In this document: positions 1-64,000 of the stretch, piece after piece | How the letters are laid out: each line of letters begins with the position of its first letter | Position numbering within the stretch: the stretch's first letter is position 1 | DNA from: a virus | Lineage: Duplodnaviria; Caudoviricetes | Virus record (IMG/VR): IMGVR_UViG_3300030097_000310 | Coordinates: 2,760 to 66,759 of that record | Strand: one strand, 5' to 3' | DNA length: 64,000 nucleotides | Program-made: the position numbers and the translations under genes | The notes under the pieces: generated by a model | What the model was told of the DNA's origin: nothing | Databases searched by the model: none | The model's input: only the letters and a program-made list of their open reading frames with translations

Positions 1-28
1 CCGTGCCACAGACCACCCGCTTTACGGC

Positions 29-991
29 GTGCTGCACGACCAGGCGAACGGTTGGCAGACAGCGTTTCAGTACGTCGAAGGTTCGATGGTGAACCTGTCG
101 ACGCGCGGCAACGGTTATGCGTACATCGAACGCAATAACCGCGGACAGACTATCAGGCTTACGCCGCTCAATCCGGATCCGGTTATTATCGACCAGGCGA
201 TCGACTGGTCGCCGCTCTACAGCGTTACGCTGCCTGACAATACGCGCGCTAAACGGCTTACGTCTCGCGAGATACACCATATCTCTGGGCCACTGCCTAA
301 AGGCTATGTCGGGCAGTCGATGATTTCTCTTGCGCGTGACGCGATCGGGCTTGGCTTGGCAGCGGAACGGTTCGGATCGCATCTGTACAAGAACGGCGTG
401 AAGCCTAGCGGAGTGCTTAAGCACCCAAAGGCTATCGGGCCGGAGGCTACCGACAATCTTCGGCAGCAGTTCGAGTCCAAGTACGGCGGGCTTTCAAATT
501 CCAGCCGGCCGCTTGTGCTTGAAGAGGGCATGGAATGGATAGCAATGTCCATCGCGCCCAACGACGCGCAGTTCCTCGAAACGAGGAAATTTCAGCGCAG
601 CGAGATTGCCGGTATCTTTCGCGTACCGGCGCACTTGGTCAACGACCTTGAGCGCGCGACGTTCTCCAATATCGAGCACCAGACGCTTGAGTTTGTAATC
701 CATAGTTTGCGGCCGTGGCTGAAGCGATGGGAACAGGCGATTAATCGCGACCTATTGGCTCCTCAAGAGCAGGGCGAATACTTCGCCGAGTTCCTTATGG
801 ATGATCTGCTCCGCGGCGATATCAAGTCGCGTTACGAGGCATATGCGCAGGCCGTCCAAAACAAATGGATGAACGCCAACGAGATTCGTATTCGCGAGAA
901 CATGAATCCGCGCGAAGGCGGCGACGTTTACGAAAACCCTGCAATTCAGGTCAAGGAAGCGGCGACTACGCCGGCGCCAGCAGGCACATAA
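29..991 (+). CDS. HK97-family portal protein (5' part missing from window)
   Basis: Portal motifs LSTRGNGYAYI, QFLETRKFQRSEIAGIFRVP, ATFSNIEHQ, NEIRIRENMNP; first gene of head cluster. Confidence 0.95.
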   Translation: MLHDQANGWQTAFQYVEGSMVNLSTRGNGYAYIERNNRGQTIRLTPLNPDPVIIDQAIDWSPLYSVTLPDNTRAKRLTSREIHHISGPLPKGYVGQSMISLARDAIGLGLAAERFGSHLYKNGVKPSGVLKHPKAIGPEATDNLRQQFESKYGGLSNSSRPLVLEEGMEWIAMSIAPNDAQFLETRKFQRSEIAGIFRVPAHLVNDLERATFSNIEHQTLEFVIHSLRPWLKRWEQAINRDLLAPQEQGEYFAEFLMDDLLRGDIKSRYEAYAQAVQNKWMNANEIRIRENMNPREGGDVYENPAIQVKEAATTPAPAGT

Positions 992-1001
992 AGGAAAATC
1001 G

Positions 1002-1850
1002 ATGGACCTAATCAACTTCAGCGCGCCCAAAAGCGAGCGGCGCGACCGCTTCTTTGCGCGCTCGGTGGGGACTTCCTTCGATGTCCGTTCCGAGGCAGAC
1101 TCAACCGAGATCGACATTTACGACGAAATTGGATTTTGGGGCGTTAACGCCAAGGAATTCCGGTCGCGTCTTCGCGATGCTGGCGACGTTGTTCTGCGCA
1201 TTAACTCGCCTGGCGGCGATGTCTTTGACGGAATTGCGATCTACAATGACCTTGTCCAGCACAAAGGCAATGTGCGCGTTGAGGTAACTGGGCTGGCGGC
1301 AAGCATCGCGTCTGTTATCGCGATGGCCGGCGATGAAATTGCGATCGCCGACAATGGGTTCTTCATGATCCATAATGCCTGGACGATCGGCCTAGGCAAT
1401 CGGCACGACTTTAACGAGTTGTCCGGCACGCTAGCGAAGATCGACGACGCATTGGCGCGCACTTACGCTTCGCGAACAGGTGCCGGCATTCGGTCAATCA
1501 AGCAGATGATGGACGACGAGACTTGGCTAACCGCAAAGGAAGCCAAGGAGATCGGGTTCGCTACAGGCTCGATCGGCAACACGGACGCAAAAGCAAAATT
1601 CGACGTTTCTGTTTTCGGTGAAATTCCCGACGCGCTCAAATGGGAGCCGGACGGTGTCGAGCCTGAAACGGAGAGAGATTGGGAACGAACAGCCATGCAG
1701 GACGCTGGCTGGTCGCGATCCAGAGTGCGTGCATTCAAGCGCGCGCTAACCAAGGAAAACAACGACGAGACCACGCAGGACGCTGGCGAAGTCGATTTCT
1801 CAGCACTTGCCGAGGCCGTTGCGGCTGTATCGGCGAAGTTCAACCAATAA
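1002..1850 (+). CDS. ClpP-like (S14) prohead maturation protease
   Basis: RINSPGGDVFDG, GLAASIASVIAMAG, MIHNAW, DETWLTAKEA; between portal and capsid. Confidence 0.93.
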   Translation: MDLINFSAPKSERRDRFFARSVGTSFDVRSEADSTEIDIYDEIGFWGVNAKEFRSRLRDAGDVVLRINSPGGDVFDGIAIYNDLVQHKGNVRVEVTGLAASIASVIAMAGDEIAIADNGFFMIHNAWTIGLGNRHDFNELSGTLAKIDDALARTYASRTGAGIRSIKQMMDDETWLTAKEAKEIGFATGSIGNTDAKAKFDVSVFGEIPDALKWEPDGVEPETERDWERTAMQDAGWSRSRVRAFKRALTKENNDETTQDAGEVDFSALAEAVAAVSAKFNQ

Positions 1851-1864
1851 TAGGAGGGCTTACA

Positions 1865-3220
1865 ATGCCCGTTACTGAACAGGTCGTCGAGCAGATTGCT
1901 AACGACGTAAAGAAGTTTGGCGAGACCGCTGAAGGTCTGCGCGCCATGAACGACAACGCCAAGCGCGAGCTCGGCGAACTCCGCGCCGAACTTGACAAGT
2001 ACGGCAACAAGCTGGACGCCATCTCTGTCGAGAAAATCGACAAGATCGCCGCTTCTGTCGAAGCGCAGGACGCCGCACTTGATGGCCTTAAGGCTCTTCC
2101 GGAGCAGGTCGAACGCATCGACGCGACGCTTAAGCGTCCGGGCTTTGGCGCAGGCTGGAAAGACGACGAAGCAGTCAAGGAAGCCAAGGCTGCTTTCGAT
2201 TGGCACAAGGCCGTACTCGTCAGCGATGGCAAGTACGCCTTCAATACCGAAATCGAGCCGGACACAGAAGCTTACGCTGAATACAAAAAGTCGTATTCCG
2301 CGTACCTGCGCGCTCGCGAAGGCAAGTCTGCATCGTTCCAGGCCGCTCTTTCGACTGGCTCGGATCCGGACGGCGGCTACATGGTCCCGACCGAACGTTC
2401 GGCGCGCGTGATCGAAAAGGTCTACGAAACGTCTGCGCTTCGCGGTTTTGCGACTGTCGAAACCATCTCCGGCAAGGAACTCATCATTCCGCGCGACGAG
2501 GGCGAATTCGGCTACGGCTGGATTGGCGAAACCGAGGCGCCTAGCGAAACCACGACTTCCCAGTTCGGCGAGTCGAAGATCGCCGTGCATGAAATGTACG
2601 CCGAGCCGCGCGCTACTCAGCAGATGCTCGAGGACGCCGGATTCGATATCGAAGGCTGGATCGACCGCAAGGTCGGCGACAAGTTCGGCCGCGTAGAGGC
2701 TGCCGCGTTCTTCAACGGCGACGGCGTCAACAAGCCGCGCGGTCTGCTGACCTACGCTGCGGGCACCAGCAACAAGCAGATTGAGCAGATCGCCTCCGGC
2801 GCCGCTGCTGCTGTTACGGCTGACGGCATCTACAATCTCGTCTTCTCGCTGAAGGATTACTACACGACCAACGCTCGCTTCATGATGAAGCGAACCACGG
2901 TCCGCGACGTCCTGAAGCTGAAAGACGGCGACGGCCAGTATATGTGGCAGATGGGCGACATCCGCACCGGCCAGCCGAACACGCTGCTTGGCTTCCCGGT
3001 CAGCCGCGCCGAAGACATGCCGACCGTCGAGGCTAGCGCCCTGGCGATCGCGTTTGGCGACTTCTCGATGGCTTACACCATCGTCGATCGCCTCGGCATC
3101 ACGCTGCTTCGCGACAACCTGACTGCCAAGCCGTATGTGAAGTTCTACAACCGCCGCCGCGTTGGTGGTGACGTTGTCAACTTCGAAGCGGTCAAGCTGC
3201 AGAAGATTGCCGCTTCCTAA
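1865..3220 (+). CDS. HK97-fold major capsid protein with N-terminal delta domain
   Basis: GSDPDGGYMVP, FFNGDGVNKPRGLL, LLGFPV, FGDFSMAYTIVDR; ATG 1865 follows GGAGGG, so the longer 1679 start is unlikely. Confidence 0.96.
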   Translation: MPVTEQVVEQIANDVKKFGETAEGLRAMNDNAKRELGELRAELDKYGNKLDAISVEKIDKIAASVEAQDAALDGLKALPEQVERIDATLKRPGFGAGWKDDEAVKEAKAAFDWHKAVLVSDGKYAFNTEIEPDTEAYAEYKKSYSAYLRAREGKSASFQAALSTGSDPDGGYMVPTERSARVIEKVYETSALRGFATVETISGKELIIPRDEGEFGYGWIGETEAPSETTTSQFGESKIAVHEMYAEPRATQQMLEDAGFDIEGWIDRKVGDKFGRVEAAAFFNGDGVNKPRGLLTYAAGTSNKQIEQIASGAAAAVTADGIYNLVFSLKDYYTTNARFMMKRTTVRDVLKLKDGDGQYMWQMGDIRTGQPNTLLGFPVSRAEDMPTVEASALAIAFGDFSMAYTIVDRLGITLLRDNLTAKPYVKFYNRRRVGGDVVNFEAVKLQKIAAS

Positions 3221-3225
3221 GCCTA

Positions 3226-3248
3226 ACGGGCGGCCTTAGCGCCGCCCA
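3226..3248 (+). terminator. Hairpin after capsid gene
   Basis: GGGCGGC-cttagc-GCCGCCC stem; weak U tract. Confidence 0.45.
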
Positions 3249-3281
3249 CTCCAAACTCAACTTTTGAAAGGAGCGAGGCTT

Positions 3282-3713
3282 ATGGCCGTTCGCGATCTTA
3301 TGAATAACATCCACCCGGTTGTCGCTATTGCGCCAGTCGTGGTTACGGATGGCACGGCGCAGGTTTCTGGCGCCATCGACACCCGCGGTTACGAAAGCGT
3401 TACCTTCGTAATCCTTACCGGCACGCTTGCCGATGCTGACGCAACCTGGGCCGTAACGGTCAAGGAAGGCGATGACAGCACGCAGGGCAACCACACCGCT
3501 GTTGCTGATGCTGATCTGCTTGGCACCGAAGCGCTGGCTGGCTTTACGTTCGCCGCTGATGATGCCTGCCGCAAGATAGGCTATTCCGGCACCAAGCGTT
3601 ACGTCTCGATCGAGATTGACGACGTTACCGCCAACACAGGTAATGCGCCTATGGCTGTTGTTGCCATCCTTGGTCATCCGGCACTCGCGCCGACTGACAA
3701 TCCGCCCGCTTAA
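3282..3713 (+). CDS. Head-associated virion protein (decoration/cement-like)
   Basis: Position after capsid; Ala/Val/Thr-rich; GAAAGGAG RBS. Confidence 0.6.
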   Translation: MAVRDLMNNIHPVVAIAPVVVTDGTAQVSGAIDTRGYESVTFVILTGTLADADATWAVTVKEGDDSTQGNHTAVADADLLGTEALAGFTFAADDACRKIGYSGTKRYVSIEIDDVTANTGNAPMAVVAILGHPALAPTDNPPA

Positions 3714-3788
3714 GCAGGACTAACCCGAAGCGCTAAGCGCTAGAGGTGGTCGCGTTGCGGCCGCCTCGCAGCAAAGGGAATACTAATC

Positions 3789-4220
3789 ATGGCTGATGCC
3801 ACATACACACCAAAGGTATACCGCAAGCAAGGCGGCGACGAGTTTGTCGTTGCAAGCGGCGGCACCTTCACGCTGGAATCTGGCGCAACGTTTACAGACG
3901 AGCGGTTTAGCGCGTCCGTTGCGGTAGCCGCTGACGTGTTAGCCATTCCGGTTACGGCGCGGTATGTCGCCAAGACTACCGGTGCTGATGCGGAAGCTTT
4001 GACGCTCGCTAATGGCGTACCAGGACAGCGCCTCAATATCGCGCTTGTCACTGACGGTGGCGGCACTGGTACGCTTACGCCGGCGACTTGCTCTGGCTTT
4101 GCTACGATCGTGTTTGCAGACGCCGGCGACATTGCCGATCTGGAATACGTCGACGATACCGTTGGCTGGATCCTTGTCGGTACTGCTGGTGTTGTCGCGC
4201 CGCCCGTGATTACGGTCTAA
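3789..4220 (+). CDS. Putative virion decoration protein
   Basis: Beta-rich small protein in head cluster (LTLANGVPGQRL, GTLTPAT). Confidence 0.5.
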   Translation: MADATYTPKVYRKQGGDEFVVASGGTFTLESGATFTDERFSASVAVAADVLAIPVTARYVAKTTGADAEALTLANGVPGQRLNIALVTDGGGTGTLTPATCSGFATIVFADAGDIADLEYVDDTVGWILVGTAGVVAPPVITV

Positions 4221-4223
4221 TCG

Positions 4224-4502
4224 ATGCCGATGCACAAAGCATTGAAGCCGTTCGGATGGTATCCGGACGGCTACACTCGTGAGGCGCTGAATGTCGGCGA
4301 CGAGCGGGATTTCGGAAGCGCGGCAGACGGACTTGTTGCGGAAAAGATGATTGCTCCGGTTGATGATGCTCCGGCTGAGCAGACCGTTAAGCCCGTCGAG
4401 GAGACTGCCGTAGAACAGGTAGCCGAACCAACCATCGAGCCTGTCGATGTTGCGCCGGTTGAGGAAGCCAGCCGTCCGCGGCAACCGCGGAGGAAGAAGT
4501 GA
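4224..4502 (+). CDS. Hypothetical head-cluster protein
   Basis: ORF coupled to neighbours; basic C-terminus. Confidence 0.6.
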   Translation: MPMHKALKPFGWYPDGYTREALNVGDERDFGSAADGLVAEKMIAPVDDAPAEQTVKPVEETAVEQVAEPTIEPVDVAPVEEASRPRQPRRKK

Positions 4503-4867
4503 GTTTCATTAGAACGCACACTGTTACCGTAACAACCGACGCGAGTGGAGATGCGACTGCATATACCGGCGAAATAAACGGGGTTCTGTCGCATATCGTT
4601 TATGTTAAGGACGATTTCGCGACGGGCGTAGACTTTACAATAACAGCAGAGAAGACCGGCCAAAACATTTGGGTGGAATCCGACGTTAATGCAAGTGCCG
4701 TGAGGGCACCAAGGCAGCCGACGCACAGTCAAACCGGCGTACCTCTTGATTACGCAGCAAGCGGCAGCCTGGTTGAGTCGGATATCGCGATAGACGGCAG
4801 AATCAAGATTGTTATTGCGCAGGGTGGCAACGCAGCAAGCGGCACCTTCCACATCATTGAAAAGTAA
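4499..4867 (+). CDS. Hypothetical virion protein
   Basis: GTGA overlap with previous gene; beta-rich. Confidence 0.6.
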   Translation: MSFIRTHTVTVTTDASGDATAYTGEINGVLSHIVYVKDDFATGVDFTITAEKTGQNIWVESDVNASAVRAPRQPTHSQTGVPLDYAASGSLVESDIAIDGRIKIVIAQGGNAASGTFHIIEK

Positions 4868-4881
4868 ATAGGCAATAAGCA

Positions 4882-5457
4882 ATGGCTCTAAAACTGGTTA
4901 CGGCCGCATCCGAGCCGTTGCTTTCGCTCGCCGAAATTAAGCGTCACGTGCACGCGGAAGACTTCGCAGACGACGACGCATACCTTACAGCGCTCGGCGC
5001 TACGGCAGAGGACAATATAGGGGGCGCGACCGGATTTTTAGGACGCGCGCTTGGGCAGTCAGTGTACGAATTAAGGCTCGACTGCTTCCCGCGCGGAGTT
5101 ATCAATATCCCGTTGCCGCCTTTGGTTTCGGTTGATGAAGTCGAATACGTCGACGTCGCTGGCGTTGCGCAGACATACACGACGTACAGGACGTTCGGAG
5201 TCGGATCCGCGGTCTATGGCGGTTACATCCTGTACGAATACGACGACGAATGGCCGGACACGCGAGACGACGAGCCGGAAGCGGTACGCATCACGTTTAC
5301 CGCCGGCTACGCGACTATTCCTGCGCCTATCAAGCACGCCGCTCTTTTGATGGTTGGCGACTGGTACGCGAACCGCGAAGACACAAACGAAATGAGCATG
5401 AACGCGCTGCCGCGTGGCGTTGAAGCCCTGCTGGCGCCGTATCGCTATTGGGCATAA
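4882..5457 (+). CDS. Head-tail connector (gp6-like)
   Basis: EPLLSLAEIKRH, PLPPLVSV, VRITFTAGY, IKHAALLMVGDWYANRE. Confidence 0.9.
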   Translation: MALKLVTAASEPLLSLAEIKRHVHAEDFADDDAYLTALGATAEDNIGGATGFLGRALGQSVYELRLDCFPRGVINIPLPPLVSVDEVEYVDVAGVAQTYTTYRTFGVGSAVYGGYILYEYDDEWPDTRDDEPEAVRITFTAGYATIPAPIKHAALLMVGDWYANREDTNEMSMNALPRGVEALLAPYRYWA

Positions 5458-5572
5458 CGGGAAAATATCTTGCCGATTATGTGACGGGATTGCCTAGCGC
5501 AAACACCAGTCACACGCGTTCGTTGCCTGGTATGTAACCAATACCACAAAAACCACCACATAGGACTCACAA

Positions 5573-5992
5573 ATGGTAGACCTCGTAATTACCGCGGCAA
5601 ACGTCGCAGCAGGTGCAAACGCGACAACTCGCCACGGCACGGCAGGCGAGACAATCACGGCCGGTCAGGCTGTATATCTTGACCAGGCGTCGACCGGCGA
5701 ATGGCTGCTAGCTGATTCCGATGGCGCCAGTGCTGCGGTCCGCGGCGGCGAGCTCGTCGGCATCGCCTTGAATGGCGCAAGCGACGGCCAGCCAATCAAG
5801 GTGCAGCTTGACGGCGACATCACGATCGGCGCAACGCTGACTGCTGGCACCACGTACTATCTTTCTGACGCGCCTGGCGGAATTTGCCCGATCGCCGATT
5901 TGGCTACTGGCGATTACTACGTGATTGTTGGTATTGCGACCAGCACTAGCGTCCTGAAGCTTGGCTTCCAGTACAGCGGCGTCGCTGCGTAA
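5573..5992 (+). CDS. Putative capsid cement/decoration protein
   Basis: TAGETITAGQAVY...GIALNGA pattern; own leader with RBS. Confidence 0.55.
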   Translation: MVDLVITAANVAAGANATTRHGTAGETITAGQAVYLDQASTGEWLLADSDGASAAVRGGELVGIALNGASDGQPIKVQLDGDITIGATLTAGTTYYLSDAPGGICPIADLATGDYYVIVGIATSTSVLKLGFQYSGVAA

Positions 5993-6336
5993 TGATCGGC
6001 GCCGGCAAAATGGACCGGCGCATCCGATTTGAGCGCCGCGAGGATGTCGACGACGGCTACGGCAATACCGTAGCAGGAGATTGGACTCCGCAATTCGAGC
6101 AGGCCGCGCATCGAATGTGGCTGCGCGGTGGAGAATCCACGTTTGCGGCACGCCTTGAGGGCCGACAGCCGGTAATCCTGACCATTCGCTGTAGTGCGCA
6201 GGCCCGGCAAGTCACCAATGATTGGCGCGCCGTCGATACGCGTGATGGACGGCTCTACAACATCCGGGAGAACCCAAAGGAATCGGAAGATAGGCAGTTT
6301 CTCGAGATGCTCGCCGAAAGCGGAGTGTCTACGTGA
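5992..6336 (+). CDS. Head closure / head-tail adaptor
   Basis: GAGKMDRRIRFER, DDGYGN, LYNIRE. Confidence 0.85.
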   Translation: MIGAGKMDRRIRFERREDVDDGYGNTVAGDWTPQFEQAAHRMWLRGGESTFAARLEGRQPVILTIRCSAQARQVTNDWRAVDTRDGRLYNIRENPKESEDRQFLEMLAESGVST

Positions 6337-6803
6337 CGATTATTGGCCTCGACAAGCTAAATCGGAAGCTAAAGACCATCCCGAGGGAAGCGGAAACGGC
6401 GGCCAAGGACGCGGTCGTTAAAGGTGCGAACGAAATCGCAGCGTTGCAGCGCAGCCTTGTGCCTGTGGTTGATGGCGACCTTCAGGACAGCATTCATGTA
6501 ACCAATCCAGGTGAATCTACGCCGCCTTATAGCCAACCAGGCGGGCAGCGTACCGCGAAAGACCTTGAGGCAATCGTAACGGCCGGAAACTCGAAAGTGC
6601 GATACGCGCATCTCGTTGAATTCGGCACAGCGCAGCACGTTAATGCTGGTATTTTCGCAGGAACGAAAAACCCTGGCACTACCGCGCGTCCGTTTTTTTG
6701 GCCCGGATTCCGTGCGCTAAGAAAGCGAGTAAAGTCGCGCATTACGCGCAGCATCAATAAAGCCGTGCGCGAAGCGGCGCAAAAGGGCGGAACAAACCCA
6801 TGA
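6333..6803 (+). CDS. HK97 gp10-like tail completion protein
   Basis: GDLQDSI, YAHLVEFGT, ARPFFWP. Confidence 0.9.
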   Translation: MTIIGLDKLNRKLKTIPREAETAAKDAVVKGANEIAALQRSLVPVVDGDLQDSIHVTNPGESTPPYSQPGGQRTAKDLEAIVTAGNSKVRYAHLVEFGTAQHVNAGIFAGTKNPGTTARPFFWPGFRALRKRVKSRITRSINKAVREAAQKGGTNP

Positions 6804-7210
6804 GCAGCACGGCGGAAGTGCAAAAACTACTTTACGACACGCTTAAAGGCGACGGCGCCATCATGGCGATTGCCAATGGCGTCTATGACCGGGTGCCAGA
6901 CAACCCGTTCGGGCAGAAAACGGCGTACATTTCATTCGGGTCCATCGACACCGCGGAAGACGACGCTGATTGCATTACGGGCGTCGAGATTACGGCGCAG
7001 ATCGATGTCTGGTCTAAAAAACCCGGCAAGGTCGAGTGCAGGACACTAACCGACCTTGTGCGGCGCAAGTTGCACCGCGCCTCGCTTGAGTTAACCGAAA
7101 ACGCACTTGTCGGAACATGGGTAGTTCTCACCCGCGTGTTTAGCGACCCGGATCCGCTGACATCGCACGGCGTCGTCCAGGTCACATGCATGGTCGAAGA
7201 GCCGAGATGA
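6800..7210 (+). CDS. Tail terminator (DUF3168-like)
   Basis: VYDRVP, YISFG, QIDVWS, HGVVQV; synteny. Confidence 0.85.
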   Translation: MSSTAEVQKLLYDTLKGDGAIMAIANGVYDRVPDNPFGQKTAYISFGSIDTAEDDADCITGVEITAQIDVWSKKPGKVECRTLTDLVRRKLHRASLELTENALVGTWVVLTRVFSDPDPLTSHGVVQVTCMVEEPR

Positions 7211-7407
7211 TGCACGCAGAGTTTCTACAAGAGTTCCACCACGACAGGCGCCCTAAAGAAGGCGTTGCGTTCGTTGTGCAACCAGGCGCGCGAAATGTCC
7301 CGCGCGATGTAGCCGAGGCGGCGATAAAGGCTGGAGCGGCTATCTCGACAGACCCTCCGCCGAAACGAAAAACCACCAACAAAATAACCACCACCACGGC
7401 CGCATAG
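7207..7407 (+). CDS. Hypothetical protein
   Basis: ATGA-coupled small ORF before the tail tube gene. Confidence 0.55.
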   Translation: MMHAEFLQEFHHDRRPKEGVAFVVQPGARNVPRDVAEAAIKAGAAISTDPPPKRKTTNKITTTTAA

Positions 7408-7420
7408 GCGGCTTTTCTTT
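7398..7420 (+). terminator. Rho-independent terminator
   Basis: GCCGC-atag-GCGGC followed by TTTTCTTTT. Confidence 0.65.
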
Positions 7421-7443
7421 TGCCCTGAAAGGACAGCCGCAAG

Positions 7444-7887
7444 ATGGCTAAAGCAACCACCCAATCATTCGAGCAGCTTATTCTGGACGTCGAGTTCGTA
7501 GCGTCCAGCGGTACCTATACCGCGATCTGCGGACTTATCGATGTTACAGTCACGCGCACCGCAAACGTCGATACGGCGGAAGTGCCGGATTGCGCAGACG
7601 AAAGCCTTCCTCTGAGCCTTGAAAAGCAGGTTCGGTCGATCGAGGTTTCTGTAAGCGGTACCGGCGTGTGGGCGCAGGAGTCGCACGGCAACCTTATGGA
7701 TTGGTTCTATTCTTCGGCTACGAAGAACGTGCGTATTCGCAATACCAATGCGTCGACCGGAGACACCGAAATCGAGTCCGGCGCAGCGCTGCTGACTTCG
7801 CTTACGAATACGCGAACGAAGGGTATCAAGGTTTCTGCCGAGATTGAAATCCAGTTCGATGGCACGCCGGCTCGTACGGACGCCTAA
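7444..7887 (+). CDS. Major tail tube protein
   Basis: YTAICGL, EVPDCADE, VSVSGTGV; synteny. Confidence 0.85.
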   Translation: MAKATTQSFEQLILDVEFVASSGTYTAICGLIDVTVTRTANVDTAEVPDCADESLPLSLEKQVRSIEVSVSGTGVWAQESHGNLMDWFYSSATKNVRIRNTNASTGDTEIESGAALLTSLTNTRTKGIKVSAEIEIQFDGTPARTDA

Positions 7888-7889
7888 TC

Positions 7890-8249
7890 ATGGCTAGAGG
7901 AGTTGAGCTGACATGGGCTGGCGGTGAGCATGTGTTTTTGCTCACCGTCGATTTGCTGCGCGCGGTGCAGGACAAGTGCGACGCAGGGCCAGCTTACATT
8001 CTTGAGCGGCTTTCGACGCGTCGTTGGCATGTTGATGACGTGCTGGCGCCTATCAGGCTAGGGCTTGAAGGTGGCGGCATGGACAAGGAAGATGCGCGCA
8101 AGCTAGTCAAGCGGCACGTCGAGGACGAACCGCTTGCTGCGTCCGTCCTGACTGCTCAGGCGGTGCTTATGTCCGTGCTTTACGGAGCAGCGGACGAGGA
8201 CGACGGAGACAGCGACTCGGGGGAAGCGCCGGCGGCAGCGGACGCCTAA
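7890..8249 (+). CDS. Tail assembly chaperone (GTA gp10-like)
   Basis: DKCDAGP, IRLGLEGGGM; follows tube gene. Confidence 0.85.
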   Translation: MARGVELTWAGGEHVFLLTVDLLRAVQDKCDAGPAYILERLSTRRWHVDDVLAPIRLGLEGGGMDKEDARKLVKRHVEDEPLAASVLTAQAVLMSVLYGAADEDDGDSDSGEAPAAADA

Positions 8250-8449
8250 AGCCGCTGCCGCGTGGAAAAATTAGGTTTGACGATCTCTATAAATGGGGCG
8301 GCGTAATCAATCGCGACATTGGCGCAATGACGCTATTTGAATTGCGCGCCGCTACGCAAGGCTACGCAGAAGCAAACGGCGCGAAACCGCGCGGCGGGTC
8401 GATCGACGACGACAAGCTAGCAGAAATGGGTATCGCTGGTTTTGCTTAG
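8219..8449 (+). CDS. -1 frame extension of tail chaperone (gpGT-like)
   Basis: Open -1 frame from G GGG GAA (8219) to TAG 8449, containing IGAMTLFELRAATQGYAEANG; no own ATG/RBS near its start. Confidence 0.7.
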   Translation, partial: GGSAGGSGRLKPLPRGKIRFDDLYKWGGVINRDIGAMTLFELRAATQGYAEANGAKPRGGSIDDDKLAEMGIAGFA

Positions 8450-8724
8450 CGAATGACGCCGTACTTTGCGGCGCATTCCTCTGCTGTAATAGATGCAGCC
8501 TTGTCGGATTGCTCGCGCTTTATGTAGTCGTCGACACCGCTGACTGCAAAACCGGCTAGCAAGTCCGGCACGCCTATCGCCTCCAATTCATGTTCAAGCG
8601 CCTTTAGCGCCAAGCGGTACTCGTAAGCCGGCGCGCACATGTAGGCGGGACCAAGTCGCTTCATGGCTTCTTCGACGCCTGGCGCAGTTGACGCCAAGGC
8701 GATCAGCATAATTGCGGTCTGCAT
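8446..8724 (-). CDS. Moron: small exported protein antisense to tail operon
   Basis: Hydrophobic N-terminus MQTAIMLIALAS, AAAGG RBS, fills the chaperone-tape measure gap. Confidence 0.6.
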   Translation of the reverse strand: MQTAIMLIALASTAPGVEEAMKRLGPAYMCAPAYEYRLALKALEHELEAIGVPDLLAGFAVSGVDDYIKREQSDKAASITAEECAAKYGVIR

Positions 8725-8766
8725 TTCGCGCCTTTCGATTATTCAAGCTAACCAGGTAATAGCCGA

Positions 8767-10980
8767 ATGGCAGATGATATTCAACGGCTAATCGTAAGCC
8801 TTGAGGCGCGCACTGCAGCTTTCGAAAAAGCAATGAACCGCGCTAACGGCGTTGCTAACAAGCGAGCGCGCGCTATTGAATCGCGGTTCGCGATGCTGAA
8901 TAAGCGCGTCGGTGTCGGTCTCGGCAATGCAGCGCGCGGATGGGTCGCTGGTTTAGCGGCCGTTTTTGGTGCACGCGGGCTAAAGAGCCTGTCGGATGCC
9001 GCAACGCGAATCGACAATGCCCTAAAGGTTGCTGGTGTATCTGGCGAAGAATTAGAAAAAGTCTACGGCAAACTGCGCGACAGCGCGATTGAGAACGCGG
9101 CTCCGCTTGAGTCTCTTGTAGAGCTTTATAGCCGCGCATCGCTTGTCCAGAAAGAGTTGGGCGTTTCAAGTAAGGAGTTGCTTGGGTTTACCGATAACGT
9201 AGCGGTCGCGCTACGAGTCAGCGGGAAGTCGGCGCAAGAGGCAAGCGGCGCACTACTTCAGCTTTCGCAGGCGCTAGGGTCCGGCGCGGTTAGGGCGGAA
9301 GAATTTAACAGCGTGCAAGAGGGCGCGCTTCCTATCCTTCAGGCTGCGGCCGCAGGACTCAAGGAGGCGGGCGGGTCTGTCGCAAAGCTTCGGCAGTTGG
9401 TGATTGACGGCAAAGTTTCTTCGGAGGCGCTGTTTCGCGCGTTTGAGGCCGGCGCTCCAATCCTTGAGCGCAAGGTTGCTGATGCGGTCTTTACCGTCGA
9501 TCAGGCGACAAACAACCTTTACACGGCACTTATTGACGTTGCTCGCGAGTTCAATAAATCGACCGGAGCAAGCAAGAGGTTTGCAGAGGGAATCAACAAC
9601 GCCGCGAAGGCTATTGCTGATTTCGACGTCTCCGGCTTTATCCGGAAGATTGAGGACGCTTACGACACATTAGACCGCTTTCTTACCGATCTCGGCAACG
9701 CGCAGATTTTTGATAATCTAAACCGCGCGCTTGGCCTAATGGACGGCGAAGGCAACGTCATTAATCTGGACGCCAAGGAGGCGCAAGAGAAGGCAGCGGC
9801 ACTTGAGCGTGACATTACGCGCCTGCAAGACCAAATCTCAAACTTTACGAAGCTTGGTCTTGATACATCGGAAGCCGAGTCTCGCCTATCTGGACTGCAA
9901 AGTCAGCTGTCAGACCTGCGCGCTAGCATGGCTGACATGCCAGCTGTTCTTCCGCGCGGGAGCGTCATAGATGGCGGGTATCAAGCCACAACTGACGGCG
10001 GACCGCGCCGCAACGGTCCCCGCGGCGCTGTAGCTAGCGCTGTGTCAATTAAAGACTTCAAGGCACCATCTGGCAAAAATGGCGGCAAAAGCAAGCGCGC
10101 CAACGACTATGAGCGCGAAGTCGAGCAGATCCGCGAGCGCACCGCTGCGCTTATCGCAGAAACTCAGGCGATGGCCGGTCTTAACCCGCTGGTCGACGAC
10201 TACGGATTTGCCGTCGAAAAAGCTCGCGCTGCCGTTGAACTCGAGACCGCAGCGAAGAAAGCGGGTCTTGAGGTTACGCCTGCACTAAAGGCGACGATCG
10301 ACGAGCTAGCCACCACTTACGCCAACGCATCGGTTGCCGCTGAGCAACTTGCCGAAAGCCAGGATATGGCGCGGCAAGCAGCTGAAGATATGCGCGCGCT
10401 TGGTAAGGACGTGCTTGGTGGGTTCATCAAGGTTTTGCGAGACGGCAAGTCTGCATCGGAGGCGCTGGCTGGCGCGCTGCAGAAAGTAGCGGATAAGCTG
10501 CTCGAGGTTGCGCTTAACAGTATATTCGACGGCGGTGGGGGAGGCGGCTTTGGCGGTCTCCTTGGCGGAATCGGCAAGATATTTGGATTTGCCAAAGGCG
10601 GCGTTGCTTCTCGCAGCCGTCCGCTGCCGACGTTCGCCCGTGGCGGCGTTTCCAAGTCTGCCGCTATCTTCGGCGAGGCCGGACCAGAAGCCGCTGTGCC
10701 GTTGCCTGACGGGCGGCGCATACCTGTAGATTTGCGTATTCCTAATGGCGGCAAGGACGGCGGTACGAGCAAGGTCATGTTGCAACTTTCTCCCGGTCTA
10801 GAGGCATCCATTCTTGAGGAGGCTAGAGGCCAGGCGATAGGCATCGTCGAGGCCAGCCAGGGTGCCACGATCAACGCTGCCGCATCAAAGGCAGTGCGCG
10901 ACATTCTGCCAGGCGGCAAGTCGGCGAAATCGCTTTCCGGAGCCTACAATCTAAACCCGCGAAGCAGGAGGGCAGGCTGA
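8767..10980 (+). CDS. Tail tape measure protein
   Basis: N-terminal tape-measure domain (LLQLSQALGSGAVRAEEFNS), C-terminal FAKGG/FARGG and GEAGPEAAVPL. Confidence 0.95.
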   Translation: MADDIQRLIVSLEARTAAFEKAMNRANGVANKRARAIESRFAMLNKRVGVGLGNAARGWVAGLAAVFGARGLKSLSDAATRIDNALKVAGVSGEELEKVYGKLRDSAIENAAPLESLVELYSRASLVQKELGVSSKELLGFTDNVAVALRVSGKSAQEASGALLQLSQALGSGAVRAEEFNSVQEGALPILQAAAAGLKEAGGSVAKLRQLVIDGKVSSEALFRAFEAGAPILERKVADAVFTVDQATNNLYTALIDVAREFNKSTGASKRFAEGINNAAKAIADFDVSGFIRKIEDAYDTLDRFLTDLGNAQIFDNLNRALGLMDGEGNVINLDAKEAQEKAAALERDITRLQDQISNFTKLGLDTSEAESRLSGLQSQLSDLRASMADMPAVLPRGSVIDGGYQATTDGGPRRNGPRGAVASAVSIKDFKAPSGKNGGKSKRANDYEREVEQIRERTAALIAETQAMAGLNPLVDDYGFAVEKARAAVELETAAKKAGLEVTPALKATIDELATTYANASVAAEQLAESQDMARQAAEDMRALGKDVLGGFIKVLRDGKSASEALAGALQKVADKLLEVALNSIFDGGGGGGFGGLLGGIGKIFGFAKGGVASRSRPLPTFARGGVSKSAAIFGEAGPEAAVPLPDGRRIPVDLRIPNGGKDGGTSKVMLQLSPGLEASILEEARGQAIGIVEASQGATINAAASKAVRDILPGGKSAKSLSGAYNLNPRSRRAG

Positions 10981-10981
10981 C

Positions 10982-11338
10982 ATGGTTTTTTGGCCGGCGT
11001 CTTTGCCGAAGTGCTCAATACCGCAAGGCAGATCGACCACATACGCGCGGTCGGCGCGGGAGTTCACTCCAGACGATGGTCGTCCGCTCCGGAGAGTCAC
11101 ACGATCGACTGCAGACAAGATATTCGGCGGCACATTCACGATGACGACAGCGCAGCTCGCGGATTTCTGGACGTTCTGGAACGAGACGACAAACCACGGC
11201 GTGTCCAGCTTCAATATGTGGGATCCGGATGCAGGTGCCAATGTAACCGTGATATTCGATAGCGTAGACCCCCCCATCGCCGAGACAGTGATGCGCGGGC
11301 GTCACAACGTAAATCTGTCCTTCCGGGTCGTAGGCTGA
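10982..11338 (+). CDS. Putative distal tail protein
   Basis: Directly after tape measure; FWTFWNETTNHG. Confidence 0.6.
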   Translation: MVFWPASLPKCSIPQGRSTTYARSAREFTPDDGRPLRRVTRSTADKIFGGTFTMTTAQLADFWTFWNETTNHGVSSFNMWDPDAGANVTVIFDSVDPPIAETVMRGRHNVNLSFRVVG

Positions 11339-11793
11339 TGCCGGCGCGGGATTTTACGTGGTCGGAGCGGCCTTCGGCGGTCTGGGTCTGGACCGCGCGG
11401 TTCGAGCATCCTTTGCTCGAGGAGCCGATCCGGGTGGCCGTGGACAGCGCCGACGTGACCTATGGCGGCGACGTCTATGCCAAGGGGGCGCTGTCGCTGG
11501 TTCCGCCGAATTTCGCGGAAGGCGACCAGAGCGCGCGGGTGCGGATCGCCAACATCAACCGGGAGGCGGGGCTCGCCATCCTGTCGATGGTGACGCCTGC
11601 GCAGGCGACCTTCGCGCTGGTCAATGCCGACGATCCGGATACCGGGGCAATCGAATGGCCGCCGATGCTTCTCGCGCAGGCCACCGGCAATGCGGTCGAG
11701 ATCACCGGAGAGTTCCGCTCGCTGGTCAACCCGCAAGACGCATGGCCGAAGGATCGCGCCACGAAGGACAACGCGCCGGCGCTGTGGATATGA
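11338..11793 (+). CDS. Tail tip protein (DUF1833-like)
   Basis: ARFEHPLLEEPIRVA, RVRIANINRE, WPKDRAT; synteny. Confidence 0.7.
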   Translation: MPARDFTWSERPSAVWVWTARFEHPLLEEPIRVAVDSADVTYGGDVYAKGALSLVPPNFAEGDQSARVRIANINREAGLAILSMVTPAQATFALVNADDPDTGAIEWPPMLLAQATGNAVEITGEFRSLVNPQDAWPKDRATKDNAPALWI

Positions 11794-12185
11794 GAGACCG
11801 CTTTGCTGCCATCCCCTTCCTCGCGGAGGGGCGGGGGTATGAGGGGTGCGATTGCTGGGGGCTAGTTTGGCTCTGGTATCGCGACGTGCTGCGGATCGCG
11901 CTGCCGCGTTACGACGGGGTGGCGGTTGACGATCCGCGCGGGATCGACCGTGTCATCCGGATCGCCGAGGCGGACTGGACGCCAGTCGACACGCCGCGCG
12001 ACCATGACGTCGTCGTCATGCGGGCGGTGGGCGGATCGCGGGCGGATTCGCATCTCGGCATCGTCGTGGAGACGCGCAAGGTGATGCACACGACCGAACG
12101 GCTCGGCGTGCAGGTGCAGCGGCTGTCGTCGCCGCTGATCAGAAGCCGCGCGCCGCGATTCTTTCGTCATCATGCACTAGTCTAG
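11790..12185 (+). CDS. NlpC/P60 tail-associated peptidase
   Basis: GRGYEGCDCWGLV and HLGIV motifs; ATGA overlap at 11790. Confidence 0.9.
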   Translation: MRDRFAAIPFLAEGRGYEGCDCWGLVWLWYRDVLRIALPRYDGVAVDDPRGIDRVIRIAEADWTPVDTPRDHDVVVMRAVGGSRADSHLGIVVETRKVMHTTERLGVQVQRLSSPLIRSRAPRFFRHHALV

Positions 12186-12197
12186 GGGGTTGTATCA

Positions 12198-14906
12198 TTG
12201 ACCGCTGATCTGATCGCCACCGCAGGACTGCGCGTCACGGTGGCGCATGCGCCGATGATCGGCGCGAAGGATTTCGATCTGTCGTTCGCCGAGCAGACGC
12301 TCGAGGACATCGTGGCGGCGGCGATCGCGCGCGGGGCTGTCGCGGAGCGGTTCTGGTGGCACGGGCGCATCACCGTCGACGGCTATCTCGTGCCGCCGCA
12401 ATACTGGCATCTCGCGAGGCCGAAGCGCGGCCGGCACATTCACCTGTGGATACCGCCCGGCGACCCGGTGTCGCTCGGCGTCGGCCTCGGTTCTATCCTG
12501 TTCTCGATCGGCGCGCCGGTGGCCGTGGTCAACGCTGCGGTGACCTTCGGCGGGTCGCTGCTATTGGCAGGCATCGGCATTGTCGGGCAGCTTGCCGTCA
12601 ATGCGCTGTTCACGCCGCCGCAAGCCGCGCTGCGGGACCAGTCGGACGTCGCGCAGGCGAACCGCGCCGGCATCACCCAGAACGTGCCGCGCAAGGGGCA
12701 GTCATATCCCTTCGTGTTCGGCACTGCCCGCGTTTCTCCGCAGCCGCTCTGCTACGCCTGGTCGGAACTGACCGGCGACGACGAATACGCCCATACGGTG
12801 CTGGCGCTGGCCGGGCCGCATTCGATCTCGGATGTGCGCGTGAAGGGCGTTCCGGTTGCCGGCGACGACAGCGTCGAGACGTGGATCGACGACGGCACGG
12901 CGGCGACGCGGACGAACCAGTTCACGCGGGCGGGCTATACCGCGCCGGTCAACCGCGAACTGCCGCAGCACGACGCGCGGGTCAACGAGGACGGTTTCAC
13001 CAACCTCGCGCTGCGCGATCAGACCAACCCGGAAAACTCCCTGCCCGCCTGGCAGCGCGTGGTCTCGCGGCGCAACGCCGACCGGGTGGATCTGCGCATC
13101 ACGATCCGCAATCCCTTCGACGCCGGGGCGGGGAACGTCAACCAGGCGATCTGGTTTCGGCTGCGGGCGCGCAAGGCGGGCGAATCGACATGGAAAAATG
13201 TCGGCACGCTGCCCTATATCGGCAAGGGGCAGGGGGATTTCCGGCGGCGCATCCGGTTTCACTTCACGCGCTACAGCAGCGCCACGGAAACCGGCAAAAG
13301 CCCGAACGGCTTTCTGCAGCCGGCCGCGACGCTGCCCGCCGTGACCAGCGACCACGCGGTGATCAAGACGTCGGATGGCGAGCGGTTTCCGCCGGCCTAC
13401 ACGTTCCGCCACCGCAGGCAGGCCGAAGGCATCGACATCTATCCGGACGACGACGCTTCGGAAGCTTATTTCACCGCCGCCGACACGGAATATGAATTCG
13501 AGCTGCAGCGCTCGGAAATGGTCGAGGCGAGCGAGCTGACCGACGTGCCGACGATGGAGAACGGCGGCACCTATTACGACTTCTTCGACGCGCGCGACAT
13601 CGGCTCGGGCATCTGGGGGCTTTCGGAAAACCCGGAGGACCAGGGCGATCAGGTGTTTCTCGAATCGGCGGTGAGCCTGTTCGACATGGACATCGTGCCG
13701 CCGAACTCCAGCTTCGCGACACTGCATCTCCGCGTCCGCAACAAGGAACTGTCGGAGATCGACTGCCTTGCCTCCGCGCTGGTGCCGGTGTGGAACGGTT
13801 CGGTCTTCACCGGCCAGTCGGCATCCTCGAACCCGGCGGATCATTTCCGCGACGTGCTGGCGGGCGCGCGCACCGTGGCGCCTGTGCCGGACGCCAATGT
13901 CAAAGACGAGACGTTGGGCGAATGGCGCGAGGAATGCGCGGCGCGCGGCTATGCGGTGAACCTCGCCTATTACGGCGGGACCGTGGGCGAGGCGCTGCGG
14001 CTGGTGGCCGCCTGCGGCTATGCGCGTCCGCTGGAGGGCACCAGCTACTCCGTGGCCTATCACCGCGACACGTCCGGCGAACGGCCGGTGCAGCACTTCA
14101 CGCCGCGCAACATCCGCAATTATTCATGGTCGGTCGCCTTCTCGCCCCGGCCGGGCGCGGTGCTGGCGAAATTCCAGAACGCGGCGAAGAATTTCGAGCC
14201 GGACGAGATCGTCGTCGAAGACCCCTACGCCGTGGCCGGCGCGACCGGGGAAATCGAGGAGGTAGAGTTTCCGGGCTTCACGACGGCGGCCGAGGTAACG
14301 GCGCGGGCGGAATTCGACTTCCTGCAGCTTCGCCGCAACATCCGCCACCGGTTCGAGGTCGGCTTCGAATGGCTGTCGGAGGAAACCGAGCCGGGCAATG
14401 TGGCATTGCTGTCGCACGACGCGCTGCACCGGCAGGCGGCCTGGGGCCGGGTAGCGGCGGTGACGAATGCGACCAGTTTCACCATCGATGCCGATATCGG
14501 CTATTCGGCCGACGGGGCATGGTTCACGGCAGACGATTTCTTCACCTCGGCGGATTTCTTCGAGGGCGAACATTGGGGCATCGCCATCCGCTCAGAGGAT
14601 ACGGGCGAGGTCATCGTCATGGCGCTGGACGGCTGGACCTCCGCCAGCCGGACCGTGACCGTCGGCGACACGGGCGATATTTCGCCCGGCGATCTCTGCA
14701 CGTTCGGCCCGCTGGAACAGGTGACGCGGCGCGTGCTGATCCTCGAGGTGACGCCGCAGGGCGACGACGTGGCGGAAGTTGTCTGCCAGGACGAGGGCAA
14801 CGATCCGGACAGCTATTTCGACGGAATTCGCATTCTTGCCGGCGACCAGAGCGGCAAACGCATTCTTGCCGGCGATCAGGCCGGATATCGTCTCTACAGG
14901 GAATAG
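12198..14906 (+). CDS. Central tail fibre / host-specificity protein (J-like)
   Basis: 902 aa; N-terminal ubiquitin-like gpI region, YPFVFG, SNPADHFRDVL, FTPRNIRN. Confidence 0.85.
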   Translation: MTADLIATAGLRVTVAHAPMIGAKDFDLSFAEQTLEDIVAAAIARGAVAERFWWHGRITVDGYLVPPQYWHLARPKRGRHIHLWIPPGDPVSLGVGLGSILFSIGAPVAVVNAAVTFGGSLLLAGIGIVGQLAVNALFTPPQAALRDQSDVAQANRAGITQNVPRKGQSYPFVFGTARVSPQPLCYAWSELTGDDEYAHTVLALAGPHSISDVRVKGVPVAGDDSVETWIDDGTAATRTNQFTRAGYTAPVNRELPQHDARVNEDGFTNLALRDQTNPENSLPAWQRVVSRRNADRVDLRITIRNPFDAGAGNVNQAIWFRLRARKAGESTWKNVGTLPYIGKGQGDFRRRIRFHFTRYSSATETGKSPNGFLQPAATLPAVTSDHAVIKTSDGERFPPAYTFRHRRQAEGIDIYPDDDASEAYFTAADTEYEFELQRSEMVEASELTDVPTMENGGTYYDFFDARDIGSGIWGLSENPEDQGDQVFLESAVSLFDMDIVPPNSSFATLHLRVRNKELSEIDCLASALVPVWNGSVFTGQSASSNPADHFRDVLAGARTVAPVPDANVKDETLGEWREECAARGYAVNLAYYGGTVGEALRLVAACGYARPLEGTSYSVAYHRDTSGERPVQHFTPRNIRNYSWSVAFSPRPGAVLAKFQNAAKNFEPDEIVVEDPYAVAGATGEIEEVEFPGFTTAAEVTARAEFDFLQLRRNIRHRFEVGFEWLSEETEPGNVALLSHDALHRQAAWGRVAAVTNATSFTIDADIGYSADGAWFTADDFFTSADFFEGEHWGIAIRSEDTGEVIVMALDGWTSASRTVTVGDTGDISPGDLCTFGPLEQVTRRVLILEVTPQGDDVAEVVCQDEGNDPDSYFDGIRILAGDQSGKRILAGDQAGYRLYRE

Positions 14907-14909
14907 ACC

Positions 14910-16037
14910 ATGGCAGATTCAACGATAGGCGGCCTTCCGGACGCCGCCGCTCTCGACGGCACCGAATATTTCGAGATTCAGCAGTCCGGCAACAGCCGGC
15001 GGTCGCTGATCTCGACTATCTGGACGTGGGTGAAGACAAAGCTGGTCGGGGAGGCGATCTATGTCGGGACGGGTTCCGGAACCGGTCTCGACGTAGCTGG
15101 CGACGGCGACCTCGCAGTCAGAATTCACGGTAACAGTTATGTTGCGATGCAGTTCGAGTCGTATCGCGACAGCAGCGCCGGCCATTGTAGGTTCCAAGGC
15201 ATCGGAGGGCGGGGAACAGAAGCGTCGCCGGGGCAGACCCAGAGCGGCGACGGACTATTCTGGATAGCGGGGCGCGGCATCAATGAGAATGGCAGCAATA
15301 CGAATGATGTCGCTGCGATACGCATCAACGCCGATGGTACGGTGTCGTCAACATCTTATGCGGGTGAAATTGAATTTGCGACGTGTCCAAACGGGTCCAC
15401 CGGTACAGTCACGAGGATGGGCATTCGCAACGATGGGCAAATCGATTTTCCCGGCCTCGCAACGACAGCGAGCGCAGCAAATGCCTTCCTAGACAGCGGC
15501 AACGATAACGAGTTGCTGCGGTCAACTTCGAGTCTCAAATACAAGAAAGACGTGGAAGCGGTCGACCCCCAATATTCGAAAGCCATGATGGGTTTGCAGG
15601 GTATCTATTATCGTTCCATCGCCAAGGCCGATAACCCGGAATGGGCGTGGTGGGGCTTCGCTGCGGAGGAAGTGGCAGAGATCGACCCGCGCATGGTCCA
15701 TTGGGGCTATGGCGAGGACGACTATGATCTGGTTGAGGTCGAAATCGAACCCGCCGTCAAAGCGAAGCCCGCGAAGAAAAGCAGGCTTGGCCGCGTTGTC
15801 GAGCCCGCCGTCGCTGCCATGCCGGCGCAAACGGAAATGCGGGCGGTCCTCAAGGAAGGCGCGGTCAAGTCGCCGCAGGGCGTCATGTACGAACGGTTCG
15901 TCGTGCACCATCAGGTCATCATCAAGGAACATCAGGGGCGCATCAAAGCTTTGGAAGATGAGAACCGCGCGCTCAACGAAGCAGTCGCCACACTGACGGC
16001 CCGGATCGACGCACTTGAAGCTAGGCTCGCCAAATAA
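14910..16037 (+). CDS. Tail fibre with C-terminal intramolecular chaperone (peptidase S74-like)
   Basis: RSTSSLKYKKDV, WGFAAEEV, C-terminal coiled coil. Confidence 0.88.
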   Translation: MADSTIGGLPDAAALDGTEYFEIQQSGNSRRSLISTIWTWVKTKLVGEAIYVGTGSGTGLDVAGDGDLAVRIHGNSYVAMQFESYRDSSAGHCRFQGIGGRGTEASPGQTQSGDGLFWIAGRGINENGSNTNDVAAIRINADGTVSSTSYAGEIEFATCPNGSTGTVTRMGIRNDGQIDFPGLATTASAANAFLDSGNDNELLRSTSSLKYKKDVEAVDPQYSKAMMGLQGIYYRSIAKADNPEWAWWGFAAEEVAEIDPRMVHWGYGEDDYDLVEVEIEPAVKAKPAKKSRLGRVVEPAVAAMPAQTEMRAVLKEGAVKSPQGVMYERFVVHHQVIIKEHQGRIKALEDENRALNEAVATLTARIDALEARLAK

Positions 16038-16116
16038 ATAGCCGCAGCACGGCGTAGCCTCTACTGACACATTTAGCTGATTGACCTCTGCGCCAGCCGC
16101 GTGTTTGTTAAAAAAC

Positions 16117-16794
16117 ATGGAAGATGTCGAACGCGTTTATTCGAGCAACCGATATGGGCTCTATGCGATCCCGGCTGGTACGCTTCACCGACCGGCTGCA
16201 AGGCTGGTGAGCGAAGGGAATGTTTACGAGCCGGACACGATAGATTTCATGCGGAATAATCATCGTGGCATGGATATCGTGCATGCGGGGGCGTTCTTCG
16301 GAGACTTCATCCCCGGCCTGGCTTCCGGGGTGTCTGCCGGAAGCCTCATATGGAGTTTCGAACCAACCCCGGAAAATTATACCTGCGCAGCGGAAACGGT
16401 GCGGCTAAACCGACTTGAGAATGTCATCTTGACGAATGCGGCTCTTTCAAGTGAACCGGGTGAATTGTCGATGCGCGTCAAACGAGACGATGGCATCTCT
16501 GCTGGCGGGACCAGTCACATTGTTGATGAAGCCGCCGATGGAGACCGTATCGTTCGCGTTCCTGCTGTCCGGATCGATGACGTCATACCTGAAACCCGAG
16601 GCGTGGGCATCCTTCAGCTCGATCTGGAAGGGCACGAATTGGCAGCGCTACGCGGTGCGGCGCGAACAATTGCCAAGTGGCGACCAATACTGATCATCGA
16701 AAACCAGTTCGAAAGCGAATGGCTGCGGTCGGTCACCAATATCGAATACCGATACGTCGGTCGGCTTCACGAAAACGGCATCTTCGCCAGCTGA
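16117..16794 (+). CDS. FkbM-family SAM-dependent methyltransferase (moron)
   Basis: VHAGAFFG, WSFEP, NAALS, RIDDVI, QLDLEGHELAALRGA, RPILIIE. Confidence 0.88.
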   Translation: MEDVERVYSSNRYGLYAIPAGTLHRPAARLVSEGNVYEPDTIDFMRNNHRGMDIVHAGAFFGDFIPGLASGVSAGSLIWSFEPTPENYTCAAETVRLNRLENVILTNAALSSEPGELSMRVKRDDGISAGGTSHIVDEAADGDRIVRVPAVRIDDVIPETRGVGILQLDLEGHELAALRGAARTIAKWRPILIIENQFESEWLRSVTNIEYRYVGRLHENGIFAS

Positions 16795-16971
16795 AGCGTC
16801 GACGTTGGCTTAGAGGTCGATAGACCGCCTTCAAGACACTCTTGAATTGCATTCTTTTCAATCGTGACGGCGACGGCAAAGAGGATTCATCCTTTTCGCC
16901 GCGCCTGTATCTGACCTCCGAAATCTGAGACCCGCAACCGCGCCGTTTTTCACGGCGGGAAAGGACCGATC

Positions 16972-17961
16972 ATGACCGTCAACCGGCAATTGCGTGGATC
17001 TGGCGATCCCGCCGCCGAATCCACCTATGTCGACGAGGTAAAGGAAGAGGTGGAGGCGCTGTGGCGGATCGGCGTCGAGCCGCTGACATCGGTCGCCGGA
17101 ACCAACACCATCACCGCGTCGCCGCTGGTCTCGGGCACCGGCTTTGCCGCCTATGCGGCCGGCAACAAGTTCTCGCTGATCCCGGCGAACGCGAACACCG
17201 GCGCGGTGACGATCAACGTTGCCGGGCGCGGCGCGAAGGCCGTCAAGACGGCGGCGGGCAATGCGCTGACCGGCGGGGAGATGCTGGCCGGAACGCTCTA
17301 CCAGATCGAATATGACGGCACCGATTTCCGGCTGGCCGCCGGCGGATACGACCTTGGCGCGGGCATCAATGGCGCGACCTCCAAGACGACGCCGGTGGAC
17401 GCGGACGAATTCGTCCTGTCCGACAGCGCCGCCTCCAATGTCGCGAAAAAGGTCACGCTGGCGGAGCTGAAGGCGATCTTCGGCGGCGGCTGGACGCTGG
17501 TCGACGAGATCGAGCCGACCTCGGATGTGGCCTCGATCTCGAAAACCGGACTGTCGGCCTATCGCGACGTGAAGATCACGTTCGCGATGCAGACGTCCGG
17601 GCCCAGCGGAACGCTTTCGATCCAGGCACGGTCTTCCGGCGGGACATGGCGGACCTTCTTCGATGTCGGCGGCAGCAGCGGCGCGACGCTGATCGGTGAA
17701 CTCACGATCGCCAATTTCGGGCGCAACAACAATATCAAGATCGTTTCGGGCGCTATCTACGCGATCAACAACGGTCTCGTCGACCGCTCGGATGCGGTTG
17801 TTCCGGCCGCCACATCGGCGAACATAGGTATCGCCCGTGCCGTAACATGGTCGGAAAAATGGGACGAGCTCCGCTTTGTTCCGTCCAGTGGCAACATCGA
17901 AGGCTCGACCGCCGACCAGCGCGCCTACGCCGCGTTTTACGGGCAGGGCGACGGAGACTGA
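16972..17961 (+). CDS. Second tail fibre / receptor-binding-like protein
   Basis: NTGAVTINVAGRGAKAV...GEMLAG fibre N-terminus, KTTPVDADEF hinge. Confidence 0.7.
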   Translation: MTVNRQLRGSGDPAAESTYVDEVKEEVEALWRIGVEPLTSVAGTNTITASPLVSGTGFAAYAAGNKFSLIPANANTGAVTINVAGRGAKAVKTAAGNALTGGEMLAGTLYQIEYDGTDFRLAAGGYDLGAGINGATSKTTPVDADEFVLSDSAASNVAKKVTLAELKAIFGGGWTLVDEIEPTSDVASISKTGLSAYRDVKITFAMQTSGPSGTLSIQARSSGGTWRTFFDVGGSSGATLIGELTIANFGRNNNIKIVSGAIYAINNGLVDRSDAVVPAATSANIGIARAVTWSEKWDELRFVPSSGNIEGSTADQRAYAAFYGQGDGD

Positions 17962-18027
17962 CGCCCGGCCGGGCTTCTCGACATTCGGAACACGCAACCG
18001 CGCCAGCAGGGCGGGGAAGGATCTGTC

Positions 18028-18156
18028 ATGAGCATCGACAGGGCTCCATGGGACGCGATCGTGCGCGTCGCCAAGGCGCAGAATCTCGAACCGGCGGCGC
18101 TGCTGGCGATCGCCGACATAGACGCATCCTGCGCGACGGTCGTCACATTTCGATGA
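18028..18156 (+). pseudogene. Truncated N-acetylmuramidase-like endolysin start
   Basis: GGAAGG RBS then MSIDRAPWDAIVRVAKAQNLEPAALLAIAD, resembling DUF3380-type lysin N-termini; stops after 42 codons. Confidence 0.55.
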
Positions 18157-18188
18157 ATACTACCTAAACCACCACAAGGAATCACCAC

Positions 18189-19082
18189 ATGGATACGTCC
18201 GAACGCGGGCGCGCGTTTATTCGCGCGCACGAAGGGAATCCGCTTACCGCCTATCTCGACCCGGTCGGCGTGCCTACGATCGGCGTAGGCTTTACCAACG
18301 CCTCCAAGGTGGCAACCGAAATGCTCGGCAAGATTGTTCCTGGCAAGACAAAAATCACCGCGGCGCAGAGCGACCGTATTTTTGCGGCTATGCTCGATCG
18401 CGAGTACGAGCCGAAAATCAACATGCCAGGAGCCAAGCAGCACGAGTTCGACTGCGGCGCGTCCGTCGTCTGGAATCTTGGCGGCGGCGCCATGAATTGG
18501 CAATGGGCCAAGCTTTGGCGCGCAGGCAAGAAGAAAGAGTCCGCAGCGTATCTAGGCAGTCACTACAATACCGCGGCCGGTCGCAAGTTGCCGGGCCTTG
18601 TGCGCAGGCGGAAAGAGGAAGCAAAGCTGCTCGAGCATGGCATTTATGCGGGCATCGCGGAAGGCGTGCCGCGCGAGGCGACGCCTGTAAATGTCGGCGC
18701 GGATCCGGTCGTCAAGGAAGCGCAGGAAATCCTTTCGGCCAAGGGTTTCAATCCTGGCGCGATCGACGGCTGGATGGGTCCGAAGACGCGGGATGCAATC
18801 ATCGCATATCAGAAGGCGCACCCGCACCTTGTAAACGACGGCATTCTTGGGCCGGCGACGCTTTCGCAGCTTCGCCGAGACGCTCAGGCGGTCAAGGACG
18901 CGGTCGGCAAGGGCGGCGGAGCGGTTGTCGGTACAGGCGCGCTTTCGTTCGTCAGCGGCCTTCCTTGGGGATGGATTGCAGCCGGAGTCGCTGTCGCCGC
19001 CGTCGCGTATTTCGCGTGGCGCTACCGTGACGTCATTGCGCGCCGCATCAATACGCTGCGCGGAAAGACGGTGGAGGTTTAG
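18189..19082 (+). CDS. Endolysin: GH24 lysozyme + peptidoglycan-binding domain + C-terminal hydrophobic segment
   Basis: HEGNPLTAYLDPVGVPTIGVG, GLVRRRKEEA, DGWMGPKT...DGILGPAT. Confidence 0.93.
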   Translation: MDTSERGRAFIRAHEGNPLTAYLDPVGVPTIGVGFTNASKVATEMLGKIVPGKTKITAAQSDRIFAAMLDREYEPKINMPGAKQHEFDCGASVVWNLGGGAMNWQWAKLWRAGKKKESAAYLGSHYNTAAGRKLPGLVRRRKEEAKLLEHGIYAGIAEGVPREATPVNVGADPVVKEAQEILSAKGFNPGAIDGWMGPKTRDAIIAYQKAHPHLVNDGILGPATLSQLRRDAQAVKDAVGKGGGAVVGTGALSFVSGLPWGWIAAGVAVAAVAYFAWRYRDVIARRINTLRGKTVEV

Positions 19083-19502
19083 GTGTTGGCACTTGCAAAA
19101 TGGCTCGCCGGATGGGTAACCGGCGACGTCGCTGCTGCGCTTACAAAGGCGTACGAAACGAAGCTGAATGCTAGGACGGAATCCGAGCGCATCGCGGCCG
19201 ATATCGAAATCAAACGCATTGAAGATAAGCGCGATGCGCGCCAGCGCGCCAACGAGGTTAGGCTGGCAACGGCGAACTTCCTCGAGATGCGCGTGATTAC
19301 CGTGCTTATCGCGCTGCCGTTTGTGGCGCATCTGTGGGGCGTTGCTATGGATACGCTGTTCGGCTTCGATTGGAGCGTTGCCGCGTTCCCGTCGCCATTC
19401 AATGAATGGCAGGGCGCCATCCTGCTTTCTTTCTTTGGCCTGTCTGCCGGAATAGGTGCCGTCCGCGCCGTAGCTGGCGCAATCGCGTACCGGAGGCGAT
19501 AA
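19083..19502 (+). CDS. Holin-like membrane protein
   Basis: Follows lysin; hydrophobic segments; WQGAILLSFFG. Confidence 0.6.
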   Translation: MLALAKWLAGWVTGDVAAALTKAYETKLNARTESERIAADIEIKRIEDKRDARQRANEVRLATANFLEMRVITVLIALPFVAHLWGVAMDTLFGFDWSVAAFPSPFNEWQGAILLSFFGLSAGIGAVRAVAGAIAYRRR

Positions 19503-19844
19503 TTGACTTGGGCAGATTTTATTACAGCAATGGGCGGCGTGCTCGGCTTGTTTTTGGCGATATTCGGCGTGTGGAAATACATCGACGCGAAATTAACTCA
19601 GGTGCGCGAGCACAGTTCAGCGCAGAGTGCCGCGGCTATGGCCGTAGCTAGCGCCGCAGAGCGCGATCTGGCGGCGCACCGCACGCACGTTGCCGAGACA
19701 TACGCGACAAAGCAGGGCATGCACGAACAGACCAGTCAAATCATGGCCGCCATTAATGGCATCGGCCTGCGCATCGACGGTCTTTACGATCTGTTCGGCC
19801 ACACGACGCGAAAGAAGACGACCAAAAGCGACGACGATACATAG
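19503..19844 (+). CDS. Lysis-cassette membrane protein
   Basis: N-terminal TM plus coiled coil. Confidence 0.55.
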   Translation: MTWADFITAMGGVLGLFLAIFGVWKYIDAKLTQVREHSSAQSAAAMAVASAAERDLAAHRTHVAETYATKQGMHEQTSQIMAAINGIGLRIDGLYDLFGHTTRKKTTKSDDDT

Positions 19845-19862
19845 GCGCAGGACGCCGCAATC

Positions 19863-19894
19863 ACCGCCTATCCGAGAGGGTAGGCGGTTTTTTT
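19863..19894 (+). terminator. Terminator ending the late operon
   Basis: ACCGCCTA...TAGGCGGT followed by a T run. Confidence 0.9.
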
Positions 19895-19937
19895 GTGTCT
19901 TGATTCCTGTCGGATTAGGCGTCAGCGCATAAATTGC

Positions 19938-19966
19938 TTGACCATATAGGCGAAAACGCATATTGT
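19938..19966 (+). promoter_or_regulatory. sigma70-type promoter with operator 19947-19962
   Basis: TTGACC-N17-TATTGT; TAGGCGAAAACGCATA. Confidence 0.85.
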
Positions 19967-19999
19967 GCGAATCCTTATACACGACGAAAGGGTTTCGCC

Positions 20000-20170
20000 A
20001 TGAAGTGGATTTTTATTTTAGCCATTTACTCCAACCCAACCGGGTTGACGCTCAATCACGTTGAGTTCGACACATTGGAGCAATGCCTCGCGTTTGAGAC
20101 GTTAGCCAAGCACCACAGCGACAGGCTGACGCTCGTCGAGACGACATGCTTGGCCGTTTCCACTGACTAA
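20000..20170 (+). CDS. Hypothetical small protein
   Basis: GAAAGGG RBS; first gene after promoter. Confidence 0.55.
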   Translation: MKWIFILAIYSNPTGLTLNHVEFDTLEQCLAFETLAKHHSDRLTLVETTCLAVSTD

Positions 20171-20205
20171 CCACCACTCCGTCCAACCACCACAAGGACT
20201 CCGCC

Positions 20206-20829
20206 ATGAAAAAGCTAATAGCAACCGCGGCAATAGCCGCGCTGGTTTCAGGGTGCGCGTATTCTCCGACTACGTTTCCTGACCATAAGGTCGGGCCGAA
20301 TATCCGGTTTGAGGCGACGAAGGCCGGCAAGGCAGGGGTCGGGTCTGGAGTTTACATCGGTAACGGCGTCATCATTACGGCGGCGCACGTTCTGGACGGC
20401 GCAGAAAACCTTGTTATCAAGTCGGAAGCCGGAGACGTCCAAGCGGGGCGCATTCTTTGGATGAATACGGATTACGATATCGCGGCTGTTGCGCCCAACA
20501 ATCCGGACCGATTTCGAGTTGCGCACCTTGCCTGCCGCGAGCCGAGCGTCGGCGAAAACATATCCGCTACAGGCAATCCGTTCGGCTTGGATTTCATCAC
20601 CATGCGCGGTTACGTGTCTGGAGAGTCGCGCCGTTTCGATGGAAATTGGGAGCACGCCTTTCCTACCGACTTGACCACGATTGGCGGCATGTCCGGCGGC
20701 GCTACATACGACGAATACGGCGACGTTATCGGCGTCACTGTCGGAACGTTTAGCTTAAATGGACCGGCAGGCGGGCTTGGCGTTATCGTTCCAGGCTCGA
20801 TTGTCTGCAAGCTGTTGGGGCGCGCGTGA
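20206..20829 (+). CDS. Trypsin-like serine protease lipoprotein
   Basis: Lipobox LVSG-C; triad motifs ITAAHV, DYDIA, GGMSGG. Confidence 0.88.
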   Translation: MKKLIATAAIAALVSGCAYSPTTFPDHKVGPNIRFEATKAGKAGVGSGVYIGNGVIITAAHVLDGAENLVIKSEAGDVQAGRILWMNTDYDIAAVAPNNPDRFRVAHLACREPSVGENISATGNPFGLDFITMRGYVSGESRRFDGNWEHAFPTDLTTIGGMSGGATYDEYGDVIGVTVGTFSLNGPAGGLGVIVPGSIVCKLLGRA

Positions 20830-21092
20830 TGCTGAAAATAACCGCAGCCTGCGCCTACATTGTTGCCGCGTCACTGACGTACGGAACAGTATTCAACGAT
20901 ATGCACAACCCGCGGCCTGACTGCGGCGCTAGACCAGATAGCGTGAATCAAGCAAAGCAGTACGAGATTTGGTACGATTGCCAATTCGGTGACCATACGG
21001 ACGCGTTCGAAGCAGGGCTCGCGGCAGCTTACGCCGCTGCTTTCTGGCCGCTCTATTGGGCGGGTCGGATCGGAATTGCGGTGACGAAATGA
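20826..21092 (+). CDS. Hypothetical membrane protein
   Basis: Two hydrophobic ends; coupled overlaps. Confidence 0.6.
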   Translation: MMLKITAACAYIVAASLTYGTVFNDMHNPRPDCGARPDSVNQAKQYEIWYDCQFGDHTDAFEAGLAAAYAAAFWPLYWAGRIGIAVTK

Positions 21093-21583
21093 TGCACAAC
21101 CACCTAATCTACCGGCTTATAATCGTCACAACGGCCGGCGCTGCATTGCTTTACGCGGCGCACAGCCTCGGCTATATCGCGCCGCTATTCAAGTCGGATG
21201 CTTCGTACTTGTCTTATGCGATCGCAGCACTGTTCGCATTCGGCCTTGCGTCGACATTCACGCGAGCCGCGCGCGTCGGTAGGGCGCTAAACCTTCGCTA
21301 CACGGCGCCAATAGACCAACGCAACGTCGCCAAGATGGACGCCAAGAACGCGCACATCGCCGACATATCCGGGTGGCTGCTGCAGTTGGGTTTCCTTGGA
21401 ACGGTTATCGGCTTGTGGATAGCGCTCGCCGGCCTGTCCGCAGACAACACGGACGCGCTTATCATCGGGCTAAAGACGGCGGTCGGCACGACAATCCTTG
21501 GCGGGTTCCTGTCGCTGTGGACGGACATTAACCGGCGCATGCTAGACACGGCGACTGAATGCTTGGTGGAGGATATGAAGTGA
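21089..21583 (+). CDS. MotA/TolQ/ExbB proton-channel family protein
   Basis: LGFLGTVIG and GLKTAVGTTILG match the two channel helices. Confidence 0.8.
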   Translation: MMHNHLIYRLIIVTTAGAALLYAAHSLGYIAPLFKSDASYLSYAIAALFAFGLASTFTRAARVGRALNLRYTAPIDQRNVAKMDAKNAHIADISGWLLQLGFLGTVIGLWIALAGLSADNTDALIIGLKTAVGTTILGGFLSLWTDINRRMLDTATECLVEDMK

Positions 21584-22122
21584 AGCGCCGGCGCGTAAAC
21601 ACGCATGTGATGCTCGGCGATTTCCTGTTCATCCTGCTTATGGTGGTGCTTACGCTTGTAAACCCGCCATCGCAGGACGAGGCTATTGCTGCGCCAGGCA
21701 ATATGATCGTTTCCATAGCGTGGGAGCCTGGACCGGATGACGTCGACCTTTGGGTGCGCGGTCCGGACGGCGTCGCGGTAGGATACAAGCGCAAGAGCTC
21801 TGAGTTGTTCAACCTGCTGCGCGACGACCTTGGCGAAGTCAACGACACCATGCCGTTGAACTACGAAAACGCATACAGCCGCGGACTGCCCGATGGCGAG
21901 TACATCGTAAACCTGCATTGCTATTCATGCTCTGTGTCGCACGAAGTGGCGGTAGAGATACGCATGGGGCGCGACGAAACTAAGCTTGTTTTCAAGGAAA
22001 ACGTAACCCTAGCGCCAAGGCAGGAGCGCACCGTTGTGCGGTTTTACGTCCGCGACGGCAGTACGGTCGCTGGATCCAGAAGCGACATTTTCGAACCTTT
22101 GAGGAGCGGACGCAATGACTGA
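21580..22122 (+). CDS. Single-pass ExbD/MotB-like partner with periplasmic DUF2135/YfaP-like domain
   Basis: TM with Asp (GDFLFILLMVVLTL), DVDLWVRGPDG, GEYIVNLHCY. Confidence 0.55.
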   Translation: MKRRRVNTHVMLGDFLFILLMVVLTLVNPPSQDEAIAAPGNMIVSIAWEPGPDDVDLWVRGPDGVAVGYKRKSSELFNLLRDDLGEVNDTMPLNYENAYSRGLPDGEYIVNLHCYSCSVSHEVAVEIRMGRDETKLVFKENVTLAPRQERTVVRFYVRDGSTVAGSRSDIFEPLRSGRND

Positions 22123-22555
22123 CTACAGCGACATCATCGATCGGCTGGAGAAGGCTGACGGGCCGAGTAGGGAGCTTGACAGCCGTGTTTGGGTAGCGGC
22201 CAATCCTGACGATTTGATTATCGAGAACGATCAACATCACGGGCAGGGGACGGTGCAGTTCTCTGGCGGCGGCTTCGCTCGCGACAGGTTCAAGCTTTGC
22301 GAGATGTACACCGCCTCTCTCGACGCAGCTATTGCCCTCACAGAGAAGCTTTTGCCGGAACATGGCCGGATGCATTCGAAGGGCAGGCTTGCAATCGATG
22401 AGCCTCTTTACGGCGTCAAGCTGTATGAGCATGAGCTTTGTGTCGGCGAAGATCCGCACGAGATAGCGGAAGCAGAGCACGACAGCGAGCCTATAGCCAT
22501 TCTCATAGCCCTTTTCCGCGCCCTTCAAGCGCATGGCAGGACCGACAACCAATGA
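22115..22555 (+). CDS. Hypothetical protein
   Basis: IIDRLEKADGPSRELD...YTASLDAA, a common phage early-protein pattern. Confidence 0.65.
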   Translation: MTDYSDIIDRLEKADGPSRELDSRVWVAANPDDLIIENDQHHGQGTVQFSGGGFARDRFKLCEMYTASLDAAIALTEKLLPEHGRMHSKGRLAIDEPLYGVKLYEHELCVGEDPHEIAEAEHDSEPIAILIALFRALQAHGRTDNQ

Positions 22556-23013
22556 CGCACATCATTACGACATGGCTTGTCATCTTCGCGCTGTTGGCGT
22601 CAGCCGCATGGCTTACCGTCTGGTCGCGGCGCGATACGGTCGGCCGGCTTATCGGGGCGCTGTCGCTACCGCTTGCCGCGGCGATCGCGCTTATGGCGGT
22701 TTACGTGCCGCTAGGCGACCCGCTGCCGCGAATGCCAGCGGACGGAGAGTACAGCGTTATCGGCGCGCGGATTGTGCCAGGCGAGGCGATTTACGTGCTT
22801 ATGTCGGTCGGCGGAGACGAGCCGGTTTACTACCGGATTCCGTATGACGAAAAGACCGCCAAGGAAATGCAGGAAGGTATGTACGACAGGCCGGAAGGCT
22901 CGCCGGAAATGCCGCTAACGATCGAGGGCGGCGAGATAACCATTGGCGGAGAAGGCAACAACGCCGCAGAACTAGAAGCAAAGCGGCCGGAAGCGGTCGT
23001 GATTGGAGGTTGA
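22552..23013 (+). CDS. Membrane protein
   Basis: Two N-terminal TM helices, soluble C-terminal part. Confidence 0.65.
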   Translation: MTHIITTWLVIFALLASAAWLTVWSRRDTVGRLIGALSLPLAAAIALMAVYVPLGDPLPRMPADGEYSVIGARIVPGEAIYVLMSVGGDEPVYYRIPYDEKTAKEMQEGMYDRPEGSPEMPLTIEGGEITIGGEGNNAAELEAKRPEAVVIGG

Positions 23014-23015
23014 AG

Positions 23016-23144
23016 ATGGCGTTTCTTATAGCAGGCATTGGTCTAGCGCTTGCCGCGGGGGCTATTTTTAAAGCAAACCAGATTGCTGCGCTTGGGGTAT
23101 TCATAGCGTCAAACGCCCTTATCATCCACGGTCTTGGAGTTTAA
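23016..23144 (+). CDS. Small two-TM protein
   Basis: GGAGG RBS; MAFLIAGIGLALAAGAIF... 42 aa; below the ORF-track cutoff. Confidence 0.45.
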   Translation: MAFLIAGIGLALAAGAIFKANQIAALGVFIASNALIIHGLGV

Positions 23145-24399
23145 CGATTTGCCCACACCACCAGTCGCAGACGCAACAATCGAGCGCACCGTAGCGGAGC
23201 GCCCAAAACATGATAGCAACGTAGCCGCAGCCGAAGCGCTTGGCATCAGCGAAAAGACCGTCCGGCGCCACCTTGCGCTAGCAGCGGAGCGAGGCATGCT
23301 ATCGCTGGATCCGGTCATGCCAGGCTTCGCGATCAAGAGCGTCGCGAGCAAGACGGCAGGAGGGCATTGGGTAAAGCAAACCAAGGCTGCGGGAGAGGAA
23401 TACGAAACCCCGCCGAACATGGTAATCGGCAAGCGTAGCGTCCTGACCGATTCCGCCGGTCGAGTCATGCTGACGTGGAACAAAGAAGATAAGGCGGCAA
23501 GCAACGCGCTCGACACAATCGAGACTCTAAAGCACGCCTTTGATGATGTCGTTCCGGCTAAACCGAAGCCGTCACCTACAGCAGCAGCAGCCGACTTGCT
23601 TACGCTAGTCCCGTGCAACGATTGGCACTTAAACCTTCTGGCGTGGGAGCGTGAGGTTGGAGAAAATTGGGATCTCCGAATAGCGGAGGAGAAAATTGGC
23701 GGAAGCATAGAGGATGCCATAGATCGGTCTCCTAAGTCTGCTGTTGGTGTAGTGCTTGGCGGCGGAGACCTTGTGCATGCCGACAACAACGAAAACAGAA
23801 CGGCGAAGTCAGGAAACGTACTTGACGCTGATGGGCGGCATCAGAAAGCACTTGAGACCGCGTGCCGCCTTAAGGTTCGGACTATCGACGCAGCACTTAG
23901 GCGAAACGACGACGTTATCGTTCGCATACTGCCAGGCAACCATGATGAGTACACTTCCGTCGCTGTTGCCTACTTCCTTCTTGCCTACTACCGCAATGAG
24001 CCGCGCGTTACGGTGGACGTAGATGCGTCGCTGTTCTGGTGGTACGTCTGGGGTAGGGTTATGCTAGGCGCCACGCACGGACACACAGTAAAGGCTGGCG
24101 ATATGGCGCAGATCATGGCGCACCGCAGGGCAGAGGAATGGGGGTCAACCAAGTTCCGATACGTGCACGTTTTCCACGTCCACCACAAATCTAAGTACGT
24201 AACAGAGGGTGGCGGCGTTATTACCGAGACGCATCAGGCGCCAGTACCGCAGGACTTCTGGCATTACGGCGCTGGATTTCTTTCCGGGCGTTCGGTTCAG
24301 ACCATCAGTTACCATAAGGATTACGGTGAAGTTAGCCGTGCCAGGGTGGCAATTCTAGATGCAGCCAACGACAATGCAATGACGGCGATTGCGGCATGA
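23134..24399 (+). CDS. N-terminal HTH + calcineurin-like metallophosphoesterase
   Basis: AAEALGISEKTVRRHL; NDWH, GGDLVH, PGNHD, ATHGH, HVHH. Confidence 0.8.
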   Translation: MEFNDLPTPPVADATIERTVAERPKHDSNVAAAEALGISEKTVRRHLALAAERGMLSLDPVMPGFAIKSVASKTAGGHWVKQTKAAGEEYETPPNMVIGKRSVLTDSAGRVMLTWNKEDKAASNALDTIETLKHAFDDVVPAKPKPSPTAAAADLLTLVPCNDWHLNLLAWEREVGENWDLRIAEEKIGGSIEDAIDRSPKSAVGVVLGGGDLVHADNNENRTAKSGNVLDADGRHQKALETACRLKVRTIDAALRRNDDVIVRILPGNHDEYTSVAVAYFLLAYYRNEPRVTVDVDASLFWWYVWGRVMLGATHGHTVKAGDMAQIMAHRRAEEWGSTKFRYVHVFHVHHKSKYVTEGGGVITETHQAPVPQDFWHYGAGFLSGRSVQTISYHKDYGEVSRARVAILDAANDNAMTAIAA

Positions 24400-25007
24400 G
24401 TAAAGAATGCGCCGTAGGTGGATGCCTTAAAGAAGCAGTATCTCGTGGTATGTGCAGCGCACACTACCATAGACTCATGCGGTACGGCGACCCGGAATTT
24501 GTTCCGCCAAGAAAGCCACCTTCAATTTGCGCGGTAGATGGATGTACGTCGCAGGTAGGTAGGAGCGGAGGACGCGGTTTCTGCAGGAAGCATTACAAAA
24601 GGCTTTTAGATCATGGTGATCCACTAGGTGGAGGAACTGGAAAAGGCGATGTCATTGCGTTCCTTGATGCGGCTATAAACCGAACTGAGGATGAGTGCCT
24701 TATATTCCCGTTCGCAAGGGATTCTTACGGGTACGCAAGAGTAAATATAGGAGGCAACAACACTCCTGCGCATTCTTATGTGTGCGAAAAGGTAAAAGGT
24801 CAAAAGCCTTCGCCGCTTCATGAGGTTCTGCATTCATGCGGCAACGGGGCCAATGGTTGCGTTAGCGGAAACCACCTTTCGTGGGGAACTAGAAAGGAAA
24901 ACGTGGCTGACGCGATCGAACACGGAACTGCGAAGTTTTGGGGAAGGCCGTGTACCGGCGCAGCTAACGACAACGTACCGGCAAGCGAGAGGAGCGTGGC
25001 GGTATGA
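24396..25007 (+). CDS. HNH endonuclease with two Cys-rich N-terminal repeats
   Basis: CAVGGC..CSAHY and CAVDGC..CRKHY; AHSYV..HSCGN..CV..HLSWGTRKEN. Confidence 0.85.
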   Translation: MSKECAVGGCLKEAVSRGMCSAHYHRLMRYGDPEFVPPRKPPSICAVDGCTSQVGRSGGRGFCRKHYKRLLDHGDPLGGGTGKGDVIAFLDAAINRTEDECLIFPFARDSYGYARVNIGGNNTPAHSYVCEKVKGQKPSPLHEVLHSCGNGANGCVSGNHLSWGTRKENVADAIEHGTAKFWGRPCTGAANDNVPASERSVAV

Positions 25008-25279
25008 TATGGCTGGTCTACGCGCACGCAATTATTGGCCTTGCTGTGACGGTTTCATTTTTCGGCGCAATGGCATCAGAGATGATACGCGCCTGCCGTC
25101 AGGCTTCCAGGGTTTCTGCGGTTGCGGCGCGCTGTAGAAGGTTTCGCGGCAAGTCGACATGGAAGGAATACTGGTTCTCCTTACGGAGGGAGTTTCTATC
25201 CAGTTACTCCGCCCTTCGAATCGGAATCTACGAGATACCGCACAACCCATCAGAGCCCATACGGAGGGTGTATAGATGA
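25004..25279 (+). CDS. Hypothetical membrane protein
   Basis: N-terminal TM; coupled overlap. Confidence 0.55.
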   Translation: MIWLVYAHAIIGLAVTVSFFGAMASEMIRACRQASRVSAVAARCRRFRGKSTWKEYWFSLRREFLSSYSALRIGIYEIPHNPSEPIRRVYR

Positions 25280-25926
25280 CCGCAATCCGCATCATAGGTG
25301 ACGTACACGGTAAGTTTCGCGATTACCGCGACATAATCCGAGACGTGCCGCGCAGTATCCAGGTCGGAGATATGGGCGTTGGCTTTCGGAACCGTTTCGG
25401 CGAGCCGACGGCCAACCCGCCTTACGACTCAATGTCGCGCGGCGATCATAAGTTCATTCGCGGCAACCATGACAATCCGCAAGCGTGCGAGCGGCATCCT
25501 TACTGGATACCGGACGGTAGCTTCGTACCGGCTACCAACGGCGACATGCAGACCGGCATCTATTGCCTAGGCGGCGCGGTGAGCATTGACAAGGCATGGC
25601 GCACGCAAGGTCTTGATTGGTGGCCCGACGAGGAATGCAGTTACGCCGAACTTGAGCGCATGATTGACGATTACGCGGCTATTAAGCCGGATGTGGTCGT
25701 AACGCACGACTGTCCGTCAAGCATCGCCAATGAAATCCTGTCCGCGTTCAATATGAAAAAAATTGAAGACGGATCTCGGACGCGCGTCGCGCTAGAGCGA
25801 ATGCTTGAAAGTCACCAGCCGCGAGAATGGTTTTTCGGTCACTGGCACGTTTCGCTGTCCTTTGTCCGCGGACAAACGCGGTTTACGTGCCTTAACGAAT
25901 TGGAGCATGTTGATGTCGATATATGA
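25276..25926 (+). CDS. Metallophosphoesterase
   Basis: IGDVHG, VGDMG, RGNHD, VTHDCP, FFGHWH. Confidence 0.9.
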   Translation: MTAIRIIGDVHGKFRDYRDIIRDVPRSIQVGDMGVGFRNRFGEPTANPPYDSMSRGDHKFIRGNHDNPQACERHPYWIPDGSFVPATNGDMQTGIYCLGGAVSIDKAWRTQGLDWWPDEECSYAELERMIDDYAAIKPDVVVTHDCPSSIANEILSAFNMKKIEDGSRTRVALERMLESHQPREWFFGHWHVSLSFVRGQTRFTCLNELEHVDVDI

Positions 25927-26581
25927 TAGGCACGGCGGGTTGCCAGCAGAAACATTCGGACCGCTTGACTGGTACGGCGTACCGGCAGAATGGCAGGATG
26001 CCGACGTGATGGGCATGCCTCGTGGCGCCCACATTGCACCGCCACGCGCCGCCTGGACGCGCGGCGATTACATCAGCACATACACGGGCCGCTTCTGGCC
26101 TATGTCGCCGCGCGCCAGCGAAATCGACATCAAGGACATTGCGCATAGCCTGGCGATGCAATGCCGCTATGCCGGCCACGTCAAGCGGTTCCTGAGCGTC
26201 GCCGAGCATAGCGTGCATATAGCGCGCTGGCTGCTTGAGAACGCACCACACGCCGCGCTGCACGGCCTACTGCATGATGCGCCGGAGGCATTGAGTGGAT
26301 TTGGAGACGTTGCTCGGCCGGTCAAGCCAGCAAGGGTGCGCGAAATCGAGGACCGCGTATGGCAAGCCGTTGCCGCTGCTTTCGGCCTGTCGCCTGTCAT
26401 GCCTGACGAAGTGCACGAGGCGGACAATCGCATCATTGCCGACGAGATGCGGCAGAACATGCACGAATGCGATCCGAAGTACGACGACCCGCTAGGCGTC
26501 GAGCTCGAGTATTGGGATCCGGTACGCGGCGAGCGCGAGTTTTTGGAGCTGTATAGGATGCTGACTGGAGGTAGGAGTTGA
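25907..26581 (+). CDS. HD-domain 5'-deoxynucleotidase-like protein
   Basis: DIAHSLAMQCRYAGH, SVAEHS, LLHDAPEA. Confidence 0.88.
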   Translation: MLMSIYDRHGGLPAETFGPLDWYGVPAEWQDADVMGMPRGAHIAPPRAAWTRGDYISTYTGRFWPMSPRASEIDIKDIAHSLAMQCRYAGHVKRFLSVAEHSVHIARWLLENAPHAALHGLLHDAPEALSGFGDVARPVKPARVREIEDRVWQAVAAAFGLSPVMPDEVHEADNRIIADEMRQNMHECDPKYDDPLGVELEYWDPVRGEREFLELYRMLTGGRS

Positions 26582-26790
26582 TGGCGGACGACAGTGACTT
26601 GCTGCCGTGCCCGCACTGCGGCGCACAGGCCAAAAGCTACCACAGGCCAGACGACTCTGGTTGGCAGAATACAGATTGGATTTGCTGCGACTCTGGAGAC
26701 GACGGGCATTACCCAGAATGCGGCGCGTCGACGTGCCTTTGGGAATCTCGCGATCTTGCCAAGGCTGCGTGGAATAGGAGGACTGCGTAA
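26578..26790 (+). CDS. Lar-like (restriction alleviation) zinc-binding protein
   Basis: LLPCPHCGAQA...CGA...AKAAWNRR. Confidence 0.75.
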   Translation: MMADDSDLLPCPHCGAQAKSYHRPDDSGWQNTDWICCDSGDDGHYPECGASTCLWESRDLAKAAWNRRTA

Positions 26791-26893
26791 TGCCACGCAT
26801 CTCGCCAGAAAAAGCGCGCCGCGACTCGCGCATCATGTACGCGGCCTGCGCTGCAGTGGCAGCATTCATTTTGGTTCTTTATTTGGTGAACTT

Positions 26894-27277
26894 ATGACCG
26901 ACGCACGCCACGACCTGTACGCCGGCTGCGAAGTCGTATGCGTTGACGCAAGCACGCCGCCGCACGTCTCGATTCCGCTTGGGCTTGCCGAAGGCGCTAT
27001 CTACACAATCCGATGGATTGGCGAATACAACAATTATGTCGACGGCCCGTTCCTTGGCGTTCGCCTGGTAGGCATCAACCGCGGCAAAGACCCGACTTAC
27101 GGCTTCGAGGATCCGCCGTTTCATAACCGCCGCTTCAAGCCGCTGATTAAGGACAAGCTTGCGTCGCTGAAGCAAATCGCCGCGGATCCGGACGGATGGA
27201 AGCCGGACGCGAAAGAAGGACCGTTGCACCCGAACGGGCCGCTGCCAGAGCCTGTGCGGGAGAGGGAAACAGTATGA
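26894..27277 (+). CDS. Hypothetical protein
   Basis: Phage-like ORF in operon; ATG 26894. Confidence 0.6.
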   Translation: MTDARHDLYAGCEVVCVDASTPPHVSIPLGLAEGAIYTIRWIGEYNNYVDGPFLGVRLVGINRGKDPTYGFEDPPFHNRRFKPLIKDKLASLKQIAADPDGWKPDAKEGPLHPNGPLPEPVRERETV

Positions 27278-27522
27278 CCATGATTGAGCGAGTGGCGCGG
27301 GCTATACAGGGTGCAGAGGCCACGCACGAGAACGGCACACCTTGGGTTGAACACGTAGCACGCGCCGCAATCGAGGCAATGCGCGAGCCCACGTGGAAAA
27401 TGCTGGAGGATTCTGGCCAAGTTGAAAACTACGGCGACAGCTACAGCGACTTGCACCCTGATCTCGACCATAAGGCTTGGTGGCGCGCCATGATCGACGC
27501 AGCACTTAACGAGGAGCACTAA
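27274..27522 (+). CDS. Hypothetical protein
   Basis: MIERVARAI..ARAAIEAMREPT..WRAMIDAAL, a common phage pattern. Confidence 0.65.
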   Translation: MTMIERVARAIQGAEATHENGTPWVEHVARAAIEAMREPTWKMLEDSGQVENYGDSYSDLHPDLDHKAWWRAMIDAALNEEH

Positions 27523-27523
27523 C

Positions 27524-28174
27524 ATGCTAGCAGAACACATCGAACAGAGCTACGCGCCGCGCACCGAGCCCGGCGACGTTCCTGACGTGCCCGTAACGAC
27601 GTGGACGCCTTGGGGCAACGTCACGCCGCCGGCGAATGACAACCACGCCTCGCCGCACCTTGTGGCGTTTACCGGTCTTGCAGGCAGCGGCAAGACGACT
27701 GCTGCCGATTACCTGGTCTCGCGCGGCTACACTCGCGTCAAGTTCGCCGGCCCGCTGAAGGACATGATGCGCGCCATTGGGTTTGGCGATCGTGAAATCG
27801 AGGGAGACCTTAAGGAGAAGCCGCACGGCTTGCTTTGCGGCAAGACTCCCCGGTACGCCATGCAGACCCTCGGCTGTGAGTGGGGGCGCGATCTAATCGG
27901 GCCGGATTTCTGGACGCGCCTGTGGCGCAACACGGCCAGCGAGATTATCGACTCCGGCGGCCGCGTTGTAACTGACGACTGCCGCTTTCCGAACGAAGCG
28001 TCTGCCGTGCGATCGCTTGGCGGCTACATCTACCGCATTGACGGCCGCGGCGGCATTGGTGGCGCTCATGCGTCGGAGCGCATGGATATAGAGCCGGACG
28101 AGTACATTCAGAACGACGGCGCCATCAGTGAGCTATACGGGCGCATTGACGCGGCAGTTGGGTGGGCCGCCTAG
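27524..28174 (+). CDS. Deoxynucleoside monophosphate kinase
   Basis: GLAGSGKTT, FAGPLK, TPRYAMQTLGCEWGR, DDCRFPNE. Confidence 0.9.
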   Translation: MLAEHIEQSYAPRTEPGDVPDVPVTTWTPWGNVTPPANDNHASPHLVAFTGLAGSGKTTAADYLVSRGYTRVKFAGPLKDMMRAIGFGDREIEGDLKEKPHGLLCGKTPRYAMQTLGCEWGRDLIGPDFWTRLWRNTASEIIDSGGRVVTDDCRFPNEASAVRSLGGYIYRIDGRGGIGGAHASERMDIEPDEYIQNDGAISELYGRIDAAVGWAA

Positions 28175-28185
28175 CAACCATCACC

Positions 28186-28226
28186 AAAACAAAAAAGCCC
28201 GCGTCTTGTGCGCGGGTTTTATTTTG
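28186..28226. terminator. Bidirectional terminator between converging operons
   Basis: A tract, CCCGCG stem, T tract. Confidence 0.85.
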
Positions 28227-28539
28227 TCTTGAGTTTGGCGACGGCATCCTTGCCGGCATCTCGGGCATTCTGGATTTCCGTTTCGCTAAGATCCGCGGCG
28301 CGCTTGAACGAAGTATCGCGCGGCCACGCCTGCGGTGTAATAGCTTCCCATTTTTCGCCTGAGAATGTACCAGGAAACAACCGCTCGATTTCCTTCTGCG
28401 ACTCGCGCATAAGGGTTAGCAGCGCCGTTGCGCGCTTGGCGTCACCGACCAAAGCGGCCTTGCGCTCAGCTTCTTCGGCTTCGCGCAGTTGCTTTTCAAG
28501 CGTTGCGATCTGTTCGCGGATTTCGTTGGGTGTAGGCAT
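28219..28539 (-). CDS. Moron: helical hypothetical protein with own promoter
   Basis: AAGGAG RBS; TTGCCT-N17-TATAGC at 28591-28563 with no operator. Confidence 0.7.
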   Translation of the reverse strand: MPTPNEIREQIATLEKQLREAEEAERKAALVGDAKRATALLTLMRESQKEIERLFPGTFSGEKWEAITPQAWPRDTSFKRAADLSETEIQNARDAGKDAVAKLKTK

Positions 28540-28698
28540 TTAGCGACTCCTTGTGCGGAGCCGCTATAGCGCGCTTGCCGGCGCTAGGCAATATATGCTA
28601 GATGAGCGTACGGCCAACGACCACTAACCAGCATGCTGCTAGAAACACTAGCACGCTAACTGTTGTCCAGTTCCAGTGTTGTGATTTGGTTTGGTGCG

Positions 28699-29010
28699 TC
28701 ATTGTGCCCTCGCTTTCGAGAGTGCCAAGACATTCGCGATGGCTCCGCCGTTATACGGCTCAAGCGCCTCCTTGAATGCCTGCTCGTTGGTAAAGTCGGG
28801 GAACCCACCCCATTCGTAAGCCACGGCCACCGCGTTGCCCTGCTGGACGCCCGCATCAAACGCCTCGCGTAGGGCGTTATCGATGGCAGCCTTCACCTCG
28901 CGAAAGGCTTGGATTTCAGCGAGAGCGCAGCGGAGTTCTTCGACGCTCGGCGCATCATAAACATCCGGCGATCCTGTGTAGGCAATCAGCCTGTCGAGAT
29001 GATCACTCAT
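28699..29010 (-). CDS. Hypothetical protein
   Basis: Coupled ORF in leftward operon. Confidence 0.55.
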   Translation of the reverse strand: MSDHLDRLIAYTGSPDVYDAPSVEELRCALAEIQAFREVKAAIDNALREAFDAGVQQGNAVAVAYEWGGFPDFTNEQAFKEALEPYNGGAIANVLALSKARAQ

Positions 29011-29303
29011 GGCTCGCCCCTCGCTATTGCAAGTGCAATCTCAACGGTATGTGTCTGAATGCGCGCCTGCCTCAAAAACATCAGAGTGCTTTCGACGGAA
29101 TAGTTCCCGTGCCTTTCTATGCCCTTGATCAGGTTGTCGATGATCTCCGCGCATTCGCTGGCATCTTCCAGCGCCTCATACATCTCCACCGCAGCCTGTC
29201 CGAACCGTTCGTTCAGAACCTCGTCGATGCGGTCGCCGTCATCGTCTTCATGCCAGCCATGATCGCGGGCTACTTCGCTTCTCATTTGTGCAAGGCTGGT
29301 CAT
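29007..29303 (-). CDS. Hypothetical protein
   Basis: ATGA-coupled start MTSLAQMR; the 29630 start is unlikely. Confidence 0.55.
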   Translation of the reverse strand: MTSLAQMRSEVARDHGWHEDDDGDRIDEVLNERFGQAAVEMYEALEDASECAEIIDNLIKGIERHGNYSVESTLMFLRQARIQTHTVEIALAIARGEP

Positions 29304-29482
29304 TGCGGCAACTCCGCTTTCCATGTCGCGCCACAATCCTTGCAGCGGTATTTCTGGATATCGCCGCCCGGCCAGCCATCGATTTGGTCGCCGACTTCCT
29401 CGACATTCGTATGCCGGACAGGAGTGCCGTATTCGGGCTTCCAAGGGTTTTCGGGCGTGCAGGTGTACGGTTCGGTCATCAC
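29300..29482 (-). CDS. Small CxxC protein
   Basis: YRCKDCG; coupled overlaps. Confidence 0.6.
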   Translation of the reverse strand: MMTEPYTCTPENPWKPEYGTPVRHTNVEEVGDQIDGWPGGDIQKYRCKDCGATWKAELPQ

Positions 29483-29688
29483 CAGCCTCCCCCGTAATAA
29501 TCATCGACGGCGCGGTGCGCTTCCTCGCGGTCTTCCTCGAAAGCGTCTCGTGCGGCTCTTTCGCATTCGCGCGATCCGCAGGTATCCATGCGGTCGTAAA
29601 ACCGGTTCTCAATGAACCCCATGTCTGCACCGCAATTCCAGCAATGCCTGACTTTCCCCGGCTTCAGTTCTGTCTCTCTCGTGTTCAT
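29479..29688 (-). CDS. Small Cys-rich protein
   Basis: CWNCG..CGSREC. Confidence 0.6.
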   Translation of the reverse strand: MNTRETELKPGKVRHCWNCGADMGFIENRFYDRMDTCGSRECERAARDAFEEDREEAHRAVDDYYGGGW

Positions 29689-30041
29689 TGAGATTCTCCA
29701 CGTGCTTTGGCGAGAATGGCGTTGAAGCGCGGGTTGTTGTAGAGTTCGCCGGAGGCGTCCACTTCGTAGGCTTCAAGCTCGTCAATCGCTTCGACAAGAG
29801 CCGCGTAAAGCTCGGGTGCCGCAGCGATGAGGTGGGCGTTGGCCTCCTGCCGGCCCTTAATGGTCGCGTAAGTTGTGCCATCGTAGTTTTGCGTCGTAAT
29901 CGCTATCGACTGTGGGACTTTCATCGCGTCGAAGTCATACGTCTCCGAAGCCGAGTGAATGCGAAAACCGCTCCATTCTCGTGATGTGCTTTGCTCCACG
30001 AACCACGGTCCCGGCGTCCATTTCGTCTCTCTCGTGTTCAT
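29685..30041 (-). CDS. Hypothetical protein
   Basis: KWTPGPW...ANAHLIAAAPEL, a common phage pattern. Confidence 0.7.
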   Translation of the reverse strand: MNTRETKWTPGPWFVEQSTSREWSGFRIHSASETYDFDAMKVPQSIAITTQNYDGTTYATIKGRQEANAHLIAAAPELYAALVEAIDELEAYEVDASGELYNNPRFNAILAKARGESQ

Positions 30042-30065
30042 AGTCTGCGCTCCAGTGAGAGGGGG

Positions 30066-30305
30066 TTAGGCTGCGTTCCAATTGAAATCACCGCCGTCCT
30101 CGGCATTCACTTCAACCGGCTCAAAGAACGATAGCGGGTGAATAAATGCCTCGGTGTTACGGGCGTCATCTGCGCTTCTGAAAAGCGCCCTTTCGGTAGT
30201 TTCGCCGGTGCAGCACGGCCCGATGACGGTCGCAAACCGAAACCAAACGTCTTTCCCTTGTCGCTTGCTTGCCAACATTTCCTTGAGTGCGAATGCCGTC
30301 GTCAT
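30066..30305 (-). CDS. Hypothetical protein
   Basis: GGAG RBS; ends NWNAA. Confidence 0.55.
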   Translation of the reverse strand: MTTAFALKEMLASKRQGKDVWFRFATVIGPCCTGETTERALFRSADDARNTEAFIHPLSFFEPVEVNAEDGGDFNWNAA

Positions 30306-30328
30306 GGTTCAGTCTCCCGTTGTGAGTG

Positions 30329-30574
30329 TTAGGCGGCAGGCTTCCTGCCATCATTGGAAGCAGCCTTTGCCCTAAGCCGGTCTGCTTCGCGTGGGTCGCG
30401 TACAATCGTCCCCATTGGCGGGTTCATGTTGATCATGACTGTTGAGACAAGGTTCCCGACAACAAACTGATACATGTCGGAGTTTCCCACTCGGATGCCT
30501 TCGCCAGCCCTTGCTCTGTCAGCGAGTTGTTGCGCCATCTTTGGCGGGATTTCCTGCGCGGTTTTTGAACTCAT
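30329..30574 (-). CDS. Hypothetical protein
   Basis: GGGAG RBS; ends ASNDGRKPAA. Confidence 0.6.
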   Translation of the reverse strand: MSSKTAQEIPPKMAQQLADRARAGEGIRVGNSDMYQFVVGNLVSTVMINMNPPMGTIVRDPREADRLRAKAASNDGRKPAA

Positions 30575-30626
30575 TTCGGTATCTCCCGTGTTCGAGGAGA
30601 CGGCTCAGGCCGTCGGTGGAATGAGG

Positions 30627-30932
30627 TTAAGCTGCTTCGTTGATGTGAAATTGTTCGCGATAGGCGCGCCTCAATGAACGCAGACGGGAGCACGCTTCGT
30701 CGGCAGTGATGTGCTCGCTCAAAAGGTACTCGTAGCTCTCCATGATGCTGACGGCGGCTAGCTTGTCTTTCTCGTTCGGAGTGCCCCAAACGAACCGCCA
30801 CCCAAGGCTTCCATTCCCGTCTGGATCACCGCGCGGGATACTCATCTGGAAAGACAATCTGCTGTCATGTTCGTTGAACAAGACCGCTGTAGAATTGCTC
30901 ATCACTAGATTGCGCGTTGTATGGGACATCAT
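30627..30932 (-). CDS. Hypothetical protein
   Basis: AGGAG RBS; first gene after promoter at 31006. Confidence 0.6.
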   Translation of the reverse strand: MMSHTTRNLVMSNSTAVLFNEHDSRLSFQMSIPRGDPDGNGSLGWRFVWGTPNEKDKLAAVSIMESYEYLLSEHITADEACSRLRSLRRAYREQFHINEAA

Positions 30933-30977
30933 CCATCTCCTAAAGGGTTGCCCTGGGGGCGCGTTGGTGGTCGTATT

Positions 30978-31006
30978 AAACTATGCGAAAACGCCTAAAC
31001 CGTCAA
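30978..31006 (-). promoter_or_regulatory. Leftward promoter with operator 30982-30997
   Basis: TTGACG-N17-TAGTTT with upstream T tract. Confidence 0.85.
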
Positions 31007-31144
31007 CAAAAAAAATGCGAATGCGCATATTTAACTCAATTCCATACAGCAAAGCGCATTTTACAAATTTCGTGTAAGCACCTGTAATTATTAGGCCGGA
31101 AATCAATTCACTTTACAGCTAAGTCATTGAAAACATGGGGTTTA

Positions 31145-31196
31145 CAGCTGACTCTTAATCAGCGGGTCCACGGTTCGAGCCCGTGCTCACCCACCA
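31145..31196 (+). other. attP: attP core: 3' half of tRNA-Lys(CTT)
   Basis: CTGA-CTCTTAA-TCAG anticodon arm, CACGG-TTCGAGC-CCGTG T arm, CTCACCC-ACCA; no D arm or 5' strand; IHF-like AATCAAtaggTTA just downstream. Confidence 0.9.
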
Positions 31197-31210
31197 ATAA
31201 AATCAATAGG

Positions 31211-31651
31211 TTAGCCGTTTTTGGCGATACCTGGCGCATTGCGTTTTACAGGCGTTTTACAGTTTCTGTTCTGGTTGGGTTCCGTAGCACGAATCTCAGC
31301 CAGTAGGGCGCGCGTATTCTCAACGGAAAGAACTGGCGTCGGCGAGCCGTAGACCGAGTACACTTCGCCATCGAATAGTTCGTAGATCGGACAGGCCGCC
31401 GCCTGTGCCGCGTCTATCTCCTTTCCGACTCCCGCGCCAATTGCTCCGCCCGGGAATCGCATAAAAATTAGCGCATCACAGGACGCGGCCAGCCTTTCAA
31501 AGTAGACCATACCTTCTTCGTCATAGCCAGCCTGATGATGCGGCTGGTTTGGATTTTCTACCGTCCATCCTTCTGCCTCGATGGCTGCCACCGCACCACG
31601 CTCTCGCTCGGTTCCGTAGTCCGTAACCGGATGTGCGAAATATATTCTCAC
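31211..31651 (-). CDS. Nucleoside 2-deoxyribosyltransferase / N-glycosidase-like protein
   Basis: RIYFAHP, ENP, CDALIF, GAGVGKEIDAA. Confidence 0.65.
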   Translation of the reverse strand: MRIYFAHPVTDYGTERERGAVAAIEAEGWTVENPNQPHHQAGYDEEGMVYFERLAASCDALIFMRFPGGAIGAGVGKEIDAAQAAACPIYELFDGEVYSVYGSPTPVLSVENTRALLAEIRATEPNQNRNCKTPVKRNAPGIAKNG

Positions 31652-32415
31652 GCTGCCTTCTCCATCGGTTCGTTGTCGTTGTCAGCCAACGCGCACAGGA
31701 AGTCGCAGGCCGGAATGATTGGATTCGTCATCGGCCAATCGTCTGGTATCTCGTCAATGAACATGCGCTCGCCTTTTATGCGCGTCAGTCTGGCGCCAAT
31801 TTCACGTGCGTAGGCTGCAGTTCGCGCGAAATTCTCAGGGAAGTGGTGACGATATAGTGACCAATAGTCCGGGCTAGTCGCCTTGACGCATCCAGTCTGG
31901 AGGCAATTGGCGTTTGGAAATCCCATGGCGTAGGAGCGCGGCAACTCAAGCCCTGACTTTTGCACGATTGCAAGGCTTGCAGCTTTTGTTATACCGGCAT
32001 CGATAAGCGGCGCGCGGACGGTCAACTCAAAATAGTTTTCCTTAAGCCTCTCGAAGCGGTCTACGTCTTCGCGATCAGCCGTGTAGCCAAAAACGTGAAT
32101 GTCTGTCGGGCGCTGAAATTCAATTCTAGGGGCAATCTTCATTGCAGATGTGCATGGCGCACCTGCAATACCAGACATGTAACGGCGCTTTTGCCAAACT
32201 TCCCAAACGTCACTGAATTCTGTGGAGCGAAGCAGCGTGACGGACGTATTAAGCCGCCGCATTGCATCTGCCTCAAAACGATAGTTATCCGGATCCTCGT
32301 TGCCAGTCTCACATCGCGCAACGATTGCTTCCGGGTTGTCGCGCAGTGTCAACTGTGCGGCCACGAAACTCGCGGCGCCCGTTGACCACCATATTAGCGT
32401 ACGTCTGTCGGTCAT
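31648..32415 (-). CDS. PAPS-reductase-like adenine nucleotide alpha-hydrolase
   Basis: WWSTGAAS PP-loop variant, CTSAMK, HVFGYT, PLID, GFPNANC..GCVK. Confidence 0.75.
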   Translation of the reverse strand: MTDRRTLIWWSTGAASFVAAQLTLRDNPEAIVARCETGNEDPDNYRFEADAMRRLNTSVTLLRSTEFSDVWEVWQKRRYMSGIAGAPCTSAMKIAPRIEFQRPTDIHVFGYTADREDVDRFERLKENYFELTVRAPLIDAGITKAASLAIVQKSGLELPRSYAMGFPNANCLQTGCVKATSPDYWSLYRHHFPENFARTAAYAREIGARLTRIKGERMFIDEIPDDWPMTNPIIPACDFLCALADNDNEPMEKAA

Positions 32416-32681
32416 TGCTTTTCAACGCGGGACTCGCGATCCACCAGTGCGCGCTTAACTCTATCTTCATCAGCCGACCATCCGCACTCTTCGCAATCAA
32501 ATCCAAAGACGTGGTACTCAAAGCGACCACAGGTATGACACTGCCACGCCGCTGTATTTAGATCTGCAATATCAAAATAAACGTCTTCGTCAGTTGCAAT
32601 GAAAGTAGGCCCGTGGTCCTCGCCAGTCATCTGAAAAAGATACTCGCTATCAAGTATGAGTGCCTTGACGATATCGTTCAT
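32412..32681 (-). CDS. Small zinc-finger protein
   Basis: CHTCG..CEECG. Confidence 0.6.
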   Translation of the reverse strand: MNDIVKALILDSEYLFQMTGEDHGPTFIATDEDVYFDIADLNTAAWQCHTCGRFEYHVFGFDCEECGWSADEDRVKRALVDRESRVEKQ

Positions 32682-32914
32682 TGCGTCGCCCTCTCATACG
32701 CCGCACGAGCGTTGCGAAAATCATCATCTGACAGGACTGCGCGATTGAACGAATTCGGACCCGTGCAAGGAGCCTGCGCGAACGGCTTTAATGCGGCCAG
32801 CAATAGCTCAATAACGTCCGCCGCGTCAGGCGCAACTTCATCGACGATCTGATCCGCTATTTGGCTATACGCAATCTCGCTCGAGAGGCCGCGCAGTCTG
32901 TCGCAAATGTTCAT
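32678..32914 (-). CDS. Hypothetical protein
   Basis: LLAALKPFA..DFRNARAAY phage pattern. Confidence 0.6.
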   Translation of the reverse strand: MNICDRLRGLSSEIAYSQIADQIVDEVAPDAADVIELLLAALKPFAQAPCTGPNSFNRAVLSDDDFRNARAAYERATQ

Positions 32915-33022
32915 TGCATTTCTCCAATCGGCTATTAAGTGCCGCTTATGATGCCTAATGCGTAATTAGCGGTCATATTTGGCCGCTAGTGGATGTCCGG
33001 AATTTGTATACAAACTTCGGAC

Positions 33023-33232
33023 TCACTCCTTTGCCTTGCTCTTCGTTCCGCTTACCGGCGCGCTAATTGGCCTGTACAGCGCCAAGATCCAATCGTTGTC
33101 GTAACGCTTACGGCACCGCTCGAGGATTTTCTCCTCGTCGCCAACGCCGTATAGCGTCGTGTTGCCGAGCGGTAATTCGATATCGTCTGTCGCCGTGTTG
33201 TGAGCGACGATGATAAGGTGACTGCTGCTCAT
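33023..33232 (-). CDS. Hypothetical protein
   Basis: ATGA coupled to denV-like gene. Confidence 0.5.
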   Translation of the reverse strand: MSSSHLIIVAHNTATDDIELPLGNTTLYGVGDEEKILERCRKRYDNDWILALYRPISAPVSGTKSKAKE

Positions 33233-33591
33233 TTTGGTAGCCTCTCCATAATGCGCGCCCTATTCAGCGCCAGCGCCTCGTCTGTCGGTTGCCAGTCGCC
33301 GCACCACTCGGTAGGAAAGCCCGCCAAGCTTGGCGCACCGTATTGCGGAGCGTAGCCACGACGCTTCATTTCATCGATCAACGCAGCCTGGCGGCGCGCA
33401 AGCCACGCAAGGCGCGTGTAGAAGAACCTAACGTGGTCAGCGCCAAGGCGGTACGTGTCCATAACCGCCGGCTGCTCGCCGCGTGCGATCGCAGCACGCA
33501 CAAGGCCGAAGATCCGCGGTAGCTCGCGGTACTCGGCAACAAGGTGCTTGCCGGTTAGCTCTGCCGGCGGAACGCAGTTGATGCGGGTCAT
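33229..33591 (-). CDS. denV: Pyrimidine-dimer DNA glycosylase / endonuclease V
   Basis: MTRINCV..ELTGKHLVAEYRELPRIF closely follows the T4 DenV N-terminus; YRLGADHVRFFY. Confidence 0.92.
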   Translation of the reverse strand: MTRINCVPPAELTGKHLVAEYRELPRIFGLVRAAIARGEQPAVMDTYRLGADHVRFFYTRLAWLARRQAALIDEMKRRGYAPQYGAPSLAGFPTEWCGDWQPTDEALALNRARIMERLPK

Positions 33592-33601
33592 TGGTTGGCC
33601 T

Positions 33602-33895
33602 TTAGATTCTGCGTCCTGCCCTATATGCGTCTAGAACTATATTTGCAGCCTCCTCCTCGAACTTTCGCCAATGATCTTCAAAGTCAGTTGTACGCACAAT
33701 GCGTTTTGTTCCATCGTCTAGAATATCAACTTCAGCTTCCGCGCACATTGCTCTTGAGGCCAGCTGCTTGTCATAAAGCGGCATCATTGCCTCCGGACCA
33801 AACTCGCCAGTCACTGCTGCCGCTTTGGCGGCAACCGGAACAGTTGCGGCAATAGGTGCCAATCCAATGGCGGCTAGAAATTTTCTACGGTTCAT
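33602..33895 (-). CDS. Small protein with twin-arginine signal
   Basis: AAGGAG RBS; MNRRKFLAAIGLAPIAATVPVAAKAA. Confidence 0.65.
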   Translation of the reverse strand: MNRRKFLAAIGLAPIAATVPVAAKAAAVTGEFGPEAMMPLYDKQLASRAMCAEAEVDILDDGTKRIVRTTDFEDHWRKFEEEAANIVLDAYRAGRRI

Positions 33896-33917
33896 TGTTG
33901 GTCTCCTTGTTGTGCCG

Positions 33918-35909
33918 CTAAGCGGCGGTTGGTTGCGGCTTTTGTTTGCGGTCGCTATCTGGCGGCCAAGCATCTGGTGGTATTCGAATTTTTGCATTTT
34001 CTCGAACCCACTCCAATGCGCTTGGAACGTGAACCATCCTATTCTTATCGAGTGGCATTCCACGCGCAGCCCATGAATACGCCATACCTTTATTTGCCTT
34101 TAGTCTTTTTTCAAAGCTTCTCTGTGTTTCTGTTAAGTCGTTTACTTTTATTAATGTCCTTGTGTTTGCCTCAACCCAATCAATAGCGTCATCAATGATG
34201 ATGTTCCCATCGCAATCGTTTGGTAAGCCGTTCCTGCACCACAGAGTCACAGATGCGAATGAGACTCCGATCCGTCGAGCAAAATCAGCCTTTATTTCAC
34301 TTCCATTAGCTACTCGTTTCTTTTCTTTTTTCTTTGTCTTCGGTTTAGCGATTTTATTACTTCGCATTGAGTTTACTACGTCAAGAGCCTTTTCTATATG
34401 GATCCACCCGTTTTTCGCACACGGAATTACTCCACTCAAGGCCCAAAGTCTTACCTGTGAATTATATGTTCCAATTCTTCGCGCGAATGCCTTTTGGCTT
34501 TCATATTCTGAAGGATCATCAACAAAAAGTGGGCGCATATTTCTTGGCGGGTTTTCTTTTAACCACTCTTTCGCATCTTCTATTGGGACATATCCATCAC
34601 AAAGAGGCATACCTTTAGAAATCCAACGATTCATGGCGAATCTGGCGCACCCTATACGCCTAGAGAATGCCTCTCTAGTCTCGCAGCCGGACGGAACTGC
34701 GCGGCGCAACTCAGTGAGTTTCCCGTCGCATTCACCAATCTCGCTCCCAGTCGGGAACTCATAACCGCACTCACACACAGGCTCGCGCTCGACGCGAACC
34801 TCCTTGCATTCAGGACAGCGGCGCGGACCGTGCTTGCGACCAGCCAATCTTCGTTGACGTGCGCCGCCGTCCAGCGACCATTCAATCGGCAAGTCAAACC
34901 AATCGTGGTCAAGCCACAAGCCCGCGTGGTCGAATATCAACGCCTCGCACTTGCCTTCCGCCGTGCGGAGCGCGCGTCCAATCATCTGCAAAAACAGCGC
35001 CAGGCTCTTCGTCGGGCGGAGCAGGATAACAACGTCGATTGCTGGAAGGTCGAAGCCTTCCGTGAACACCTCGACGTTGGACAGTACCTTAATGTTGCCT
35101 GACGCCAGTGCATCAACAGACGCGTCTCGTTCATCAGTAGGCGTGGTTCCGTCAACGTGTGCTGCCGGTATGCCTTCGGAATTAAACCGATCGACTAGCG
35201 CCTTGCTGGCGTCAACGCTGGCACAAAACACTAGCGCGCGCTTGCCGTCCGCGTTCTTGCGATACTCGGCAATAGCATCACCAATCAGGACCGGCGTATT
35301 CATTACCTTGTCCAGGTCGCCCTTTTTATAATCGCCCGCCTGCATCTTGGCGCTAGCCAAGTCTGGGTCGCTCGGCGCGAAGTATCGGAAGTCGGAAAGA
35401 TATCCGCCGTCAATAAGTTCGCGCGTGGACGGGCCGACAACCAACTCACCGAACCACTCCGAAAGGCCCTTGCCGTCAAAGCGCTCTGGCGTTGCGGTAA
35501 GCCCAAGGTTCTGCGCGCCGTTAAGTTGTTCACGGATCGCAGACCATGACTTTGCCGCAACGTGGTGGCACTCGTCCCATATCGCTAGCGACGGAAGCGG
35601 CAAGTCATTAATGCGCCTAGTAAGCGTAGCGACGGAAACAATCTGCACAGGCTTATCGTATTCAGGCTTACCGCGCGGCGACACGATTCCAAAATCAATC
35701 CCCGCGGCGGTGAAGGCTTTTGCGGCCTGCCGTTCGATCTCCTGCCTGTGGCATATGAACCACACGGGCTTTTTATGCTGCTTGACAATCTCGGTTGCGG
35801 TTCTCGTCTTGCCAGCGCCAGTTGGCATCTGCATTACTGCACTGCCGTGGATTGTTAGCGCCTGTATGGCACTTTCAATTGCAGCAGTCTGATATGGCCT
35901 CAATTTCAT
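33918..35909 (-). CDS. SF2 (DEAD/H) helicase with zinc ribbon and four C-terminal HTH-like repeats
   Basis: MPTGAGKT, DECHH, GLTATP, EGFD, QMIGR, CPEC..CECG; GGAGG RBS favours ATG 35909. Confidence 0.9.
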   Translation of the reverse strand: MKLRPYQTAAIESAIQALTIHGSAVMQMPTGAGKTRTATEIVKQHKKPVWFICHRQEIERQAAKAFTAAGIDFGIVSPRGKPEYDKPVQIVSVATLTRRINDLPLPSLAIWDECHHVAAKSWSAIREQLNGAQNLGLTATPERFDGKGLSEWFGELVVGPSTRELIDGGYLSDFRYFAPSDPDLASAKMQAGDYKKGDLDKVMNTPVLIGDAIAEYRKNADGKRALVFCASVDASKALVDRFNSEGIPAAHVDGTTPTDERDASVDALASGNIKVLSNVEVFTEGFDLPAIDVVILLRPTKSLALFLQMIGRALRTAEGKCEALIFDHAGLWLDHDWFDLPIEWSLDGGARQRRLAGRKHGPRRCPECKEVRVEREPVCECGYEFPTGSEIGECDGKLTELRRAVPSGCETREAFSRRIGCARFAMNRWISKGMPLCDGYVPIEDAKEWLKENPPRNMRPLFVDDPSEYESQKAFARRIGTYNSQVRLWALSGVIPCAKNGWIHIEKALDVVNSMRSNKIAKPKTKKKEKKRVANGSEIKADFARRIGVSFASVTLWCRNGLPNDCDGNIIIDDAIDWVEANTRTLIKVNDLTETQRSFEKRLKANKGMAYSWAARGMPLDKNRMVHVPSALEWVRENAKIRIPPDAWPPDSDRKQKPQPTAA

Positions 35910-35931
35910 ACGCGCCTCCATGGATTTTCCA

Positions 35932-35960
35932 TCAATATGCGAAAACGCCTAACGACGCAA
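35932..35960 (-). promoter_or_regulatory. Leftward promoter with operator 35936-35951
   Basis: TTGCGT-N17-TATTGA with upstream T tract. Confidence 0.8.
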
Positions 35961-35979
35961 CAAAAAAATGCGCGTGCGC

Positions 35980-36135
35980 CTAATCTTTGTCTAACACTTC
36001 GTTGACGCGCTGTTTCACAAATTCGTCAGCGCAATGGCGCAGCCGCCTAACGGACTCCATGTCTTTTTCAAACTGCTCCTTGCTTACGCCTAGTTGCTTC
36101 AGCATTGCGTCTCTTTTTTCTTCACGTGTTTTCAT
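35980..36135 (-). CDS. Small hypothetical protein
   Basis: MKTREEKRDAMLKQLG... 51 aa directly after the integrase stop. Confidence 0.45.
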   Translation of the reverse strand: MKTREEKRDAMLKQLGVSKEQFEKDMESVRRLRHCADEFVKQRVNEVLDKD

Positions 36136-36138
36136 AAC

Positions 36139-37203
36139 CTACACCACCTTCCGTGCGTGTTGTTCCAGCTTCAACATAGCCTGCTCCGCGAGCTCGACGC
36201 GCCCGCCTAGATAGTGCGTATCGAGGATTGCCTCGACATCGCGCAGGCTATGGCCGGTAATCGCGGCGATCTGCGAATTACTGCAGCCAGCCAGCGCCAG
36301 GCGCGTAACGGCCGTACCGCGCAGGTCGTGGAAGTGCAGCTTCTCGCCTTTAGCCATCGGCAGGCCGCTATTGCGGTACGCTGTAGCCCACGACGCGCGG
36401 AATCCGTCTTCGGTCCACGGCTTGTTGCGTGTGTTCGTAAGGATGGACGTCGACACACGCGGCGCGGCATCAAGCATCTGCCTTAGCGTCTCGCCAACCG
36501 GAATCGTAACTCGTGCGCCTGTCTTACCTTGCTTGATGCGCAGCGACTTGCCGTCGTACGCATTCCACGCCACACGCAATAGGTCGCCTTCGCGCTGGCC
36601 TGTCCAAAGACCAAGCATTAGCGCCATCTGCAGCGGCCGTCTTGCCGCCTTCATCATGGCCGCGATGTGATCTTCTTCCCAAATGATTTCCGACCGATTA
36701 GCCTTGTATAGCCTGCCGCCGCGCTCGCACACGTTTACCGCAATGCGGCCGTTGTCCTTCGCTACAGACAGCACGCGCGCCAGCGTAACCCAAGCGTAAT
36801 CCGCGGAACGCGGCTTATCCGCCATCGTATCGCGCCATGCCTTGAACGAACCGCGCGCAGATGGATCCTGCACGGCCTCGATCGGCATGTCTGCAATCGC
36901 TGCGCTTTCGATCCTGCCTAGGTAAAGGTCGTAACCTCGGCGCGTCTTGTCTGCTTTCTCCGTGTATTCCGTCGATCGGCGGAACTCGTCGATAAGCGTT
37001 CGCAGCGTGTCGTCGTTCTTTTTCTTGTCCGCCTCGTGCGCGTCTGCGTAGGCTTTCGCTATGCGCTTGTCACCAGGCTGCAGCGCATTGCCGTCCGCGT
37101 CACTAAGCAGCGGACCGCCTCGCCAGGCGTACAGGTAATATTTCTGCTTGCCCCCGGCTAGTTTGGCTTTGACCTTGTGGATACCTTCAAGCACGACTCT
37201 CAC
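36139..37203 (-). CDS. int: Tyrosine integrase
   Basis: TGQREGDL (R), IKQGKT (K), HFHDLRGT (HxxR), ITGHS, THY. Confidence 0.95.
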   Translation of the reverse strand: MRVVLEGIHKVKAKLAGGKQKYYLYAWRGGPLLSDADGNALQPGDKRIAKAYADAHEADKKKNDDTLRTLIDEFRRSTEYTEKADKTRRGYDLYLGRIESAAIADMPIEAVQDPSARGSFKAWRDTMADKPRSADYAWVTLARVLSVAKDNGRIAVNVCERGGRLYKANRSEIIWEEDHIAAMMKAARRPLQMALMLGLWTGQREGDLLRVAWNAYDGKSLRIKQGKTGARVTIPVGETLRQMLDAAPRVSTSILTNTRNKPWTEDGFRASWATAYRNSGLPMAKGEKLHFHDLRGTAVTRLALAGCSNSQIAAITGHSLRDVEAILDTHYLGGRVELAEQAMLKLEQHARKVV

Positions 37204-37450
37204 TTTCCCGCTTCCACTTCTCGTAAGGTGTCTCCGTATTGGTTACACCTTTATCGAGACCGGAAGCTTTATCAAGCACCGCGTCGATCGCGCGTTTATC
37301 CCATCGCTTTGTCCATGCCAGCGCCGCCGGCATATAACCGTCGCTTACCCACGATGAAAACAGCGACGGACTAATGCCAAGGTAGGTGGATGCCTCCTGT
37401 CTGGTAAGAAGACGCGGTTCGTTATCGTTGGCTGGCGCGCTCACGGTCAT
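37187..37450 (-). CDS. xis: Excisionase-like HTH protein
   Basis: LLTRQEASTYLGIS..FSSWV..RWDKRAID; overlaps int start. Confidence 0.8.
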   Translation of the reverse strand: MTVSAPANDNEPRLLTRQEASTYLGISPSLFSSWVSDGYMPAALAWTKRWDKRAIDAVLDKASGLDKGVTNTETPYEKWKRESESRA

Positions 37451-37791
37451 GTGTCCTTGGAGTGGCGGAGACGGGCATCTTCGATTTCAGAATGATGCGC
37501 CCGCATTGGAACACGTTCTCCATCGTAGACAAACGCGCGTGTGTGCGCCGGAGGCTCCAGCGACCAAGCAGGACGTCCGCAGACATTGATCGGGTCGCCT
37601 ACGCCGGGGGGATTTGGCACAACCCTGCGTGTCGCGATTTCCATGAAGCGGCGAAATGTGCACCTGTCGTCATAGACTTGATACTTCCTCCACACATCAG
37701 CAAAGGCGGCGGCGGCAGTGACATGCGATGCAGTAACTGGCGGGAAGCCTTGTACGGTCACTTCGATTGTCTTGATAGGCTGTCCCATCAC
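37447..37791 (-). CDS. Hypothetical protein
   Basis: Coupled ORF. Confidence 0.55.
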   Translation of the reverse strand: MMGQPIKTIEVTVQGFPPVTASHVTAAAAFADVWRKYQVYDDRCTFRRFMEIATRRVVPNPPGVGDPINVCGRPAWSLEPPAHTRAFVYDGERVPMRAHHSEIEDARLRHSKDT

Positions 37792-38195
37792 TCCACCTCC
37801 ATAGAGCGGATGGCGGCGGCGAGCGGTTCGCCAAAGTCATAGATGGCGTCGGCGCGCTCCTTGAACCGCACGGCCTGTTCTTTGGCAAATTCTGGCTTTA
37901 TCCGTCTGCCGTTGAATTCCCCGCTGACGGCTGCATCGCGGTAGGCGTCGGATGTGTGCTGAAGGTCAATGCCCCAATTCTCAAGCTCTGTTTTAGCGCG
38001 CTCCGCAGCCGCCTCTCTCGCCTCCGCTTGGGCGGTCTTGGCAATGGGAGGGTAGACGGCTTCGATGCTAGCTCGAATATGCTTGCGGATTGAACCGGCA
38101 TCGTCGTCGCTGAATTGCTGCGGCCAGTGGAGCGGCCAGTACGCCCTGCATGCGGCTTCAACCATCTCGTCCGTAATCTCGATATCACCTGCCAT
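37788..38195 (-). CDS. Hypothetical protein
   Basis: MAGDIEITDEMVEAA start with AAGGA RBS. Confidence 0.6.
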   Translation of the reverse strand: MAGDIEITDEMVEAACRAYWPLHWPQQFSDDDAGSIRKHIRASIEAVYPPIAKTAQAEAREAAAERAKTELENWGIDLQHTSDAYRDAAVSGEFNGRRIKPEFAKEQAVRFKERADAIYDFGEPLAAAIRSMEVE

Positions 38196-38793
38196 TGTCT
38201 TGTCCTTGTAGGGTGGCGCGGCCTTTTTCGCTGATCGTGTCGTACTCGCCTGAGCCGCGGTAGTTTTCTTCGTCGTCGCACATGCGCTTGAGGTAGCCCT
38301 TGCTGCGCATTTCGATGATGACGTTGCCGACGAACGCACGGTCGCCGCCTGCGAACCATGCCTCTTCGCCGTCCTCCGAAAACACGATCCTGTCGCCGTC
38401 CGCGAGGCGCTGTAGAATTTCCATTGTGCTTTTGATTTCGCGCTTCGGCGGCATTTCCATGTGCGCCCCTGCGAGGGTGGCGCGGGCGCGGCGGACCTTT
38501 GACCAACACCATTCCGTAAACTCGTCATGGTTTGCGGACGGCTCTTTCCCAGTTTCGCGCTTGTACATTTCCTCAACTCGCAACGGGCCTGTTTCGAGTT
38601 CTTCACGGTCCATCGGCATGATTTCCAGAACTTCGCCGAGCGCCTTCTCAAGCTCAGCACAGCTGGCGCGGAGGCGGTCGATCTCGTCGATGCAAATCAA
38701 CGCGCCTCGACTTTCCCCTTTGATCTTCACCTTCGGGAGTGACGCTGCCTTTTTCATCGCCGCGTCCCGTGCCGCCCTCAGTGCGGCACTCAT
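38185..38793 (-). CDS. Hypothetical protein (possibly two fused modules)
   Basis: ATGA-coupled ORF. Confidence 0.5.
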   Translation of the reverse strand: MSAALRAARDAAMKKAASLPKVKIKGESRGALICIDEIDRLRASCAELEKALGEVLEIMPMDREELETGPLRVEEMYKRETGKEPSANHDEFTEWCWSKVRRARATLAGAHMEMPPKREIKSTMEILQRLADGDRIVFSEDGEEAWFAGGDRAFVGNVIIEMRSKGYLKRMCDDEENYRGSGEYDTISEKGRATLQGQDNGR

Positions 38794-38945
38794 CGCGCAG
38801 CAGCCAAAAGCGCAGCGAGCTCGCGCGCTGTATCACGCAACTTGCGCGCGATAGGCGAGCGGCCGTACTTGCTGGCGATGTGATAGAGCAGCCACGGCTT
38901 GCTGCCCTGCGCGAATGCTTCTTGTGCTGTGATTACCGGATACAT
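38790..38945 (-). CDS. Small hypothetical protein
   Basis: AGGAG RBS and two AACCACCAC copies in leader; MYPVITAQEAF... 51 aa. Confidence 0.55.
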   Translation of the reverse strand: MYPVITAQEAFAQGSKPWLLYHIASKYGRSPIARKLRDTARELAALLAAAR

Positions 38946-38972
38946 TGTGGTGGTTCTCCTGTGGTGGTTAGG

Positions 38973-40094
38973 TCAGTAGCGCCAAACGGCGCCGTGCAGT
39001 GGTCGGTATGCGTCTACCTGCGTTTGGCTGTTGCAGTTGGCTGCAAGGCGCTCCGTGATAGCCTGGCGCGGTGCGACGCCGTCGTAAATTTGAAAAGCTA
39101 GTGGACGCAACGACTGATGCAGCCTCGGCACAACTGTCGTTGCGAACGTCTTTCTGTCGTAACCGTTGTCGTTATCAGCAATAATCGCCCAAAGCGCCTC
39201 TGCCTGTTCCGCGATACCTAACTCGACCGCAGTCGCATACTCGCGGACAGCATCAGCGTCCGCGTCGTCGAGCAGCGGCAGAACGTCGTCAATGCCGCCG
39301 CTTAGCACTAGCGCGAGAATGTTCTTCTCGTGCATGATGCTGTCCTTGGCGCGGTGCTTCAGGACGTAGTCCTCGCCTTTGGCTTTCACCCATAGTCCGC
39401 TATCGAACCGCACGACGAAGCCTTCCGCGCCTTGTATCGCTCGAGCGTAAGCGAGAAAGTCCGCGGCACTGTTGTGGCGCTGCGTGTGGTGGGCGACGTG
39501 GGGTATGCCCATGTCCTTGGCCCAATCCTCGACAACAGCGCGCGGGTAGTAATGGCCGTCTTCGTTGCGTCTTATAGCCAATAGGGTAAGCGCGCTTTCT
39601 TCGTACCGCACCACTATGCGGTTATCCGGCGCCGTCCATTCGAAAATCGGAGTCGCTGGATGCTCTCCATGCATTAGAATGGCGCACTCGCGCTCAATGG
39701 CGCGCGTGAAATGCCGCTCCGCGCGCAACGCATGGTCTGTCCGGCCCATGCGCGTCATAAAGCAACCGACGCCGTTCACGAACGCTGCGTGGATCATCGT
39801 GCCGTCAAGCTTCTCCGTAACACTGTGCGGCTCGTTGAAGTCGATCGCCGCCGGCTGTGTTTCCTCGCGCTCGCCGATATTAAAGAATTTGTGGAATGGC
39901 CGCGCCAGGATGCTGCCGTCGCGCGCAAACTTGATGCCGCGACACTCGCGCCGTATCGGATCGTCGAAGCTGTCCGGCAAGGCGTATACGTAGTCAATGA
40001 CTGTGTAATCGCCTTTGTCGACAACGACGAAATCGGTTCGGTCCTTGACGGACGGCAAAACGTCGTCGATGTGGGTTATGGTGGGGTGGGTCAT
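38973..40094 (-). CDS. T4 Rnl1-like RNA ligase
   Basis: RECRG..ARPFHKFFNIGE, EKLDGTMI (motif I), EGFVV, WVKAKG. Confidence 0.92.
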   Translation of the reverse strand: MTHPTITHIDDVLPSVKDRTDFVVVDKGDYTVIDYVYALPDSFDDPIRRECRGIKFARDGSILARPFHKFFNIGEREETQPAAIDFNEPHSVTEKLDGTMIHAAFVNGVGCFMTRMGRTDHALRAERHFTRAIERECAILMHGEHPATPIFEWTAPDNRIVVRYEESALTLLAIRRNEDGHYYPRAVVEDWAKDMGIPHVAHHTQRHNSAADFLAYARAIQGAEGFVVRFDSGLWVKAKGEDYVLKHRAKDSIMHEKNILALVLSGGIDDVLPLLDDADADAVREYATAVELGIAEQAEALWAIIADNDNGYDRKTFATTVVPRLHQSLRPLAFQIYDGVAPRQAITERLAANCNSQTQVDAYRPLHGAVWRY

Positions 40095-40297
40095 ACCGCC
40101 ACCTCCGCAATCGCGCGCTCGGCAATCTTGCGCATGTCGATGACCTTCGACGTACCAAGCTCGCCGTTATTGCTGCGGTCGATTATCTCGCGGAGAGCGG
40201 CGAGGAATACGTCGTATCCCTTAACGCGCCGTTCTATTTCTGCCTTAACTCGTTGCACTTCAGTGGTCATGCTTTCGTCCTCGCGATTCCATTTCAC
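40091..40297 (-). CDS. Hypothetical protein (start may be 40270)
   Basis: First ORF after promoter 40329. Confidence 0.5.
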   Translation of the reverse strand: MKWNREDESMTTEVQRVKAEIERRVKGYDVFLAALREIIDRSNNGELGTSKVIDMRKIAERAIAEVAV

Positions 40298-40300
40298 GCC

Positions 40301-40329
40301 AATCTAGGCGTTTTCGCCTATTAATGCAA
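40301..40329 (-). promoter_or_regulatory. Leftward promoter with symmetric operator 40305-40320
   Basis: TTGCAT-N17-TAGATT; TAGGCG-TTTT-CGCCTA. Confidence 0.85.
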
Positions 40330-40372
40330 CAAAAAAATGCGCGAACGCATACCGCCCGCGCATTGTCTTTTT

Positions 40373-41047
40373 TCAGCGCAAAAACGGCTCGGCAATAAAG
40401 GAGTACATAACAATCCCGGTAATCGTTATGTCATCGTCGCTCTTGCCAACCTCGATCGGCGCCTGAAACTCCGGGTCGTGAGAGCGCGGCCATAGCCATT
40501 TCTTGCCGTTTTCATCGACGACATATTCCTTTAGGGTAGCTTCGTATAAACCGTCTTTATTGCGCCGTTGAACCAATACCCGCTGTCCGCTTTTTGGCTT
40601 TAGTCCGTTCGCAATAGTTGACGAAACGAATACAAGCGACCCGCTTGGATAAACCTTGTTCATGCTGTTGCCTTGGACGAGGTAGCCGGTCATGGGCATG
40701 TCCGGCATGTTTGGATGCCAAGGAATAGGCACGTCATATTGCTCGTCTGGCGGCCACTCTACCGCCTCCCGCCAAACGCCGGCCTGAAGCGGTGCGACAA
40801 CGCGAAACGTTTTGACGTTTTGCGCCGTGTTTCGCGGCGCCGCCTTGATGCCAAGAAAAGCGCTTACCGGCATGCCGGCCATATCGGCCAGCACTGCGAT
40901 CGACTTTGAACCCGGCTTATCGATGCCGCGCTCCCATTTTGAAACGGTCGCCTGGTCGACGCCGCACTGCTTGGCAAGATCGGTCTGTGTAAGGCCGACA
41001 TCCTTTCGCAGCTTCTTTACTCGCTGCCCTATGGTTTCTGTCTTCAT
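40373..41047 (-). CDS. cI: CI-like repressor (HTH + S24 peptidase)
   Basis: LTQTDLAKQCGVDQATVSKWERG; GNSMNKVY; EATLKEY. Confidence 0.93.
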   Translation of the reverse strand: MKTETIGQRVKKLRKDVGLTQTDLAKQCGVDQATVSKWERGIDKPGSKSIAVLADMAGMPVSAFLGIKAAPRNTAQNVKTFRVVAPLQAGVWREAVEWPPDEQYDVPIPWHPNMPDMPMTGYLVQGNSMNKVYPSGSLVFVSSTIANGLKPKSGQRVLVQRRNKDGLYEATLKEYVVDENGKKWLWPRSHDPEFQAPIEVGKSDDDITITGIVMYSFIAEPFLR

Positions 41048-41105
41048 TTTCCATTCTCCCTGTCTAGCCGCCTCATATGCGCTTTTGCGCTTTTTTTGCA
41101 ACGGC

Positions 41106-41157
41106 TAGGCGTTATCGCATATTTATCCTTGACCGTATAGGCGAAAAAGCATATCCC
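41106..41157 (+). promoter_or_regulatory. Genetic switch: two operators (41106-41121, 41138-41153) and rightward promoter
   Basis: TTGACC-N17-TATCCC in the cI/cro intergenic region. Confidence 0.85.
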
Positions 41158-41229
41158 TTGTGACGTAGTAAACGAATCCCGGCAAAAAAGTTAAAATTTT
41201 CGGGAAACCACCACAAAGGACGCTCACTC

Positions 41230-41463
41230 ATGAACGTTGAAAAGAGCGCCTGCGCCATGCGGGCTGACGGGAAGTCAATCGCCACCATCGCCGAGAAACT
41301 CGGCATCTCCAAACAGTGGGCGTACAAATGCGCCGGTAACACGCCGCCGGCTGAACCGCGCGACGACGCCAATACGGTCATTCATTACGCGCCCGACGTT
41401 GACGGCTATCGAAAGCCGGTCCGCATGCCGCGCATCGCCGCAATCGATGGAGTTGCAGCATGA
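41230..41463 (+). CDS. Cro-like HTH protein
   Basis: GKSIATIAEKLGISKQWAY; divergent from cI. Confidence 0.75.
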   Translation: MNVEKSACAMRADGKSIATIAEKLGISKQWAYKCAGNTPPAEPRDDANTVIHYAPDVDGYRKPVRMPRIAAIDGVAA

Positions 41464-41654
41464 CCGCCGTCAAGGCGGCGGCAACGCAGTACGAGCTCGG
41501 CGACGAAATCGAAATCACCGTAAAGGGCGTCATTGTCGGCTCGTCGGAATTTCTAGATGGCGGCAGAAGCTATCTCGTCGAAACAGACGAAGGCGGGCGC
41601 AAGAAGCGCCAGTGGGTTGGTTTGCAGCGCATGAAGGACGGCGCCAATGTTTGA
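41460..41654 (+). CDS. Hypothetical small beta protein
   Basis: YELGDEI SH3/KOW-like start. Confidence 0.55.
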   Translation: MTAVKAAATQYELGDEIEITVKGVIVGSSEFLDGGRSYLVETDEGGRKKRQWVGLQRMKDGANV

Positions 41655-41922
41655 CGAATGGCTCGGATACGAGATCGGCGAATTCGTCAAACTGCGGATT
41701 AACGGCTGGCTTGGGCAGGTTCTGAATTTCAGACAGACCAACTTCGGCGAGGAGGAATACGAACTGCGCGTTTGGACTGGATCCGAACTGTACCGCGCAT
41801 GGTTCGTCGAAAGCGAACTTGTCGGCGACTCGGCAGGCGACGGAGAAACCAACGAAGTCAAAGCGAACACGACGGCGCAGGTGATCGACCTAGCGGCGGC
41901 TAGAGCTAAAGGAGTGGCATGA
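41647..41922 (+). CDS. Hypothetical protein
   Basis: YEIGEFVKL SH3/KOW-like start. Confidence 0.6.
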   Translation: MFDEWLGYEIGEFVKLRINGWLGQVLNFRQTNFGEEEYELRVWTGSELYRAWFVESELVGDSAGDGETNEVKANTTAQVIDLAAARAKGVA

Positions 41923-43244
41923 TGGAAGAGAAGTTTAAAGCGGGTGATCGAATCGAATACACAGATTCCGATTACGCGTTCGTGGTCGACCACTGGAACC
42001 AATACTGGAGAGAAAGCGAGGGCAACCTTGAAGAGATTTATGCTGTCTCGTTTTCTGGCAATCTTATCGGGATAAGCAACAGGCCGGGCGGCAGCGGGCC
42101 GTATTATGACGCGGAATCGTTCCGCAAGGCGCGTGAGTCTGCCATGACGCCGAAATTCAAAGTAGGCGACCGCGTTGTAAGTCGCGACTACATGTTCGGC
42201 GAGGACTGTTACGGAACCGTCGACGTCGTTGACGGCAATGGCTATATTTACGCAACCGATTGGACGGTCGGCTGCCCTTCTGGACACATTCATAGCGGAG
42301 ACCTCGAACTCGCACCGCCGCCCTTCAAGGCAGGCGAAGTCATCCGCGTAACGACGGACCAGGACACGTGGGTGTATTCCGGCATGGTCGGAACCGTTCT
42401 CGAAACAGCGGCAACCAACATGCACGTCGATTTCGGCAACGACAAGGTTTGGTGGGTCGATTACGTCAATGCCGAGGCGGCGCCACTTCACATCGAGGCT
42501 GGCAAATACTACGTCGATACGACTGGCAAGCGCGTCGGTCCGATGCGTAAGTGGTCAGACGACACTAGTCATCCTTGGGAGTGTCCGCGTAGCGACGGCG
42601 ACATTTACCGCGTCGACGGTAGCAGCGATTACGGTCCGAATTTGGTGCGTGAAGCACATATTTTCGAGTTGCGCGAAGTTGTAAAGGACGGTGTCACAGT
42701 CAATAGCAATAGCACGGATCGCCGCGAACCGAAGTTCAAGGTCGGTGATCGAATCGAAGTCGCAAAGAGCGGGATGGCGGCTGACGTTGGTCACAAAGGT
42801 CGCGTAGGACCAAGGGGTGAATACCAATGCGGCATCGTAAAAACAAAACTTATCGACGTTGTATGGGACGACACGGAAGGACGCAACGGGCAGTGCAACG
42901 GCGGGTATTTTGAAGACACAATTCGACACGCCACATCCAACACCGCCATCGTCGCCAAGTTGGCCAGCAACGGGACTCCGCGACCAACGCACAAGCCGTA
43001 TGTCCACGCCAATGTCGAAAGCGCGAAGGCCGAAGCGCAGCGGCTTGCCGACATGACGCCTGGCACAGAGTTCGCGGTTTACGAGCGCGTCGATATTCGC
43101 AAAGTCGAAAAGAAGTACGACCACGAATGGCAGCGGCTTGCAGTCGAAAAGTCATCCAAGGCCGGCGCTATCGCCGAGCTGAAGAAAACTGCAGGCATCA
43201 CGACTGCGCAGGCTAGCCGTATCGTTTACGATTACGCAGCCTAA
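41919..43244 (+). CDS. Multi-module protein with repeated KF(K)xGDRV (SH3/KOW-like) units
   Basis: KFKAGDRI, KFKVGDRV, PFKAGEVI, HIEAGKYY, KFKVGDRI. Confidence 0.7.
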   Translation: MMEEKFKAGDRIEYTDSDYAFVVDHWNQYWRESEGNLEEIYAVSFSGNLIGISNRPGGSGPYYDAESFRKARESAMTPKFKVGDRVVSRDYMFGEDCYGTVDVVDGNGYIYATDWTVGCPSGHIHSGDLELAPPPFKAGEVIRVTTDQDTWVYSGMVGTVLETAATNMHVDFGNDKVWWVDYVNAEAAPLHIEAGKYYVDTTGKRVGPMRKWSDDTSHPWECPRSDGDIYRVDGSSDYGPNLVREAHIFELREVVKDGVTVNSNSTDRREPKFKVGDRIEVAKSGMAADVGHKGRVGPRGEYQCGIVKTKLIDVVWDDTEGRNGQCNGGYFEDTIRHATSNTAIVAKLASNGTPRPTHKPYVHANVESAKAEAQRLADMTPGTEFAVYERVDIRKVEKKYDHEWQRLAVEKSSKAGAIAELKKTAGITTAQASRIVYDYAA

Positions 43245-43299
43245 CCACAACACCGCAACGCCGCCTGTGCCAAAGCGCAGGCGGTAAAGGATACGCGAC

Positions 43300-43479
43300 A
43301 TGGAATCGAGACAGGTACGGCGCGCAACGGCACGCCACGAAGCGAAAGTGCGCGCTGCAGAAGATGCCGGACGCAAATATCCGGAGTCGCGCTACGAACC
43401 GTTTACAGCAACCGGCAAGTCGTATCCGCGAAGCAGTGCGCGCGAGGCAGAACGGCACGCAAGGAGCAACGCGAAATGA
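43300..43479 (+). CDS. Small basic protein
   Basis: AAAGGA RBS; ATGA coupled to next gene. Confidence 0.5.
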   Translation: MESRQVRRATARHEAKVRAAEDAGRKYPESRYEPFTATGKSYPRSSAREAERHARSNAK

Positions 43480-43811
43480 AAGCCTTCCAGAAAGTACTGC
43501 AGGACGAATACGGTGCCGACACAAAACTAGGGTCGCCAGCCGTCAACATCGATCGGCGGCGCGAGACGCTTGCCGCGATGACAGGAGGGCGCGGCTTTTG
43601 CACGCCGCCTATGGAGCCTGCGGTTGATGCACAGGGAAGAACGCGCGGCGACAGACGTCGCGCCGCTGGAGCGGTTGCAATGGCCAAGGTTAGCGAACAG
43701 CGCGCGCCTGAATTCATGCATAGCGCGGCGCGTAGGCGGGCATTTCCAAACGATTATCCAGAGCCGAGGCCGATGGTCGGCATTCTGAAAACGATGAAGG
43801 AAGCAGCATAA
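43476..43811 (+). CDS. Hypothetical protein
   Basis: AAGGAG RBS; ends MKEAA. Confidence 0.55.
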   Translation: MKAFQKVLQDEYGADTKLGSPAVNIDRRRETLAAMTGGRGFCTPPMEPAVDAQGRTRGDRRRAAGAVAMAKVSEQRAPEFMHSAARRRAFPNDYPEPRPMVGILKTMKEAA

Positions 43812-44167
43812 TGAATACGTTATCATGGCTATTGTACGCGGCGGAGGTGTCGGCAAGGCTTGGTGGATTTTTATTGGCGATTGCCATTCTATCTGCGTTT
43901 GCGGTTGTCTCTGTATCAGCGGCTACTGCAGTGCATGACGACGCCAACCGCATTTCGCCAAACCGCGGGCCGCGCATGTTCCGGTTTCTTTGGGTGCCTG
44001 CTTTGGCGGCACTTGCAGCATGCGCAATCCCGTCTTCAAGCACTGTCTATATGATCGCAGCAAGTGAGGCAGGCGAGGCGGTTATGCAGACGCCGGACGC
44101 GCAGGAAATGATGGGCGACGTTAAGACGCTTATCAAGAAGCGCCTGCGCGAGGAGATTGCCGAATGA
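43811..44167 (+). CDS. Membrane protein
   Basis: Two hydrophobic segments. Confidence 0.65.
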   Translation: MNTLSWLLYAAEVSARLGGFLLAIAILSAFAVVSVSAATAVHDDANRISPNRGPRMFRFLWVPALAALAACAIPSSSTVYMIAASEAGEAVMQTPDAQEMMGDVKTLIKKRLREEIAE

Positions 44168-44355
44168 CCCACAACGACGTACCAGCCGGCTGCGCAATAC
44201 CGGCCGCATTACTCGCGCTATCTGCAATCCCGGCGTGGTTCACGCATCTTTACGTGTGCTTTACAGCAGGCGCATGGGGTTTCCTTATTGCCGGTGCCAT
44301 CTTCGCACCCGTCGCCGTAGTCCACGGATGGGGCGTCTGGTTTGGTGTCTGGTAA
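44164..44355 (+). CDS. Small membrane protein
   Basis: WFTHLYVC..GAIFAPVAVVHGWGVW. Confidence 0.6.
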   Translation: MTHNDVPAGCAIPAALLALSAIPAWFTHLYVCFTAGAWGFLIAGAIFAPVAVVHGWGVWFGVW

Positions 44356-44476
44356 TGCAACCATACGACGCCTTCTTTGACAAACCGATTAGCATACCAG
44401 GCGGACCGTGGAAGCCGTTCATCTTCGCGCTAATCGCAATCGCCGCAATCATCATAGTACGGAGCCTGTTTACGTA

Positions 44477-45274
44477 ATGGCACTTTCAATTTCATCACTG
44501 AAATCCAGCAAATCTGGCAACCCGCCTATAACGCTGATTTACGGCGTCGATGGCATCGGCAAGACAACACTCGCCGGAGAGTGGCCGTCGCCGATCTACC
44601 TACCAACGGAAGGCGAAAGCACGCCAAGCGATTTTGAGTTGCCGACGCCAGGAGATATCGAATCGTTCGATGCACTGCTTGACGTGTTCGGCGAGTTGCT
44701 GACCGAAGAACATGAATTCAAGACCGTGATCATCGACAGCCTGGACGGACTTGAGAATCTTGTATGGGACGCGACATGCGCGCGGTTGGGGGTCCAGTCG
44801 ATCGAGGAGCCTGGTTACGGCCGCGGCTACGTAGAGGCTGACAGCGAGTGGCGCGAGTTTCTTGGTGCGCTCGCCGCGCTCAAGAAGTCTGGCATGCACG
44901 TCGTGATGTTGGCGCACCCGGAAATCATCCGGTTCGATTCGCCAACGACCGACCCTTACAGTCGATACGTTCCGAAGTTGCATAAAAGGGCTAATGCGCT
45001 TGTCAGGGAGCAGGCAGATATCGTTGCATTCATGAACTACCGCGTCAGCCTGAAAGAAAAAGAAGTGGGTCACAACAAGAAGGTCACGCACGCCGAAGGC
45101 GGTAAGGAGCGACAGATACACCTATCGGAAGGGGCTGGATTCATGGCTAAGAACCGCTACTCCCTCCCGGATTCGATCTCATACAAGAGGGGCGAAGGCT
45201 TCAATGCGCTGGCGAAATACTGGTCGCCCGCAGCTAACGACAACGGCAAGGCTGGAAAGAAGGAGGCTGCTTGA
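44477..45274 (+). CDS. AAA_24 / Sak4-like ATP-binding recombination protein
   Basis: YGVDGIGKTT, VIIDSLD, PGYGRGY, LAH, AKNRY. Confidence 0.88.
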   Translation: MALSISSLKSSKSGNPPITLIYGVDGIGKTTLAGEWPSPIYLPTEGESTPSDFELPTPGDIESFDALLDVFGELLTEEHEFKTVIIDSLDGLENLVWDATCARLGVQSIEEPGYGRGYVEADSEWREFLGALAALKKSGMHVVMLAHPEIIRFDSPTTDPYSRYVPKLHKRANALVREQADIVAFMNYRVSLKEKEVGHNKKVTHAEGGKERQIHLSEGAGFMAKNRYSLPDSISYKRGEGFNALAKYWSPAANDNGKAGKKEAA

Positions 45275-45453
45275 TGCGTGTAATAAACAATCCGACAATC
45301 AAGTTCGACGACGATACGGAAGTCAAGATGCTTCTGAAGGATGGGGAAAATGTCATTGAAATCGAACAGGGCAACGATATAGTCTGGATTCCTATCAAAG
45401 AGGCAAAGGAATTCTGCGCAGCGCTTGATGCTTTCGTGAAGGAGGTGGTTTGA
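45271..45453 (+). CDS. Hypothetical protein
   Basis: Coupled ORF. Confidence 0.55.
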   Translation: MMRVINNPTIKFDDDTEVKMLLKDGENVIEIEQGNDIVWIPIKEAKEFCAALDAFVKEVV

Positions 45454-45662
45454 TGGCAGACAGCGAGTACACAGCAACGCTTGAGCGATGGTCATTCGCA
45501 CATGGATATTACTTTGGTGCCATTTACGGCGACAAAAAAGAAAGGTTCGCTGACGGATCAGTCGTTCGCACTAGCCTGAATAAATCAAAGCCAGGCAAGG
45601 AGGGCGACATCATCACCACATCGAACAGCCGTTACCTCCTCGGCAAGCCAGCCACCACCTAA
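45450..45662 (+). CDS. Hypothetical protein
   Basis: GAIYGDKKERFADG..RTS..TSNSRYLLG. Confidence 0.6.
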   Translation: MMADSEYTATLERWSFAHGYYFGAIYGDKKERFADGSVVRTSLNKSKPGKEGDIITTSNSRYLLGKPATT

Positions 45663-45687
45663 ACCACCACGAAAGGCAACCACCACA

Positions 45688-46266
45688 ATGGCACAACTCG
45701 GCTCGAAATTTAACGCTACCGAACACGACACGGAGCAGCGCGACGACTACCCGGAACTCCCGAACGGCATCTACCGGCTCGAAATGGAAGCGTCGGAAAT
45801 CAAGGAAAACCCGCGCAAGAACGGCAACGGCACCAACACGCTACTGAAGACCACGTTTAACGTGCTCGAGCCGGCTGAATACGAAGGCCGGAAGCTCTTC
45901 AATAATTACAACCTTGAGCACGAAAGCTCGCAGGCGCAGGAAATCGGTCAGAAGCAGTTCGCCGCGCTTTGCCGCGCCGTCGAAATCGCCGAGGTCGACG
46001 ATTCCGAAGAACTGCACTTCCGCGCGTTCACAGCGACCGTAAAACTCGGCAAGCCGTCGAAGGAAAAAGACGCCAACGGAAACCCGGCCTACCCGGCGCG
46101 CGCTGAAATCAAACGCTACTACTTCCCCGACGAAGGTAACGTGCCGGAACCTGCGATCGACGACAACCAGCCGAAAGCGGCGCCCGCCAAAGACAACCGC
46201 CAGGCGGCAAGCAACGACAACAAGCCAGCCGCCGCCAGCGGTCAGAAAAAGCGGCCGTGGGGGTGA
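45688..46266 (+). CDS. DUF669-like single-stranded DNA-binding protein
   Basis: LPNGIY, EYEGRKLF..NL, AQEIG..FAALCRA; ends KRPWG. Confidence 0.8.
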   Translation: MAQLGSKFNATEHDTEQRDDYPELPNGIYRLEMEASEIKENPRKNGNGTNTLLKTTFNVLEPAEYEGRKLFNNYNLEHESSQAQEIGQKQFAALCRAVEIAEVDDSEELHFRAFTATVKLGKPSKEKDANGNPAYPARAEIKRYYFPDEGNVPEPAIDDNQPKAAPAKDNRQAASNDNKPAAASGQKKRPWG

Positions 46267-46268
46267 GT

Positions 46269-46436
46269 ATGACACTAGGATGGCCGCAAATCATCTACCT
46301 GCTGCTTGTCGCGCTTAGCCTTGGTGTATCCATCGCCAAGCACGGTCAGGTGCGCGATCCATACAATGTCATGGATTCAATCATCGCGACAACTATTGTC
46401 CTGCCGCTGCTCTATTGGGGCGGATTCTTTGGCTAG
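46269..46436 (+). CDS. Small two-TM protein
   Basis: MTLGWPQIIYLLL..LLYWGGFFG, 55 aa. Confidence 0.55.
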   Translation: MTLGWPQIIYLLLVALSLGVSIAKHGQVRDPYNVMDSIIATTIVLPLLYWGGFFG

Positions 46437-46526
46437 CAAATAAAAAGCGGCGGGAACCACCACGGAACCCGCCGCCTATATACCACCACAACGAGAACCA
46501 CCACAGAACCCGTCGAGGAGTAACCG

Positions 46527-47585
46527 ATGCGCATTGCACGCAACGATTTCGCGCGCCTTTTACAGCAAGTCGTGAAGGCCGTCAATAGCAGAAACACCAT
46601 TCCAGTGCTCGGTACGCTTCGGCTTGAAGCGTCTGGCGGCGCGCTAACCGTAACCGCTACCGACCTTGACTTGGAGATCAGCGGATCGATCGAAGCGGAA
46701 GGCGACTATATCGGTTGCATCGACGCCAGAATGCTCGCCGGCGCAGTAGGCAAGTTCAAGGGCGACGAGGTCACAATCGAGGCTGACGGCGACGATGCAG
46801 TAATCAAGTCAGGCCGCAGCCGCTTCAAGATGCAGACTATTCCGGTAGGCGACTTCCCTACAATGGATGGGGGCAAGTTCGGCGCTACACTGGCGCTGGA
46901 TCTTGCCGCTCTTTTTGCGCCGGTAGCGTTCGCCATGTCGGTCGAAGACGCGCGCTATTACCTGAATGGCATCTATATGCATCCGGTCGACGGCAAGCTT
47001 GTCGCGGTCGCCACGGACGGCCACAGGCTTTCCGCTAATTCTGTCGACGTGCCGCATGAGCAGCCGACCGCTGTTTTCGAGGGCATCATCATTCCGACGA
47101 AGACGGTCAACCTGCTGCCGAAGGGAGAGGTTACTGTCGATATCAGCGACGCCAAAATCCGCATTACGGACGGCAAGACGACAATCCTTAGCAAGCTGAT
47201 CGACTGTGTATTTCCGGATTACCAGCGCGTCATTCCATCCGGCAACGACAAGAATATCGTCTTTGACAACGCTACGATGCGAGATGCCGCGGACCGCGTT
47301 GCGCTGGCGTCCAACGAGCGCGGACGCGCCGTCAAGATGACGATCACGGAAGGCGTATGCGACCTTACGGTGCGCGGTGATGCGGAAGGAACCGACAGCG
47401 TGTCAGTCGATTACAGCGGCGAGGAAGTCAACATAGGCTTCAACAGCCGGTACGTCGTTGACGTGCTTGGCGCGCTTCCGCCAGGCGACGTCAACATGGC
47501 GGTTGCTGACGGCGGATCGCCTGCGTTGCTTACCAGCGACAAGGCGCCGTCGCAGCGCATCGTAATTATGCCTATGCGGGTGTAG
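46527..47585 (+). CDS. dnaN: DNA polymerase III beta sliding clamp (phage-encoded)
   Basis: TIPVLG, ATDLDL, RYYLNG, VATDGHRL, FPDYQRVIP, IGFNSRY, IMPMRV. Confidence 0.95.
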   Translation: MRIARNDFARLLQQVVKAVNSRNTIPVLGTLRLEASGGALTVTATDLDLEISGSIEAEGDYIGCIDARMLAGAVGKFKGDEVTIEADGDDAVIKSGRSRFKMQTIPVGDFPTMDGGKFGATLALDLAALFAPVAFAMSVEDARYYLNGIYMHPVDGKLVAVATDGHRLSANSVDVPHEQPTAVFEGIIIPTKTVNLLPKGEVTVDISDAKIRITDGKTTILSKLIDCVFPDYQRVIPSGNDKNIVFDNATMRDAADRVALASNERGRAVKMTITEGVCDLTVRGDAEGTDSVSVDYSGEEVNIGFNSRYVVDVLGALPPGDVNMAVADGGSPALLTSDKAPSQRIVIMPMRV

Positions 47586-47737
47586 GGCGATGACAAACAA
47601 GGAAGCAGCAACGCAGCTAGAGGTAGCGTCGCATTGGCTTAGCGAGGCCGCTGTCGCGCTCGTCAAAGAGGACTACCTGCGCGACAACCTACGCCGTGTT
47701 GCACGCGAGTGCAACCGGGCGGCAAGGAGGTTAACCG

Positions 47738-47995
47738 ATGACAAAACCTAGACCATACATGCCGTCAAACGGCACGGAAGGCGATTGGTTCGAAAGTCAG
47801 TGGTGCGCGGATTGCCACCACGACGATTACGACAACGACGTTTATTGCGCGTTGCTTTCGAAGGCGCACTGCGGCGACCAGCCAGACGAATGGATTTACC
47901 GCGATGACAAGCCGACTTGCACCGCGTTTCGCGACGCTAGCAAGCCGATGCCTATACCGCGTTGCCCTGACACATTGGAGATGTTTCCGGAATGA
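47738..47995 (+). CDS. Small Cys-rich protein
   Basis: SNGTEG..WCADC..C; ends TLEMFPE. Confidence 0.6.
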   Translation: MTKPRPYMPSNGTEGDWFESQWCADCHHDDYDNDVYCALLSKAHCGDQPDEWIYRDDKPTCTAFRDASKPMPIPRCPDTLEMFPE

Positions 47996-48258
47996 CTAAA
48001 CGATCACAGATTCCGACAAGCCTTGAGGTCGACGGAGCGCGAGGCGGTTCGTTCGTTCGCATTGATAAAACAGACAGGGAGGGAATCGTTGACATTGAAG
48101 TCGGACACTCCTGCGTTATTACGGTAAGGCAGGAATTGCCGGTTACATGGCTGGCAGCGCTTCTCACGCACGCGAAGGATATTGGCTTCGAAAACGCGAT
48201 GGGCGACCGCGAGCAGTTCCCGGCAGACTACGCCTTAATGTGTGATCCGGTCTCCTAA
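47992..48258 (+). CDS. Hypothetical protein
   Basis: Coupled ORF. Confidence 0.55.
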   Translation: MTKRSQIPTSLEVDGARGGSFVRIDKTDREGIVDIEVGHSCVITVRQELPVTWLAALLTHAKDIGFENAMGDREQFPADYALMCDPVS

Positions 48259-49202
48259 TGCCACCAATCCCAAAGCCAACCGCGTCAACCGTTCGCGCCA
48301 TCTATCAAGCTTACGAAGATGCAAACGAGCATTACGACTCGCTTGGCATTAGCGTCGGCGAGATCGGCCACGAATGCGACCGATACCTTTGGTATAACCT
48401 GCGGTGGGCAAGCGCGCCGGAGGCTATAGAGGGGCGCAAGCTTTCAATCTTCCGGACGGGCGACCGTTGGGAAGAAGTGCTGGTTAGCGACCTGGAGCGC
48501 ATTGGCGTCGACGTGTGGGGGCAGCAGGACCGCATCAGGCTTGCCGGCGGGCATATTCGCGGCAAGTGCGACGGCAAGGCTATAGGTATACCAGAAGCGC
48601 CAAAGACGGAACACCTATGCGAGTTCAAATCTTCAAACGAAAAGAGCTTCAAGGATATCGTAAAGCTCGGCTGCGAAAAGGCGAAGCCGCTGCATTACGG
48701 ACAATGTCAAATTGGAATGCACGCCTTTGGACTAAGCCGCGCGCTGTACCTTGTCGTCAACAAGAATGACGACGCGCGCTACGCCGAGCGGATCGAATAC
48801 GACGCATCCTACTGCTTGCGCCAGATCGCTCGAGCTGAACGCATAATTGGACTTAACGAGCCGCCATCGCGCATCAGCGATAAGCCCGATATTCCGCCCT
48901 GCCTGTTCTGCAAGCACAAGGCGGTTTGCCATGAAGACGCATGGCCGCGCCCGACGTGTCGGTCGTGCTTGCACAGTACGCCTGAAATGTCGGGAGACGC
49001 GCACTGGTCGTGCGCAAGGTGGTCAAAGCCGCTGTCGATCGACGAGCAAAAAGCGGGCTGTCCGGCGCATTTGTTTCTACCTGGCTTGGTGCCGGGAACG
49101 CTAGTCGACAGCGACGAGGAAAACGAAACAGTGACTTACACGCTGCGCAACGGCAGCGAGTGGGTCGACGGTGGTGGTAATGTGGAGGCGCGTAGTGAGT
49201 AA
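48258..49202 (+). CDS. Cas4-like PD-(D/E)XK exonuclease
   Basis: IGHECDR, GKCDG, EFKS, YGQCQ, CLFC..C, TCRSC. Confidence 0.88.
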   Translation: MPPIPKPTASTVRAIYQAYEDANEHYDSLGISVGEIGHECDRYLWYNLRWASAPEAIEGRKLSIFRTGDRWEEVLVSDLERIGVDVWGQQDRIRLAGGHIRGKCDGKAIGIPEAPKTEHLCEFKSSNEKSFKDIVKLGCEKAKPLHYGQCQIGMHAFGLSRALYLVVNKNDDARYAERIEYDASYCLRQIARAERIIGLNEPPSRISDKPDIPPCLFCKHKAVCHEDAWPRPTCRSCLHSTPEMSGDAHWSCARWSKPLSIDEQKAGCPAHLFLPGLVPGTLVDSDEENETVTYTLRNGSEWVDGGGNVEARSE

Positions 49203-49545
49203 AAAACCTAGGCCGATCTGCCCGATATGCGGCGAGCGCGCAACTAGGAGCATGACGGCATACGGGTTGCGCCATGATTGTTGCGGATTGTGGTCTTGGG
49301 GCAATAAGCCTCTAGCAGACGCAGACACGCACGAATTTAGAAAGAAGGCGCATGCCGCGCTTGATAGACTATGGCTTTCCGGGCGCTTATCTCGCGGCGA
49401 GGCATACCGCGCGTTGTCTTGGGCTACCGGATGGCCTGAGCGCGACTGCCATATGATGCACATGCCAAAAGAGAGAGCCGCGTTGGTTCCAGATGCAGTT
49501 CGCAAGATATGGATTGAACTTGACGGGGAGGCGACAACCAAGTGA
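49195..49545 (+). CDS. DUF3268-like zinc-finger protein
   Basis: CPICG..CCG, AHAALDRLW, R.EAYRAL. Confidence 0.7.
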   Translation: MSKKPRPICPICGERATRSMTAYGLRHDCCGLWSWGNKPLADADTHEFRKKAHAALDRLWLSGRLSRGEAYRALSWATGWPERDCHMMHMPKERAALVPDAVRKIWIELDGEATTK

Positions 49546-49886
49546 AACCCACAGCGTATTACGAGCGGCGTATTGTTGAGCTCGAGACAGAAGTCGAGCG
49601 GTTAACGCAGGTGGCGGAAGCCGATCGCGGCAAGCGCGCACCGCTGGAGTGGGGTTTGACACCAGCGGAAAACGCTATCGTGTGTCGGCTGGCGTTCCGT
49701 GAATTGGCGTCCGTTGAGTCGCTTAGGATGGCGGCCGGATCAAAATCAAACGGCACAGTGCGCGTTCAACTGCACAACGCTAAGCGCAAACTAAAGCCGC
49801 ACGGATACACCATTCGCAACATTTACGGCCACGGCTACACGGTCAGCGACAGACTGAAACTGAAACGGGAGATATGCGGTGCTTAA
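49542..49886 (+). CDS. Winged-helix (OmpR C-terminal-like) protein
   Basis: WGLTPAE, VRVQLHNAKRKL, IRNIYGHGY. Confidence 0.75.
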   Translation: MKPTAYYERRIVELETEVERLTQVAEADRGKRAPLEWGLTPAENAIVCRLAFRELASVESLRMAAGSKSNGTVRVQLHNAKRKLKPHGYTIRNIYGHGYTVSDRLKLKREICGA

Positions 49887-51633
49887 GCTACGCGACTACC
49901 AACAGGCTGCGGTCGACTCGCTGTACGAATACTGGTCCAAGGAGGCTGGATCCCCGCTTATCGTGATACCGACCGGCGGGGGGAAGAGCTTGATTCTTGC
50001 AACGGTCGTCAAAGACCTGGTCGAGAACTACCCGGATATGCGGATCCTTATCGTTACGCACGTCAAGGAGCTGATCGCGCAGAACGCGCAGGAATTGTTT
50101 GGACTGTGGCCGCAGGCTCCGGCCGGTATATTCTCCGCGGGGCTAGGCAGGCGCGACGCAAGGGCGCAGATCATATTCGGCGGCGTGCAGACCATCGCCA
50201 GCAAGACTGCGCTTATAGGCCATATCGACTTGGTTCTGGTCGACGAGGCGCACTTGATGCCACGGAAGTCGGAAACGCAATACGGCAAGCTGATCGCCGG
50301 TCTGCGCAAGACCAACCCTGACCTTAAGTTGGTCGGGCTTACCGCTACGCCATTCCGCATGGGGGAGGGATTACTGCACGAGGGTGAAGGCGCGCTGTTT
50401 GACGCGATAGCCTACGAAAAGCCAATCGGAGAAATGATCGAGGACGGATACCTGTGCAAGCCGATTTCAAAAGGCATGCACACAGGATTCGACCTTACCG
50501 GAGTCGGCAAGGTTGGCGGCGATTACAACCAAGGCAAACTGCAGGCCGCCGTCGACAAGGCGGATGTAACGCGCGCCGTGGTTAGCGAGGTTGTCGGCTA
50601 TGGCGATGGCCGCAAGTCGTGGCTGCTGTTCTGCTCTGGCGTCGAGCATGCCTTTCACGTGCGCGATGAAATCCGCGACCGCGGCTATAGTTGCGAAACG
50701 GTATGCGGCGACACGCCGGCCGACGAGCGGGCGCGCATCCTTGCAGACTTCAAAGCAGGTAAGATACGCGCTGTGACGAATAACGCCGTCATGACGACAG
50801 GCACGAATATTCCGTCAATCGATCTCGTTGCGTTTTTACGCCCGACTCTGTCCGCTTCGCTCTACATCCAAATGGCGGGGCGCGGTCTGCGCATTGCGCC
50901 TGGCAAAGACAACTGCCTGTTTCTGGACTTCGCAGGAGTGGTCCGCAAGCACGGACCGATCGACTGCGTTACGCCACCCAATGCGCGGAGCGGAGAGGGC
51001 GAGGCGCCCGTCAAGATATGTCCGCAGGAGCCGGACGACTTTGGCAGAATAGGCTGCGGATCCTTGGTGCATGCCAGCGCACGTGTGTGTCCTGACTGCG
51101 GCTTTGAATTTCCGATCGACGACGCGCCGAAGATCAAGGACAGTGCGGAGGACGCACCGATATACGGACAAGGCGACGCAACTTGGCGCACCGTAACGTC
51201 GCGCCGCTTCGATTACCACGAAGGCAAGGCGGACAAGCCGCCTAGCGTCAAGGTGACTTATATGTGTGGCATGACAGCCATTCGCGAGTGGTTGTGTCCC
51301 CAACACCAAGGTTTCGCGAAATCCAAGGCGGACCGATATTGGGTAAAGCACGGCGGCGAGCGTCCGTTTCCGGCTACCGTCATGGAATGGCTTGAGCGGC
51401 AACGCGAGCTAACCGGCACTGCGGAGATATCAGTAAAGCCTGACGGCAAATACTGGTCGGTTCAGTCACAGAAGCCAGGCGATATGCAGGAACCTGAGCC
51501 GGAGGAATACAAGCCGGACGGTACCGCCGGCGCTAACGATGGCACAGTAGAATGGTATCCTGGTGAGCATTCGCGCGGCAACATTGGATACGCAACAGCA
51601 GAGGAGTTGATGGATGACGAAATCCCGTTCTGA
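49879..51633 (+). CDS. SF2 helicase (RadD/YejH-like) with zinc ribbon
   Basis: PTGGGKS, DEAH, GLTATP, QMAGRGLR, CPDCG; ends DDEIPF. Confidence 0.93.
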   Translation: MLKLRDYQQAAVDSLYEYWSKEAGSPLIVIPTGGGKSLILATVVKDLVENYPDMRILIVTHVKELIAQNAQELFGLWPQAPAGIFSAGLGRRDARAQIIFGGVQTIASKTALIGHIDLVLVDEAHLMPRKSETQYGKLIAGLRKTNPDLKLVGLTATPFRMGEGLLHEGEGALFDAIAYEKPIGEMIEDGYLCKPISKGMHTGFDLTGVGKVGGDYNQGKLQAAVDKADVTRAVVSEVVGYGDGRKSWLLFCSGVEHAFHVRDEIRDRGYSCETVCGDTPADERARILADFKAGKIRAVTNNAVMTTGTNIPSIDLVAFLRPTLSASLYIQMAGRGLRIAPGKDNCLFLDFAGVVRKHGPIDCVTPPNARSGEGEAPVKICPQEPDDFGRIGCGSLVHASARVCPDCGFEFPIDDAPKIKDSAEDAPIYGQGDATWRTVTSRRFDYHEGKADKPPSVKVTYMCGMTAIREWLCPQHQGFAKSKADRYWVKHGGERPFPATVMEWLERQRELTGTAEISVKPDGKYWSVQSQKPGDMQEPEPEEYKPDGTAGANDGTVEWYPGEHSRGNIGYATAEELMDDEIPF

Positions 51634-51790
51634 GCCAACAGATATCATAGGCGCAAATGCCATCGCCGATTTGCGCGCTGCAGGCTGGATAATAGTGCGC
51701 GACGACGCCATCCGCTTGGCGCAGATCGCGGCGCGTTACGAGGCAGATAATGACAATGTGCCTATTGCTAAAATAGGCGAAAACGCATAA
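51614..51790 (+). CDS. Small hypothetical protein (58 aa)
   Basis: GAGGAG RBS; MTKSRSEP...EADNDNVPIAKIGENA. Confidence 0.55.
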   Translation: MTKSRSEPTDIIGANAIADLRAAGWIIVRDDAIRLAQIAARYEADNDNVPIAKIGENA

Positions 51791-51793
51791 TTT
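51765..51793 (+). promoter_or_regulatory. Internal promoter with operator 51774-51789
   Basis: TTGCTA-N17-TAATTT. Confidence 0.8.
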
Positions 51794-51830
51794 GAACGAC
51801 CACTATTGAACCACCACAAAGGAATCAACG

Positions 51831-52238
51831 ATGACCGAACTTACAGACATGCTCGGCAAGCACATGCTGGATGCCGTCGACTTCTCAAAGGAAAGCCGCA
51901 AGCGTTGGACTGACGAGTACGAGGATTGCGCTGTTTGCCGATTCCGCTTGAACGGAACGGTATACGCAGCGGTCGAGGATCCGAGCGACGGCTACCGTAG
52001 TTGCATGCAGGAACTAATCGTCGACGATCTTGCCGAAATGCAGAACGTATTTCCTCCAATCGAGGTTGTTGGGACGCACAAGACAAGCGGCAGCTTTGGC
52101 GACAAAGACGACATCCTGCAGTTGATCGACACAACAACAGGTAAGGCTGTGCTTGAGGTCGGAACCGCCAGCACGGACGACTATTACCCGTCGTTTGTTT
52201 CGCATTTCGACCCTGCCGCTATGGCGACGAACGCCTAA
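51831..52238 (+). CDS. Hypothetical protein
   Basis: EDPSDGYRS..DDYYP; AAAGGA RBS. Confidence 0.7.
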   Translation: MTELTDMLGKHMLDAVDFSKESRKRWTDEYEDCAVCRFRLNGTVYAAVEDPSDGYRSCMQELIVDDLAEMQNVFPPIEVVGTHKTSGSFGDKDDILQLIDTTTGKAVLEVGTASTDDYYPSFVSHFDPAAMATNA

Positions 52239-52264
52239 ACCACCACGCTTCAGGAACCACCACA

Positions 52265-52726
52265 ATGTCATCTGCTGAAACTGTAACACTGCGCCATATA
52301 GCTCGCGTTAGCGAATTGCTTGGGAAATTCGCAATCGAAATGATCCAGCGAGGAGCGAGGCACGACGCAAGCAAGTTCGATCCGGTGGAGATGCACCCAC
52401 TACAAAAGATGCAGGAGATGATCGACGAAGAGGGGCCGGCACCATACGGAACGGAAGAGTACAAGCGGCGTACGGCGATTCTAGGACCGATGCTCAAGCA
52501 CCATTACGAGAACAATTCCCATCACCCTGAACACTACGAAAACGGCGTCAACTGCATGGATCTTTTCGACGTCGTCGAGATGTTCTTTGATTGGAAGGCG
52601 GCCAGCGAGCGCGGCGAAGAGAGCGCAATGAACATCTCGCATGCGTGCGCCAAGTATAAAATCGACGAGCAACTAACTGGCATTTTTCGCAACACGGCCG
52701 GTCGCCTCGGTTACGCTCACAAGTAG
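52265..52726 (+). CDS. DUF5662-like HD-type protein
   Basis: HDASKF, HHYENNSHHPEH, EMFFDWKAA. Confidence 0.7.
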   Translation: MSSAETVTLRHIARVSELLGKFAIEMIQRGARHDASKFDPVEMHPLQKMQEMIDEEGPAPYGTEEYKRRTAILGPMLKHHYENNSHHPEHYENGVNCMDLFDVVEMFFDWKAASERGEESAMNISHACAKYKIDEQLTGIFRNTAGRLGYAHK

Positions 52727-52735
52727 GGGAACGCC

Positions 52736-53236
52736 ATGAACTACCATTACGAGATTGCCGCCATCGAGCGCGCATTCGCAGACCTACTTACCGCATACCC
52801 GGAACTCGAGGAAGACGAAACGCTGCGAGCCGACATGTTGTCTGGAGAAACGGACGCAGACTTTGTGCTGTCGCGCCTGCTAACCGAGGAGCGCGATGCG
52901 AATTCCATGTCGGCCGCGATCGGCGAGCGCATCAAGGATTTGCAAGCGCGAAAAGCTCGCTCCGACAAGCGCAAAGACGCCATGCGGTCTCTGATGCTCA
53001 AGCTAATGAAGGTCGGCTGCATTACCAAGCGCAAGCTTGCCGAAGCCACAATCAGCGTCGGCAAGGGTCGCGACAGCGTGGAGATTACCGACGAAACGCT
53101 GATCGCGCCGCGGTTTATGCGCGTTGTGAAGTCGCCAGACAAGACGCTTATCAAGGAAGCGCTTGAGGCCGGCCGCGTAGTCAAGGGCGCCGCTATCAAG
53201 ACCGGCGATGAAACGCTTAGCGTGCGGGTGGCGTGA
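52736..53236 (+). CDS. Siphovirus Gp157-like protein
   Basis: Coiled coil, PDKTLIKEALEAG..GAAI. Confidence 0.8.
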   Translation: MNYHYEIAAIERAFADLLTAYPELEEDETLRADMLSGETDADFVLSRLLTEERDANSMSAAIGERIKDLQARKARSDKRKDAMRSLMLKLMKVGCITKRKLAEATISVGKGRDSVEITDETLIAPRFMRVVKSPDKTLIKEALEAGRVVKGAAIKTGDETLSVRVA

Positions 53237-53442
53237 TGAAGACGCTAAAGGACGGATGGACTAAGAAATTCAAGGGAGACGAGCGCGGCGGCGCTTGGAT
53301 ATATACGCATCCTGACGCATTCGACGGAAGGGCTATTGTCGTTAACGGGAGCGGCGTTCGCTTTAACGGCATGTGGCTAGATTCTCTTGATGAGGCAAAG
53401 CGAGTCGCGCTTACCGCCCCTACGCAAGTGGAGGCGGGTTGA
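53233..53442 (+). CDS. Hypothetical protein
   Basis: Coupled ORF. Confidence 0.5.
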   Translation: MMKTLKDGWTKKFKGDERGGAWIYTHPDAFDGRAIVVNGSGVRFNGMWLDSLDEAKRVALTAPTQVEAG

Positions 53443-53678
53443 TGTGCAGCAAAGAAAACGTTGATGCACACGGGGCGCGAAAAGCCGGCACCACAAATTA
53501 CGGTGACCAGTACATGGAGTGCCCTGAATGCGGGCATACCGCGGAGGCAGAGTGCGTCGACGTTGGTGTCGGCCTCTACATCGACGACCAGTACATGTGC
53601 CGCTGTGGCTGGAACTCAGCAGCAGACGGCAAGCTAAACGTCGCAACATACGACGACTACTTCGTGGAGCAGGTATGA
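53439..53678 (+). CDS. Small zinc-finger protein
   Basis: CPECG..VDVGVG..CRCG. Confidence 0.6.
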   Translation: MMCSKENVDAHGARKAGTTNYGDQYMECPECGHTAEAECVDVGVGLYIDDQYMCRCGWNSAADGKLNVATYDDYFVEQV

Positions 53679-54286
53679 TTGACCGCGAATGCCCGGTTTG
53701 CGGGACCGTATTCCAGGTTGCGGAACACCGACTCAAACATGGTCGCGGCATCAACTGCTCGAAAGAATGTCAGTACATAGCCAATCGAGAGAAGCTTGCG
53801 AAGGAAAAGGTAAAACTTACGTGCATTGGTTGCGGTGCTGAATTTGAACGGCTGAATAGTTGGCTCGATAAAGGCAAGGGGATGGGCAAATTCTGCACAC
53901 GCGAATGCCGCGACGCTAACTGGAAAGGAGACATTACTCCAAACTGGCAAGGCGGCAACGGCGTCTATAAGCGAGGCCCGCATTGGCAGTCGATAAAGCG
54001 AGCAATCCTAAAGCGCGACAATTACGAATGCCAGGAATGCTGTGCGACTGGCGATTTGCACGTTCACCACAAGGTGCCATTCCGCATGTTTGACGACGCA
54101 GATGTTGCTAACCATGAAGACAACCTGATTAGTCTTTGTCCTCCGTGCCATAGAAAAGCAGACGCCGCACATAAGTGGGCCAAGGCTGGCGACGCTATTA
54201 TCAGGATGGGCTCCGGAAGCTACGCATGGGAACTGGCCCGCAAGATGATGGCAAACGACAATTTAGAACAAAGGGCGGCGGCATGA
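53675..54286 (+). CDS. HNH endonuclease with two Cys4 repeats
   Basis: CPVCG..CSKEC, CIGCG..CTREC, RDNYECQEC..VHHK..N..LCPPCH. Confidence 0.88.
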   Translation: MIDRECPVCGTVFQVAEHRLKHGRGINCSKECQYIANREKLAKEKVKLTCIGCGAEFERLNSWLDKGKGMGKFCTRECRDANWKGDITPNWQGGNGVYKRGPHWQSIKRAILKRDNYECQECCATGDLHVHHKVPFRMFDDADVANHEDNLISLCPPCHRKADAAHKWAKAGDAIIRMGSGSYAWELARKMMANDNLEQRAAA

Positions 54287-55821
54287 CCGACAAGATTTTT
54301 CTCGATGGCAAAGTAACGCTAAAGGGAGGTGATTGCCTTGAAGTTCTAAAGTCGATTCCAGACTGCTCGATTGATTCGTGTGTTACGGATCCGCCTTATC
54401 ATCTAACGAGTATCGTCAAGAGGTTTGGCAGCGCGAATGCAGCACCCGCGAAATTCGGCACAGACGGCGCATATGCTCGCGCCTCCAAGGGTTTCATGTC
54501 AAAGACATGGGATGGGGGTGACCTAGCCTTTCGCGTTGAGTTGTGGTCGGAAGTTTGGCGCGTGCTAAAGCCAGGCGGGTGGCTCGCGGCATTCTCGGCA
54601 ACGCGAACCTACCATCGCATGGCGTGTGCGATCGAGGACTCCGGCTTCGAAATCCGCGACGACATTCTAAACATGGTGGCGACCGACAGCGTCGCGTCGA
54701 AGTTCATTGAGTCGCTCAATAATGCGCAGGCCGAGGCGTTCTTTAAGCTGATGGAGGAATCGCAATTTGGCGGAATGGCAGCTTGGACCTATGGATCCGG
54801 ATTTCCCAAATCGCATGATGTGAGTAAGGCGATTGATAAGAAGCTTGGTGCTGAGCGCCACAAGATAAAGACGCCAATGGGACCAACTGGAAACAAATAC
54901 AAGAAAGGTCTTGGTGACGATCGGCCTTGGATGCAGGAGGCAGCAGAGAAGGGTTACCACGAACACGACTCTAAAGATCCAGCAACCGAAGCCGCCCGCG
55001 AATGGCAAGGATGGGGAACGGCGCTGAAACCGAGCTGGGAGCCAATCTGCCTTGCGCGCAAGCCGCTTATAGGAACAGTCGCAGAAAACGTGCTCGAGCA
55101 CGGCACTGGCGCGCTTAATATCGACGGGTGTCGGGTTGGTACGGAAGAGCGCCACAATCCAAGCGCAGGCAACAAAGACCTAGATTGCCGAACAACTGTA
55201 ACGCCTATCAGCAGTCATGGTGAAACCGCAGGCCGCGAAACTACCGGAAGATGGCCAGCCAACATCGTGCACGACGGCAGTGACGAGGTTGTTGGTGCTT
55301 TTCCTGATAGCAAGGCAGGAGTCAACGGCGCAGCGCGCGGTACTGGCGGCATATGGTCTGGCATAAGCAACGCACCATGTGGACCGCAGTATGGCGATTC
55401 CGGCTCCGCAGCACGCTTCTTCTACACGGCAAAGGCTGACAAGCTTGACCGCATCGGGTCGAAGCACCCGACCGTAAAGCCCGTCGATTTGATGCAGTGG
55501 CTTGTGCGACTGGTTACGCCAAAGGGCGGTCTAACGCTGGATCCGTTCGCGGGTAGCGGTAGCACAGGTGAAGCCGCTTGGCGAGAAGGCATGCGGTGCG
55601 TACTGATCGAGCGCGAGGAAGAGTACCAAGCAGACATTGCCGAGCGCATGAAGTTAGCAAACGCTGGACCGGCAACACGCAAGGCGCGCGCGATCAAGCA
55701 GGTGGCGAATGACAATCTTCCGCTGTTTGGTGGAGTCGATATGGGGGGGCAACGGGGTGAAGGACGCAAAATCTACGGACACTTTGCGGACCAAAACGGA
55801 CGGCGGCATAATGGCGGGTAA
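54283..55821 (+). CDS. Amino (N6A/N4C) DNA methyltransferase, beta-class order
   Basis: TDPPY, LKPGG, HPTVKP, DPFAGSGSTG. Confidence 0.93.
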   Translation: MTDKIFLDGKVTLKGGDCLEVLKSIPDCSIDSCVTDPPYHLTSIVKRFGSANAAPAKFGTDGAYARASKGFMSKTWDGGDLAFRVELWSEVWRVLKPGGWLAAFSATRTYHRMACAIEDSGFEIRDDILNMVATDSVASKFIESLNNAQAEAFFKLMEESQFGGMAAWTYGSGFPKSHDVSKAIDKKLGAERHKIKTPMGPTGNKYKKGLGDDRPWMQEAAEKGYHEHDSKDPATEAAREWQGWGTALKPSWEPICLARKPLIGTVAENVLEHGTGALNIDGCRVGTEERHNPSAGNKDLDCRTTVTPISSHGETAGRETTGRWPANIVHDGSDEVVGAFPDSKAGVNGAARGTGGIWSGISNAPCGPQYGDSGSAARFFYTAKADKLDRIGSKHPTVKPVDLMQWLVRLVTPKGGLTLDPFAGSGSTGEAAWREGMRCVLIEREEEYQADIAERMKLANAGPATRKARAIKQVANDNLPLFGGVDMGGQRGEGRKIYGHFADQNGRRHNGG

Positions 55822-55859
55822 GGGCGGCTTTGGTTTCCGTATACGGGAGATGCAAGAGC

Positions 55860-56534
55860 GTGACAGATAGAATACTTTGGTCTGTCGAAACGATGTTCGG
55901 CCCGTGGCACGTAACGAGAATACAGGCAAAAGCGGCAGGGGCTAGGTACTTCTATACTGGCAATCCATGCAAACACGGACACACGTCTTTGCGAAATTGC
56001 GGTGGACATTGCACGATATGCAAGCAAGACGAGGGGAGGCAAAGGAATTCAGATCCAGTCTTGCGTGCACGTAAGACTAAATTAGAGCGAATATCAAGAA
56101 ATATCCCTGAAAACAGAGCGGCGCTTCGTGAGCGACAAAGATTAGCCATTGCCAGAAAAAGGGCTAGCGATCCTGCTTTCGCAGAGATGGAACGAGAAAG
56201 ATCAAGAGAATACATAAAGGGTCGCAGGGTAAACGATCCTGAATTTAGGCAGGCATGTATAACACGCGCAGCTAATAGGGCCGCTAAAAAGAGAAATGCA
56301 GAAGGCTTTTATACTCCACAGGATATCGAAAGAATCAATGCAAGGCAGAATTACAAATGCGTTGAATGTGGATGGTCCACAAAATACGAACGTCATGTAG
56401 ATCATATCATGCCGTTAGCTCTTGGTGGGTCTAATTGGCCGTCAAACCTCCAAGTGCTTTGTCCGATTTGCAATTTGAAGAAAGGCGCAAAGCACCCAAT
56501 TGATTTCGCATTACAGCGGGGGAGACTCGTATGA
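55860..56534 (+). CDS. HNH endonuclease (AT-richer)
   Basis: YFYTGNPCKHGH..C..C; CVEC..HVDHIMPLALGGSNWPSNLQVLCPICN. Confidence 0.88.
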   Translation: MTDRILWSVETMFGPWHVTRIQAKAAGARYFYTGNPCKHGHTSLRNCGGHCTICKQDEGRQRNSDPVLRARKTKLERISRNIPENRAALRERQRLAIARKRASDPAFAEMERERSREYIKGRRVNDPEFRQACITRAANRAAKKRNAEGFYTPQDIERINARQNYKCVECGWSTKYERHVDHIMPLALGGSNWPSNLQVLCPICNLKKGAKHPIDFALQRGRLV

Positions 56535-56851
56535 GTGAACATGACCCATCTTCTTGTCATGTCTGTGGACGTAGGGCGATCGGCGTAAGCGCGCACGACA
56601 ACCCGCCGCGGTGGTTATGCCGTGAATGCGTCGACATCATCGAGCACATACGCAGCGTCAAGCGTCTTGATGCTTACGAGCTAAAAGCGCGTGCCGGCGG
56701 GATGGAAGCGGCCGGCGCTGTTATCGAGCGGTACGGCACGGACCTAGGCGCTTACGAGGAAAGCCAAGCGCTCGAGTTATGCGGCGCCATTTGGCGCGGC
56801 TGCGCCGATGAACTCCGGAGGATTATTGTCGATGACCAAGCGCCTTTCTGA
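56531..56851 (+). CDS. Hypothetical zinc-binding protein
   Basis: CHVCG..CREC; ends DDQAPF. Confidence 0.65.
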   Translation: MSEHDPSSCHVCGRRAIGVSAHDNPPRWLCRECVDIIEHIRSVKRLDAYELKARAGGMEAAGAVIERYGTDLGAYEESQALELCGAIWRGCADELRRIIVDDQAPF

Positions 56852-57890
56852 TAACGATAATGCGCCGGTTGTTTCTGGCCGCAACAACAAGGCACACGCC
56901 TATTACAACGAAATAGACCCGCAAGCAGCAGCGTGGCTGCGCGAGCTAATCAAACAGGGCCACGTGGCGCCGGGAGATGTAGATGAGCGTTCAATTGTCG
57001 ATGTTCGACCCGCCGACCTTGCCGGGTACACCCAATGCCACTTCTTCGCAGGAATCGGAGTCTGGAGCTACGCCTTGCGCAAAGCAGGGTGGCCGGACGA
57101 CCGCGCCGTCTGGACCGGATCCTGCCCATGCCAGCCTTTCAGCAGCGCAGGCAAAGGAAATGGGTTTGATGATGAGCGGCACCTATGGCCGGCGTGGTTT
57201 TGGCTTATCCAGCAGTGCCGACCTTCAGACATCATTGGAGAGCAGGTTGCGAGCAAGGACGCAAATCCTTGGGTCGACCTTGTACAAGATGACCTGGAAG
57301 GAATGGATTACGCCTTCGGGGCGGTCCCGTTCCCGTCTGCGGGCGTCGGCGCTCCGCACATCCGCGACAGGCTCTACTGGACGGCAAGGTTGGCCGACGA
57401 CACGACAAGCGGACGGCGAGAAGAACGTGAGGACGGAAGAGGGCGCGCTATCGGAGATAGCGCGCAAGGGATCGCCACAGGACTTGATACAAGCGGCGCA
57501 GATTGCAGGCTGGCCCAGTCCGACAAAATCCAATGGGGATGGCGGTCAAAGACTGCCGAAGGGGTCAACGATAACAGGACGGAGACCGAATGGAACGAAG
57601 GCAACAGTATCGCTTCCGGGAGTGGTGCAGTTCATAGACACGGACGGCCCAGCCCGACTAACGGCTTCTGGTCAAATCCTGACTGGCTCTTCTGCCGGGA
57701 TGGAAAGTGGAGGCCAGTTGAATCCGGCACATTCCCGCTGGCTCATGGGGCTTCCGCCCGCGTGGGACGACTGCGCGGTTACGGCAATGCAATCAATGCC
57801 GAAGCGGCAATCGCGTTCATCGAAGCGCGCGAAGAAGCAGTAGCGGACATCACTGCCGCAAACGACAACACCACGAAAAAGGCCGCCTAG
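56832..57890 (+). CDS. C5-cytosine DNA methyltransferase, alpha-type chain lacking motif IX
   Basis: FFAGIG (I), SCPCQPFS (IV), GEQV (VI), HIRDRLY (VIII), GYGNAI (X). Confidence 0.9.
56983..57843 (+). CDS. Nested alternative-frame ORF: beta-type methyltransferase chain with motif IX
   Basis: 286 codons inside the MTase gene; GGGAGA RBS; [14 protein letters not shown]. Confidence 0.75.
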
Positions 57891-60071
57891 ATGGCGGCCA
57901 AAACAACAAAGGCCGCCGTTTTGAAACCACTTGACCTAGCCCTTTCCTACATCGCGCGCGGTTGGCCTGTGTTCCCCGTTCGAGGTCAGGAAGAATACGA
58001 CGAAATCACAGGCGAGGTTTTCCCCGTCAAGACACCGTTGGTCAGCAATGGACTTCGCGGCGCCACGCTGAATGAGCGCGTGGTTCGAGAGCTATGGAAG
58101 CGCAACCCGACCGCAATGGTCGGCATACCTACTGGCGAGCGCATTGGTGCTTTCGTCCTGGATTTGGACGTTAAGCCAGGCATTGGTGATGGCCATGATT
58201 GGCTGGCGCGCATGGAGGAAGAACACGGTCCACTGCCTAAGACCGCACGTGCTAAGACAATGGGCGGAGGCACCCATATTTTCTTCCGATATCAGAGCGG
58301 AATCCGCAACCGTGGCGGACTTGGCATAGCCACAGATATTCGGGGCCAGGGCGGCTATATCGTCTCGCCCGGTTCGCGCGCCGCGGACGGACGGACGTAC
58401 GAGTGGATTGAAGAAACCGAAATCGCCGCGGCACCTGATTGGCTCCTTAATCTTCTTCTCCCGCCTCCCGCCACACACCAACCAACCGATTACCACTACA
58501 AGCCAGGCGGCAACGAACCGTATGTTGAGCGTGCGATGCAAGGCGAACTCGATAGCCTTGCGCAATGCGCGGCCGGCAATCGCGGTTACCAGTTGAACGC
58601 CAGCGCCTTCTCGATCGGCCAACTAGTCGCGGCCGGCGCCGTCTCACGAGGCGAAGCCGAGTCCGGTTTATATGCGGCTGCGTCAGCGTGTGGCGTACTG
58701 CAGAAGGACGGCGAGCGCGAAACTTGGGCGAAGATTCGCCGCGGGCTTGATGCCGGCGCAAAGCAGCCGCGCGAGATACCAAAGCCGCAGCATGACAACG
58801 ACAACACGCGGTTGGTCGACATCAGCCGCATGATTGCCAACGGCTTGGCCAAGGCGCGCAAGGACGACGAACCGCAACCGGAAGCCGACAGCGAACCGGA
58901 CTGCGAGCAGCCCGCAGAACCAGAAGGTTTCCACGCAACACCATTCGAATGGACCGACCCTAAGACGCTGCCGCGGCGCGAATTCGCCTTCGGCACGCAT
59001 TACATCCGCAAATATGTAAGCGTGACGGTAAGCCCTGGCGGCCTAGGCAAGACGTCAAACAGCATTGCCGAGGCGTTGTCCATGACAAGCGGCAAGCAGT
59101 TCCTTGGCACGAAACCACCGCAGCGCATGCGCGTATGGCTATTCAACGCCGAGGATCCGCGCGACGAAATGGAGCGCCGCATCATGGCGGCTTGTCTGCA
59201 TTACAACCTAAAGCCAAAGGACGTCGACGGGAATTTATTCCTTGATACCGGCCGCGAACAGGAACTCGTAGTTGCGATCGACGACAGGCGTAGCGGCGTT
59301 CGCATTCAAGTGCCGATCGTCGAGGCTGTCGTCGAGCAGATCAAGCGAAACGCCATCGACGTGATGATCGTCGACCCATTTGTGTCTACGCACCAGGTCA
59401 ACGAGAACGACAACGGCGCAATCGACAAGGTCGCAAAGCTTTGGGCGCATATAGCCGACCGAACCAATTGCTCTATCGACGTTGTGCATCATCTGCGCAA
59501 GGTGTCGGACCGCGAGGCTACCGTCGAGGACGCTCGAGGTGCTGTTGCGCTTATCGGCGCGGCAAGATCTGTACGTGTGCTCAACCGCATGTCGGAGGAC
59601 CAAGCTACGCAGGCCGGCATCGCTGACACGGACCGCTACAGTTACTTCAATATCCACCAAGGGAAATCCAATCTGACGAAGATGTCCGGCGCGATGGATT
59701 GGCGCAAACTTGAAAGCGTCCCGCTAGGCAACGGGCGCGGTCTGGCAAAGCCGCAGGACCACGCCGGCGTTGTTACAGAGTGGAAGTGGCCTGATGCCGA
59801 GGACGTTATCAGCGGGCTTACGCAAGACCAAATGGCGGCTATACGCGTTGCTGTCGACAACGGAAATTACAAGATGGCGACGCAGGCCAGAGGGAATTGG
59901 GCTGGCTGCGCTGTCGCGTACGCTCTAGGTGTCGACGTGGAGGACAAGGGCGAGAAGAAGCACGCCGCATCTATCCTGCGCGCCATGATTAAGGAAGGGC
60001 ATTTGCAGGTTGTCGAGGAGCGGGATCCGGTCAGTCGGCAGGTGGCCAAGTTTGTGCGTAGCGCAGCCTAA
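57891..60071 (+). CDS. Bifunctional primase/polymerase fused to RepA-like (AAA_25) helicase
   Basis: GWPVFP, VLDLD, GGTHIFF, DIRGQGGYIV; SPGGLGKT, IVDP, VHH, RGAVAL. Confidence 0.92.
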   Translation: MAAKTTKAAVLKPLDLALSYIARGWPVFPVRGQEEYDEITGEVFPVKTPLVSNGLRGATLNERVVRELWKRNPTAMVGIPTGERIGAFVLDLDVKPGIGDGHDWLARMEEEHGPLPKTARAKTMGGGTHIFFRYQSGIRNRGGLGIATDIRGQGGYIVSPGSRAADGRTYEWIEETEIAAAPDWLLNLLLPPPATHQPTDYHYKPGGNEPYVERAMQGELDSLAQCAAGNRGYQLNASAFSIGQLVAAGAVSRGEAESGLYAAASACGVLQKDGERETWAKIRRGLDAGAKQPREIPKPQHDNDNTRLVDISRMIANGLAKARKDDEPQPEADSEPDCEQPAEPEGFHATPFEWTDPKTLPRREFAFGTHYIRKYVSVTVSPGGLGKTSNSIAEALSMTSGKQFLGTKPPQRMRVWLFNAEDPRDEMERRIMAACLHYNLKPKDVDGNLFLDTGREQELVVAIDDRRSGVRIQVPIVEAVVEQIKRNAIDVMIVDPFVSTHQVNENDNGAIDKVAKLWAHIADRTNCSIDVVHHLRKVSDREATVEDARGAVALIGAARSVRVLNRMSEDQATQAGIADTDRYSYFNIHQGKSNLTKMSGAMDWRKLESVPLGNGRGLAKPQDHAGVVTEWKWPDAEDVISGLTQDQMAAIRVAVDNGNYKMATQARGNWAGCAVAYALGVDVEDKGEKKHAASILRAMIKEGHLQVVEERDPVSRQVAKFVRSAA

Positions 60072-60259
60072 CACCAAGGCTCCATATTGTGATACAGGGC
60101 ACGGCACGCTAGCGCAGTCTGGCGCGTCGTGCCTTTCTTTTTCATGCGTAGCAGGCCGGTAGGCGTGACGCCTAGCAGCTCAGCGCAATCCTTGTCGGAG
60201 CGCGCCAAGCCTGCCGCCCTCATGGCGGCAAGCCACTCTAGGAAGGCTGTGGGGGTCAT
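60068..60259 (-). CDS. Small HTH protein
   Basis: SDKDCAELLGVTPTGLLRM. Confidence 0.7.
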   Translation of the reverse strand: MTPTAFLEWLAAMRAAGLARSDKDCAELLGVTPTGLLRMKKKGTTRQTALACRALYHNMEPWC

Positions 60260-60483
60260 GCCAGCACGTAAGTCTCTCTGATGGCTGCTGCGTGTGCCAC
60301 CAATGCCGCCGCCTTGGACGGAAGGCCATCAATGTCAGCAATGTGGTCGCTGTTAAAGATAACGAACCACTCGCCGCTAACGATATTGCTGTCGATTATG
60401 CCTCCAAGGTCGGGGTCGGCATTGGTCGCGATTCCGTCTTTGCTTGCTTCTGTCCAGCCGTTGGGGAGTTCGTGCGTCATCGT
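60256..60483 (-). CDS. Hypothetical protein (start approximate)
   Basis: MTHELPNGW after AGGAG RBS. Confidence 0.5.
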   Translation of the reverse strand, partial: TMTHELPNGWTEASKDGIATNADPDLGGIIDSNIVSGEWFVIFNSDHIADIDGLPSKAAALVAHAAAIRETYVLA

Positions 60484-60491
60484 CGTGCTCC

Positions 60492-60716
60492 TTAAGCGAT
60501 GGTGTAAACTGCGTGGAGGTTCAGGCACTTCCAGTTGCGCCCGCTAGCGATATAGATGCTGTTTCCGCTTGCCTTGAACATCTCGGCGCCCGCCTTTTCG
60601 AAGCGGCTAACCGCCTTGGCGTCGACGTTGATGCAGGAGAGTCCGCTGCGAAACTGGACCGTCTTGCCGCTGTTGATGATTTCCATGATCTTCTTGATTT
60701 TTTCTGCGCCTGTCAT
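60492..60716 (-). CDS. Hypothetical protein
   Basis: GAAAGGAAA RBS before MTGAEKIKK. Confidence 0.6.
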   Translation of the reverse strand: MTGAEKIKKIMEIINSGKTVQFRSGLSCINVDAKAVSRFEKAGAEMFKASGNSIYIASGRNWKCLNLHAVYTIA

Positions 60717-60817
60717 CGTCGTTTCCTTTCGTTTCGTTGACATACATATATCAAACAAAGTCATATCGTGCAAGCGAAATCATCAAACTAAATTTGATTT
60801 TTTATCAAGCGCCTCGC

Positions 60818-60846
60818 TTGACACAATAGGCGTAAACGCATATTAT
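60818..60846 (+). promoter_or_regulatory. Promoter with operator 60827-60842
   Basis: TTGACA-N17-TATTAT. Confidence 0.88.
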
Positions 60847-60873
60847 GTTTGTATTGAAAGAGGAGAAATCGAG

Positions 60874-61092
60874 ATGACCGCAGGAAACATTATTAGCCGC
60901 ACCTACAACGTTTACGGTGAGCGCGACTTCCTTATTAGAATGGAGGGCAACTGCCCGGTATGGAACGGCGACAAAAAGCAAGCGATGCGCATGACCAATG
61001 ATGCGGCGCATGAAACACAAGAGTTGATTTCCACTTACCGGGATTGGATGTGCCCAAACGGGATTGAAGGCGTTGAAATAGTAACCGCTTGA
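60874..61092 (+). CDS. Hypothetical monocistronic protein
   Basis: GAGGAG RBS; own promoter and terminator. Confidence 0.65.
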   Translation: MTAGNIISRTYNVYGERDFLIRMEGNCPVWNGDKKQAMRMTNDAAHETQELISTYRDWMCPNGIEGVEIVTA

Positions 61093-61101
61093 ACACCTCG
61101 C

Positions 61102-61135
61102 AAAGGCGCTTGCGGTCTAACCGCAGGCGCTTTTA
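61102..61135 (+). terminator. Rho-independent terminator
   Basis: GCGCTTGCGG/CCGCAGGCGC stem with TTTT. Confidence 0.75.
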
Positions 61136-61410
61136 ATACAACCTACAGCAACTCAAAAATACAACCATAGGTAACGCTAAGTTCTCCGCTAAGTGCGAAC
61201 TTCTATGGGGTCGAGAAGTTGCAAGTTCTCCGCTAAGTGCGAGGTTCTCGAAGCGTTAGAAGTTGCAAGAAGTACCTCCTAGGGTATTCTTGCACTACTT
61301 CTTAGCGGTAAAAAATGCAGAGTGAGAAGTTAGCAGAAGTTCGCACGCGCCGTTGGTTCAGAAGTTCGCAAAGTTAGCACTGCGGCGCGCAACAAAAATA
61401 CAACCTACAA
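61135..61410. repeat. Iteron-like repeat cluster, putative replication origin
   Basis: 20-bp direct repeat at 61179 and 61223; several AGAAGTT(C/A/-)GCA copies; central hairpin. Confidence 0.6.
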
Positions 61411-61572
61411 CCTGAATGGCGATATGATGGACGCACGACTGTTTGGAAAACTGGTAGCACGGCACGGCCCATGCACCGCTATAGCGGTGTTCGTTTCTTG
61501 CGCAATACGGGAAGCCATCGACGAAGAGGGATGCGGCGCTGTATTCGGTGCTGCGTTCGCGCTGGAGGATAA

Positions 61573-62088
61573 ATGACCACCACCCGCCAAACAAGACAAA
61601 CCGTCCGCATCAACGGCAAGCGCACCGTGCTTACCACGCGCAACGGCAAGGTCACAGCCAAGGCGGCCGACCCGCTCGAGTGGGAGTTACAGGCCGCGCA
61701 GGTAAGGCGCCTGCGCGGCATGCCCGAGTACGGCACGCAGTTCCTGCTTGCCGGCGACCAGAACAGCGCCAAGCGCGGACCGACAGCGCAAGCGCAAGCC
61801 GTAGCGGCCGGCATGACGGCAGGCGAGGCGGATCTGCGCATCTATCTCCGCGGCGGCCAGGTTAGGCACATTGAAAACAAGGTCGGTAACGGAAGGCTGC
61901 AGCCGGTACAGGTAAAGCGGCACGGCGAGCTCGAGAAGCTTGGGCATACCGTCGTTGTGCTGCGCGCTGTTTCCGAACAGGAGGCGGCCGACAAGGCTGA
62001 GGCGTGCGTAAGGGAGTGGCTTACCGAGCCTGTGGCGGCTGATAATGATAACGCGGCCGCCTTCGCTGATGACCACAAATTACAGTAG
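61573..62088 (+). CDS. VRR-NUC-like endonuclease
   Basis: EWELQ, GMTAGEADL, ENKVGNGRLQPVQ..H..L..LG. Confidence 0.75.
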   Translation: MTTTRQTRQTVRINGKRTVLTTRNGKVTAKAADPLEWELQAAQVRRLRGMPEYGTQFLLAGDQNSAKRGPTAQAQAVAAGMTAGEADLRIYLRGGQVRHIENKVGNGRLQPVQVKRHGELEKLGHTVVVLRAVSEQEAADKAEACVREWLTEPVAADNDNAAAFADDHKLQ

Positions 62089-62127
62089 CTACTGCAACGC
62101 GCTTCAAGTCGTGGTTACGCTTGCGTC

Positions 62128-62156
62128 TTGACATAATAGGCGAAAACGCATACATT
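62128..62156 (+). promoter_or_regulatory. Promoter with operator 62137-62152
   Basis: TTGACA-N17-TACATT. Confidence 0.85.
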
Positions 62157-62216
62157 TCTACTAGATATAGCGCAGCACGATTCCATAACCACAACATATA
62201 GCATTAGGATTTACGC

Positions 62217-62948
62217 ATGCCGCGTGATGTCGCAAAAATCAAAATCCATAAGGCACTTTCCGACGACGGATCTGGTTTGCCGTCTCGCCAGAAATACGCT
62301 CCACATGAACGCGACGCGGTTCACGAGCAAAAGATGCGCTTGGCGGAAAGAGCCAAGATAGGCAACGATTGGGATGGCGCTGCTGCAAACGACAATCAGA
62401 ATTGGCCGTTAGCTAAAGCGCTGTTGTCCGAGGGCAATACGGAACTGCTTAAGTATGCGATTGCGTACCGAAAGATACACGAGACGGCAAACTCAGATGT
62501 AGCAATTGGAATCAATCACAATCCGTCGCCAGACACAGCAATTGTCCACAGGAGCCGTATTGACGGCGCAACTGGAAAAATAATTTACGGCGCAGAGATA
62601 GTCAGCAAATCCGGATCCGTTGATTTGCCACCAATGCGAGCCACGCCAACTAACCCGGATAGCAAGAAGCGCGCCTCTCCAGTGCCGAAGCCGTGGACGG
62701 GCGATCGGCACATCAATGATAAGATTGACGCCAAGTCGAAGCTTCAGACTTTGCAAAATGCGCTCGGACCAATTCTAGAGCCATTCGAGATGATGGTGAT
62801 TGACGGCGCGACGCTAATGGCTGCTGGACAGGCCGCCTACGCAACAAAGCGCGGTGCTATGTCTGCAGGCCGGTCGATCGCACATATGGGACTCATAAGA
62901 ATTCGCCACATGCTAGGCGGAATCGGCATAGAACAGTTAGCCGCATAG
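62217..62948 (+). CDS. Hypothetical protein, possible late transcription regulator
   Basis: Position before packaging genes; C-terminal helical HTH-like region. Confidence 0.45.
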   Translation: MPRDVAKIKIHKALSDDGSGLPSRQKYAPHERDAVHEQKMRLAERAKIGNDWDGAAANDNQNWPLAKALLSEGNTELLKYAIAYRKIHETANSDVAIGINHNPSPDTAIVHRSRIDGATGKIIYGAEIVSKSGSVDLPPMRATPTNPDSKKRASPVPKPWTGDRHINDKIDAKSKLQTLQNALGPILEPFEMMVIDGATLMAAGQAAYATKRGAMSAGRSIAHMGLIRIRHMLGGIGIEQLAA

Positions 62949-63217
62949 GTTGGTGCGCACCACTTTACGCTCCGGGCGCTTATATGTAGGCGGGATAGAA
63001 ACCGCAAACAGTTTGGGGCAACGCTGTGGCTGGCGGTACGCGAAAGCTCGCAAGTGCGCGCAGGGCCGATCCCCAAAGCAATACCAATACGCCTTGGCGC
63101 TGCCTCCTCCAGCGACTCGGCGTAGCCGCGCTCCTGGCTAAGGTCGGTTGAGCGCGGCATCAATTATTAGCGTTAGGGAATGAAGCAATGGACTCCAGCA
63201 ACCCACGACCTACACCG

Positions 63218-63293
63218 CAGGGTGTAGCTCAGCAGGTAGAGTACCGCACTCGGAATGCGGAAGTCGCGAGTTCGAGTCTCGCCACCCTGACCA
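63218..63293 (+). tRNA. tRNA-Pro(CGG), 76 nt, encoded CCA
   Basis: CAGGGTG/CACCCTG acceptor, CCGCA-CTCGGAA-TGCGG anticodon arm, GCGAG-TTCGAGT-CTCGC T arm, C1:G72 and A73. Confidence 0.93.
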
Positions 63294-63426
63294 ATTATAC
63301 GGAATAGCGCATAAACCGCACTTATACGGATTAGCGCATAACGCCAATCACAACCCGCACGGCTAGCAACGGCTACGAAAGCCGCTAAGTGGCCGTGCTA
63401 TTACGCACACACAAGAGGAGCACAAC

Positions 63427-63636
63427 ATGAACGAAACACCTTGGCACATGGCTTACGTAGAAGAATCTAAGCCGGACACATACGCACCAGGCGCAATCGT
63501 GACGCTTGTTACTGACGGGCCTGATATGGCTGTCATTGACCATTGCGCAGCATGCAACATGGTTACGGTCTGCTGGTTTGACCAGAACGGCTACAATGAA
63601 CAGGTGCTGCCAGTTGAGGTGCTGATTGATATTTAG
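63427..63636 (+). CDS. DUF2158/YodC-like small protein
   Basis: PGAIVTLVTDGPDMAV..VCWFD. Confidence 0.65.
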   Translation: MNETPWHMAYVEESKPDTYAPGAIVTLVTDGPDMAVIDHCAACNMVTVCWFDQNGYNEQVLPVEVLIDI

Positions 63637-63650
63637 TCCAGGCGGTACGG

Positions 63651-63935
63651 GTGGCTAACCAGGACGCATGGCGGCCGCTATACAAGACAGCGCAATGGCA
63701 GCGCATACGCGAGCGCCAGCTAAGCGAGCAACCGCTATGCGAGCGCTGCCTTGCTATGGAGATAGTCGAGCCTGCTACTGTGGTGCACCACAAGGTGCCG
63801 CACAAAGGCGATCGCGACATATTCTTCCGCGGTCCGTTCGAGTCCCTATGCAAGCCGCACCATGATAGCCACGGGCAGCTAGAGGATCACGGCAAGACGG
63901 TCGTGCGCTTCGGCGCCGATGGTTGGCCGCTTTAG
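63651..63935 (+). CDS. Terminase-associated HNH endonuclease (HK97 gp74-like)
   Basis: LYKTAQWQRIR..QPLCERC..VVHHK..LCKPHHD; DGWPL end. Confidence 0.9.
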   Translation: MANQDAWRPLYKTAQWQRIRERQLSEQPLCERCLAMEIVEPATVVHHKVPHKGDRDIFFRGPFESLCKPHHDSHGQLEDHGKTVVRFGADGWPL

Positions 63936-64000
63936 CTATGCTCCTAGCGCATGGGTAGGCCGGGGGCTATGCAATCTCTGCATACGTCGAGACGCCGGAC

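Follow-up and report, generated by a model that had tools for sequence, protein, structure and literature searches.

The window (the whole stretch of 64,000 nts analysed here) is part of a 66.8-kb prophage whose insertion site is tRNA-Lys(CUU). It contains 15 perfect copies of the 9-mer AACCACCAC, which we refer to as the tag. An earlier note on this DNA had reported these 15 copies, and every one is found where it was placed and on the strand given. Together with degenerate copies, they occupy some ten leaders, of early as well as late genes; we list these with the Shine-Dalgarno (SD) sites, start codons and other features next to them.

5551..5559, plus strand: perfect tag abutting the SD TAGGA and ending 13 nt before ATG 5573 (139-aa decoration-like protein)
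7371..7394, plus strand: AACCACCAA, which is degenerate, and then a perfect tag (7386-7394), with an intrinsic terminator immediately 3' of it
7398-7413 plus a T-run, plus strand: the intrinsic terminator, followed by an SD and ATG 7444 (major-tail-protein homologue)
18167..18188, plus strand: endolysin leader, with a perfect tag over the upstream TAA stop, the SD AAGGA and, 3' of the SD, degenerate AATCACCAC ending at the endolysin ATG 18189
20169..20193, plus strand: two perfect tags, 16 nt start to start, followed by the SD AAGGA and ATG 20206 (trypsin-like protease)
38947..38969, minus strand: two perfect tags around the SD AGGAG, the second ending 1 nt before ATG 38945 (51-aa ORF)
41127-41158: operator-bearing promoter upstream of the cro-leader tag
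41206..41214, plus strand: perfect tag in the 5' leader of a cro-like gene, after a small hairpin and before the SD AAAGGA and ATG 41230
45650..45686, plus strand: DUF669 SSB leader, with one degenerate and two perfect tags around the SD GAAAGG, the last ending 1 nt before ATG 45688
46447..46504, plus strand: dnaN leader, with a hairpin GCGGCGGG/CCCGCCGC holding a perfect tag (46455-46463) in its loop, then TACCACCAC at 46481, a perfect tag at 46496, the SD GAGGAG and ATG 46527
46436..46552, minus strand: candidate antisense RNA opposite the dnaN leader, carrying CUCCUC and three GUGGUGGU(U/A)
51763-51794: operator-bearing promoter just upstream of the next tags
51795..51817, plus strand: degenerate AACGACCAC and a perfect tag, followed by the SD AAAGGA and ATG 51831
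52238..52263, plus strand: two perfect tags around TCAGG, the first overlapping the upstream TAA stop and the second ending 1 nt before ATG 52265 (DUF5662)
62187..62195, plus strand: degenerate AACCACAAC, 21 nt before ATG 62217, with a promoter (62126-62157) upstream

Dinucleotide-shuffled sequences contain on average 0.15 perfect copies and never more than 1, compared with the 15 observed; the excess over chance that had been claimed holds, with a chance figure lower than the 0.5 proposed at the time. All copies are sense to the local genes, as the earlier note said, including the two on the minus strand, which precede a minus-strand ORF and hence are also sense. The tag is then a short, asymmetric sequence with one orientation relative to transcription and at least 10 copies per genome. 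The variant TACCACCAC reported at 46481 is present, and it is one of seven additional one-mismatch copies in the same leaders (7371, 7389, 18180, 45650, 46481, 51795 and 62187), of which 7389 overlaps the perfect copy at 7386. Ten of the 15 perfect copies are followed by an A. The tag has neither G nor U, is (ACC)n-phased and cannot pair with itself, and nearly all upstream runs made only of A and C are ACC-phased too.

The position of the tag relative to the gene start is as regular as its sequence. Closeness to starts had been claimed, and 13 of the 15 perfect copies end 1-28 nt 5' of a start codon; the exceptions are the copy at 7386, which a terminator separates from the start codon 49 nt away, and the copy at 46455, which is 63 nt upstream inside a hairpin loop (the loop display had been described, and we find it with stem GCGGCGGG/CCCGCCGC). 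There are two fixed registers, one in which the tag ends 1 nt from the ATG (3 copies) and one at 12-18 nt in which it abuts the SD (8 copies). The tag adjoins the 5' side of an ordinary SD, which is a separate element, the tag itself being free of G, and in three genes a tag also occupies the spacer between SD and ATG (AACCACCACAATG). These leaders share with the C-rich ribosome-binding sites selected in vitro a CCACC-type motif no more than 18 nt from the AUG. Every tagged gene retains its SD, so that the tag does not stand in for one, and predicted SD strength is not significantly different between tagged and untagged genes (-5.9 vs -7.0 kcal/mol), for which reason we reject a compensation for weak SDs. 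The downstream genes are those that had been listed: the 139-aa decoration-like protein, the endolysin, the trypsin-like protease, the 51-aa ORF, the Cro-like HTH protein, the DUF669 SSB, the sliding clamp, an unknown protein and DUF5662. The neighbours of the copies at 5551, 7386 and 18167 are head, tail and lysis genes, and tags precede early and late genes alike, as had been proposed.

Tagged leaders are predicted to be open. The mean probability of being unpaired is 0.83 for the tag and 0.43 at the same position in 90 other genes, and the predicted openness of the initiation region is 0.62 for tagged genes versus 0.44 for untagged ones (p=3e-4). When the tag is swapped in silico for random sequence, the initiation region closes in 8 of 9 genes. 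One copy is in a hairpin loop and another directly precedes a terminator.

Within these genome sequences, the tag is private to the phage. Its density is approximately 2.5 per 10 kb in the phage contig, compared with 0.08 per 10 kb elsewhere; the remaining 37 contigs (about 4.03 Mb) hold 34 scattered copies of AACCACCAC, none of which adjoins a start. Upstream of 3417 crudely called host genes, CCACCAC is found 5 times in sense and 8 times in antisense orientation, and with no upstream enrichment we reject a host-wide feature.

Relatives of this phage carry the tag as well. In an unbiased test of the words at positions -40 to -1, the most enriched ones are 7-mers of the tag in this phage, in Rhizobium phage RHph_TM3_3_14B (TM3) and in Sinorhizobium phage NV1.1.1 (NV1), whose TerL are about 81% identical; the tag 7-mers are absent from the more distant relative RHph_X2_26 (X2_26; TerL 56%). 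Phage 16-3 has the tag cassette too. The core CCACCAC is present in TM3, NV1, 16-3 and related prophages before different gene families, capsid and tail genes among them. It is conserved before the SSB and dnaN orthologues and elsewhere gained or lost; the tag before gene 5573 is missing in the orthologues, so individual sites turn over. The SD type varies around the kept core, with AAGGA here and GAGGAGAC in the relatives. The earlier note had proposed a motif search in related phages, with a position not conserved relative to starts as the outcome that would count against it; we find CCACCAC before SSB, dnaN and other genes, with its position kept. Searches for closer relatives return little: the early region has no megablast match among phage records, dnaN scans of IMG/VR and metagenomes give distant or cellular clamps only, and a family-wide genome search gives host-type clamps only (39-42% identity), while dnaN is 94-95% identical to two proteins (P0001 and P0002).

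The core also recurs in unrelated phages. Among 120 IMG/VR loci, each retrieved through one CCACCAC-SD-ATG cassette, 14 have at least three cassettes, and 6 of these 14 have no detected protein in common with this phage. A control motif, CCCACAC, gives multiple cassettes in 0 of 118 IMG/VR loci. Candidates for phages that took up the core independently include rhizobial siphophages, a cyanopodovirus-like contig with 44% GC and unrelated contigs with 61-73% GC. An IMG/VR scan with the tag doublet finds Thr-rich coding repeats only, and Prochlorococcus phage P-SCSP1k, the isolate nearest to the T7-like contig L118, has no tag. What is repeated in L118 may alternatively be a promoter for a phage RNAP.

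We give an even chance to the reading that we favour, in which AACCACCAC is a phage-private, RNA-level, start-associated tag whose most likely role is in cis, at the initiation of translation. The tag would keep the initiation region open and would serve the 30S subunit as a single-stranded landing or enhancer site rich in C and A, such that chosen genes (Cro, SSB, clamp, lysin and protease) could be initiated efficiently and without dependence on the upstream cistron; the capsid and tail genes of the relatives would start efficiently through the same tag. The reader of the tag would be the ribosome or protein S1, and the tag might double as an antisense-RNA target, which is compatible with a role in initiation. 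The RNA-level control element of the earlier note agrees with our results in that the tag is strand-specific, has a fixed register to SD and ATG, is predicted to be single-stranded and is kept in relatives. Of the three mechanisms offered there, among which an antisense-RNA layer did not figure, a translational enhancer is the best supported, a binding protein did not emerge from our search, and what speaks for an antitermination box is one copy adjoining a terminator.

A/C-rich, G-free, unstructured leader enhancers such as the TMV omega (CAA)n, CA repeats and ribosome standby sites are familiar, and near a start such stretches raise bacterial initiation, supposedly through protein S1 or standby binding. 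Enhancers of the omega type need no exact sequence, whereas here an exact 9-mer occurs 15 times. That exactness exceeds the need of an unstructured pad and points to a sequence-specific reader, because 15 copies are identical and 10 of them are followed by the same A. When ribosome display was used to select for fast translation, C-rich leaders were enriched and CCACC was their top 5-mer, and AC repeats accompanied GGAGG/SD motifs among leaders selected with E. coli ribosomes (Barendt et al. 2012, PMC3310771). The tag core is thus their commonest 5-mer, but those leaders were synthetic and mostly without an SD, whereas the natural tag accompanies one. The same work saw a weak performance of the selected leaders in vivo in E. 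coli, remarked that phages infecting other hosts have C-rich leaders, and proposed pairing with G-rich segments of the 16S rRNA (PMC3310771). The window's own assembly has no 16S, and in the 16S rRNA taken from a genome of the same genus, used in its place, we find no complement of the tag of 7 nt or longer and no GUGGUGG; there is one 6-nt GUGGUU, which is at chance level, and two GGUGG. With no complement to the conserved core in that same-genus 16S, we reject base-pairing as in a T7 epsilon-type enhancer, and the proposed pairing mechanism is not supported here. We consider it possible, though clearly less likely than not, that CCACCAC directly 5' of the SD serves as a signal of general use, recognized by a conserved reader and adopted independently by phages whose hosts differ widely.

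The closest described analogue of the tag is the start-associated sequences (SAS/ESAS) of cluster K mycobacteriophages (Pope et al. 2011, PMC3203893), whose function was still not known in 2025 (PMC12699233); our literature search turned up no paper describing a AACCACCAC-type motif in phages. Both are short asymmetric repeats with 10-20 copies in a single orientation a few nt from starts, both often overlap the upstream stop codon, both hardly occur in the host genome, and both are kept across related phages before different genes. They differ in that the SAS GGGATAGGAGCCC holds the SD core, while the tag is unrelated in sequence, G-free and flanks the SD; the SAS is restricted to the non-structural arm, while the tag precedes late genes too; and the SAS belongs to phages of Mycobacterium, while the tag belongs to phages of Alphaproteobacteria, with its core additionally in unrelated phages.

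Among the other explanations, we regard as possible, with less confidence than a cis-acting role, that the tag serves chiefly as the target of an antisense RNA made by the phage, which would pair with AACCACCAC(A) and block, or time in some other way, the translation of all tagged genes. The RNA would come from the immunity region in 16-3-like relatives, and here from the minus-strand candidate of about 115 nt opposite the dnaN leader. Fifteen copies identical over 9-10 nt suit RNA-RNA seed pairing. The candidate has two hairpins with near-identical loops showing GUGGUGGUU, and at its 3' end our analysis finds a minus-strand terminator, a GC hairpin plus UUUUUAUUU, with a T-run on the minus strand only. 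The region 46552-46436 is predicted to fold better on the minus strand (-50.2 kcal/mol, z=-4.65) than on the plus strand (-29.4, z=-2.74), and the second hairpin depends on G-U pairs that are A-C mismatches on the plus strand. In TM3, NV1 and L085, a CTTGACAAATTTG box is followed downstream by some 190 nt of conserved sequence that has GUGGUGG, GUCUCCUC and GGGUGGUG, and these segments of it are exact complements of both halves of their own leaders; in TM3 it ends in a terminator hairpin and T-run. This phage, however, has no homologue of the TM3 or NV1 RNA by blastn, and anti-tag 7-mers and 6-mers in its noncoding stretches are only the antisense of its own leaders. A minus-strand promoter scan at the dnaN leader finds nothing (by eye there is only TTGACG-17-TAAAAG, with the final T missing), and the dnaN leaders of TM3, NV1, 16-3 and L085 lack the minus-strand T-run. 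We find no independent anti-tag sRNA gene in this phage; the promoter at 60816 serves a 72-aa ORF. In the phage antisense immunity RNAs (P1/P7 c4, P4 CI), a single RNA has exposed segments complementary to repeated leader sites, whereas the sole candidate here is cis-antisense to one leader and lacks a clear promoter, and our Rfam search for an antisense-RNA family (C4) matched only a tRNA. Private sRNAs would also hardly explain the convergence of unrelated phages on the same 7-mer. We think it unlikely that the reader is a sequence-specific RNA-binding protein, of phage or host, that recognizes the single-stranded tag both beside the SD and in loops, like CsrA on GGA or T4 RegA on early leaders. 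Its exact sequence and location at the ribosome-binding site fit such a protein, and so does its display in loops of unrelated stems as well as in linear form: at 46455 in the window, in NV1 (CCGGATGG/CCATCCGG), in L021, L023 and L024 (GCCCG/GCGGGC), and as CCACCAA in TM3 loops. Yet the proteins common to this phage, TM3 and NV1 but not X2_26 include none in which we find an RNA-binding domain, and the host leaves its own genes untagged. Recurrence across very different GC would require a very widely conserved host protein, at which point this explanation merges with a reading by the ribosome or S1.

That the tag works on DNA is already disfavoured, and we consider it very improbable, whether as a stoperator-like asymmetric repressor site or as part of a promoter that a sigma factor or RNA polymerase of the phage would recognize. 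The repeated AACCCACCACAAGGAG of contig L118 resembles single-subunit RNAP promoters. Like the tag, the L5 stoperators, which are 13 bp long, are asymmetric and transcription-oriented sites in short intergenic gaps among early and late genes (PMC3203893). But L5/cluster A stoperators are DNA sites identical to the operator at the repressor's promoter, whereas the promoters of this phage carry another, 16-bp near-palindromic operator, TAGGCGAAAACGCATA, in eight copies that fit a CI-type repressor; that operator is unrelated to the tag, and we reject a repressor site. The register of the tag follows SD and ATG, different from that of stoperators, and is tied to no -35/-10 pair; a tag ending 1 nt 5' of an ATG cannot be the promoter of that gene. 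We see no RNAP gene in this phage, and the TM3 sigma factor is absent here and present in the tag-less X2_26, a distribution that does not track the tag, so a sigma-factor promoter is rejected as well. We would be equally surprised if the copies had no function of their own and came from a single ribosome-binding cassette that recombination had carried to new places in a phage and from one related phage to another. Similarity does extend beyond the 9-mer in some copies (two repeat families, 77-86% over 21-22 nt), and sites do turn over among relatives. Against this, the flanks of the copies are otherwise unrelated, all copies are on the sense strand, the core is kept despite changing hairpin stems and SD types, and it is found in phages unrelated by protein content where the control motif is not.

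The start-associated repeats described to date belong to a single phage group, the cluster K mycobacteriophages, with their function open since 2011. The tag is a second, unrelated and simpler start-associated repeat, in phages of Alphaproteobacteria. If CCACCAC is a general signal, phages would be using in nature the kind of motif, CCACC, that in-vitro selection for fast translation brings to the top. A conserved ribosomal reader would then be implied, and the antisense RNA in 16-3-like phages would be a lock layered on top. If the tag works, it would also be a compact part for expression tuning in Alphaproteobacteria. Since SD and tag are separate, each can be mutated independently, and the relatives 16-3, NV1.1.1 and RHph_TM3_3_14B are cultivable in genetically tractable hosts. 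Two questions become testable: whether the ribosomes of bacteria recognize a signal rich in C and A next to the SD, and whether phages set apart the translation of their own genes by means of a private tag, perhaps with an antisense RNA as its partner.

The 9-mer AACCACCAC, which we call the tag, has no G or U as RNA and is built on the core CCACCAC. It is a real RNA-level element that goes with translation starts, and as a class it is conserved. The window has 15 perfect copies where shuffled sequences give 0.15, and 42 matches with one mismatch allowed for 8.3 expected. Every perfect copy lies in the sense orientation relative to its neighbouring genes, which agrees with the earlier note in number and strand, and the same few contexts recur. 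Eight copies stop 12-18 nt short of a start codon and directly adjoin the Shine-Dalgarno site (SD), which is AAGGA or AAAGGA in most. For three copies, a single nucleotide separates the end of the tag from the start (AACCACCACAATG), and another copy lies across the SD, so the placement near starts, often in pairs around the ribosome-binding site, is as had been proposed. Several also share bases with the TAA stop codon of the preceding gene. The tagged leaders as a whole hold seven one-mismatch copies. The exceptions are the copy at 7386, followed at once by an intrinsic terminator (7398-7413 and a T-run) that is itself ahead of a major-tail-protein homologue, and the copy at 46455, which does lie in a hairpin loop as first described, the hairpin being GC. 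The genes behind the tags encode a decoration-like protein, an endolysin, a trypsin-like protease, a 51-aa ORF, a Cro-like protein, a DUF669 SSB, the sliding clamp, an unknown protein and DUF5662, a set that includes the lysin, protease, cro, SSB and dnaN genes named in the earlier note.

The tag is a property of the phage and not of its host. The window corresponds to the minus strand of contig C18, one of 38 in a 4.13 Mb genome assembly, and a 66,769-bp phage unit is present about 1.5 times in C18. At the far end of C18, a complete tRNA-Lys(CUU) gene (G000:C18:99577-99652) is joined to phage DNA, with roughly 920 bp of flanking host DNA; in the phage itself, the 3' two-thirds of this gene are found at window ~31145-31197 (attP core), and the remainder of the assembly has neither tRNA-Lys(CUU) nor rRNA. 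The 1.5-unit content and this junction show that the phage is temperate and integrated at tRNA-Lys, and that it entered the assembly as a circle or concatemer. Among its genes are those for portal, protease, capsid, tape measure, CI-type repressor, Cro, SSB, clamp, helicase and primase. A phage tRNA gene (63218-63290) is the sole Rfam match in the window. A noncoding region after a terminator (61140-61420) has short direct repeats (GTTCTCCGCTAAGTGCGA, AGAAGTTGCAAG and AATACAACCTACA, two of each) that resemble iterons and may mark an origin or a packaging site. The genome has 59 tag copies, 25 on C18 and 34 scattered over the other 4.03 Mb, none of the latter ahead of a start. Upstream of the starts of 3417 host genes (crudely called), CCACCAC occurs 5 times in sense versus 8 in antisense; the most frequent upstream words of the host, AAAGGA and AAGGA(A/G), are the SD type of the tagged phage genes.

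Large terminases of prophages in Rhizobium, Ensifer, Shinella and Pararhizobium match that of the window phage at 73-82% identity; for Rhizobium phage RHph_TM3_3_14B (TM3) and Sinorhizobium phage NV1.1.1 the figure is 80-82%. All these relatives have sense-strand CCACCAC, mostly 0-5 nt 5' of GAGGAGAC and a start, and at other sites immediately 5' of terminator hairpins or in the loops of hairpins whose stems are quite unlike each other. An unbiased 7-mer count at positions -40 to -1 finds tag 7-mers to be the most enriched words in the window phage and TM3, and on a par with SD words in NV1.1.1; in the more distant relative RHph_X2_26 (terminase 56% identical, similar replication genes) only SD words are enriched, and no tag words. 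The tag is retained ahead of the SSB and dnaN orthologues, phage 16-3 included, and gene 5573 (the decoration-like protein) is tagged in the window phage and not in its orthologues. This motif search, which the earlier note had suggested, thus shows a conserved class of element whose individual sites turn over. Upstream A/C-only runs are nearly all ACC-phased (CCACCAC, CACCACC, ACCACCA); it is the sequence that matters and not composition alone. The intrinsic terminator directly ahead of the major-tail-protein gene (7398-7423), inside the late operon, has homologous sites in five other loci (L020, L024, L029, L031, L033); in most relatives a C/A-rich CCACCAC or CACCAC comes before it or in its loop, and the stems differ. 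A 441-aa early protein (41919-43244), which the window phage shares with TM3 and NV1.1.1 but not RHph_X2_26, repeats K-F-K-x-G-D-R-I-E internally at a distance of 801 nt, and its Pfam matches are no more than faint SH3-like ones.

Outside this lineage, we scanned IMG/VR for the cassette CCACCAC, 1-5 nt, GGAGAC, 4-8 nt, ATG, which matches at least 120 loci. Among the loci listed, 14/120 have at least three cassettes. Eight are relatives of the window phage; the other six (L064, L111, L060, L118, L057, L122; GC 44-73%) have no detectable protein in common with it in the stretch examined. A control of equal composition, CCCACAC, gives 0/118 loci with at least three cassettes among the matches listed, so the multi-copy pattern is not an artefact of how loci were chosen. 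L064 has CobS/CobT-like genes. L118 (IMGVR_UViG_3300030450_001181) is a cyanopodovirus-like contig with 44% GC, where a repeated small hairpin (minus strand, 3682-5163) is followed by AACCCACCACAAGGAG and, 7 nt on, a start codon; its nearest isolate, P-SCSP1k, is without the tag. This repeat may be either the start tag again or a promoter for a phage RNAP, and since the contig is T7-like it is a weaker case. We found no description of CCACCAC in phage leaders in the literature. The tag has the same genomic behaviour as the start-associated sequences (SAS) of cluster K mycobacteriophages, whose function is still unknown (PMC3203893, PMC12699233), but it has neither the SD core nor the SAS sequence, and is thus a variant of this kind and not a family member.

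What could the tag be? A DNA site is very improbable. A 16-bp near-palindrome, TAGGCGAAAACGCATA, is embedded in eight promoter-like sites (CTTGAC ...), several of which are followed by a tagged leader:

Promoter-like sites with embedded TAGGCGAAAACGCATA in the window
19936-19967, plus strand
41127-41158, plus strand
51763-51794, plus strand
60816-60847, plus strand
62126-62157, plus strand
30982-31014, minus strand
35936-35968, minus strand
40305-40337, minus strand

TAGGCGAAAACGCATA is presumably the operator of the CI-type repressor in a phage-wide regulon, and since this distinct sequence suits that repressor, the tag is unlikely to be a repressor site or stoperator. Nor is a sigma-factor promoter supported: the sigma gene of TM3 is missing in the window phage and present in the tag-less RHph_X2_26. 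We give just as little credence to a tag without function. A protein site is improbable, as the proteins that only tag-bearing phages share include no RNA-binding domain; of the control element first proposed, the RNA level and the tie to starts fit the evidence, and an enhancer is the mechanism now ranked first.

An antisense RNA addressed to the tag is a lesser possibility, and one that may coexist with a site read by the ribosome. Downstream of a CTTGACAAATTTG box, some 190 nt of noncoding sequence are conserved in three relatives and contain GUGGUGG, GUCUCCUC and GGGUGGUG, the complements of leader tag and SD in these phages:

Conserved noncoding stretch between two repressor genes
L034:22835-23030, minus strand, TM3
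L036:6425-6625, minus strand, NV1.1.1
L085:5380-5578, minus strand, IMG/VR contig

The TM3 copy ends with a terminator hairpin and T-run, and the consensus fold of the three has some compensatory pairs. The window phage has a different immunity region with no homologue of this stretch, and its noncoding DNA has the anti-tag nowhere except antisense of its own leaders. One such place stands out: opposite the dnaN leader, the minus strand (46552-46436) has a predicted fold of -50.2 kcal/mol (z=-4.65) versus -29.4 (z=-2.74) for the plus strand. It displays GUGGUGGUU in near-identical loops of two predicted hairpins, the second dependent on G-U pairs whose plus-strand counterparts are A-C mismatches, and only the minus strand has a T-run after the last hairpin. 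Against this, we found no consensus promoter for such an RNA, and the relatives do not retain the T-run at their dnaN leaders.

The reading that we rank first, with about an even chance, is that the tag would act in cis, as an unstructured site that the ribosome reads as a landing place or enhancer; the 15 identical copies are more exact than an unstructured pad would require. The tag is predicted to be unpaired (0.83 vs 0.43 ± 0.20 elsewhere), predicted openness of the initiation region is 0.62 for tagged genes vs 0.44 (p=3e-4), and random replacement of the tag in silico closes this region in 8/9 genes. Tagged genes do not differ from untagged ones in SD strength; the tag accompanies the SD and does not replace it. 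Epsilon-type pairing with 16S is not supported: the 16S of a same-genus genome (3' end GGAUCACCUCCUUUCU), used in place of the rRNA missing from the assembly, lacks GUGGUGG, and has only a 6-nt GUGGUU, at chance level, and two GGUGG. We favour a landing site read by the ribosome since it agrees with in-vitro selection: when ribosome display with E. coli ribosomes was used to select for fast translation, C-rich leaders were enriched, with CCACC as top 5-mer and AC repeats co-occurring with GGAGG, although the selected leaders performed poorly in E. coli cells (PMC3310771). It is also the sole reading that would explain the same core in unrelated phages.

Follow-up and report, generated by a model that had tools for sequence, protein, structure and literature searches.

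A three-gene phage cluster with a MotA/ExbB-family channel protein may encode a small ion-driven motor that acts in the periplasm

We analysed a stretch of 64,000 nt of viral DNA (the window; positions 2,760 to 66,759 of the IMG/VR record IMGVR_UViG_3300030097_000310). The source of the window is a temperate phage of an alphaproteobacterium. We also considered an integrated prophage and rejected it: the contig comprises 1.5 units of a 66.8-kb phage genome as a concatemer, and both ends are free of host DNA. The genes that we discuss, including the trio of subunits A, B, and C, are listed below together with the nearby promoter and terminator calls, which are consensus matches only (promoter-like sites are no more common in this region than in shuffles).

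19863..19888, + strand: strong intrinsic-terminator-like hairpin (11-bp stem with 7 GC pairs, T7 tail) at the end of the lysis cassette, upstream of the module
19938..19966, + strand: candidate sigma-70-like promoter for the operon, at its head (TTGACC-17-TATTGT, 9/12 matches)
20206..20829, + strand: protease, an exported lipoprotein of the trypsin/HtrA type (Trypsin_2, LPAM lipobox, phrog_9683)
20826..21092, + strand: lineage-specific ORF of 88 aa, coupled translationally to both neighbours by GTGA and ATGA overlaps
21089..21583, + strand: subunit A, a minimal four-helix channel protein of the MotA/ExbB/TolQ family (164 aa, PF01618)
21580..22122, + strand: subunit B, a single-pass Asp anchor with a predicted periplasmic TerD-like beta-sandwich (the longest ORF runs from 21559)
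22115..22555, + strand: lineage-specific soluble ORF of 146 aa between B and C, with no TM segment
22552..23013, + strand: subunit C, two predicted TM helices, a small conserved domain in the periplasm, and a tail rich in Pro, Gly, and Glu (the p042 counterpart of phage 16-3)
23010..23144, + strand: small lineage-specific membrane ORF with two helices (likely start ATG 23016)

Overlaps of 4-8 nt chain these genes together from the protease through the last small ORF, and A, B, and C are translationally coupled. The hairpin starts 19 nt past the stop of the last ORF of the lysis cassette (19503-19844), and because this terminator intervenes, the module is set apart from the lysis genes. The operon that contains the module begins past the terminator and continues into genes for an exonuclease and nucleotide metabolism (DNA metabolism).

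Judging from both its sequence and its predicted structure, subunit A belongs to the MotA/TolQ/ExbB superfamily. An earlier note on this DNA had recognized TolQ/ExbB/MotA channel helices in 21089-21583, and this is borne out: the protein matches PF01618 (MotA_ExbB) with E = 2.6e-6 and 27.7 bits (cut-off 22.9), a match that is limited to the last two helices. The same locus was also over the cut-off in a whole-genome scan with PF01618 (28.4 bits). The motifs that the note had quoted are present (LGFLGT105VIG and GLKTAVGT134T135ILGG); across 67 sequences of the A family, G104 and G108 never vary, and T135 is kept in at least 90%. The family comprises 593 clusters at E ≤ 1e-10. When we compared its profile to the PDB, the matches were to chains of MotA, ZorA, TolQ, PomA, and ExbB, in the conserved TM3-TM4 region, and the best sequence-level match was Aquifex MotA (E = 5.5e-5).

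The AF2 model of subunit A (pLDDT 96.6) consists of four helices arranged as in MotA, with the N-terminus in the cytoplasm, and the cytoplasmic domain is nearly absent. As the earlier note had expected, the predicted fold is that of MotA/ExbB. By VIA, the model superposes on solved A subunits over ~138 residues with Z of 10.8 (ExbB), 10.5 (TolQ), 10.3 (MotA), and 9.7 (ZorA), at an rmsd of 2.7-4.2 Å (about 3 Å); unrelated helical bundles can reach the same range of Z (10-11). The Foldseek E-values for the model are weak (1e-2 or weaker).

The likeliest start of subunit B is GTG 21580, which overlaps the stop of A (GTGA) and has GGAGGA 7 nt upstream. The ESM Atlas record of B begins at the same residue. 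B has 1128 homologues and a single strongly hydrophobic helix (residues 16-34, Kyte-Doolittle peak of 2.41) that is preceded by KRRR. D21, within the helix, is invariant in 30/30 homologues, and its context (D-F-L-F-I-L-L) resembles the host's own ExbD/TolR helices. DVDLW, LLRDD, N101, and E103 are also invariant in these 30 homologues. Because the N-terminus is positively charged, we expect the C-terminal domain to be periplasmic.

In the AF2 model of B (pLDDT 87.9), a linker of ~12 residues joins the helix to an eight-strand beta-sandwich. This sandwich superposes on TerD structures with VIA Z of 9.6 and 9.0 over 127-133 residues, and the next match has Z of 6.6. We conclude from the model that the periplasmic domain of B is a TerD-like beta-sandwich, unlike the domains of ExbD, TolR, or MotB. 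The earlier note had described this gene as ExbD-like, with one TM helix containing Asp and a periplasmic domain; the helix, the Asp, and the domain stand, but the likeness to ExbD does not extend beyond the membrane helix. Sequence searches point the same way. Among 30 members of the B family, we found nothing meaningful in Pfam, no match to ExbD/TolR (PF02472) at E ≤ 1, and no match to TerD (PF02342) at the sequence level. With Pfam, NCBIfam, and PADLOC we found no OmpA or MotB family in B, and the B profile found nothing among PDB sequences at E ≤ 10. ESM Atlas features gave DUF2135 as a look-alike of B, with a score (0.89) too low to be more than a lead. PF09906, the profile of the DUF2135/YfaP-type domain, had no match in the 30 members at E ≤ 1. 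By analogy with TerD proteins, the acidic beta-sandwich of B may bind Ca2+.

Subunit C has two clear TM helices by hydropathy, and only ~100 of its residues would be periplasmic, with a tail rich in Pro, Gly, and Glu. Its conserved motif is G.Y.V.GA.I...AIYVLLD...P.YY.LPY...AN.LQ.A.D; no His is conserved across 65 sequences. We found no named relatives of C in Pfam, PHROG, PADLOC, or NCBIfam. A search for longer versions of C, fused to other domains, found none, although such a negative is weak evidence. Among the small ORFs around the A-B pair, C alone is co-conserved with it, so what is conserved in this neighbourhood is a unit of three genes, rather than the two-gene module that the earlier note had described.

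The other small ORFs (20826-21092, 22115-22555, and 23010-23144) are lineage-specific fillers that lie outside the module. The note had counted three further membrane proteins around the pair. This holds for C and for 23010-23144, which has two hydrophobic segments (and GGAGG 6 nt ahead of ATG 23016), but not for 20826-21092, in which no segment reaches the hydropathy threshold. 20826-21092 had no match in Pfam or PHROG and no tblastn match in 50,697 phage records, and phmmer found a counterpart of 23010-23144 in 0 of 84 related loci. The soluble 146-aa ORF between B and C is not mentioned in the note; it has no match in Pfam, PHROG, PADLOC, or NCBIfam, and no tblastn match among phages. The gap between B and C in other loci ranges from -4 to over 1000 nt.

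The protease (20206-20829) matches Trypsin_2 (7.7e-21) and the phrog_9683 protease (1.7e-38), and it has a lipobox (LVSGC, by LPAM) and no PDZ domain. In 45 of the 84 related phage loci, the gene immediately before A encodes a protease, each time with a signal peptide or lipobox. The protease and the trio occur in two gene orders, P-A-B-C and C-P-A-B, and this synteny supports the tie to the adjacent protease that the earlier note had suggested. At chromosomal loci of the trio, the protease was absent from all 20 that we examined.

Among 83 viral loci that have A and B, 79 have C as well, and in 77 of those 79 the order and strand are the same. The flanks of A-B-C in viral loci are unrelated to each other (head genes, replication genes, or T4-like early or middle genes), and the phages that hold the trio include siphoviruses, T4-like myoviruses, and contigs of ~200 kb. 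Phage 16-3 of Sinorhizobium meliloti has the same genes, namely p036 (the protease), p038, p040, and p042 (C). All three genes of the trio are under purifying selection (dN/dS of 0.17-0.26). The pairwise distances of A, B, and C are correlated (Mantel r of 0.78-0.86), as expected for any co-inherited neighbouring genes. We found no paper on the trio when we searched the literature for phage ExbB/ExbD, phage 16-3, surveys of 5:2 motors, DUF2135, and rhizobiophage MotA.

The trio is also found in chromosomes, in 55 of 401 alphaproteobacterial species sampled (~14%), where A is longer: ~200-370 aa, versus a median of 163 aa for the phage ORFs. The chromosomal neighbours are housekeeping genes (CtaA, TldD, GMC oxidoreductase), and very small genomes are included. 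(Our longest-ORF caller took antisense shadow ORFs in GC-rich chromosomal loci; we used these maps only for genes identified by HMM and for neighbours checked with Pfam.) The phage copy is a miniature of this chromosomal alphaproteobacterial trio. The whole-genome scan of this genome found four other reading frames with PF01618 (211-299 aa), but we did not find a cellular copy of the trio, or a cellular B.

The trio resembles several known machines in part. Like ExbB-ExbD-TonB and TolQ-TolR-TolA, it has the gene order of a channel, a single-pass partner bearing Asp, and a third, anchored periplasmic protein. Subunit A matches the same Pfam family as ExbB and TolQ and superposes on them at Z of 10.5-10.8, and B shares with ExbD and TolR the D-x-x-L-x-L-L pattern in a single N-in TM helix. 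However, A has 164 aa instead of about 230-245, in four helices with nearly no cytoplasmic domain, and in B the TerD-like sandwich replaces the alpha/beta fold of ExbD/TolR. In TonB and TolA, a single N-terminal TM helix, which bears a conserved Ser/His motif, leads through a long periplasmic linker to a C-terminal TonB_C or TolA domain. C instead has two predicted TM helices, conserves no His, has neither of these C-terminal domains, and would expose just ~100 residues to the periplasm.

With MotA-MotB and PomA-PomB, the trio shares a four-helix A, the conserved Thr and Gly positions in TM3 and TM4, and the Asp in the B helix. It differs in having no rotor-contact domain, no OmpA-like peptidoglycan-binding domain, and no flagellar genes nearby, and in having a third subunit. 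The Zorya proteins ZorA and ZorB are, like the trio, relatives of MotAB that are connected with phage infection, and A has weak matches to ZorA (PADLOC, 1.2e-5; structural Z of 9.7, Foldseek TM of 0.59). ZorA proteins have ~450-730 aa with a long C-terminal coiled-coil tail and work with ZorC/D or ZorE, whereas the trio's A has 164 aa and no tail, lacks Zor partners, and is on the phage side. We rejected membership in Zorya: the ZorA matches span just 50-70 residues (15-22 bits), and the neighbouring genes have no match to a Zor partner in PADLOC. The modelled domain of B superposes on structures of TerD, from the family of Ca2+-binding tellurite-resistance proteins TerD, TerE, and TerZ, and many of its acidic residues are invariant. 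Proteins of the TerD family are soluble and reside in the cytoplasm, while the domain of B would be periplasmic and tethered to a motor helix, and has no sequence-level match to them.

By analogy with these systems, we propose, with a probability of roughly 60%, that A, B, and C form one ion-driven inner-membrane motor of the 5:2 type, of the MotAB/ExbBD/TolQR kind, that acts on the periplasm. The earlier note had suggested a minimal PMF-coupled motor, and the family and fold of A, the membrane Asp of B, the channel Thr and Gly residues, the co-conservation, and the purifying selection all point in this direction. As in the solved 5:2 motors, a ring of four-helix A subunits would enclose the helices of a B dimer. 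The ion, a proton or another cation, would pass via the invariant Asp of B along the last two helices of A, past their conserved Thr and Gly residues, and this passage would rotate A relative to B. Because A has nearly no cytoplasmic domain, the periplasmic side is the likeliest place for the work to be done. The first output element would be the acidic TerD-like beta-sandwich of B, which its short linker would hold close to the membrane; the second would be C, which might sit at the edge of the ring, as TonB or TolA does, with its small periplasmic domain and Pro-rich tail. In this phage lineage, the trio would be co-produced from one operon with an exported trypsin-like lipoprotein.

Our best guess for the use of such a motor is an energised change of the periplasm or envelope of the infected cell, rather than lysis itself. 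Examples would be the exclusion of superinfecting phages or the processing of envelope proteins. We tentatively suggest, while considering it doubtful, that this is the smallest known motor of the 5:2 type, a self-contained machine of three parts that uses the proton gradient, together with the exported protease, to remodel the envelope, for instance to shut out competitors. In some phages the trio is among late head genes, a place that does not agree with an early role in exclusion. The known outputs of ion-driven 5:2 motors are flagella, gliding and type IX secretion, Ton-dependent uptake, Tol-Pal envelope maintenance, and Zorya defence. The trio would be a new branch of these motors, with two unclassified partners, and if our proposal is true, it would add a new class of output, the first to serve the phage rather than the host in their conflict. 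A phage-encoded motor would be the mirror image of Zorya, and its small size would make it an attractive minimal model of how such motors turn.

A phage might instead carry the trio as a substitute, to supply or boost, during infection, the housekeeping function of a cellular envelope motor of alphaproteobacteria, for example in hosts that do not have one. The same A-B-C occurs in chromosomes with housekeeping neighbours, even in very small genomes, and a cellular B is missing from this host. But the phage A is clearly shortened (median 163 aa, versus ~200-370 aa), none of the 20 chromosomal loci examined has the protease, and the idea explains little. We consider it unlikely. Slightly less likely still is a role as an accessory to lysis, in which the trio would sense or use the proton gradient to restrain the protease, or another envelope step, until the holin collapses the gradient, and would then aid the detachment of the outer membrane. 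In phages like 16-3, the lysis cassette (endolysin, phrog_12264, phrog_7885) is indeed followed immediately by the module, the exported protease is translationally coupled to the module, and one viral locus has a gene of an endolysin cluster within 400 nt after the trio. On the other hand, a strong terminator and a promoter-like site lie between the cassette and the module, and the operon goes on into exonuclease and nucleotide-metabolism genes. Also, 36 of the 84 loci have no adjacent 16-3-type protease or exonuclease (by phmmer), with annotated examples among head or replication genes, and T4-like rhizobiophages have the trio among genes for gyrase, a late sigma factor, and gp46/47-like proteins.

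We think it improbable that the A-B pair is a simple ion leak, that is, a regulated channel that lowers the membrane potential and has no mechanical output. A is reduced to little beyond its membrane helices, and unplugged MotAB and ExbBD conduct protons, which would agree with a leak. However, a leak would not need the periplasmic domains of B and C, and in both of these conservation is strong, many acidic residues are invariant, and selection is purifying. The earlier note had also raised the poisoning of host Tol, Ton, or Zorya complexes through mixed oligomers. As a dominant-negative poison or decoy, a small A or B would mix into the host's TolQR, ExbBD, MotAB, or ZorAB and disable them. 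A is in the same superfamily, with weak PADLOC matches to ZorA (best E of 1.2e-5), and the possible targets in the host are Tol, two Exb sets, and MotA. Yet A is very distant from the host's four PF01618 proteins, and its likeness to host-type A subunits is confined to two helices (E of ~1e-3 to 1e-6). The phage also brings its own complete and co-evolving B and C, and cellular genomes retain the same trio, as would not be expected of a poison. This genome has no cellular trio, and its other PF01618 frames (211-299 aa) are too short for ZorA. Overall, we consider poisoning very improbable.

Of the phages that encode the trio, 16-3 is genetically tractable, as is S. meliloti, so the trio's function is directly testable there.

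We propose that three genes of this phage, which we call A, B and C, encode an ion-driven motor, and we put the probability of this at about 60%. The genes and sites discussed are:

19863-19888, strong terminator candidate, closing the lysis cassette (consensus match only)
19938-19966, promoter-like site after the terminator candidate (consensus match only)
20206-20829 (+), protease: a trypsin/HtrA-type lipoprotein (lipobox LVSGC) that lacks a PDZ domain
20826-21092, ORF of 88 aa
21089-21583 (+), A: 164 aa, matching PF01618 (MotA_ExbB) at 27.7 bits against a curated cut-off of 22.9
21580-22122 (+), B: single-helix protein with an Asp in the helix
22115-22555, ORF of 146 aa
22552-23013 (+), C: two-TM protein
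23010-23144, ORF of 44 aa

An earlier note, made from the sequence alone, had recognized TolQ/ExbB/MotA channel helices in A. The PF01618 match agrees with this, and conserved Gly, Thr and Ala positions fall in both of the motifs it quoted. In a 67-sequence alignment, G104 and G108 are invariant and T135, G101, G127, A131 and G138 are at least 90% conserved; the PDB alignment places these residues on the MotA stretches G-T-L-I-G and I-T-T. A also has weak matches to ZorA, MotA and ExbB models from PADLOC and NCBIfam. A 14-sequence profile of A found Aquifex MotA (5.5e-5), two ZorA chains, TolQ, PomA and ExbB in the PDB, with the match confined to the last two helices in every chain. The AlphaFold2 model from the 67 sequences has four helices (pLDDT 96.6), and its top structural matches are ExbB (Z 10.8), TolQ (10.5), MotA (10.3) and ZorA (9.7), with an rmsd of about 3 Å over about 138 residues; unrelated helical bundles can reach such Z scores and the Foldseek E-values are weak, so we assign A to the MotA/ExbB family on sequence and fold jointly. 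From the positive-inside rule, the sequence and the model, A is predicted to have a MotA-like topology: N-terminus inside, four helices, and a cytoplasmic stretch of about 35 residues joining helix 2 to helix 3.

B probably starts at the GTG at 21580, because this codon overlaps A's stop codon as GTGA, has GGAGGA 7 nt upstream, and is the start in the ESM Atlas record. B has a KRRR stretch and a single strongly hydrophobic helix, whose Asp is conserved without exception in 30 homologues. The Asp lies in the context D-F-L-F-I-L-L, where the host's own ExbD/TolR helices have D-V-M-L-V-L-L. The earlier description of B as an ExbD-like partner holds for the Asp-bearing helix, but not for the periplasmic domain. 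The AlphaFold2 model of B (pLDDT 87.9) has an eight-strand beta-sandwich there, which best matches two TerD structures (Z 9.6 and 9.0 over 127-133 residues; the next match is at 6.6), and Foldseek agrees. No Pfam family matches any of the 30 members, and the B profile has no match among PDB sequences. We therefore rule out ExbD, TolR or MotB as the identity of the periplasmic part. Kinship of this part with DUF2135, suggested by an ESM Atlas look-alike (score 0.89), is a weak lead: PF09906 matched none of the 30 members at E<=1. Nine acidic or polar residues are invariant in the homologues (D61, D63, D89, D90, D96, N101, E103, E133 and E156), a pattern compatible with metal binding of the TerD kind. 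The linker between helix and sandwich is only about 12 residues long, so we expect the sandwich to stay near the membrane and out of reach of the cell wall, to which the periplasmic domain of MotB does extend.

To 80 viral loci fetched with the B profile we added four phage records, and searched all 84 with custom HMMs. A and B are each present in 83, essentially always together, and the C family is in 79 of the 83 loci with both; the conserved unit of the module thus extends to C. In 77 of these 79, the three genes share a strand and run A-B-C. In the T4-like Rhizobium phage RHph_I1_9, a divergent C follows B and a gene for a PF01618-like protein precedes B. C combines two TM helices with a conserved motif in its periplasmic part and a tail rich in Pro, Gly and Glu; Pfam, PHROGs, NCBIfam, PADLOC and the ESM Atlas contain no named relative. 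A search for lysozyme-fused forms of C found none, which is weak evidence against such fusions. Loci that are distant in one of the three proteins tend to be distant in the others as well (Mantel r 0.78-0.86 for the pairwise distances), which shows joint inheritance rather than contact, and dN/dS is 0.17, 0.18 and 0.26 for A, B and C, respectively. The neighborhood of the trio varies widely: one group has portal, small terminase, scaffold and major head genes beside it, another has RuvC-like and DnaB-like genes, and the T4-like phages have gyrase, late sigma factor and gp46/47-like genes. The trio thus acts as a self-contained cassette.

The small ORFs are excluded as components, as none has a relative in the 84 loci (nor, for the 88-aa and 146-aa ORFs, in the phage collection). 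The B-C gap varies from a 4-nt overlap to over 1 kb and holds homing endonucleases in some phages, such as an HNH enzyme in the related rhizobiophage RHph_X2_25 (L002:6315-6857); in RHph_TM3_3_14B, a Seg-like one lies between A and B (L004:3198-3956). In the window, an HNH-like gene (203 aa, 24396-25007) lies behind the exonuclease gene, and its relatives occupy varying positions in nine related loci.

Outside phages, the B profile matched 55 of 401 evenly drawn alphaproteobacterial species genomes (44 of 308 genera). All three genes were found in 17 of 19 chromosomal loci fetched; another, cut by the contig end, has A and B only. In the chromosomes, A is a longer reading frame, called at about 200-370 aa. 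The neighbors that we checked with Pfam are housekeeping genes (CtaA/COX15, TldD/PmbA, GMC oxidoreductase, NYN and APH). In one genome, a divergent gene for a Sel1-repeat and PG_binding_1 protein adjoins the trio (L111:5851-6936), a possible hint of a peptidoglycan connection. In the phage's host, the only copy of B is the phage's; its four ordinary PF01618 genes have TolR, ExbD/TonB or flagellar-type neighbors.

The earlier note also raised a link to the adjacent protease, and this gained support. Of the 84 loci, 45 have a protease homolog as the gene immediately before A. One copy is truncated where its contig ends; the 44 complete ones all carry an export signal, lipobox or other. A single lineage, the 16-3-like phages, accounts for 40 of the 45 loci and thus for most of the association; its members have the downstream exonuclease in common as well. 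In a second group (L079-L083), the gene order is C-protease-A-B and the protease has 367 aa; this supports a functional link independently of the 16-3-like group. In four of these IMG/VR contigs (L079, L080, L082 and L083), the exported trypsin-like protease thereby sits inside the module, between a C-like ORF and a very short A (129 aa) followed by B. The 20 chromosomal loci examined have no protease of this kind.

MotAB, ExbBD, TolQR and ZorAB have been solved by cryo-EM. By analogy, A and B would form a 5:2-type unit in which the Asp of B carries the ion, and C would sit on the edge of the ring formed by A, like TonB on ExbB and TolA on TolQ. With next to no cytoplasmic domain in A, the motor would probably deliver its output in the periplasm, via the sandwich of B and via C. 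The trio shares the channel and Asp features of these systems, but lacks the periplasmic features by which ExbD/TolR, MotB, ZorAB and TonB/TolA are defined; it would work like them while belonging to none. We found no description of the trio in the literature we searched: neither phage-borne forms nor a partner of this architecture comes up in surveys of 5:2 motors and of periplasmic force transducers, and the AP-16-3/16-3 genome paper does not mention these genes.

A role in lysis might be considered, as PHROG scans place the endolysin and two more lysis-cassette genes immediately upstream. Several observations favor another role during infection: the terminator and promoter-like consensus sites, a candidate operon that runs on into exonuclease, HNH and phosphatase genes, and the early/middle context in T4-like phages. 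In this phage, every junction from the protease through the 44-aa ORF has a 4- to 8-nt overlap or tight SD-ATG spacing, which makes it probable that a single message serves the translation of all seven ORFs. Another small ORF with a hydrophobic N-terminus (19997-20170, about 57 aa, starting MKWIFILAIYS) follows the promoter-like site and precedes the protease gene. For the motor we tentatively choose energized remodeling of the envelope or periplasm; our best guess at a specific output, held with low confidence, is superinfection exclusion or envelope-protein processing.

The window is a nearly complete genome of a temperate siphovirus related to Rhizobium phage 16-3, with PHROG matches for major head protein, tape measure, central tail fiber, integrase, helicase, primase/polymerase and sliding clamp. 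The contig that holds it (C18 of G000, a 4.13-Mb host assembly of about 57% GC) is 100.6 kb long, and its final 32.9 kb duplicates its initial 32.9 kb (C18:66773-99628 and C18:4-32859, 99.96% identity), so that the sequence recurs after about 66.8 kb. The integrase gene (36139-37203, -) has phage genes on either side. Together these rule out an integrated prophage with host flanks; the assembly contains the 66.8-kb genome of a free or replicating phage about 1.5 times, head to tail. The endolysin (18189-19082) has GH24 phage lysozyme and PG_binding_1 domains, then a Gly/Ala-rich hydrophobic segment (residues ~254-276) at its C-terminus, which makes a tail anchor at the other end of the protein from the classical, N-terminal SAR signals. 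An Atlas structural search with C included a 297-aa phage lysozyme cluster among its matches (TM 0.55).

Follow-up and report, generated by a model that had tools for sequence, protein, structure and literature searches.

In a temperate relative of Rhizobium phage 16-3, otherwise unrelated proteins end in short tails that keep just the invariant parts of the host's tmRNA tag, namely the (A)ANDN head and the terminal Ala-Ala, and leave out what lies between. We consider it roughly an even call that these tails are genome-encoded two-part SspB/ClpXP degrons setting the half-lives of early enzymes, a reading that draws on the mimicry itself. The analysis covers the 66.8-kb phage unit with its 112 proteins, and coordinates are positions in the window, that is, the whole 64,000-nt stretch of DNA that was analysed.

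Tag-like tails of the phage proteins

The eight tails quoted in the original prediction all translate exactly as they had been written, and the family names given to their carriers (SbcD-like exonuclease, two HNH endonucleases, PAPS-reductase-like protein, Sak4-like AAA_24 ATPase and C5 methyltransferase) are borne out by profile matches. That list was incomplete, having missed the C-terminal copies of the SSB-like and resolvase-like proteins (Table 1). The phrog_704 match of the exonuclease stops at residue 407 of 421, before the tail, while the phrog_424 match of the PAPS-reductase-like protein stops at residue 241 of 255 and the phrog_363 match of the C5 methyltransferase at residue 352 of 360. 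The exonuclease tail is a full tag mimic with five residues between NDN and AA. Across the phage tails the gap from head to AA is 3–7 residues (3 in the NDG tail, 4–7 in five strict tails), as against 6–7 in native tags. Four of the ten tails lack the AA end and finish in AV, NA, WG or LQ.

Table 1. Tails and motif copies in the phage unit (window positions; protein ends are given up to the stop codon)
Feature	Gene	Position	Strand	Tail or motif	Remark
SbcD/Mre11-like exonuclease, tail	23134-24399	24361..24399	+	AANDNAMTAIAA	
HNH endonuclease, tail	24396-25007	24960..25007	+	AANDNVPASERSVAV	last residues AV, not AA
PAPS-reductase-like protein, tail	31648-32415	31648..31686	-	ADNDNEPMEKAA	
Sak4-like AAA_24 ATPase, tail	44408-45274	45230..45274	+	AANDNGKAGKKEAA	
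Second HNH endonuclease, tail	53528-54286	54251..54286	+	ANDNLEQRAAA	
C5 cytosine methyltransferase, tail	56808-57890	57855..57890	+	11 residues	
58-residue protein, tail	51614-51790	51743..51790	+	ADNDNVPIAKIGENA	ANDN-type head, NA end
81-residue protein, tail	30329-30574	30329..30361	-	ASNDGRKPAA	degenerate head NDG, AA end
DUF669 SSB-like protein, tail	45688-46266	46207..46266	+	ASNDNKPAAASGQKKRPWG	head without AA end
Resolvase-like protein, tail	61573-62088	62038..62088	+	ADNDNAAAFADDHKLQ	head without AA end
Excisionase-like DNA-binding protein, N-terminus	37187-37450	37421..37435	-	PANDN (MTVSAPANDNEP...)	
dNMP kinase, directly ahead of the domain	27524-28174	27632..27643	+	ANDN, residues 37-40	protein ends WAA
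Methyltransferase (N6/N4-type)	54283-55821	55705..55716	+	ANDN then LPLFGG	37 residues from end
C5 methyltransferase, N-terminal copy	56808-57890	56850..56861	+	DNDN, residues 15-18	C-terminal tag mimic on same protein
Sigma-like protein	62217-62948	62385..62396	+	ANDN (AAANDNQNWPLA)	protein ends LAA
Three early rightward genes	41230-41463; 41919-43244; 43476-43811	41230..43811	+	VAA; YAA; EAA	Ala-Ala end without ANDN
Leftward genes	30066-30305; 30627-30932; 33918-35921 (helicase)	30066..35921	-	NAA; EAA; TAA	Ala-Ala end without full head
Primase/polymerase-like protein		57891..60071	+	SAA	Ala-Ala terminus

Host tag, adaptor and unfoldase

The host's own tmRNA tag, identified with ARAGORN, is ANDNRAPMAMAA, and the tails match it at the invariant head and the AA end. 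Tags of three hosts of related phages likewise have an (A)ANDN head, an AA end and a variable middle, and among the tags of 20 genomes of the host family (all ARAGORN) every one ends in AA and 18 begin with ANDN. The statement that rhizobial tags read ANDN...AA stands for these hosts, with the exception of two family tags that begin with GNDN and ANNN. The host gene for SspB-alpha adjoins ssrA; its product is homologous to the solved structures 2QAS, 2QAZ and 2NYS and has the conserved C-terminal LDSFRK, the ClpX-tethering tail. ClpX is also encoded by the host. A Pfam SspB search of the whole assembly matched the host gene alone and gave no match on the phage contig. The E. coli SspB makes contact with the seven leading residues of the tag and is itself tethered to ClpX (PMC9963277). 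When the 100 C-terminal ClpXP degrons of greatest strength were compared, 91% had a terminal Ala-Ala (PMC10862746).

Enrichment of the motif

Within the phage unit NDN occurs 20 times, 12-fold over the 1.7 copies expected from composition, and nine of these copies are within 20 residues of the C-terminus (binomial p = 1e-4). Ala-Ala ends 17 of the 112 phage genes, while the share among the 3436 host genes is 2.5% (p = 3e-9). The two parts also co-occur, with AA ends on 8/17 proteins that hold NDN and on 9/95 of the others (Fisher p = 6e-4). They are concentrated outside the virion genes: 15 of 73 non-virion genes have an AA end and together hold 18 NDN copies, while the structural and lysis block has 2 of 39 and two copies.

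A resemblance by accident, arising in disordered tails rich in Ala, Asn and Asp, would find some ground in the Ala-rich make-up of the tails and linkers and in AA being the commonest C-terminal dipeptide among the host genes too, at the 2.5% given above. The counts contradict it, and we give it next to no credence. The host proteome holds 54 NDN in 1.14 million residues, three of them near a C-terminus and none tag-like. A search of the complete assembly for [A/D]NDN no more than 20 residues from a stop matched the phage contig alone; six-frame translation of the host contigs gave 18 other NDN near stops, none of the form [A/D]NDN. Searches of IMG/VR for AANDN-x5-AA-stop returned at least 119 stretches, as against 2 for a scrambled control. 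Among 400 alphaproteobacterial genomes no such tail was found, nor was any with a reversed control; the only two matches outside the own genome read like tmRNA tag frames of their bearers.

Peptide rather than DNA

The signal sits in the peptide and not in the DNA, as had been proposed from the differing codons. All 20 AAYGAYAAY copies on the sense strand of genes in the phage unit are in frame, with none in the other sense frames, four antisense and none intergenic, and they use seven codon combinations, about as codon usage predicts. At the terminal AA all four codons for Ala occur, followed by any of the three stop codons and by every type of downstream spacing. Some of the tail composition, K/R-E ahead of AA, is probably the ribosome-binding site of the next gene.

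A DNA-level element has some observations in its favour; on that view GCN-GCN-AAC-GAC-AAC, where it closes a gene, would serve as a recombination junction or as the target of a homing endonuclease, spreading from gene to gene with the peptide a by-product. At the end of the exonuclease gene an HNH gene lies exactly between two AANDN-coding copies, the second HNH gene also ends in the motif, and AACGACAAC is the commonest codon choice (9/20 here, 14/18 in 16-3). We nevertheless hold this to be very improbable. Over the window and 16-3 together, 38 copies are in-frame sense, none falls in the other two sense frames, four are antisense and two lie in unannotated DNA; codon combinations and Ala and stop codons vary as above, the DNA around the copies is unrelated, and the linker from head to end changes in sequence and length while the amino acids are kept. 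The HNH gene (24396-25007) was inserted between the exonuclease core and its old tail, and over 42 bases the HNH tail shares 86% identity with that of 16-3 p044. By this comparison the HNH tail is the ancestral exonuclease tail, now read by the inserted gene, and the exonuclease again ends in AANDN-x5-AA, a point in favour of the degron reading.

Homologues of the Sak4-like protein indicate that selection acts on the peptide. Of 120 homologues, 96 have the AA end and 58 have NDN; Ala fills the two final positions in 104 and 103 homologues (below 1 bit of entropy), and positions -4 to -10 exceed 3 bits, forming a hypervariable linker ahead of AA. Tails are 11–30 residues long with NDN and 3–14 without it. 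Such a pattern fits an essential AA with an optional enhancer, like the ssrA/SspB system. In the phage protein itself, residues 275-288 have pLDDT below 50, and the tail is thus predicted to be disordered, this being the one tail modelled.

Copies away from the C-terminus

The motif [A/P]-A-N-D-N is present in N-terminal tails and linkers as well as at C-termini, and Ala-Ala ends without ANDN outnumber the full tag mimics. The original prediction had overlooked both this general Ala-Ala excess and the copies in the Xis-like and sigma-like proteins, in the dNMP kinase, in the N6/N4-type methyltransferase and at the start of the C5 methyltransferase. Some of these are found elsewhere: Xis of phage 16-3 has AANDN at residue 6, and the ANDN of the sigma-like protein is preserved in the sigma-factor-like p107 of 16-3 and in L002. 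The dNMP-kinase profile match begins at residue 38. In seven related genomes about half of the [A/P][A/D/S]NDN copies are N-terminal, internal or in proteins without an AA end. Tandem copies occur in the helicase and SSB-like tails of relatives, some 8–9 residues apart, the SSB-like tail there having two heads in tandem.

Because roughly every second [A/D/S]NDN copy lies away from the C-terminus or lacks the AA end, ANDN acts as a module of its own, for which a simple C-terminal degron does not account. One possible but rather unlikely explanation is that [A/P]-A-N-D-N is a short linear motif that brings DNA-handling proteins to one partner, be it a phage protein, a host protein other than SspB, or SspB as a mere scaffold, with the Ala-Ala ends a separate matter. 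Its carriers are nearly all DNA-metabolism proteins, and like clamp-binding motifs it occupies both termini and linkers, in tandem in SSB-like and helicase tails. The phage group has its own sliding-clamp homologue (window 46527-47585, phrog_947; 16-3 p081). The same tails hold QADLF, which resembles a clamp motif, and may finish in DD[EV][IV]PF, much as bacterial SSB does at its tip, and so look like motif arrays. Pro stands two residues after NDN in 35 of 102 phage motifs, whereas all tags read have Ala there. Against such docking, the motif is the invariant head of the host tag and in more than 100 cases is followed by the tag's Ala-Ala end at the native distance, which a partner unrelated to the tag would not predict. 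ANDN is unlikely to be the clamp-binding motif itself, since it is polar and sits alongside a separate motif of the clamp type. That the motif is present even at loci without any homologue of this phage's proteins points to a host partner, although these loci are short.

Proposed mechanism

On the two-part degron reading, the tail would form a disordered extension behind the catalytic domain, its (A)ANDN head docking in the peptide groove of the host SspB-alpha dimer. The C-terminal ...VSLDSFRK of SspB would tether the complex to the ClpX N-domain, and the free Ala-Ala carboxy-terminus would then enter the ClpX pore, with ClpXP unfolding and degrading the protein. Host SspB-ClpXP thus probably controls the lifetime of the tagged enzymes. 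Short half-lives would result for early, potentially harmful DNA enzymes (nucleases, homing endonucleases, methyltransferases, the annealing protein and probably Xis); if so, damage would be limited and a temperate phage could clear its lytic functions. Strength may be tuned for each protein by the presence of the head, the spacing and the last two residues (AA as against AV, VA or NA). The weakest step concerns the ANDN-only copies, which may be adaptor-docking sites used with other degrons or for competition. Of the full bipartite degron originally proposed, the copied tag parts, host SspB-alpha and ClpX, the predicted disorder and the selection on the peptide all agree with the proposal, and it falls short for the half of the copies that are elsewhere or without AA. 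The head on abundant replication proteins (SSB-like here, helicase in relatives) seems wasteful if its outcome were destruction, an observation that speaks against a degron. Further points against it are the four tails without an AA end, the N-terminal, internal and tandem copies, the preference for Pro where tags have Ala, the probable ribosome-binding-site origin of some of the tail composition, and the full tail on portal and baseplate proteins of other viral contigs.

With so many copies in each genome, in tandem or on abundant proteins in some cases, the tagged proteins could instead load the host system by occupying SspB and ClpXP. Substrates of ClpXP, tmRNA-tagged ones among them, would then be cleared more slowly or be rerouted to other proteases, to the benefit of the phage. 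A head without a good ClpX end, of which there are many, would bind SspB and not be consumed, and E. coli SspB is known to divert tagged substrates from ClpAP (PMC9963277). We judge this improbable, more so than docking to a common partner: altering a dozen enzymes is a far costlier route than one small inhibitor made for the purpose. The tails are found on specific enzyme families and are conserved within each, which suggests control of each carrier, and the Ala-Ala end is the most conserved element, which suggests that the carrier is a substrate rather than an inhibitor.

Distribution and likeness to known systems

The feature is not private to this genome, since phage 16-3, other relatives and many viral contigs have it as well. 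At least 20 motifs were counted in 16-3, where 18 of 74 CDS have an AA end, and on other viral contigs the full tail is found on portal and baseplate proteins. It is absent from Brucella phage Tb and Rhodobacter phage RcCWillis, two unrelated alphaproteobacterial phages. No paper describing tag mimicry of this kind was found in the searchable literature, in agreement with the original prediction, which knew of no account of it as a phage strategy.

The closest system is the native ssrA tag with SspB-alpha and ClpXP (2QAS, 2QAZ), which has the same (A)ANDN head and Ala-Ala end, is similar in length and spacing, and likewise sits disordered at the C-terminus. During translation tmRNA adds the native tag to truncated proteins, whereas the phage tails are encoded in frame on full-length genes; the phage motif moreover leaves out the middle, prefers Pro over the Ala of tags at NDN+2, and is also used alone, as tandem copies, N-terminally and within linkers.

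Natural ClpX substrates with ssrA-like C-termini reportedly constitute C-motif 1 of Flynn et al. 2003, and Caulobacter CtrA, with its Ala-Ala end, is a natural ClpX substrate. These and the phage proteins, 17 here, share a genome-encoded terminal Ala-Ala on full-length chains as a candidate ClpX signal. Natural C-motif substrates resemble the tag in its last residues and are not known to have the adaptor-binding head, and they are host proteins that are not clustered, whereas in the phage lineage the signal is on 15–25% of a genome's genes.

Among proteins of phages and transposons, lambda O, MuA and the Mu repressor are handled by ClpX(P), and we know of none of them with an SspB-binding head. 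These too are replication, recombination or regulation proteins whose fate rests on a host AAA+ unfoldase reading a terminal peptide, yet they are single proteins with signals of their own that do not copy the ssrA tag, while here one signal extends over many unrelated proteins and is conserved in the lineage. MuA disassembly appears in the reference list of PMC8138137.

Clamp-binding motifs, PIP boxes and the SSB C-terminal tip are likewise short motifs in disordered tails or linkers of unrelated DNA enzymes. ANDN fits none of these consensus sequences, the tag head being its only known look-alike, and it co-occurs here with the QADLF-like and DDxPF-like motifs.

Engineered degradation tags include the LAA, LVA, AAV and ASV variants and the SspB-dependent DAS+4. 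Such tags are reviewed in PMC8138137 and PMC9382460. They too are written into the gene, at its 3' end, so as to set the product's half-life, and are graded by their last residues and by adaptor dependence. They are human designs, while the same design appears to have evolved naturally in this phage.

The phage unit and its relatives

The window constitutes 64,000 bases of contig C18, which belongs to a 4.13-Mb alphaproteobacterial assembly. The opening ~32.9 kb of this 100,575-base contig are repeated 66,769 bases further on except for a few masked bases, and its last ~950 bases diverge. The contig consists of about 1.5 copies of a 66.8-kb unit (66,769 bases), which points to a phage genome that is free and either circular or circularly permuted, and not to an integrated prophage. 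The unit is a temperate phage with divergent early operons, and the nearest named relative is Rhizobium phage 16-3. Both have the integrase-excisionase-repressor-early operon layout, a clamp homologue, a helicase, methyltransferases and a primase, and by gene set and order the unit belongs to the 16-3-like temperate phages. The Sak4-like protein, an AAA_24 ATPase, is 68% identical to p077 of 16-3. Other relatives were located in the genomes of Falsochrobactrum ovis, Consotaella salsifontis and Agrobacterium burrii, as well as in IMG/VR.

The phage carries a complete tRNA-Pro(CGG) gene distant from its integrase, and no second copy of the 3' half of this gene was found in the assembly. Phage 16-3 integrates into a tRNA-Pro(CGG) gene, so the copy in the present phage may have to do with the history of the attachment site or with codon supply.

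Positions of the features discussed (window coordinates unless another sequence is named)
Feature	Position	Strand	Remarks
Virion and lysis block	~64-66.8 kb and 0-23 kb		
Stretch at the exonuclease end, beside the HNH gene	24330-24405		
HNH endonuclease gene	24396-25007	+	Between exonuclease core and ancestral tail
Tyrosine integrase	36139-37203	-	
Excisionase-like protein	37187-37450	-	
CI-like repressor	40373-41101	-	
Sak4-like protein	44408-45274	+	
DUF669 SSB-like protein	ends 46266		C-terminal copy absent from the original prediction
DNA polymerase processivity factor/beta-clamp homologue	46527-47585	+	phrog_947, E = 1e-80; 16-3 counterpart p081, annotated as similar to Pol III beta subunit
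SF2 helicase	49879-51633	+	Ends ...ELMDDEIPF
Head with adjoining LPLF	55705-55730		ANDNLPLFGG
106-residue protein	56531-56851	+	Ends ...IVDDQAPF
Resolvase-like protein	ends 62088		C-terminal copy absent from the original prediction
tRNA-Pro(CGG)	63218-63293	+	Complete
Host sspB and ssrA	C10 (host contig) 11703-12944		
ORF with complete E. coli tag	L052 (IMGVR_UViG_2816332560_000005) 13733-13755	-	Ends AANDENYALAA; ORF cut by contig end
Q-x-x-A-D-L-F or QADLF beside the head, methyltransferase tails of relatives	L004 ~15996; L007 ~16065		Also in L084-L086, L105 and L106

Tag-like tails in phage proteins

All eight protein ends that the original prediction had read as mimics of the tmRNA (ssrA) tag translate as written there, at the positions given, and the names given to the proteins were right: an SbcD-like exonuclease, two HNH endonucleases, a PAPS-reductase-like protein, the Sak4-like ATPase and a C5 methyltransferase. 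With two further copies, in a DUF669 SSB-like protein and a resolvase-like protein, the tails number ten. All lie 8-17 residues from the stop, and profile matches stop short of them. Terminal Ala-Ala (AA) is present in 6 of the 10 (IAA, KAA, EAA, AAA, KAA and PAA), the other four ending in AV, NA, WG or LQ. The head, corresponding to the (A)ANDN part of the host tag, is exactly A-N-D-N in five tails, in four of which another A precedes it; the rest have DNDN (three), SNDN or SNDG. Head and end are separated by 4-7 residues in the five strict tails and by 3 in the NDG tail. In an AlphaFold2 model of the Sak4-like protein, residues 275-288, which form its tail, have pLDDT below 50.

The tails are read in frame from phage genes to ordinary stop codons. 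Being gene-encoded and not tmRNA-encoded they are mimics, and true products of trans-translation are ruled out. Heads are also present in internal segments, in the N-terminal tails of the Xis-like protein (MTVSAPANDNEP) and the C5 methyltransferase, and directly before the domain of a dNMP kinase (residues 37-40). About half of all heads are located away from the C-terminus or in proteins that do not end in AA.

Excess over chance

Within the phage unit 112 genes were called using a crude self-trained caller with manual additions, the counts depending on stop positions alone. NDN was observed 20 times compared with 1.7 expected from composition, and nine of these copies fall within the last 20 residues, a portion equal to 10.8% of the proteome (p = 1e-4). 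Seventeen of the 112 phage proteins end in AA versus 86 of 3436 host proteins (2.5%) called in the same manner (p = 3e-9), and NDN carriage and AA ending are associated (Fisher p = 6e-4). The host proteome contains 54 NDN in 1.14 million residues, a density about 20-fold lower, and no tag-like tail; its ten occurrences of [A/D/S/P]NDN are all internal. A six-frame scan of the whole assembly found [A/D]NDN at 20 or fewer residues from a stop on C18 only. Non-virion genes of the window account for most of the signal (15 of 73 end in AA, with 18 NDN), compared with 2 of 39 ending in AA and 2 NDN in the structural block. The enrichment on which the original prediction depended is therefore borne out against the host proteome. 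Ala-Ala is also the commonest C-terminal dipeptide of host proteins (all contigs except C18), at about twice the composition expectation.

Signal at the peptide level

In the window, all 20 sense-strand occurrences of the word AAYGAYAAY are in frame; the two remaining sense frames and the DNA between genes have none, and the antisense strand has 4. Phage 16-3 has 18 in-frame occurrences and 2 in unannotated DNA, with none out of frame or antisense. The word is spelled with seven codon combinations, near the prediction from codon usage, and the Ala-Ala ends employ every one of the four Ala codons and of the three stop codons. These frame and codon counts agree with the earlier claim that the peptide is conserved, and they rule out a DNA repeat. 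AA ends stand alike before overlapping starts, short gaps and operon ends, with downstream gaps ranging from -4 to >1000 bases. Frame, codon and context counts together exclude a promoter-like element, and the gap range along with the use of all stop and Ala codons rules out translational coupling or a ribosome-binding site behind the AA ends. The sole exception concerns the Sak4 family, where K/R-E often stands before AA and probably represents the Shine-Dalgarno sequence of the next gene.

Selection acts at the peptide level. Among the 120 closest Sak4-like homologues, picked by whole-protein similarity, 96 end in AA, and the tail contains NDN in 58. Ala occupies the two final positions in 104 and 103 of the 120 (entropy < 1 bit), and positions -4 to -10 exceed 3 bits. 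Tails with NDN are 11-30 residues long and those without it 3-14. From the ssrA system one would expect just this combination of a near-fixed AA and an optional head: a necessary ClpX signal and an enhancing adaptor site.

The HNH gene that separates the exonuclease core from its ancestral tail offers a further view of tail history. The end of the HNH ORF is the old exonuclease tail, 42 bases of which are 86% identical to the tail of the 16-3 exonuclease p044, and the exonuclease now has a fresh AANDN-x5-AA tail. Judged from these sequences, retention of a tail by both proteins fits selection. The insertion, flanked by two AANDN-coding copies, is also the one hint of a motif acting as an element at the level of DNA; the frame counts are contrary to such an element, which we consider very improbable.

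The host tag and its reading machinery

ARAGORN read the host tmRNA tag as ANDNRAPMAMAA, so the premise of the original prediction, a tag starting with ANDN and ending in AA, holds for the present host. Three hosts of relatives have the tags ANDNNAKEYALAA, ANDNKAQGYALAA and ANDNYAEARLAA. In 20 host-family genomes, whose tags were obtained via Rfam search, the pattern is ANDN-x-A-P-...-AA with two head variants, GNDN and ANNN. The variant heads belong to the host-family loci L190 and L194 (GNDNRAPVALAA and ANNNRAPAMALAA), which are natural test cases for co-variation of host tag and prophage motif. Invariant among the host tags are (A)ANDN and the terminal AA, and comparison with the tag, as the original prediction had envisaged it, shows these to be exactly the parts that the phage tails imitate. 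The native head-to-end distance is 6-7 residues, and the tails of relatives mostly have 5-8. Tails co-varying with the variable middle of the host tags were not seen in four host-phage pairs.

A single host gene encodes SspB (PF04386, E = 8.5e-41), ~430 bases from ssrA. Its product is a homologue of SspB-alpha proteins with solved structures, 2QAS and 2QAZ from Caulobacter and 2NYS from Agrobacterium, and ends in ...VSLDSFRK, of which LDSFRK is kept in 27 genomes of the order. Host ClpX was found as well (TIGR00382, 651 bits). In a Pfam SspB search of the whole assembly the host gene was the sole match, with none on C18. In 26 related genomes ARAGORN, which can miss two-piece tmRNAs, detected no tmRNA at 1.5 kb or less from sspB, and sspB-ssrA linkage may not be general. 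SspB-alpha reportedly reads the N-terminal part of the Caulobacter tag. In a random screen, terminal Ala-Ala was present in 91% of the top 100 C-terminal ClpXP degrons (PMC10862746). A joint fold of SspB residues 1-122 (27-row alignment) and the C-terminal 38 residues of the Sak4-like protein (58-row alignment) gave a score of 0.16 relative to a mark of 0.32, which weighs on neither side of the question of binding.

Distribution among phages

The consensus of 102 distinct copies, taken from seven related genomes, reads [A/P]-[A, sometimes D or S]-N-D-N-x-[P in 35%]. Relatives have the same pattern in higher copy numbers. Phage 16-3 contains at least 20 copies, including those in Xis (residue 6), exonuclease p044, helicase p088 (two in tandem) and two methyltransferases, and 18 of the 74 CDS in its 20-60 kb region end in AA.

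A search of IMG/VR for AANDN-x5-AA-stop returned at least 119 stretches, compared with 2 for the scrambled control AADNN-x5-AA-stop. Among the matches listed, 83 matches in 80 loci, 78 are ends of long ORFs. The 76 tail-bearing ORFs of at least 60 residues among them comprise 39 exonuclease orthologues, 7 other homologues of window proteins and 30 carriers without a window homologue; the last include methyltransferases, a Mom-like protein, two portal families and a baseplate wedge protein. For two unrelated tail-bearing viral contigs the host was sought by tblastn with the portal: one is actinobacterial-phage-like, probably a chance match, and the other has distant named relatives only.

In 400 evenly drawn alphaproteobacterial genomes matches were obtained in the phage's own genome and in two 0.9-Mb genomes only, with none for the reversed control. 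From their sequence, the matches in the two 0.9-Mb genomes look like the tmRNA tag frame itself. No tag-like NDN was present in Brucella phage Tb (3 NDN) or in 50 kb of Rhodobacter phage RcCWillis (1 NDN). The E. coli-type hard-coded tag AANDENYA gave only 4 hits in IMG/VR, one of them tag-like, so the strategy is not evident in exact form for enterobacterial phages. The feature thus characterizes particular alphaproteobacterial phage lineages and not all phages of that class, and is not seen in AANDENYA form in enterobacterial phages. The complete E. coli tag in viral contig L052 may stem from an engineered construct or represent a rare case in nature.

Degron reading and alternatives

The chances seem roughly even that the disordered tails are encoded two-part ssrA-type degrons. 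The head would dock on host SspB-alpha, SspB would tether the protein to ClpX, and the Ala-Ala end would enter the ClpX pore, upon which ClpXP would degrade the enzyme. Half-lives could be graded by the head, the spacing and the last residues (AA, AV, VA, NA). Short lifetimes would be sensible for the nucleases, homing endonucleases, methyltransferases, recombination proteins and Xis of a temperate phage, as in lambda, whose O, N, CII and Xis are unstable. Synthetic biology arrived at this design anew with its ssrA-derived tags, and engineered LAA, LVA, AAV and ASV tags grade half-lives. In keeping with a degron, the position is C-terminal and unstructured (about half of the heads excepted), the head is that of the host tag (exactly so in five of the ten tails), the distance is native-like, and the host has an SspB with a ClpX-binding tail as well as ClpX.

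Several findings fit this model poorly. Four of the ten tails lack AA, and about half of the heads are not near the C-terminus or are in non-AA proteins. The SSB-like and helicase proteins of relatives have two heads 8-9 residues apart, followed by the terminal motifs RPWG and the SSB-tip-like DD[EV][IV]PF. Pro is preferred at the second residue after NDN, where tags have Ala, and in other contigs portals and a baseplate protein have full tails. Because of this poor fit three alternatives to a degron remain, one being the DNA-level element. Another is that the tails act as decoys, which appears distinctly improbable.

The third is that ANDN recruits DNA enzymes to a common partner, either SspB-ClpX used for remodelling or another protein; we hold this to be rather unlikely. 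ClpX does remodel MuA nucleoprotein complexes. With similarly low probability ANDN would be a general docking motif, copied at N-termini, in linkers and in tandem, by which a dozen replication, recombination and modification proteins would attach to one hub, either the host's machinery for reading the tag or some other receptor for its head. The purpose, then not confined to destruction, could lie in remodelling or assembling nucleoprotein complexes or in blocking tmRNA quality control, in combination with SSB-tip and clamp-motif copies. Such docking would be the bacterial-virus counterpart of host-motif mimicry in eukaryotic viruses. That this phage group encodes its own clamp homologue speaks for a common partner; however, ANDN is polar, and a QADLF-type motif is present separately alongside it, which speaks against the clamp in that role. 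ANDN as a beta-clamp-binding motif was rejected, since it does not meet the hydrophobic QL[SD]LF-type consensus.

On the degron reading, the feature would belong with ssrA-type degrons and with the phage proteins that ClpXP degrades, both known kinds. Full-text searches, which had most subscription journals outside them and included a recent genome paper on the 16-3 group, turned up no account of phage genes encoding mimics of the ssrA tag. If the tails work as they look, a temperate phage lineage that includes the classical, genetically tractable model phage 16-3 times its early enzymes by the host's quality-control tag. They would be, to our knowledge, the first natural gene-encoded full ssrA tags including the adaptor-binding half, and SspB-alpha specificity could be tested on more than 100 natural sequence variants. 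Phages would then resemble eukaryotic viruses in imitating short motifs of the host within disordered tails. Such short tails are ignored by domain searches in annotation, and may help to predict the instability of phage proteins produced in alphaproteobacteria.

Companion motifs

Three kinds of motif are found together here: the tag, an SSB-tip-like end and an element like the clamp motif. The conserved C-terminal tip of bacterial SSB is DDDIPF. An SF2 helicase and a 106-residue protein of the window have comparable ends, and helicase orthologues in 16-3 and in the relatives' loci L003, L004, L007 and L008 end in DDEVPF, ADEIPF or ADDVPF after one or two ANDN copies. By sequence resemblance, the DDxPF-like ends may be a second host-motif mimic. 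In some tails a separate QADLF or LPLF element adjoins the head, as in the ANDNLPLFGG of the window. Methyltransferase tails of relatives often have Q-x-x-A-D-L-F or QADLF beside the head, resembling the beta-clamp-binding motif.
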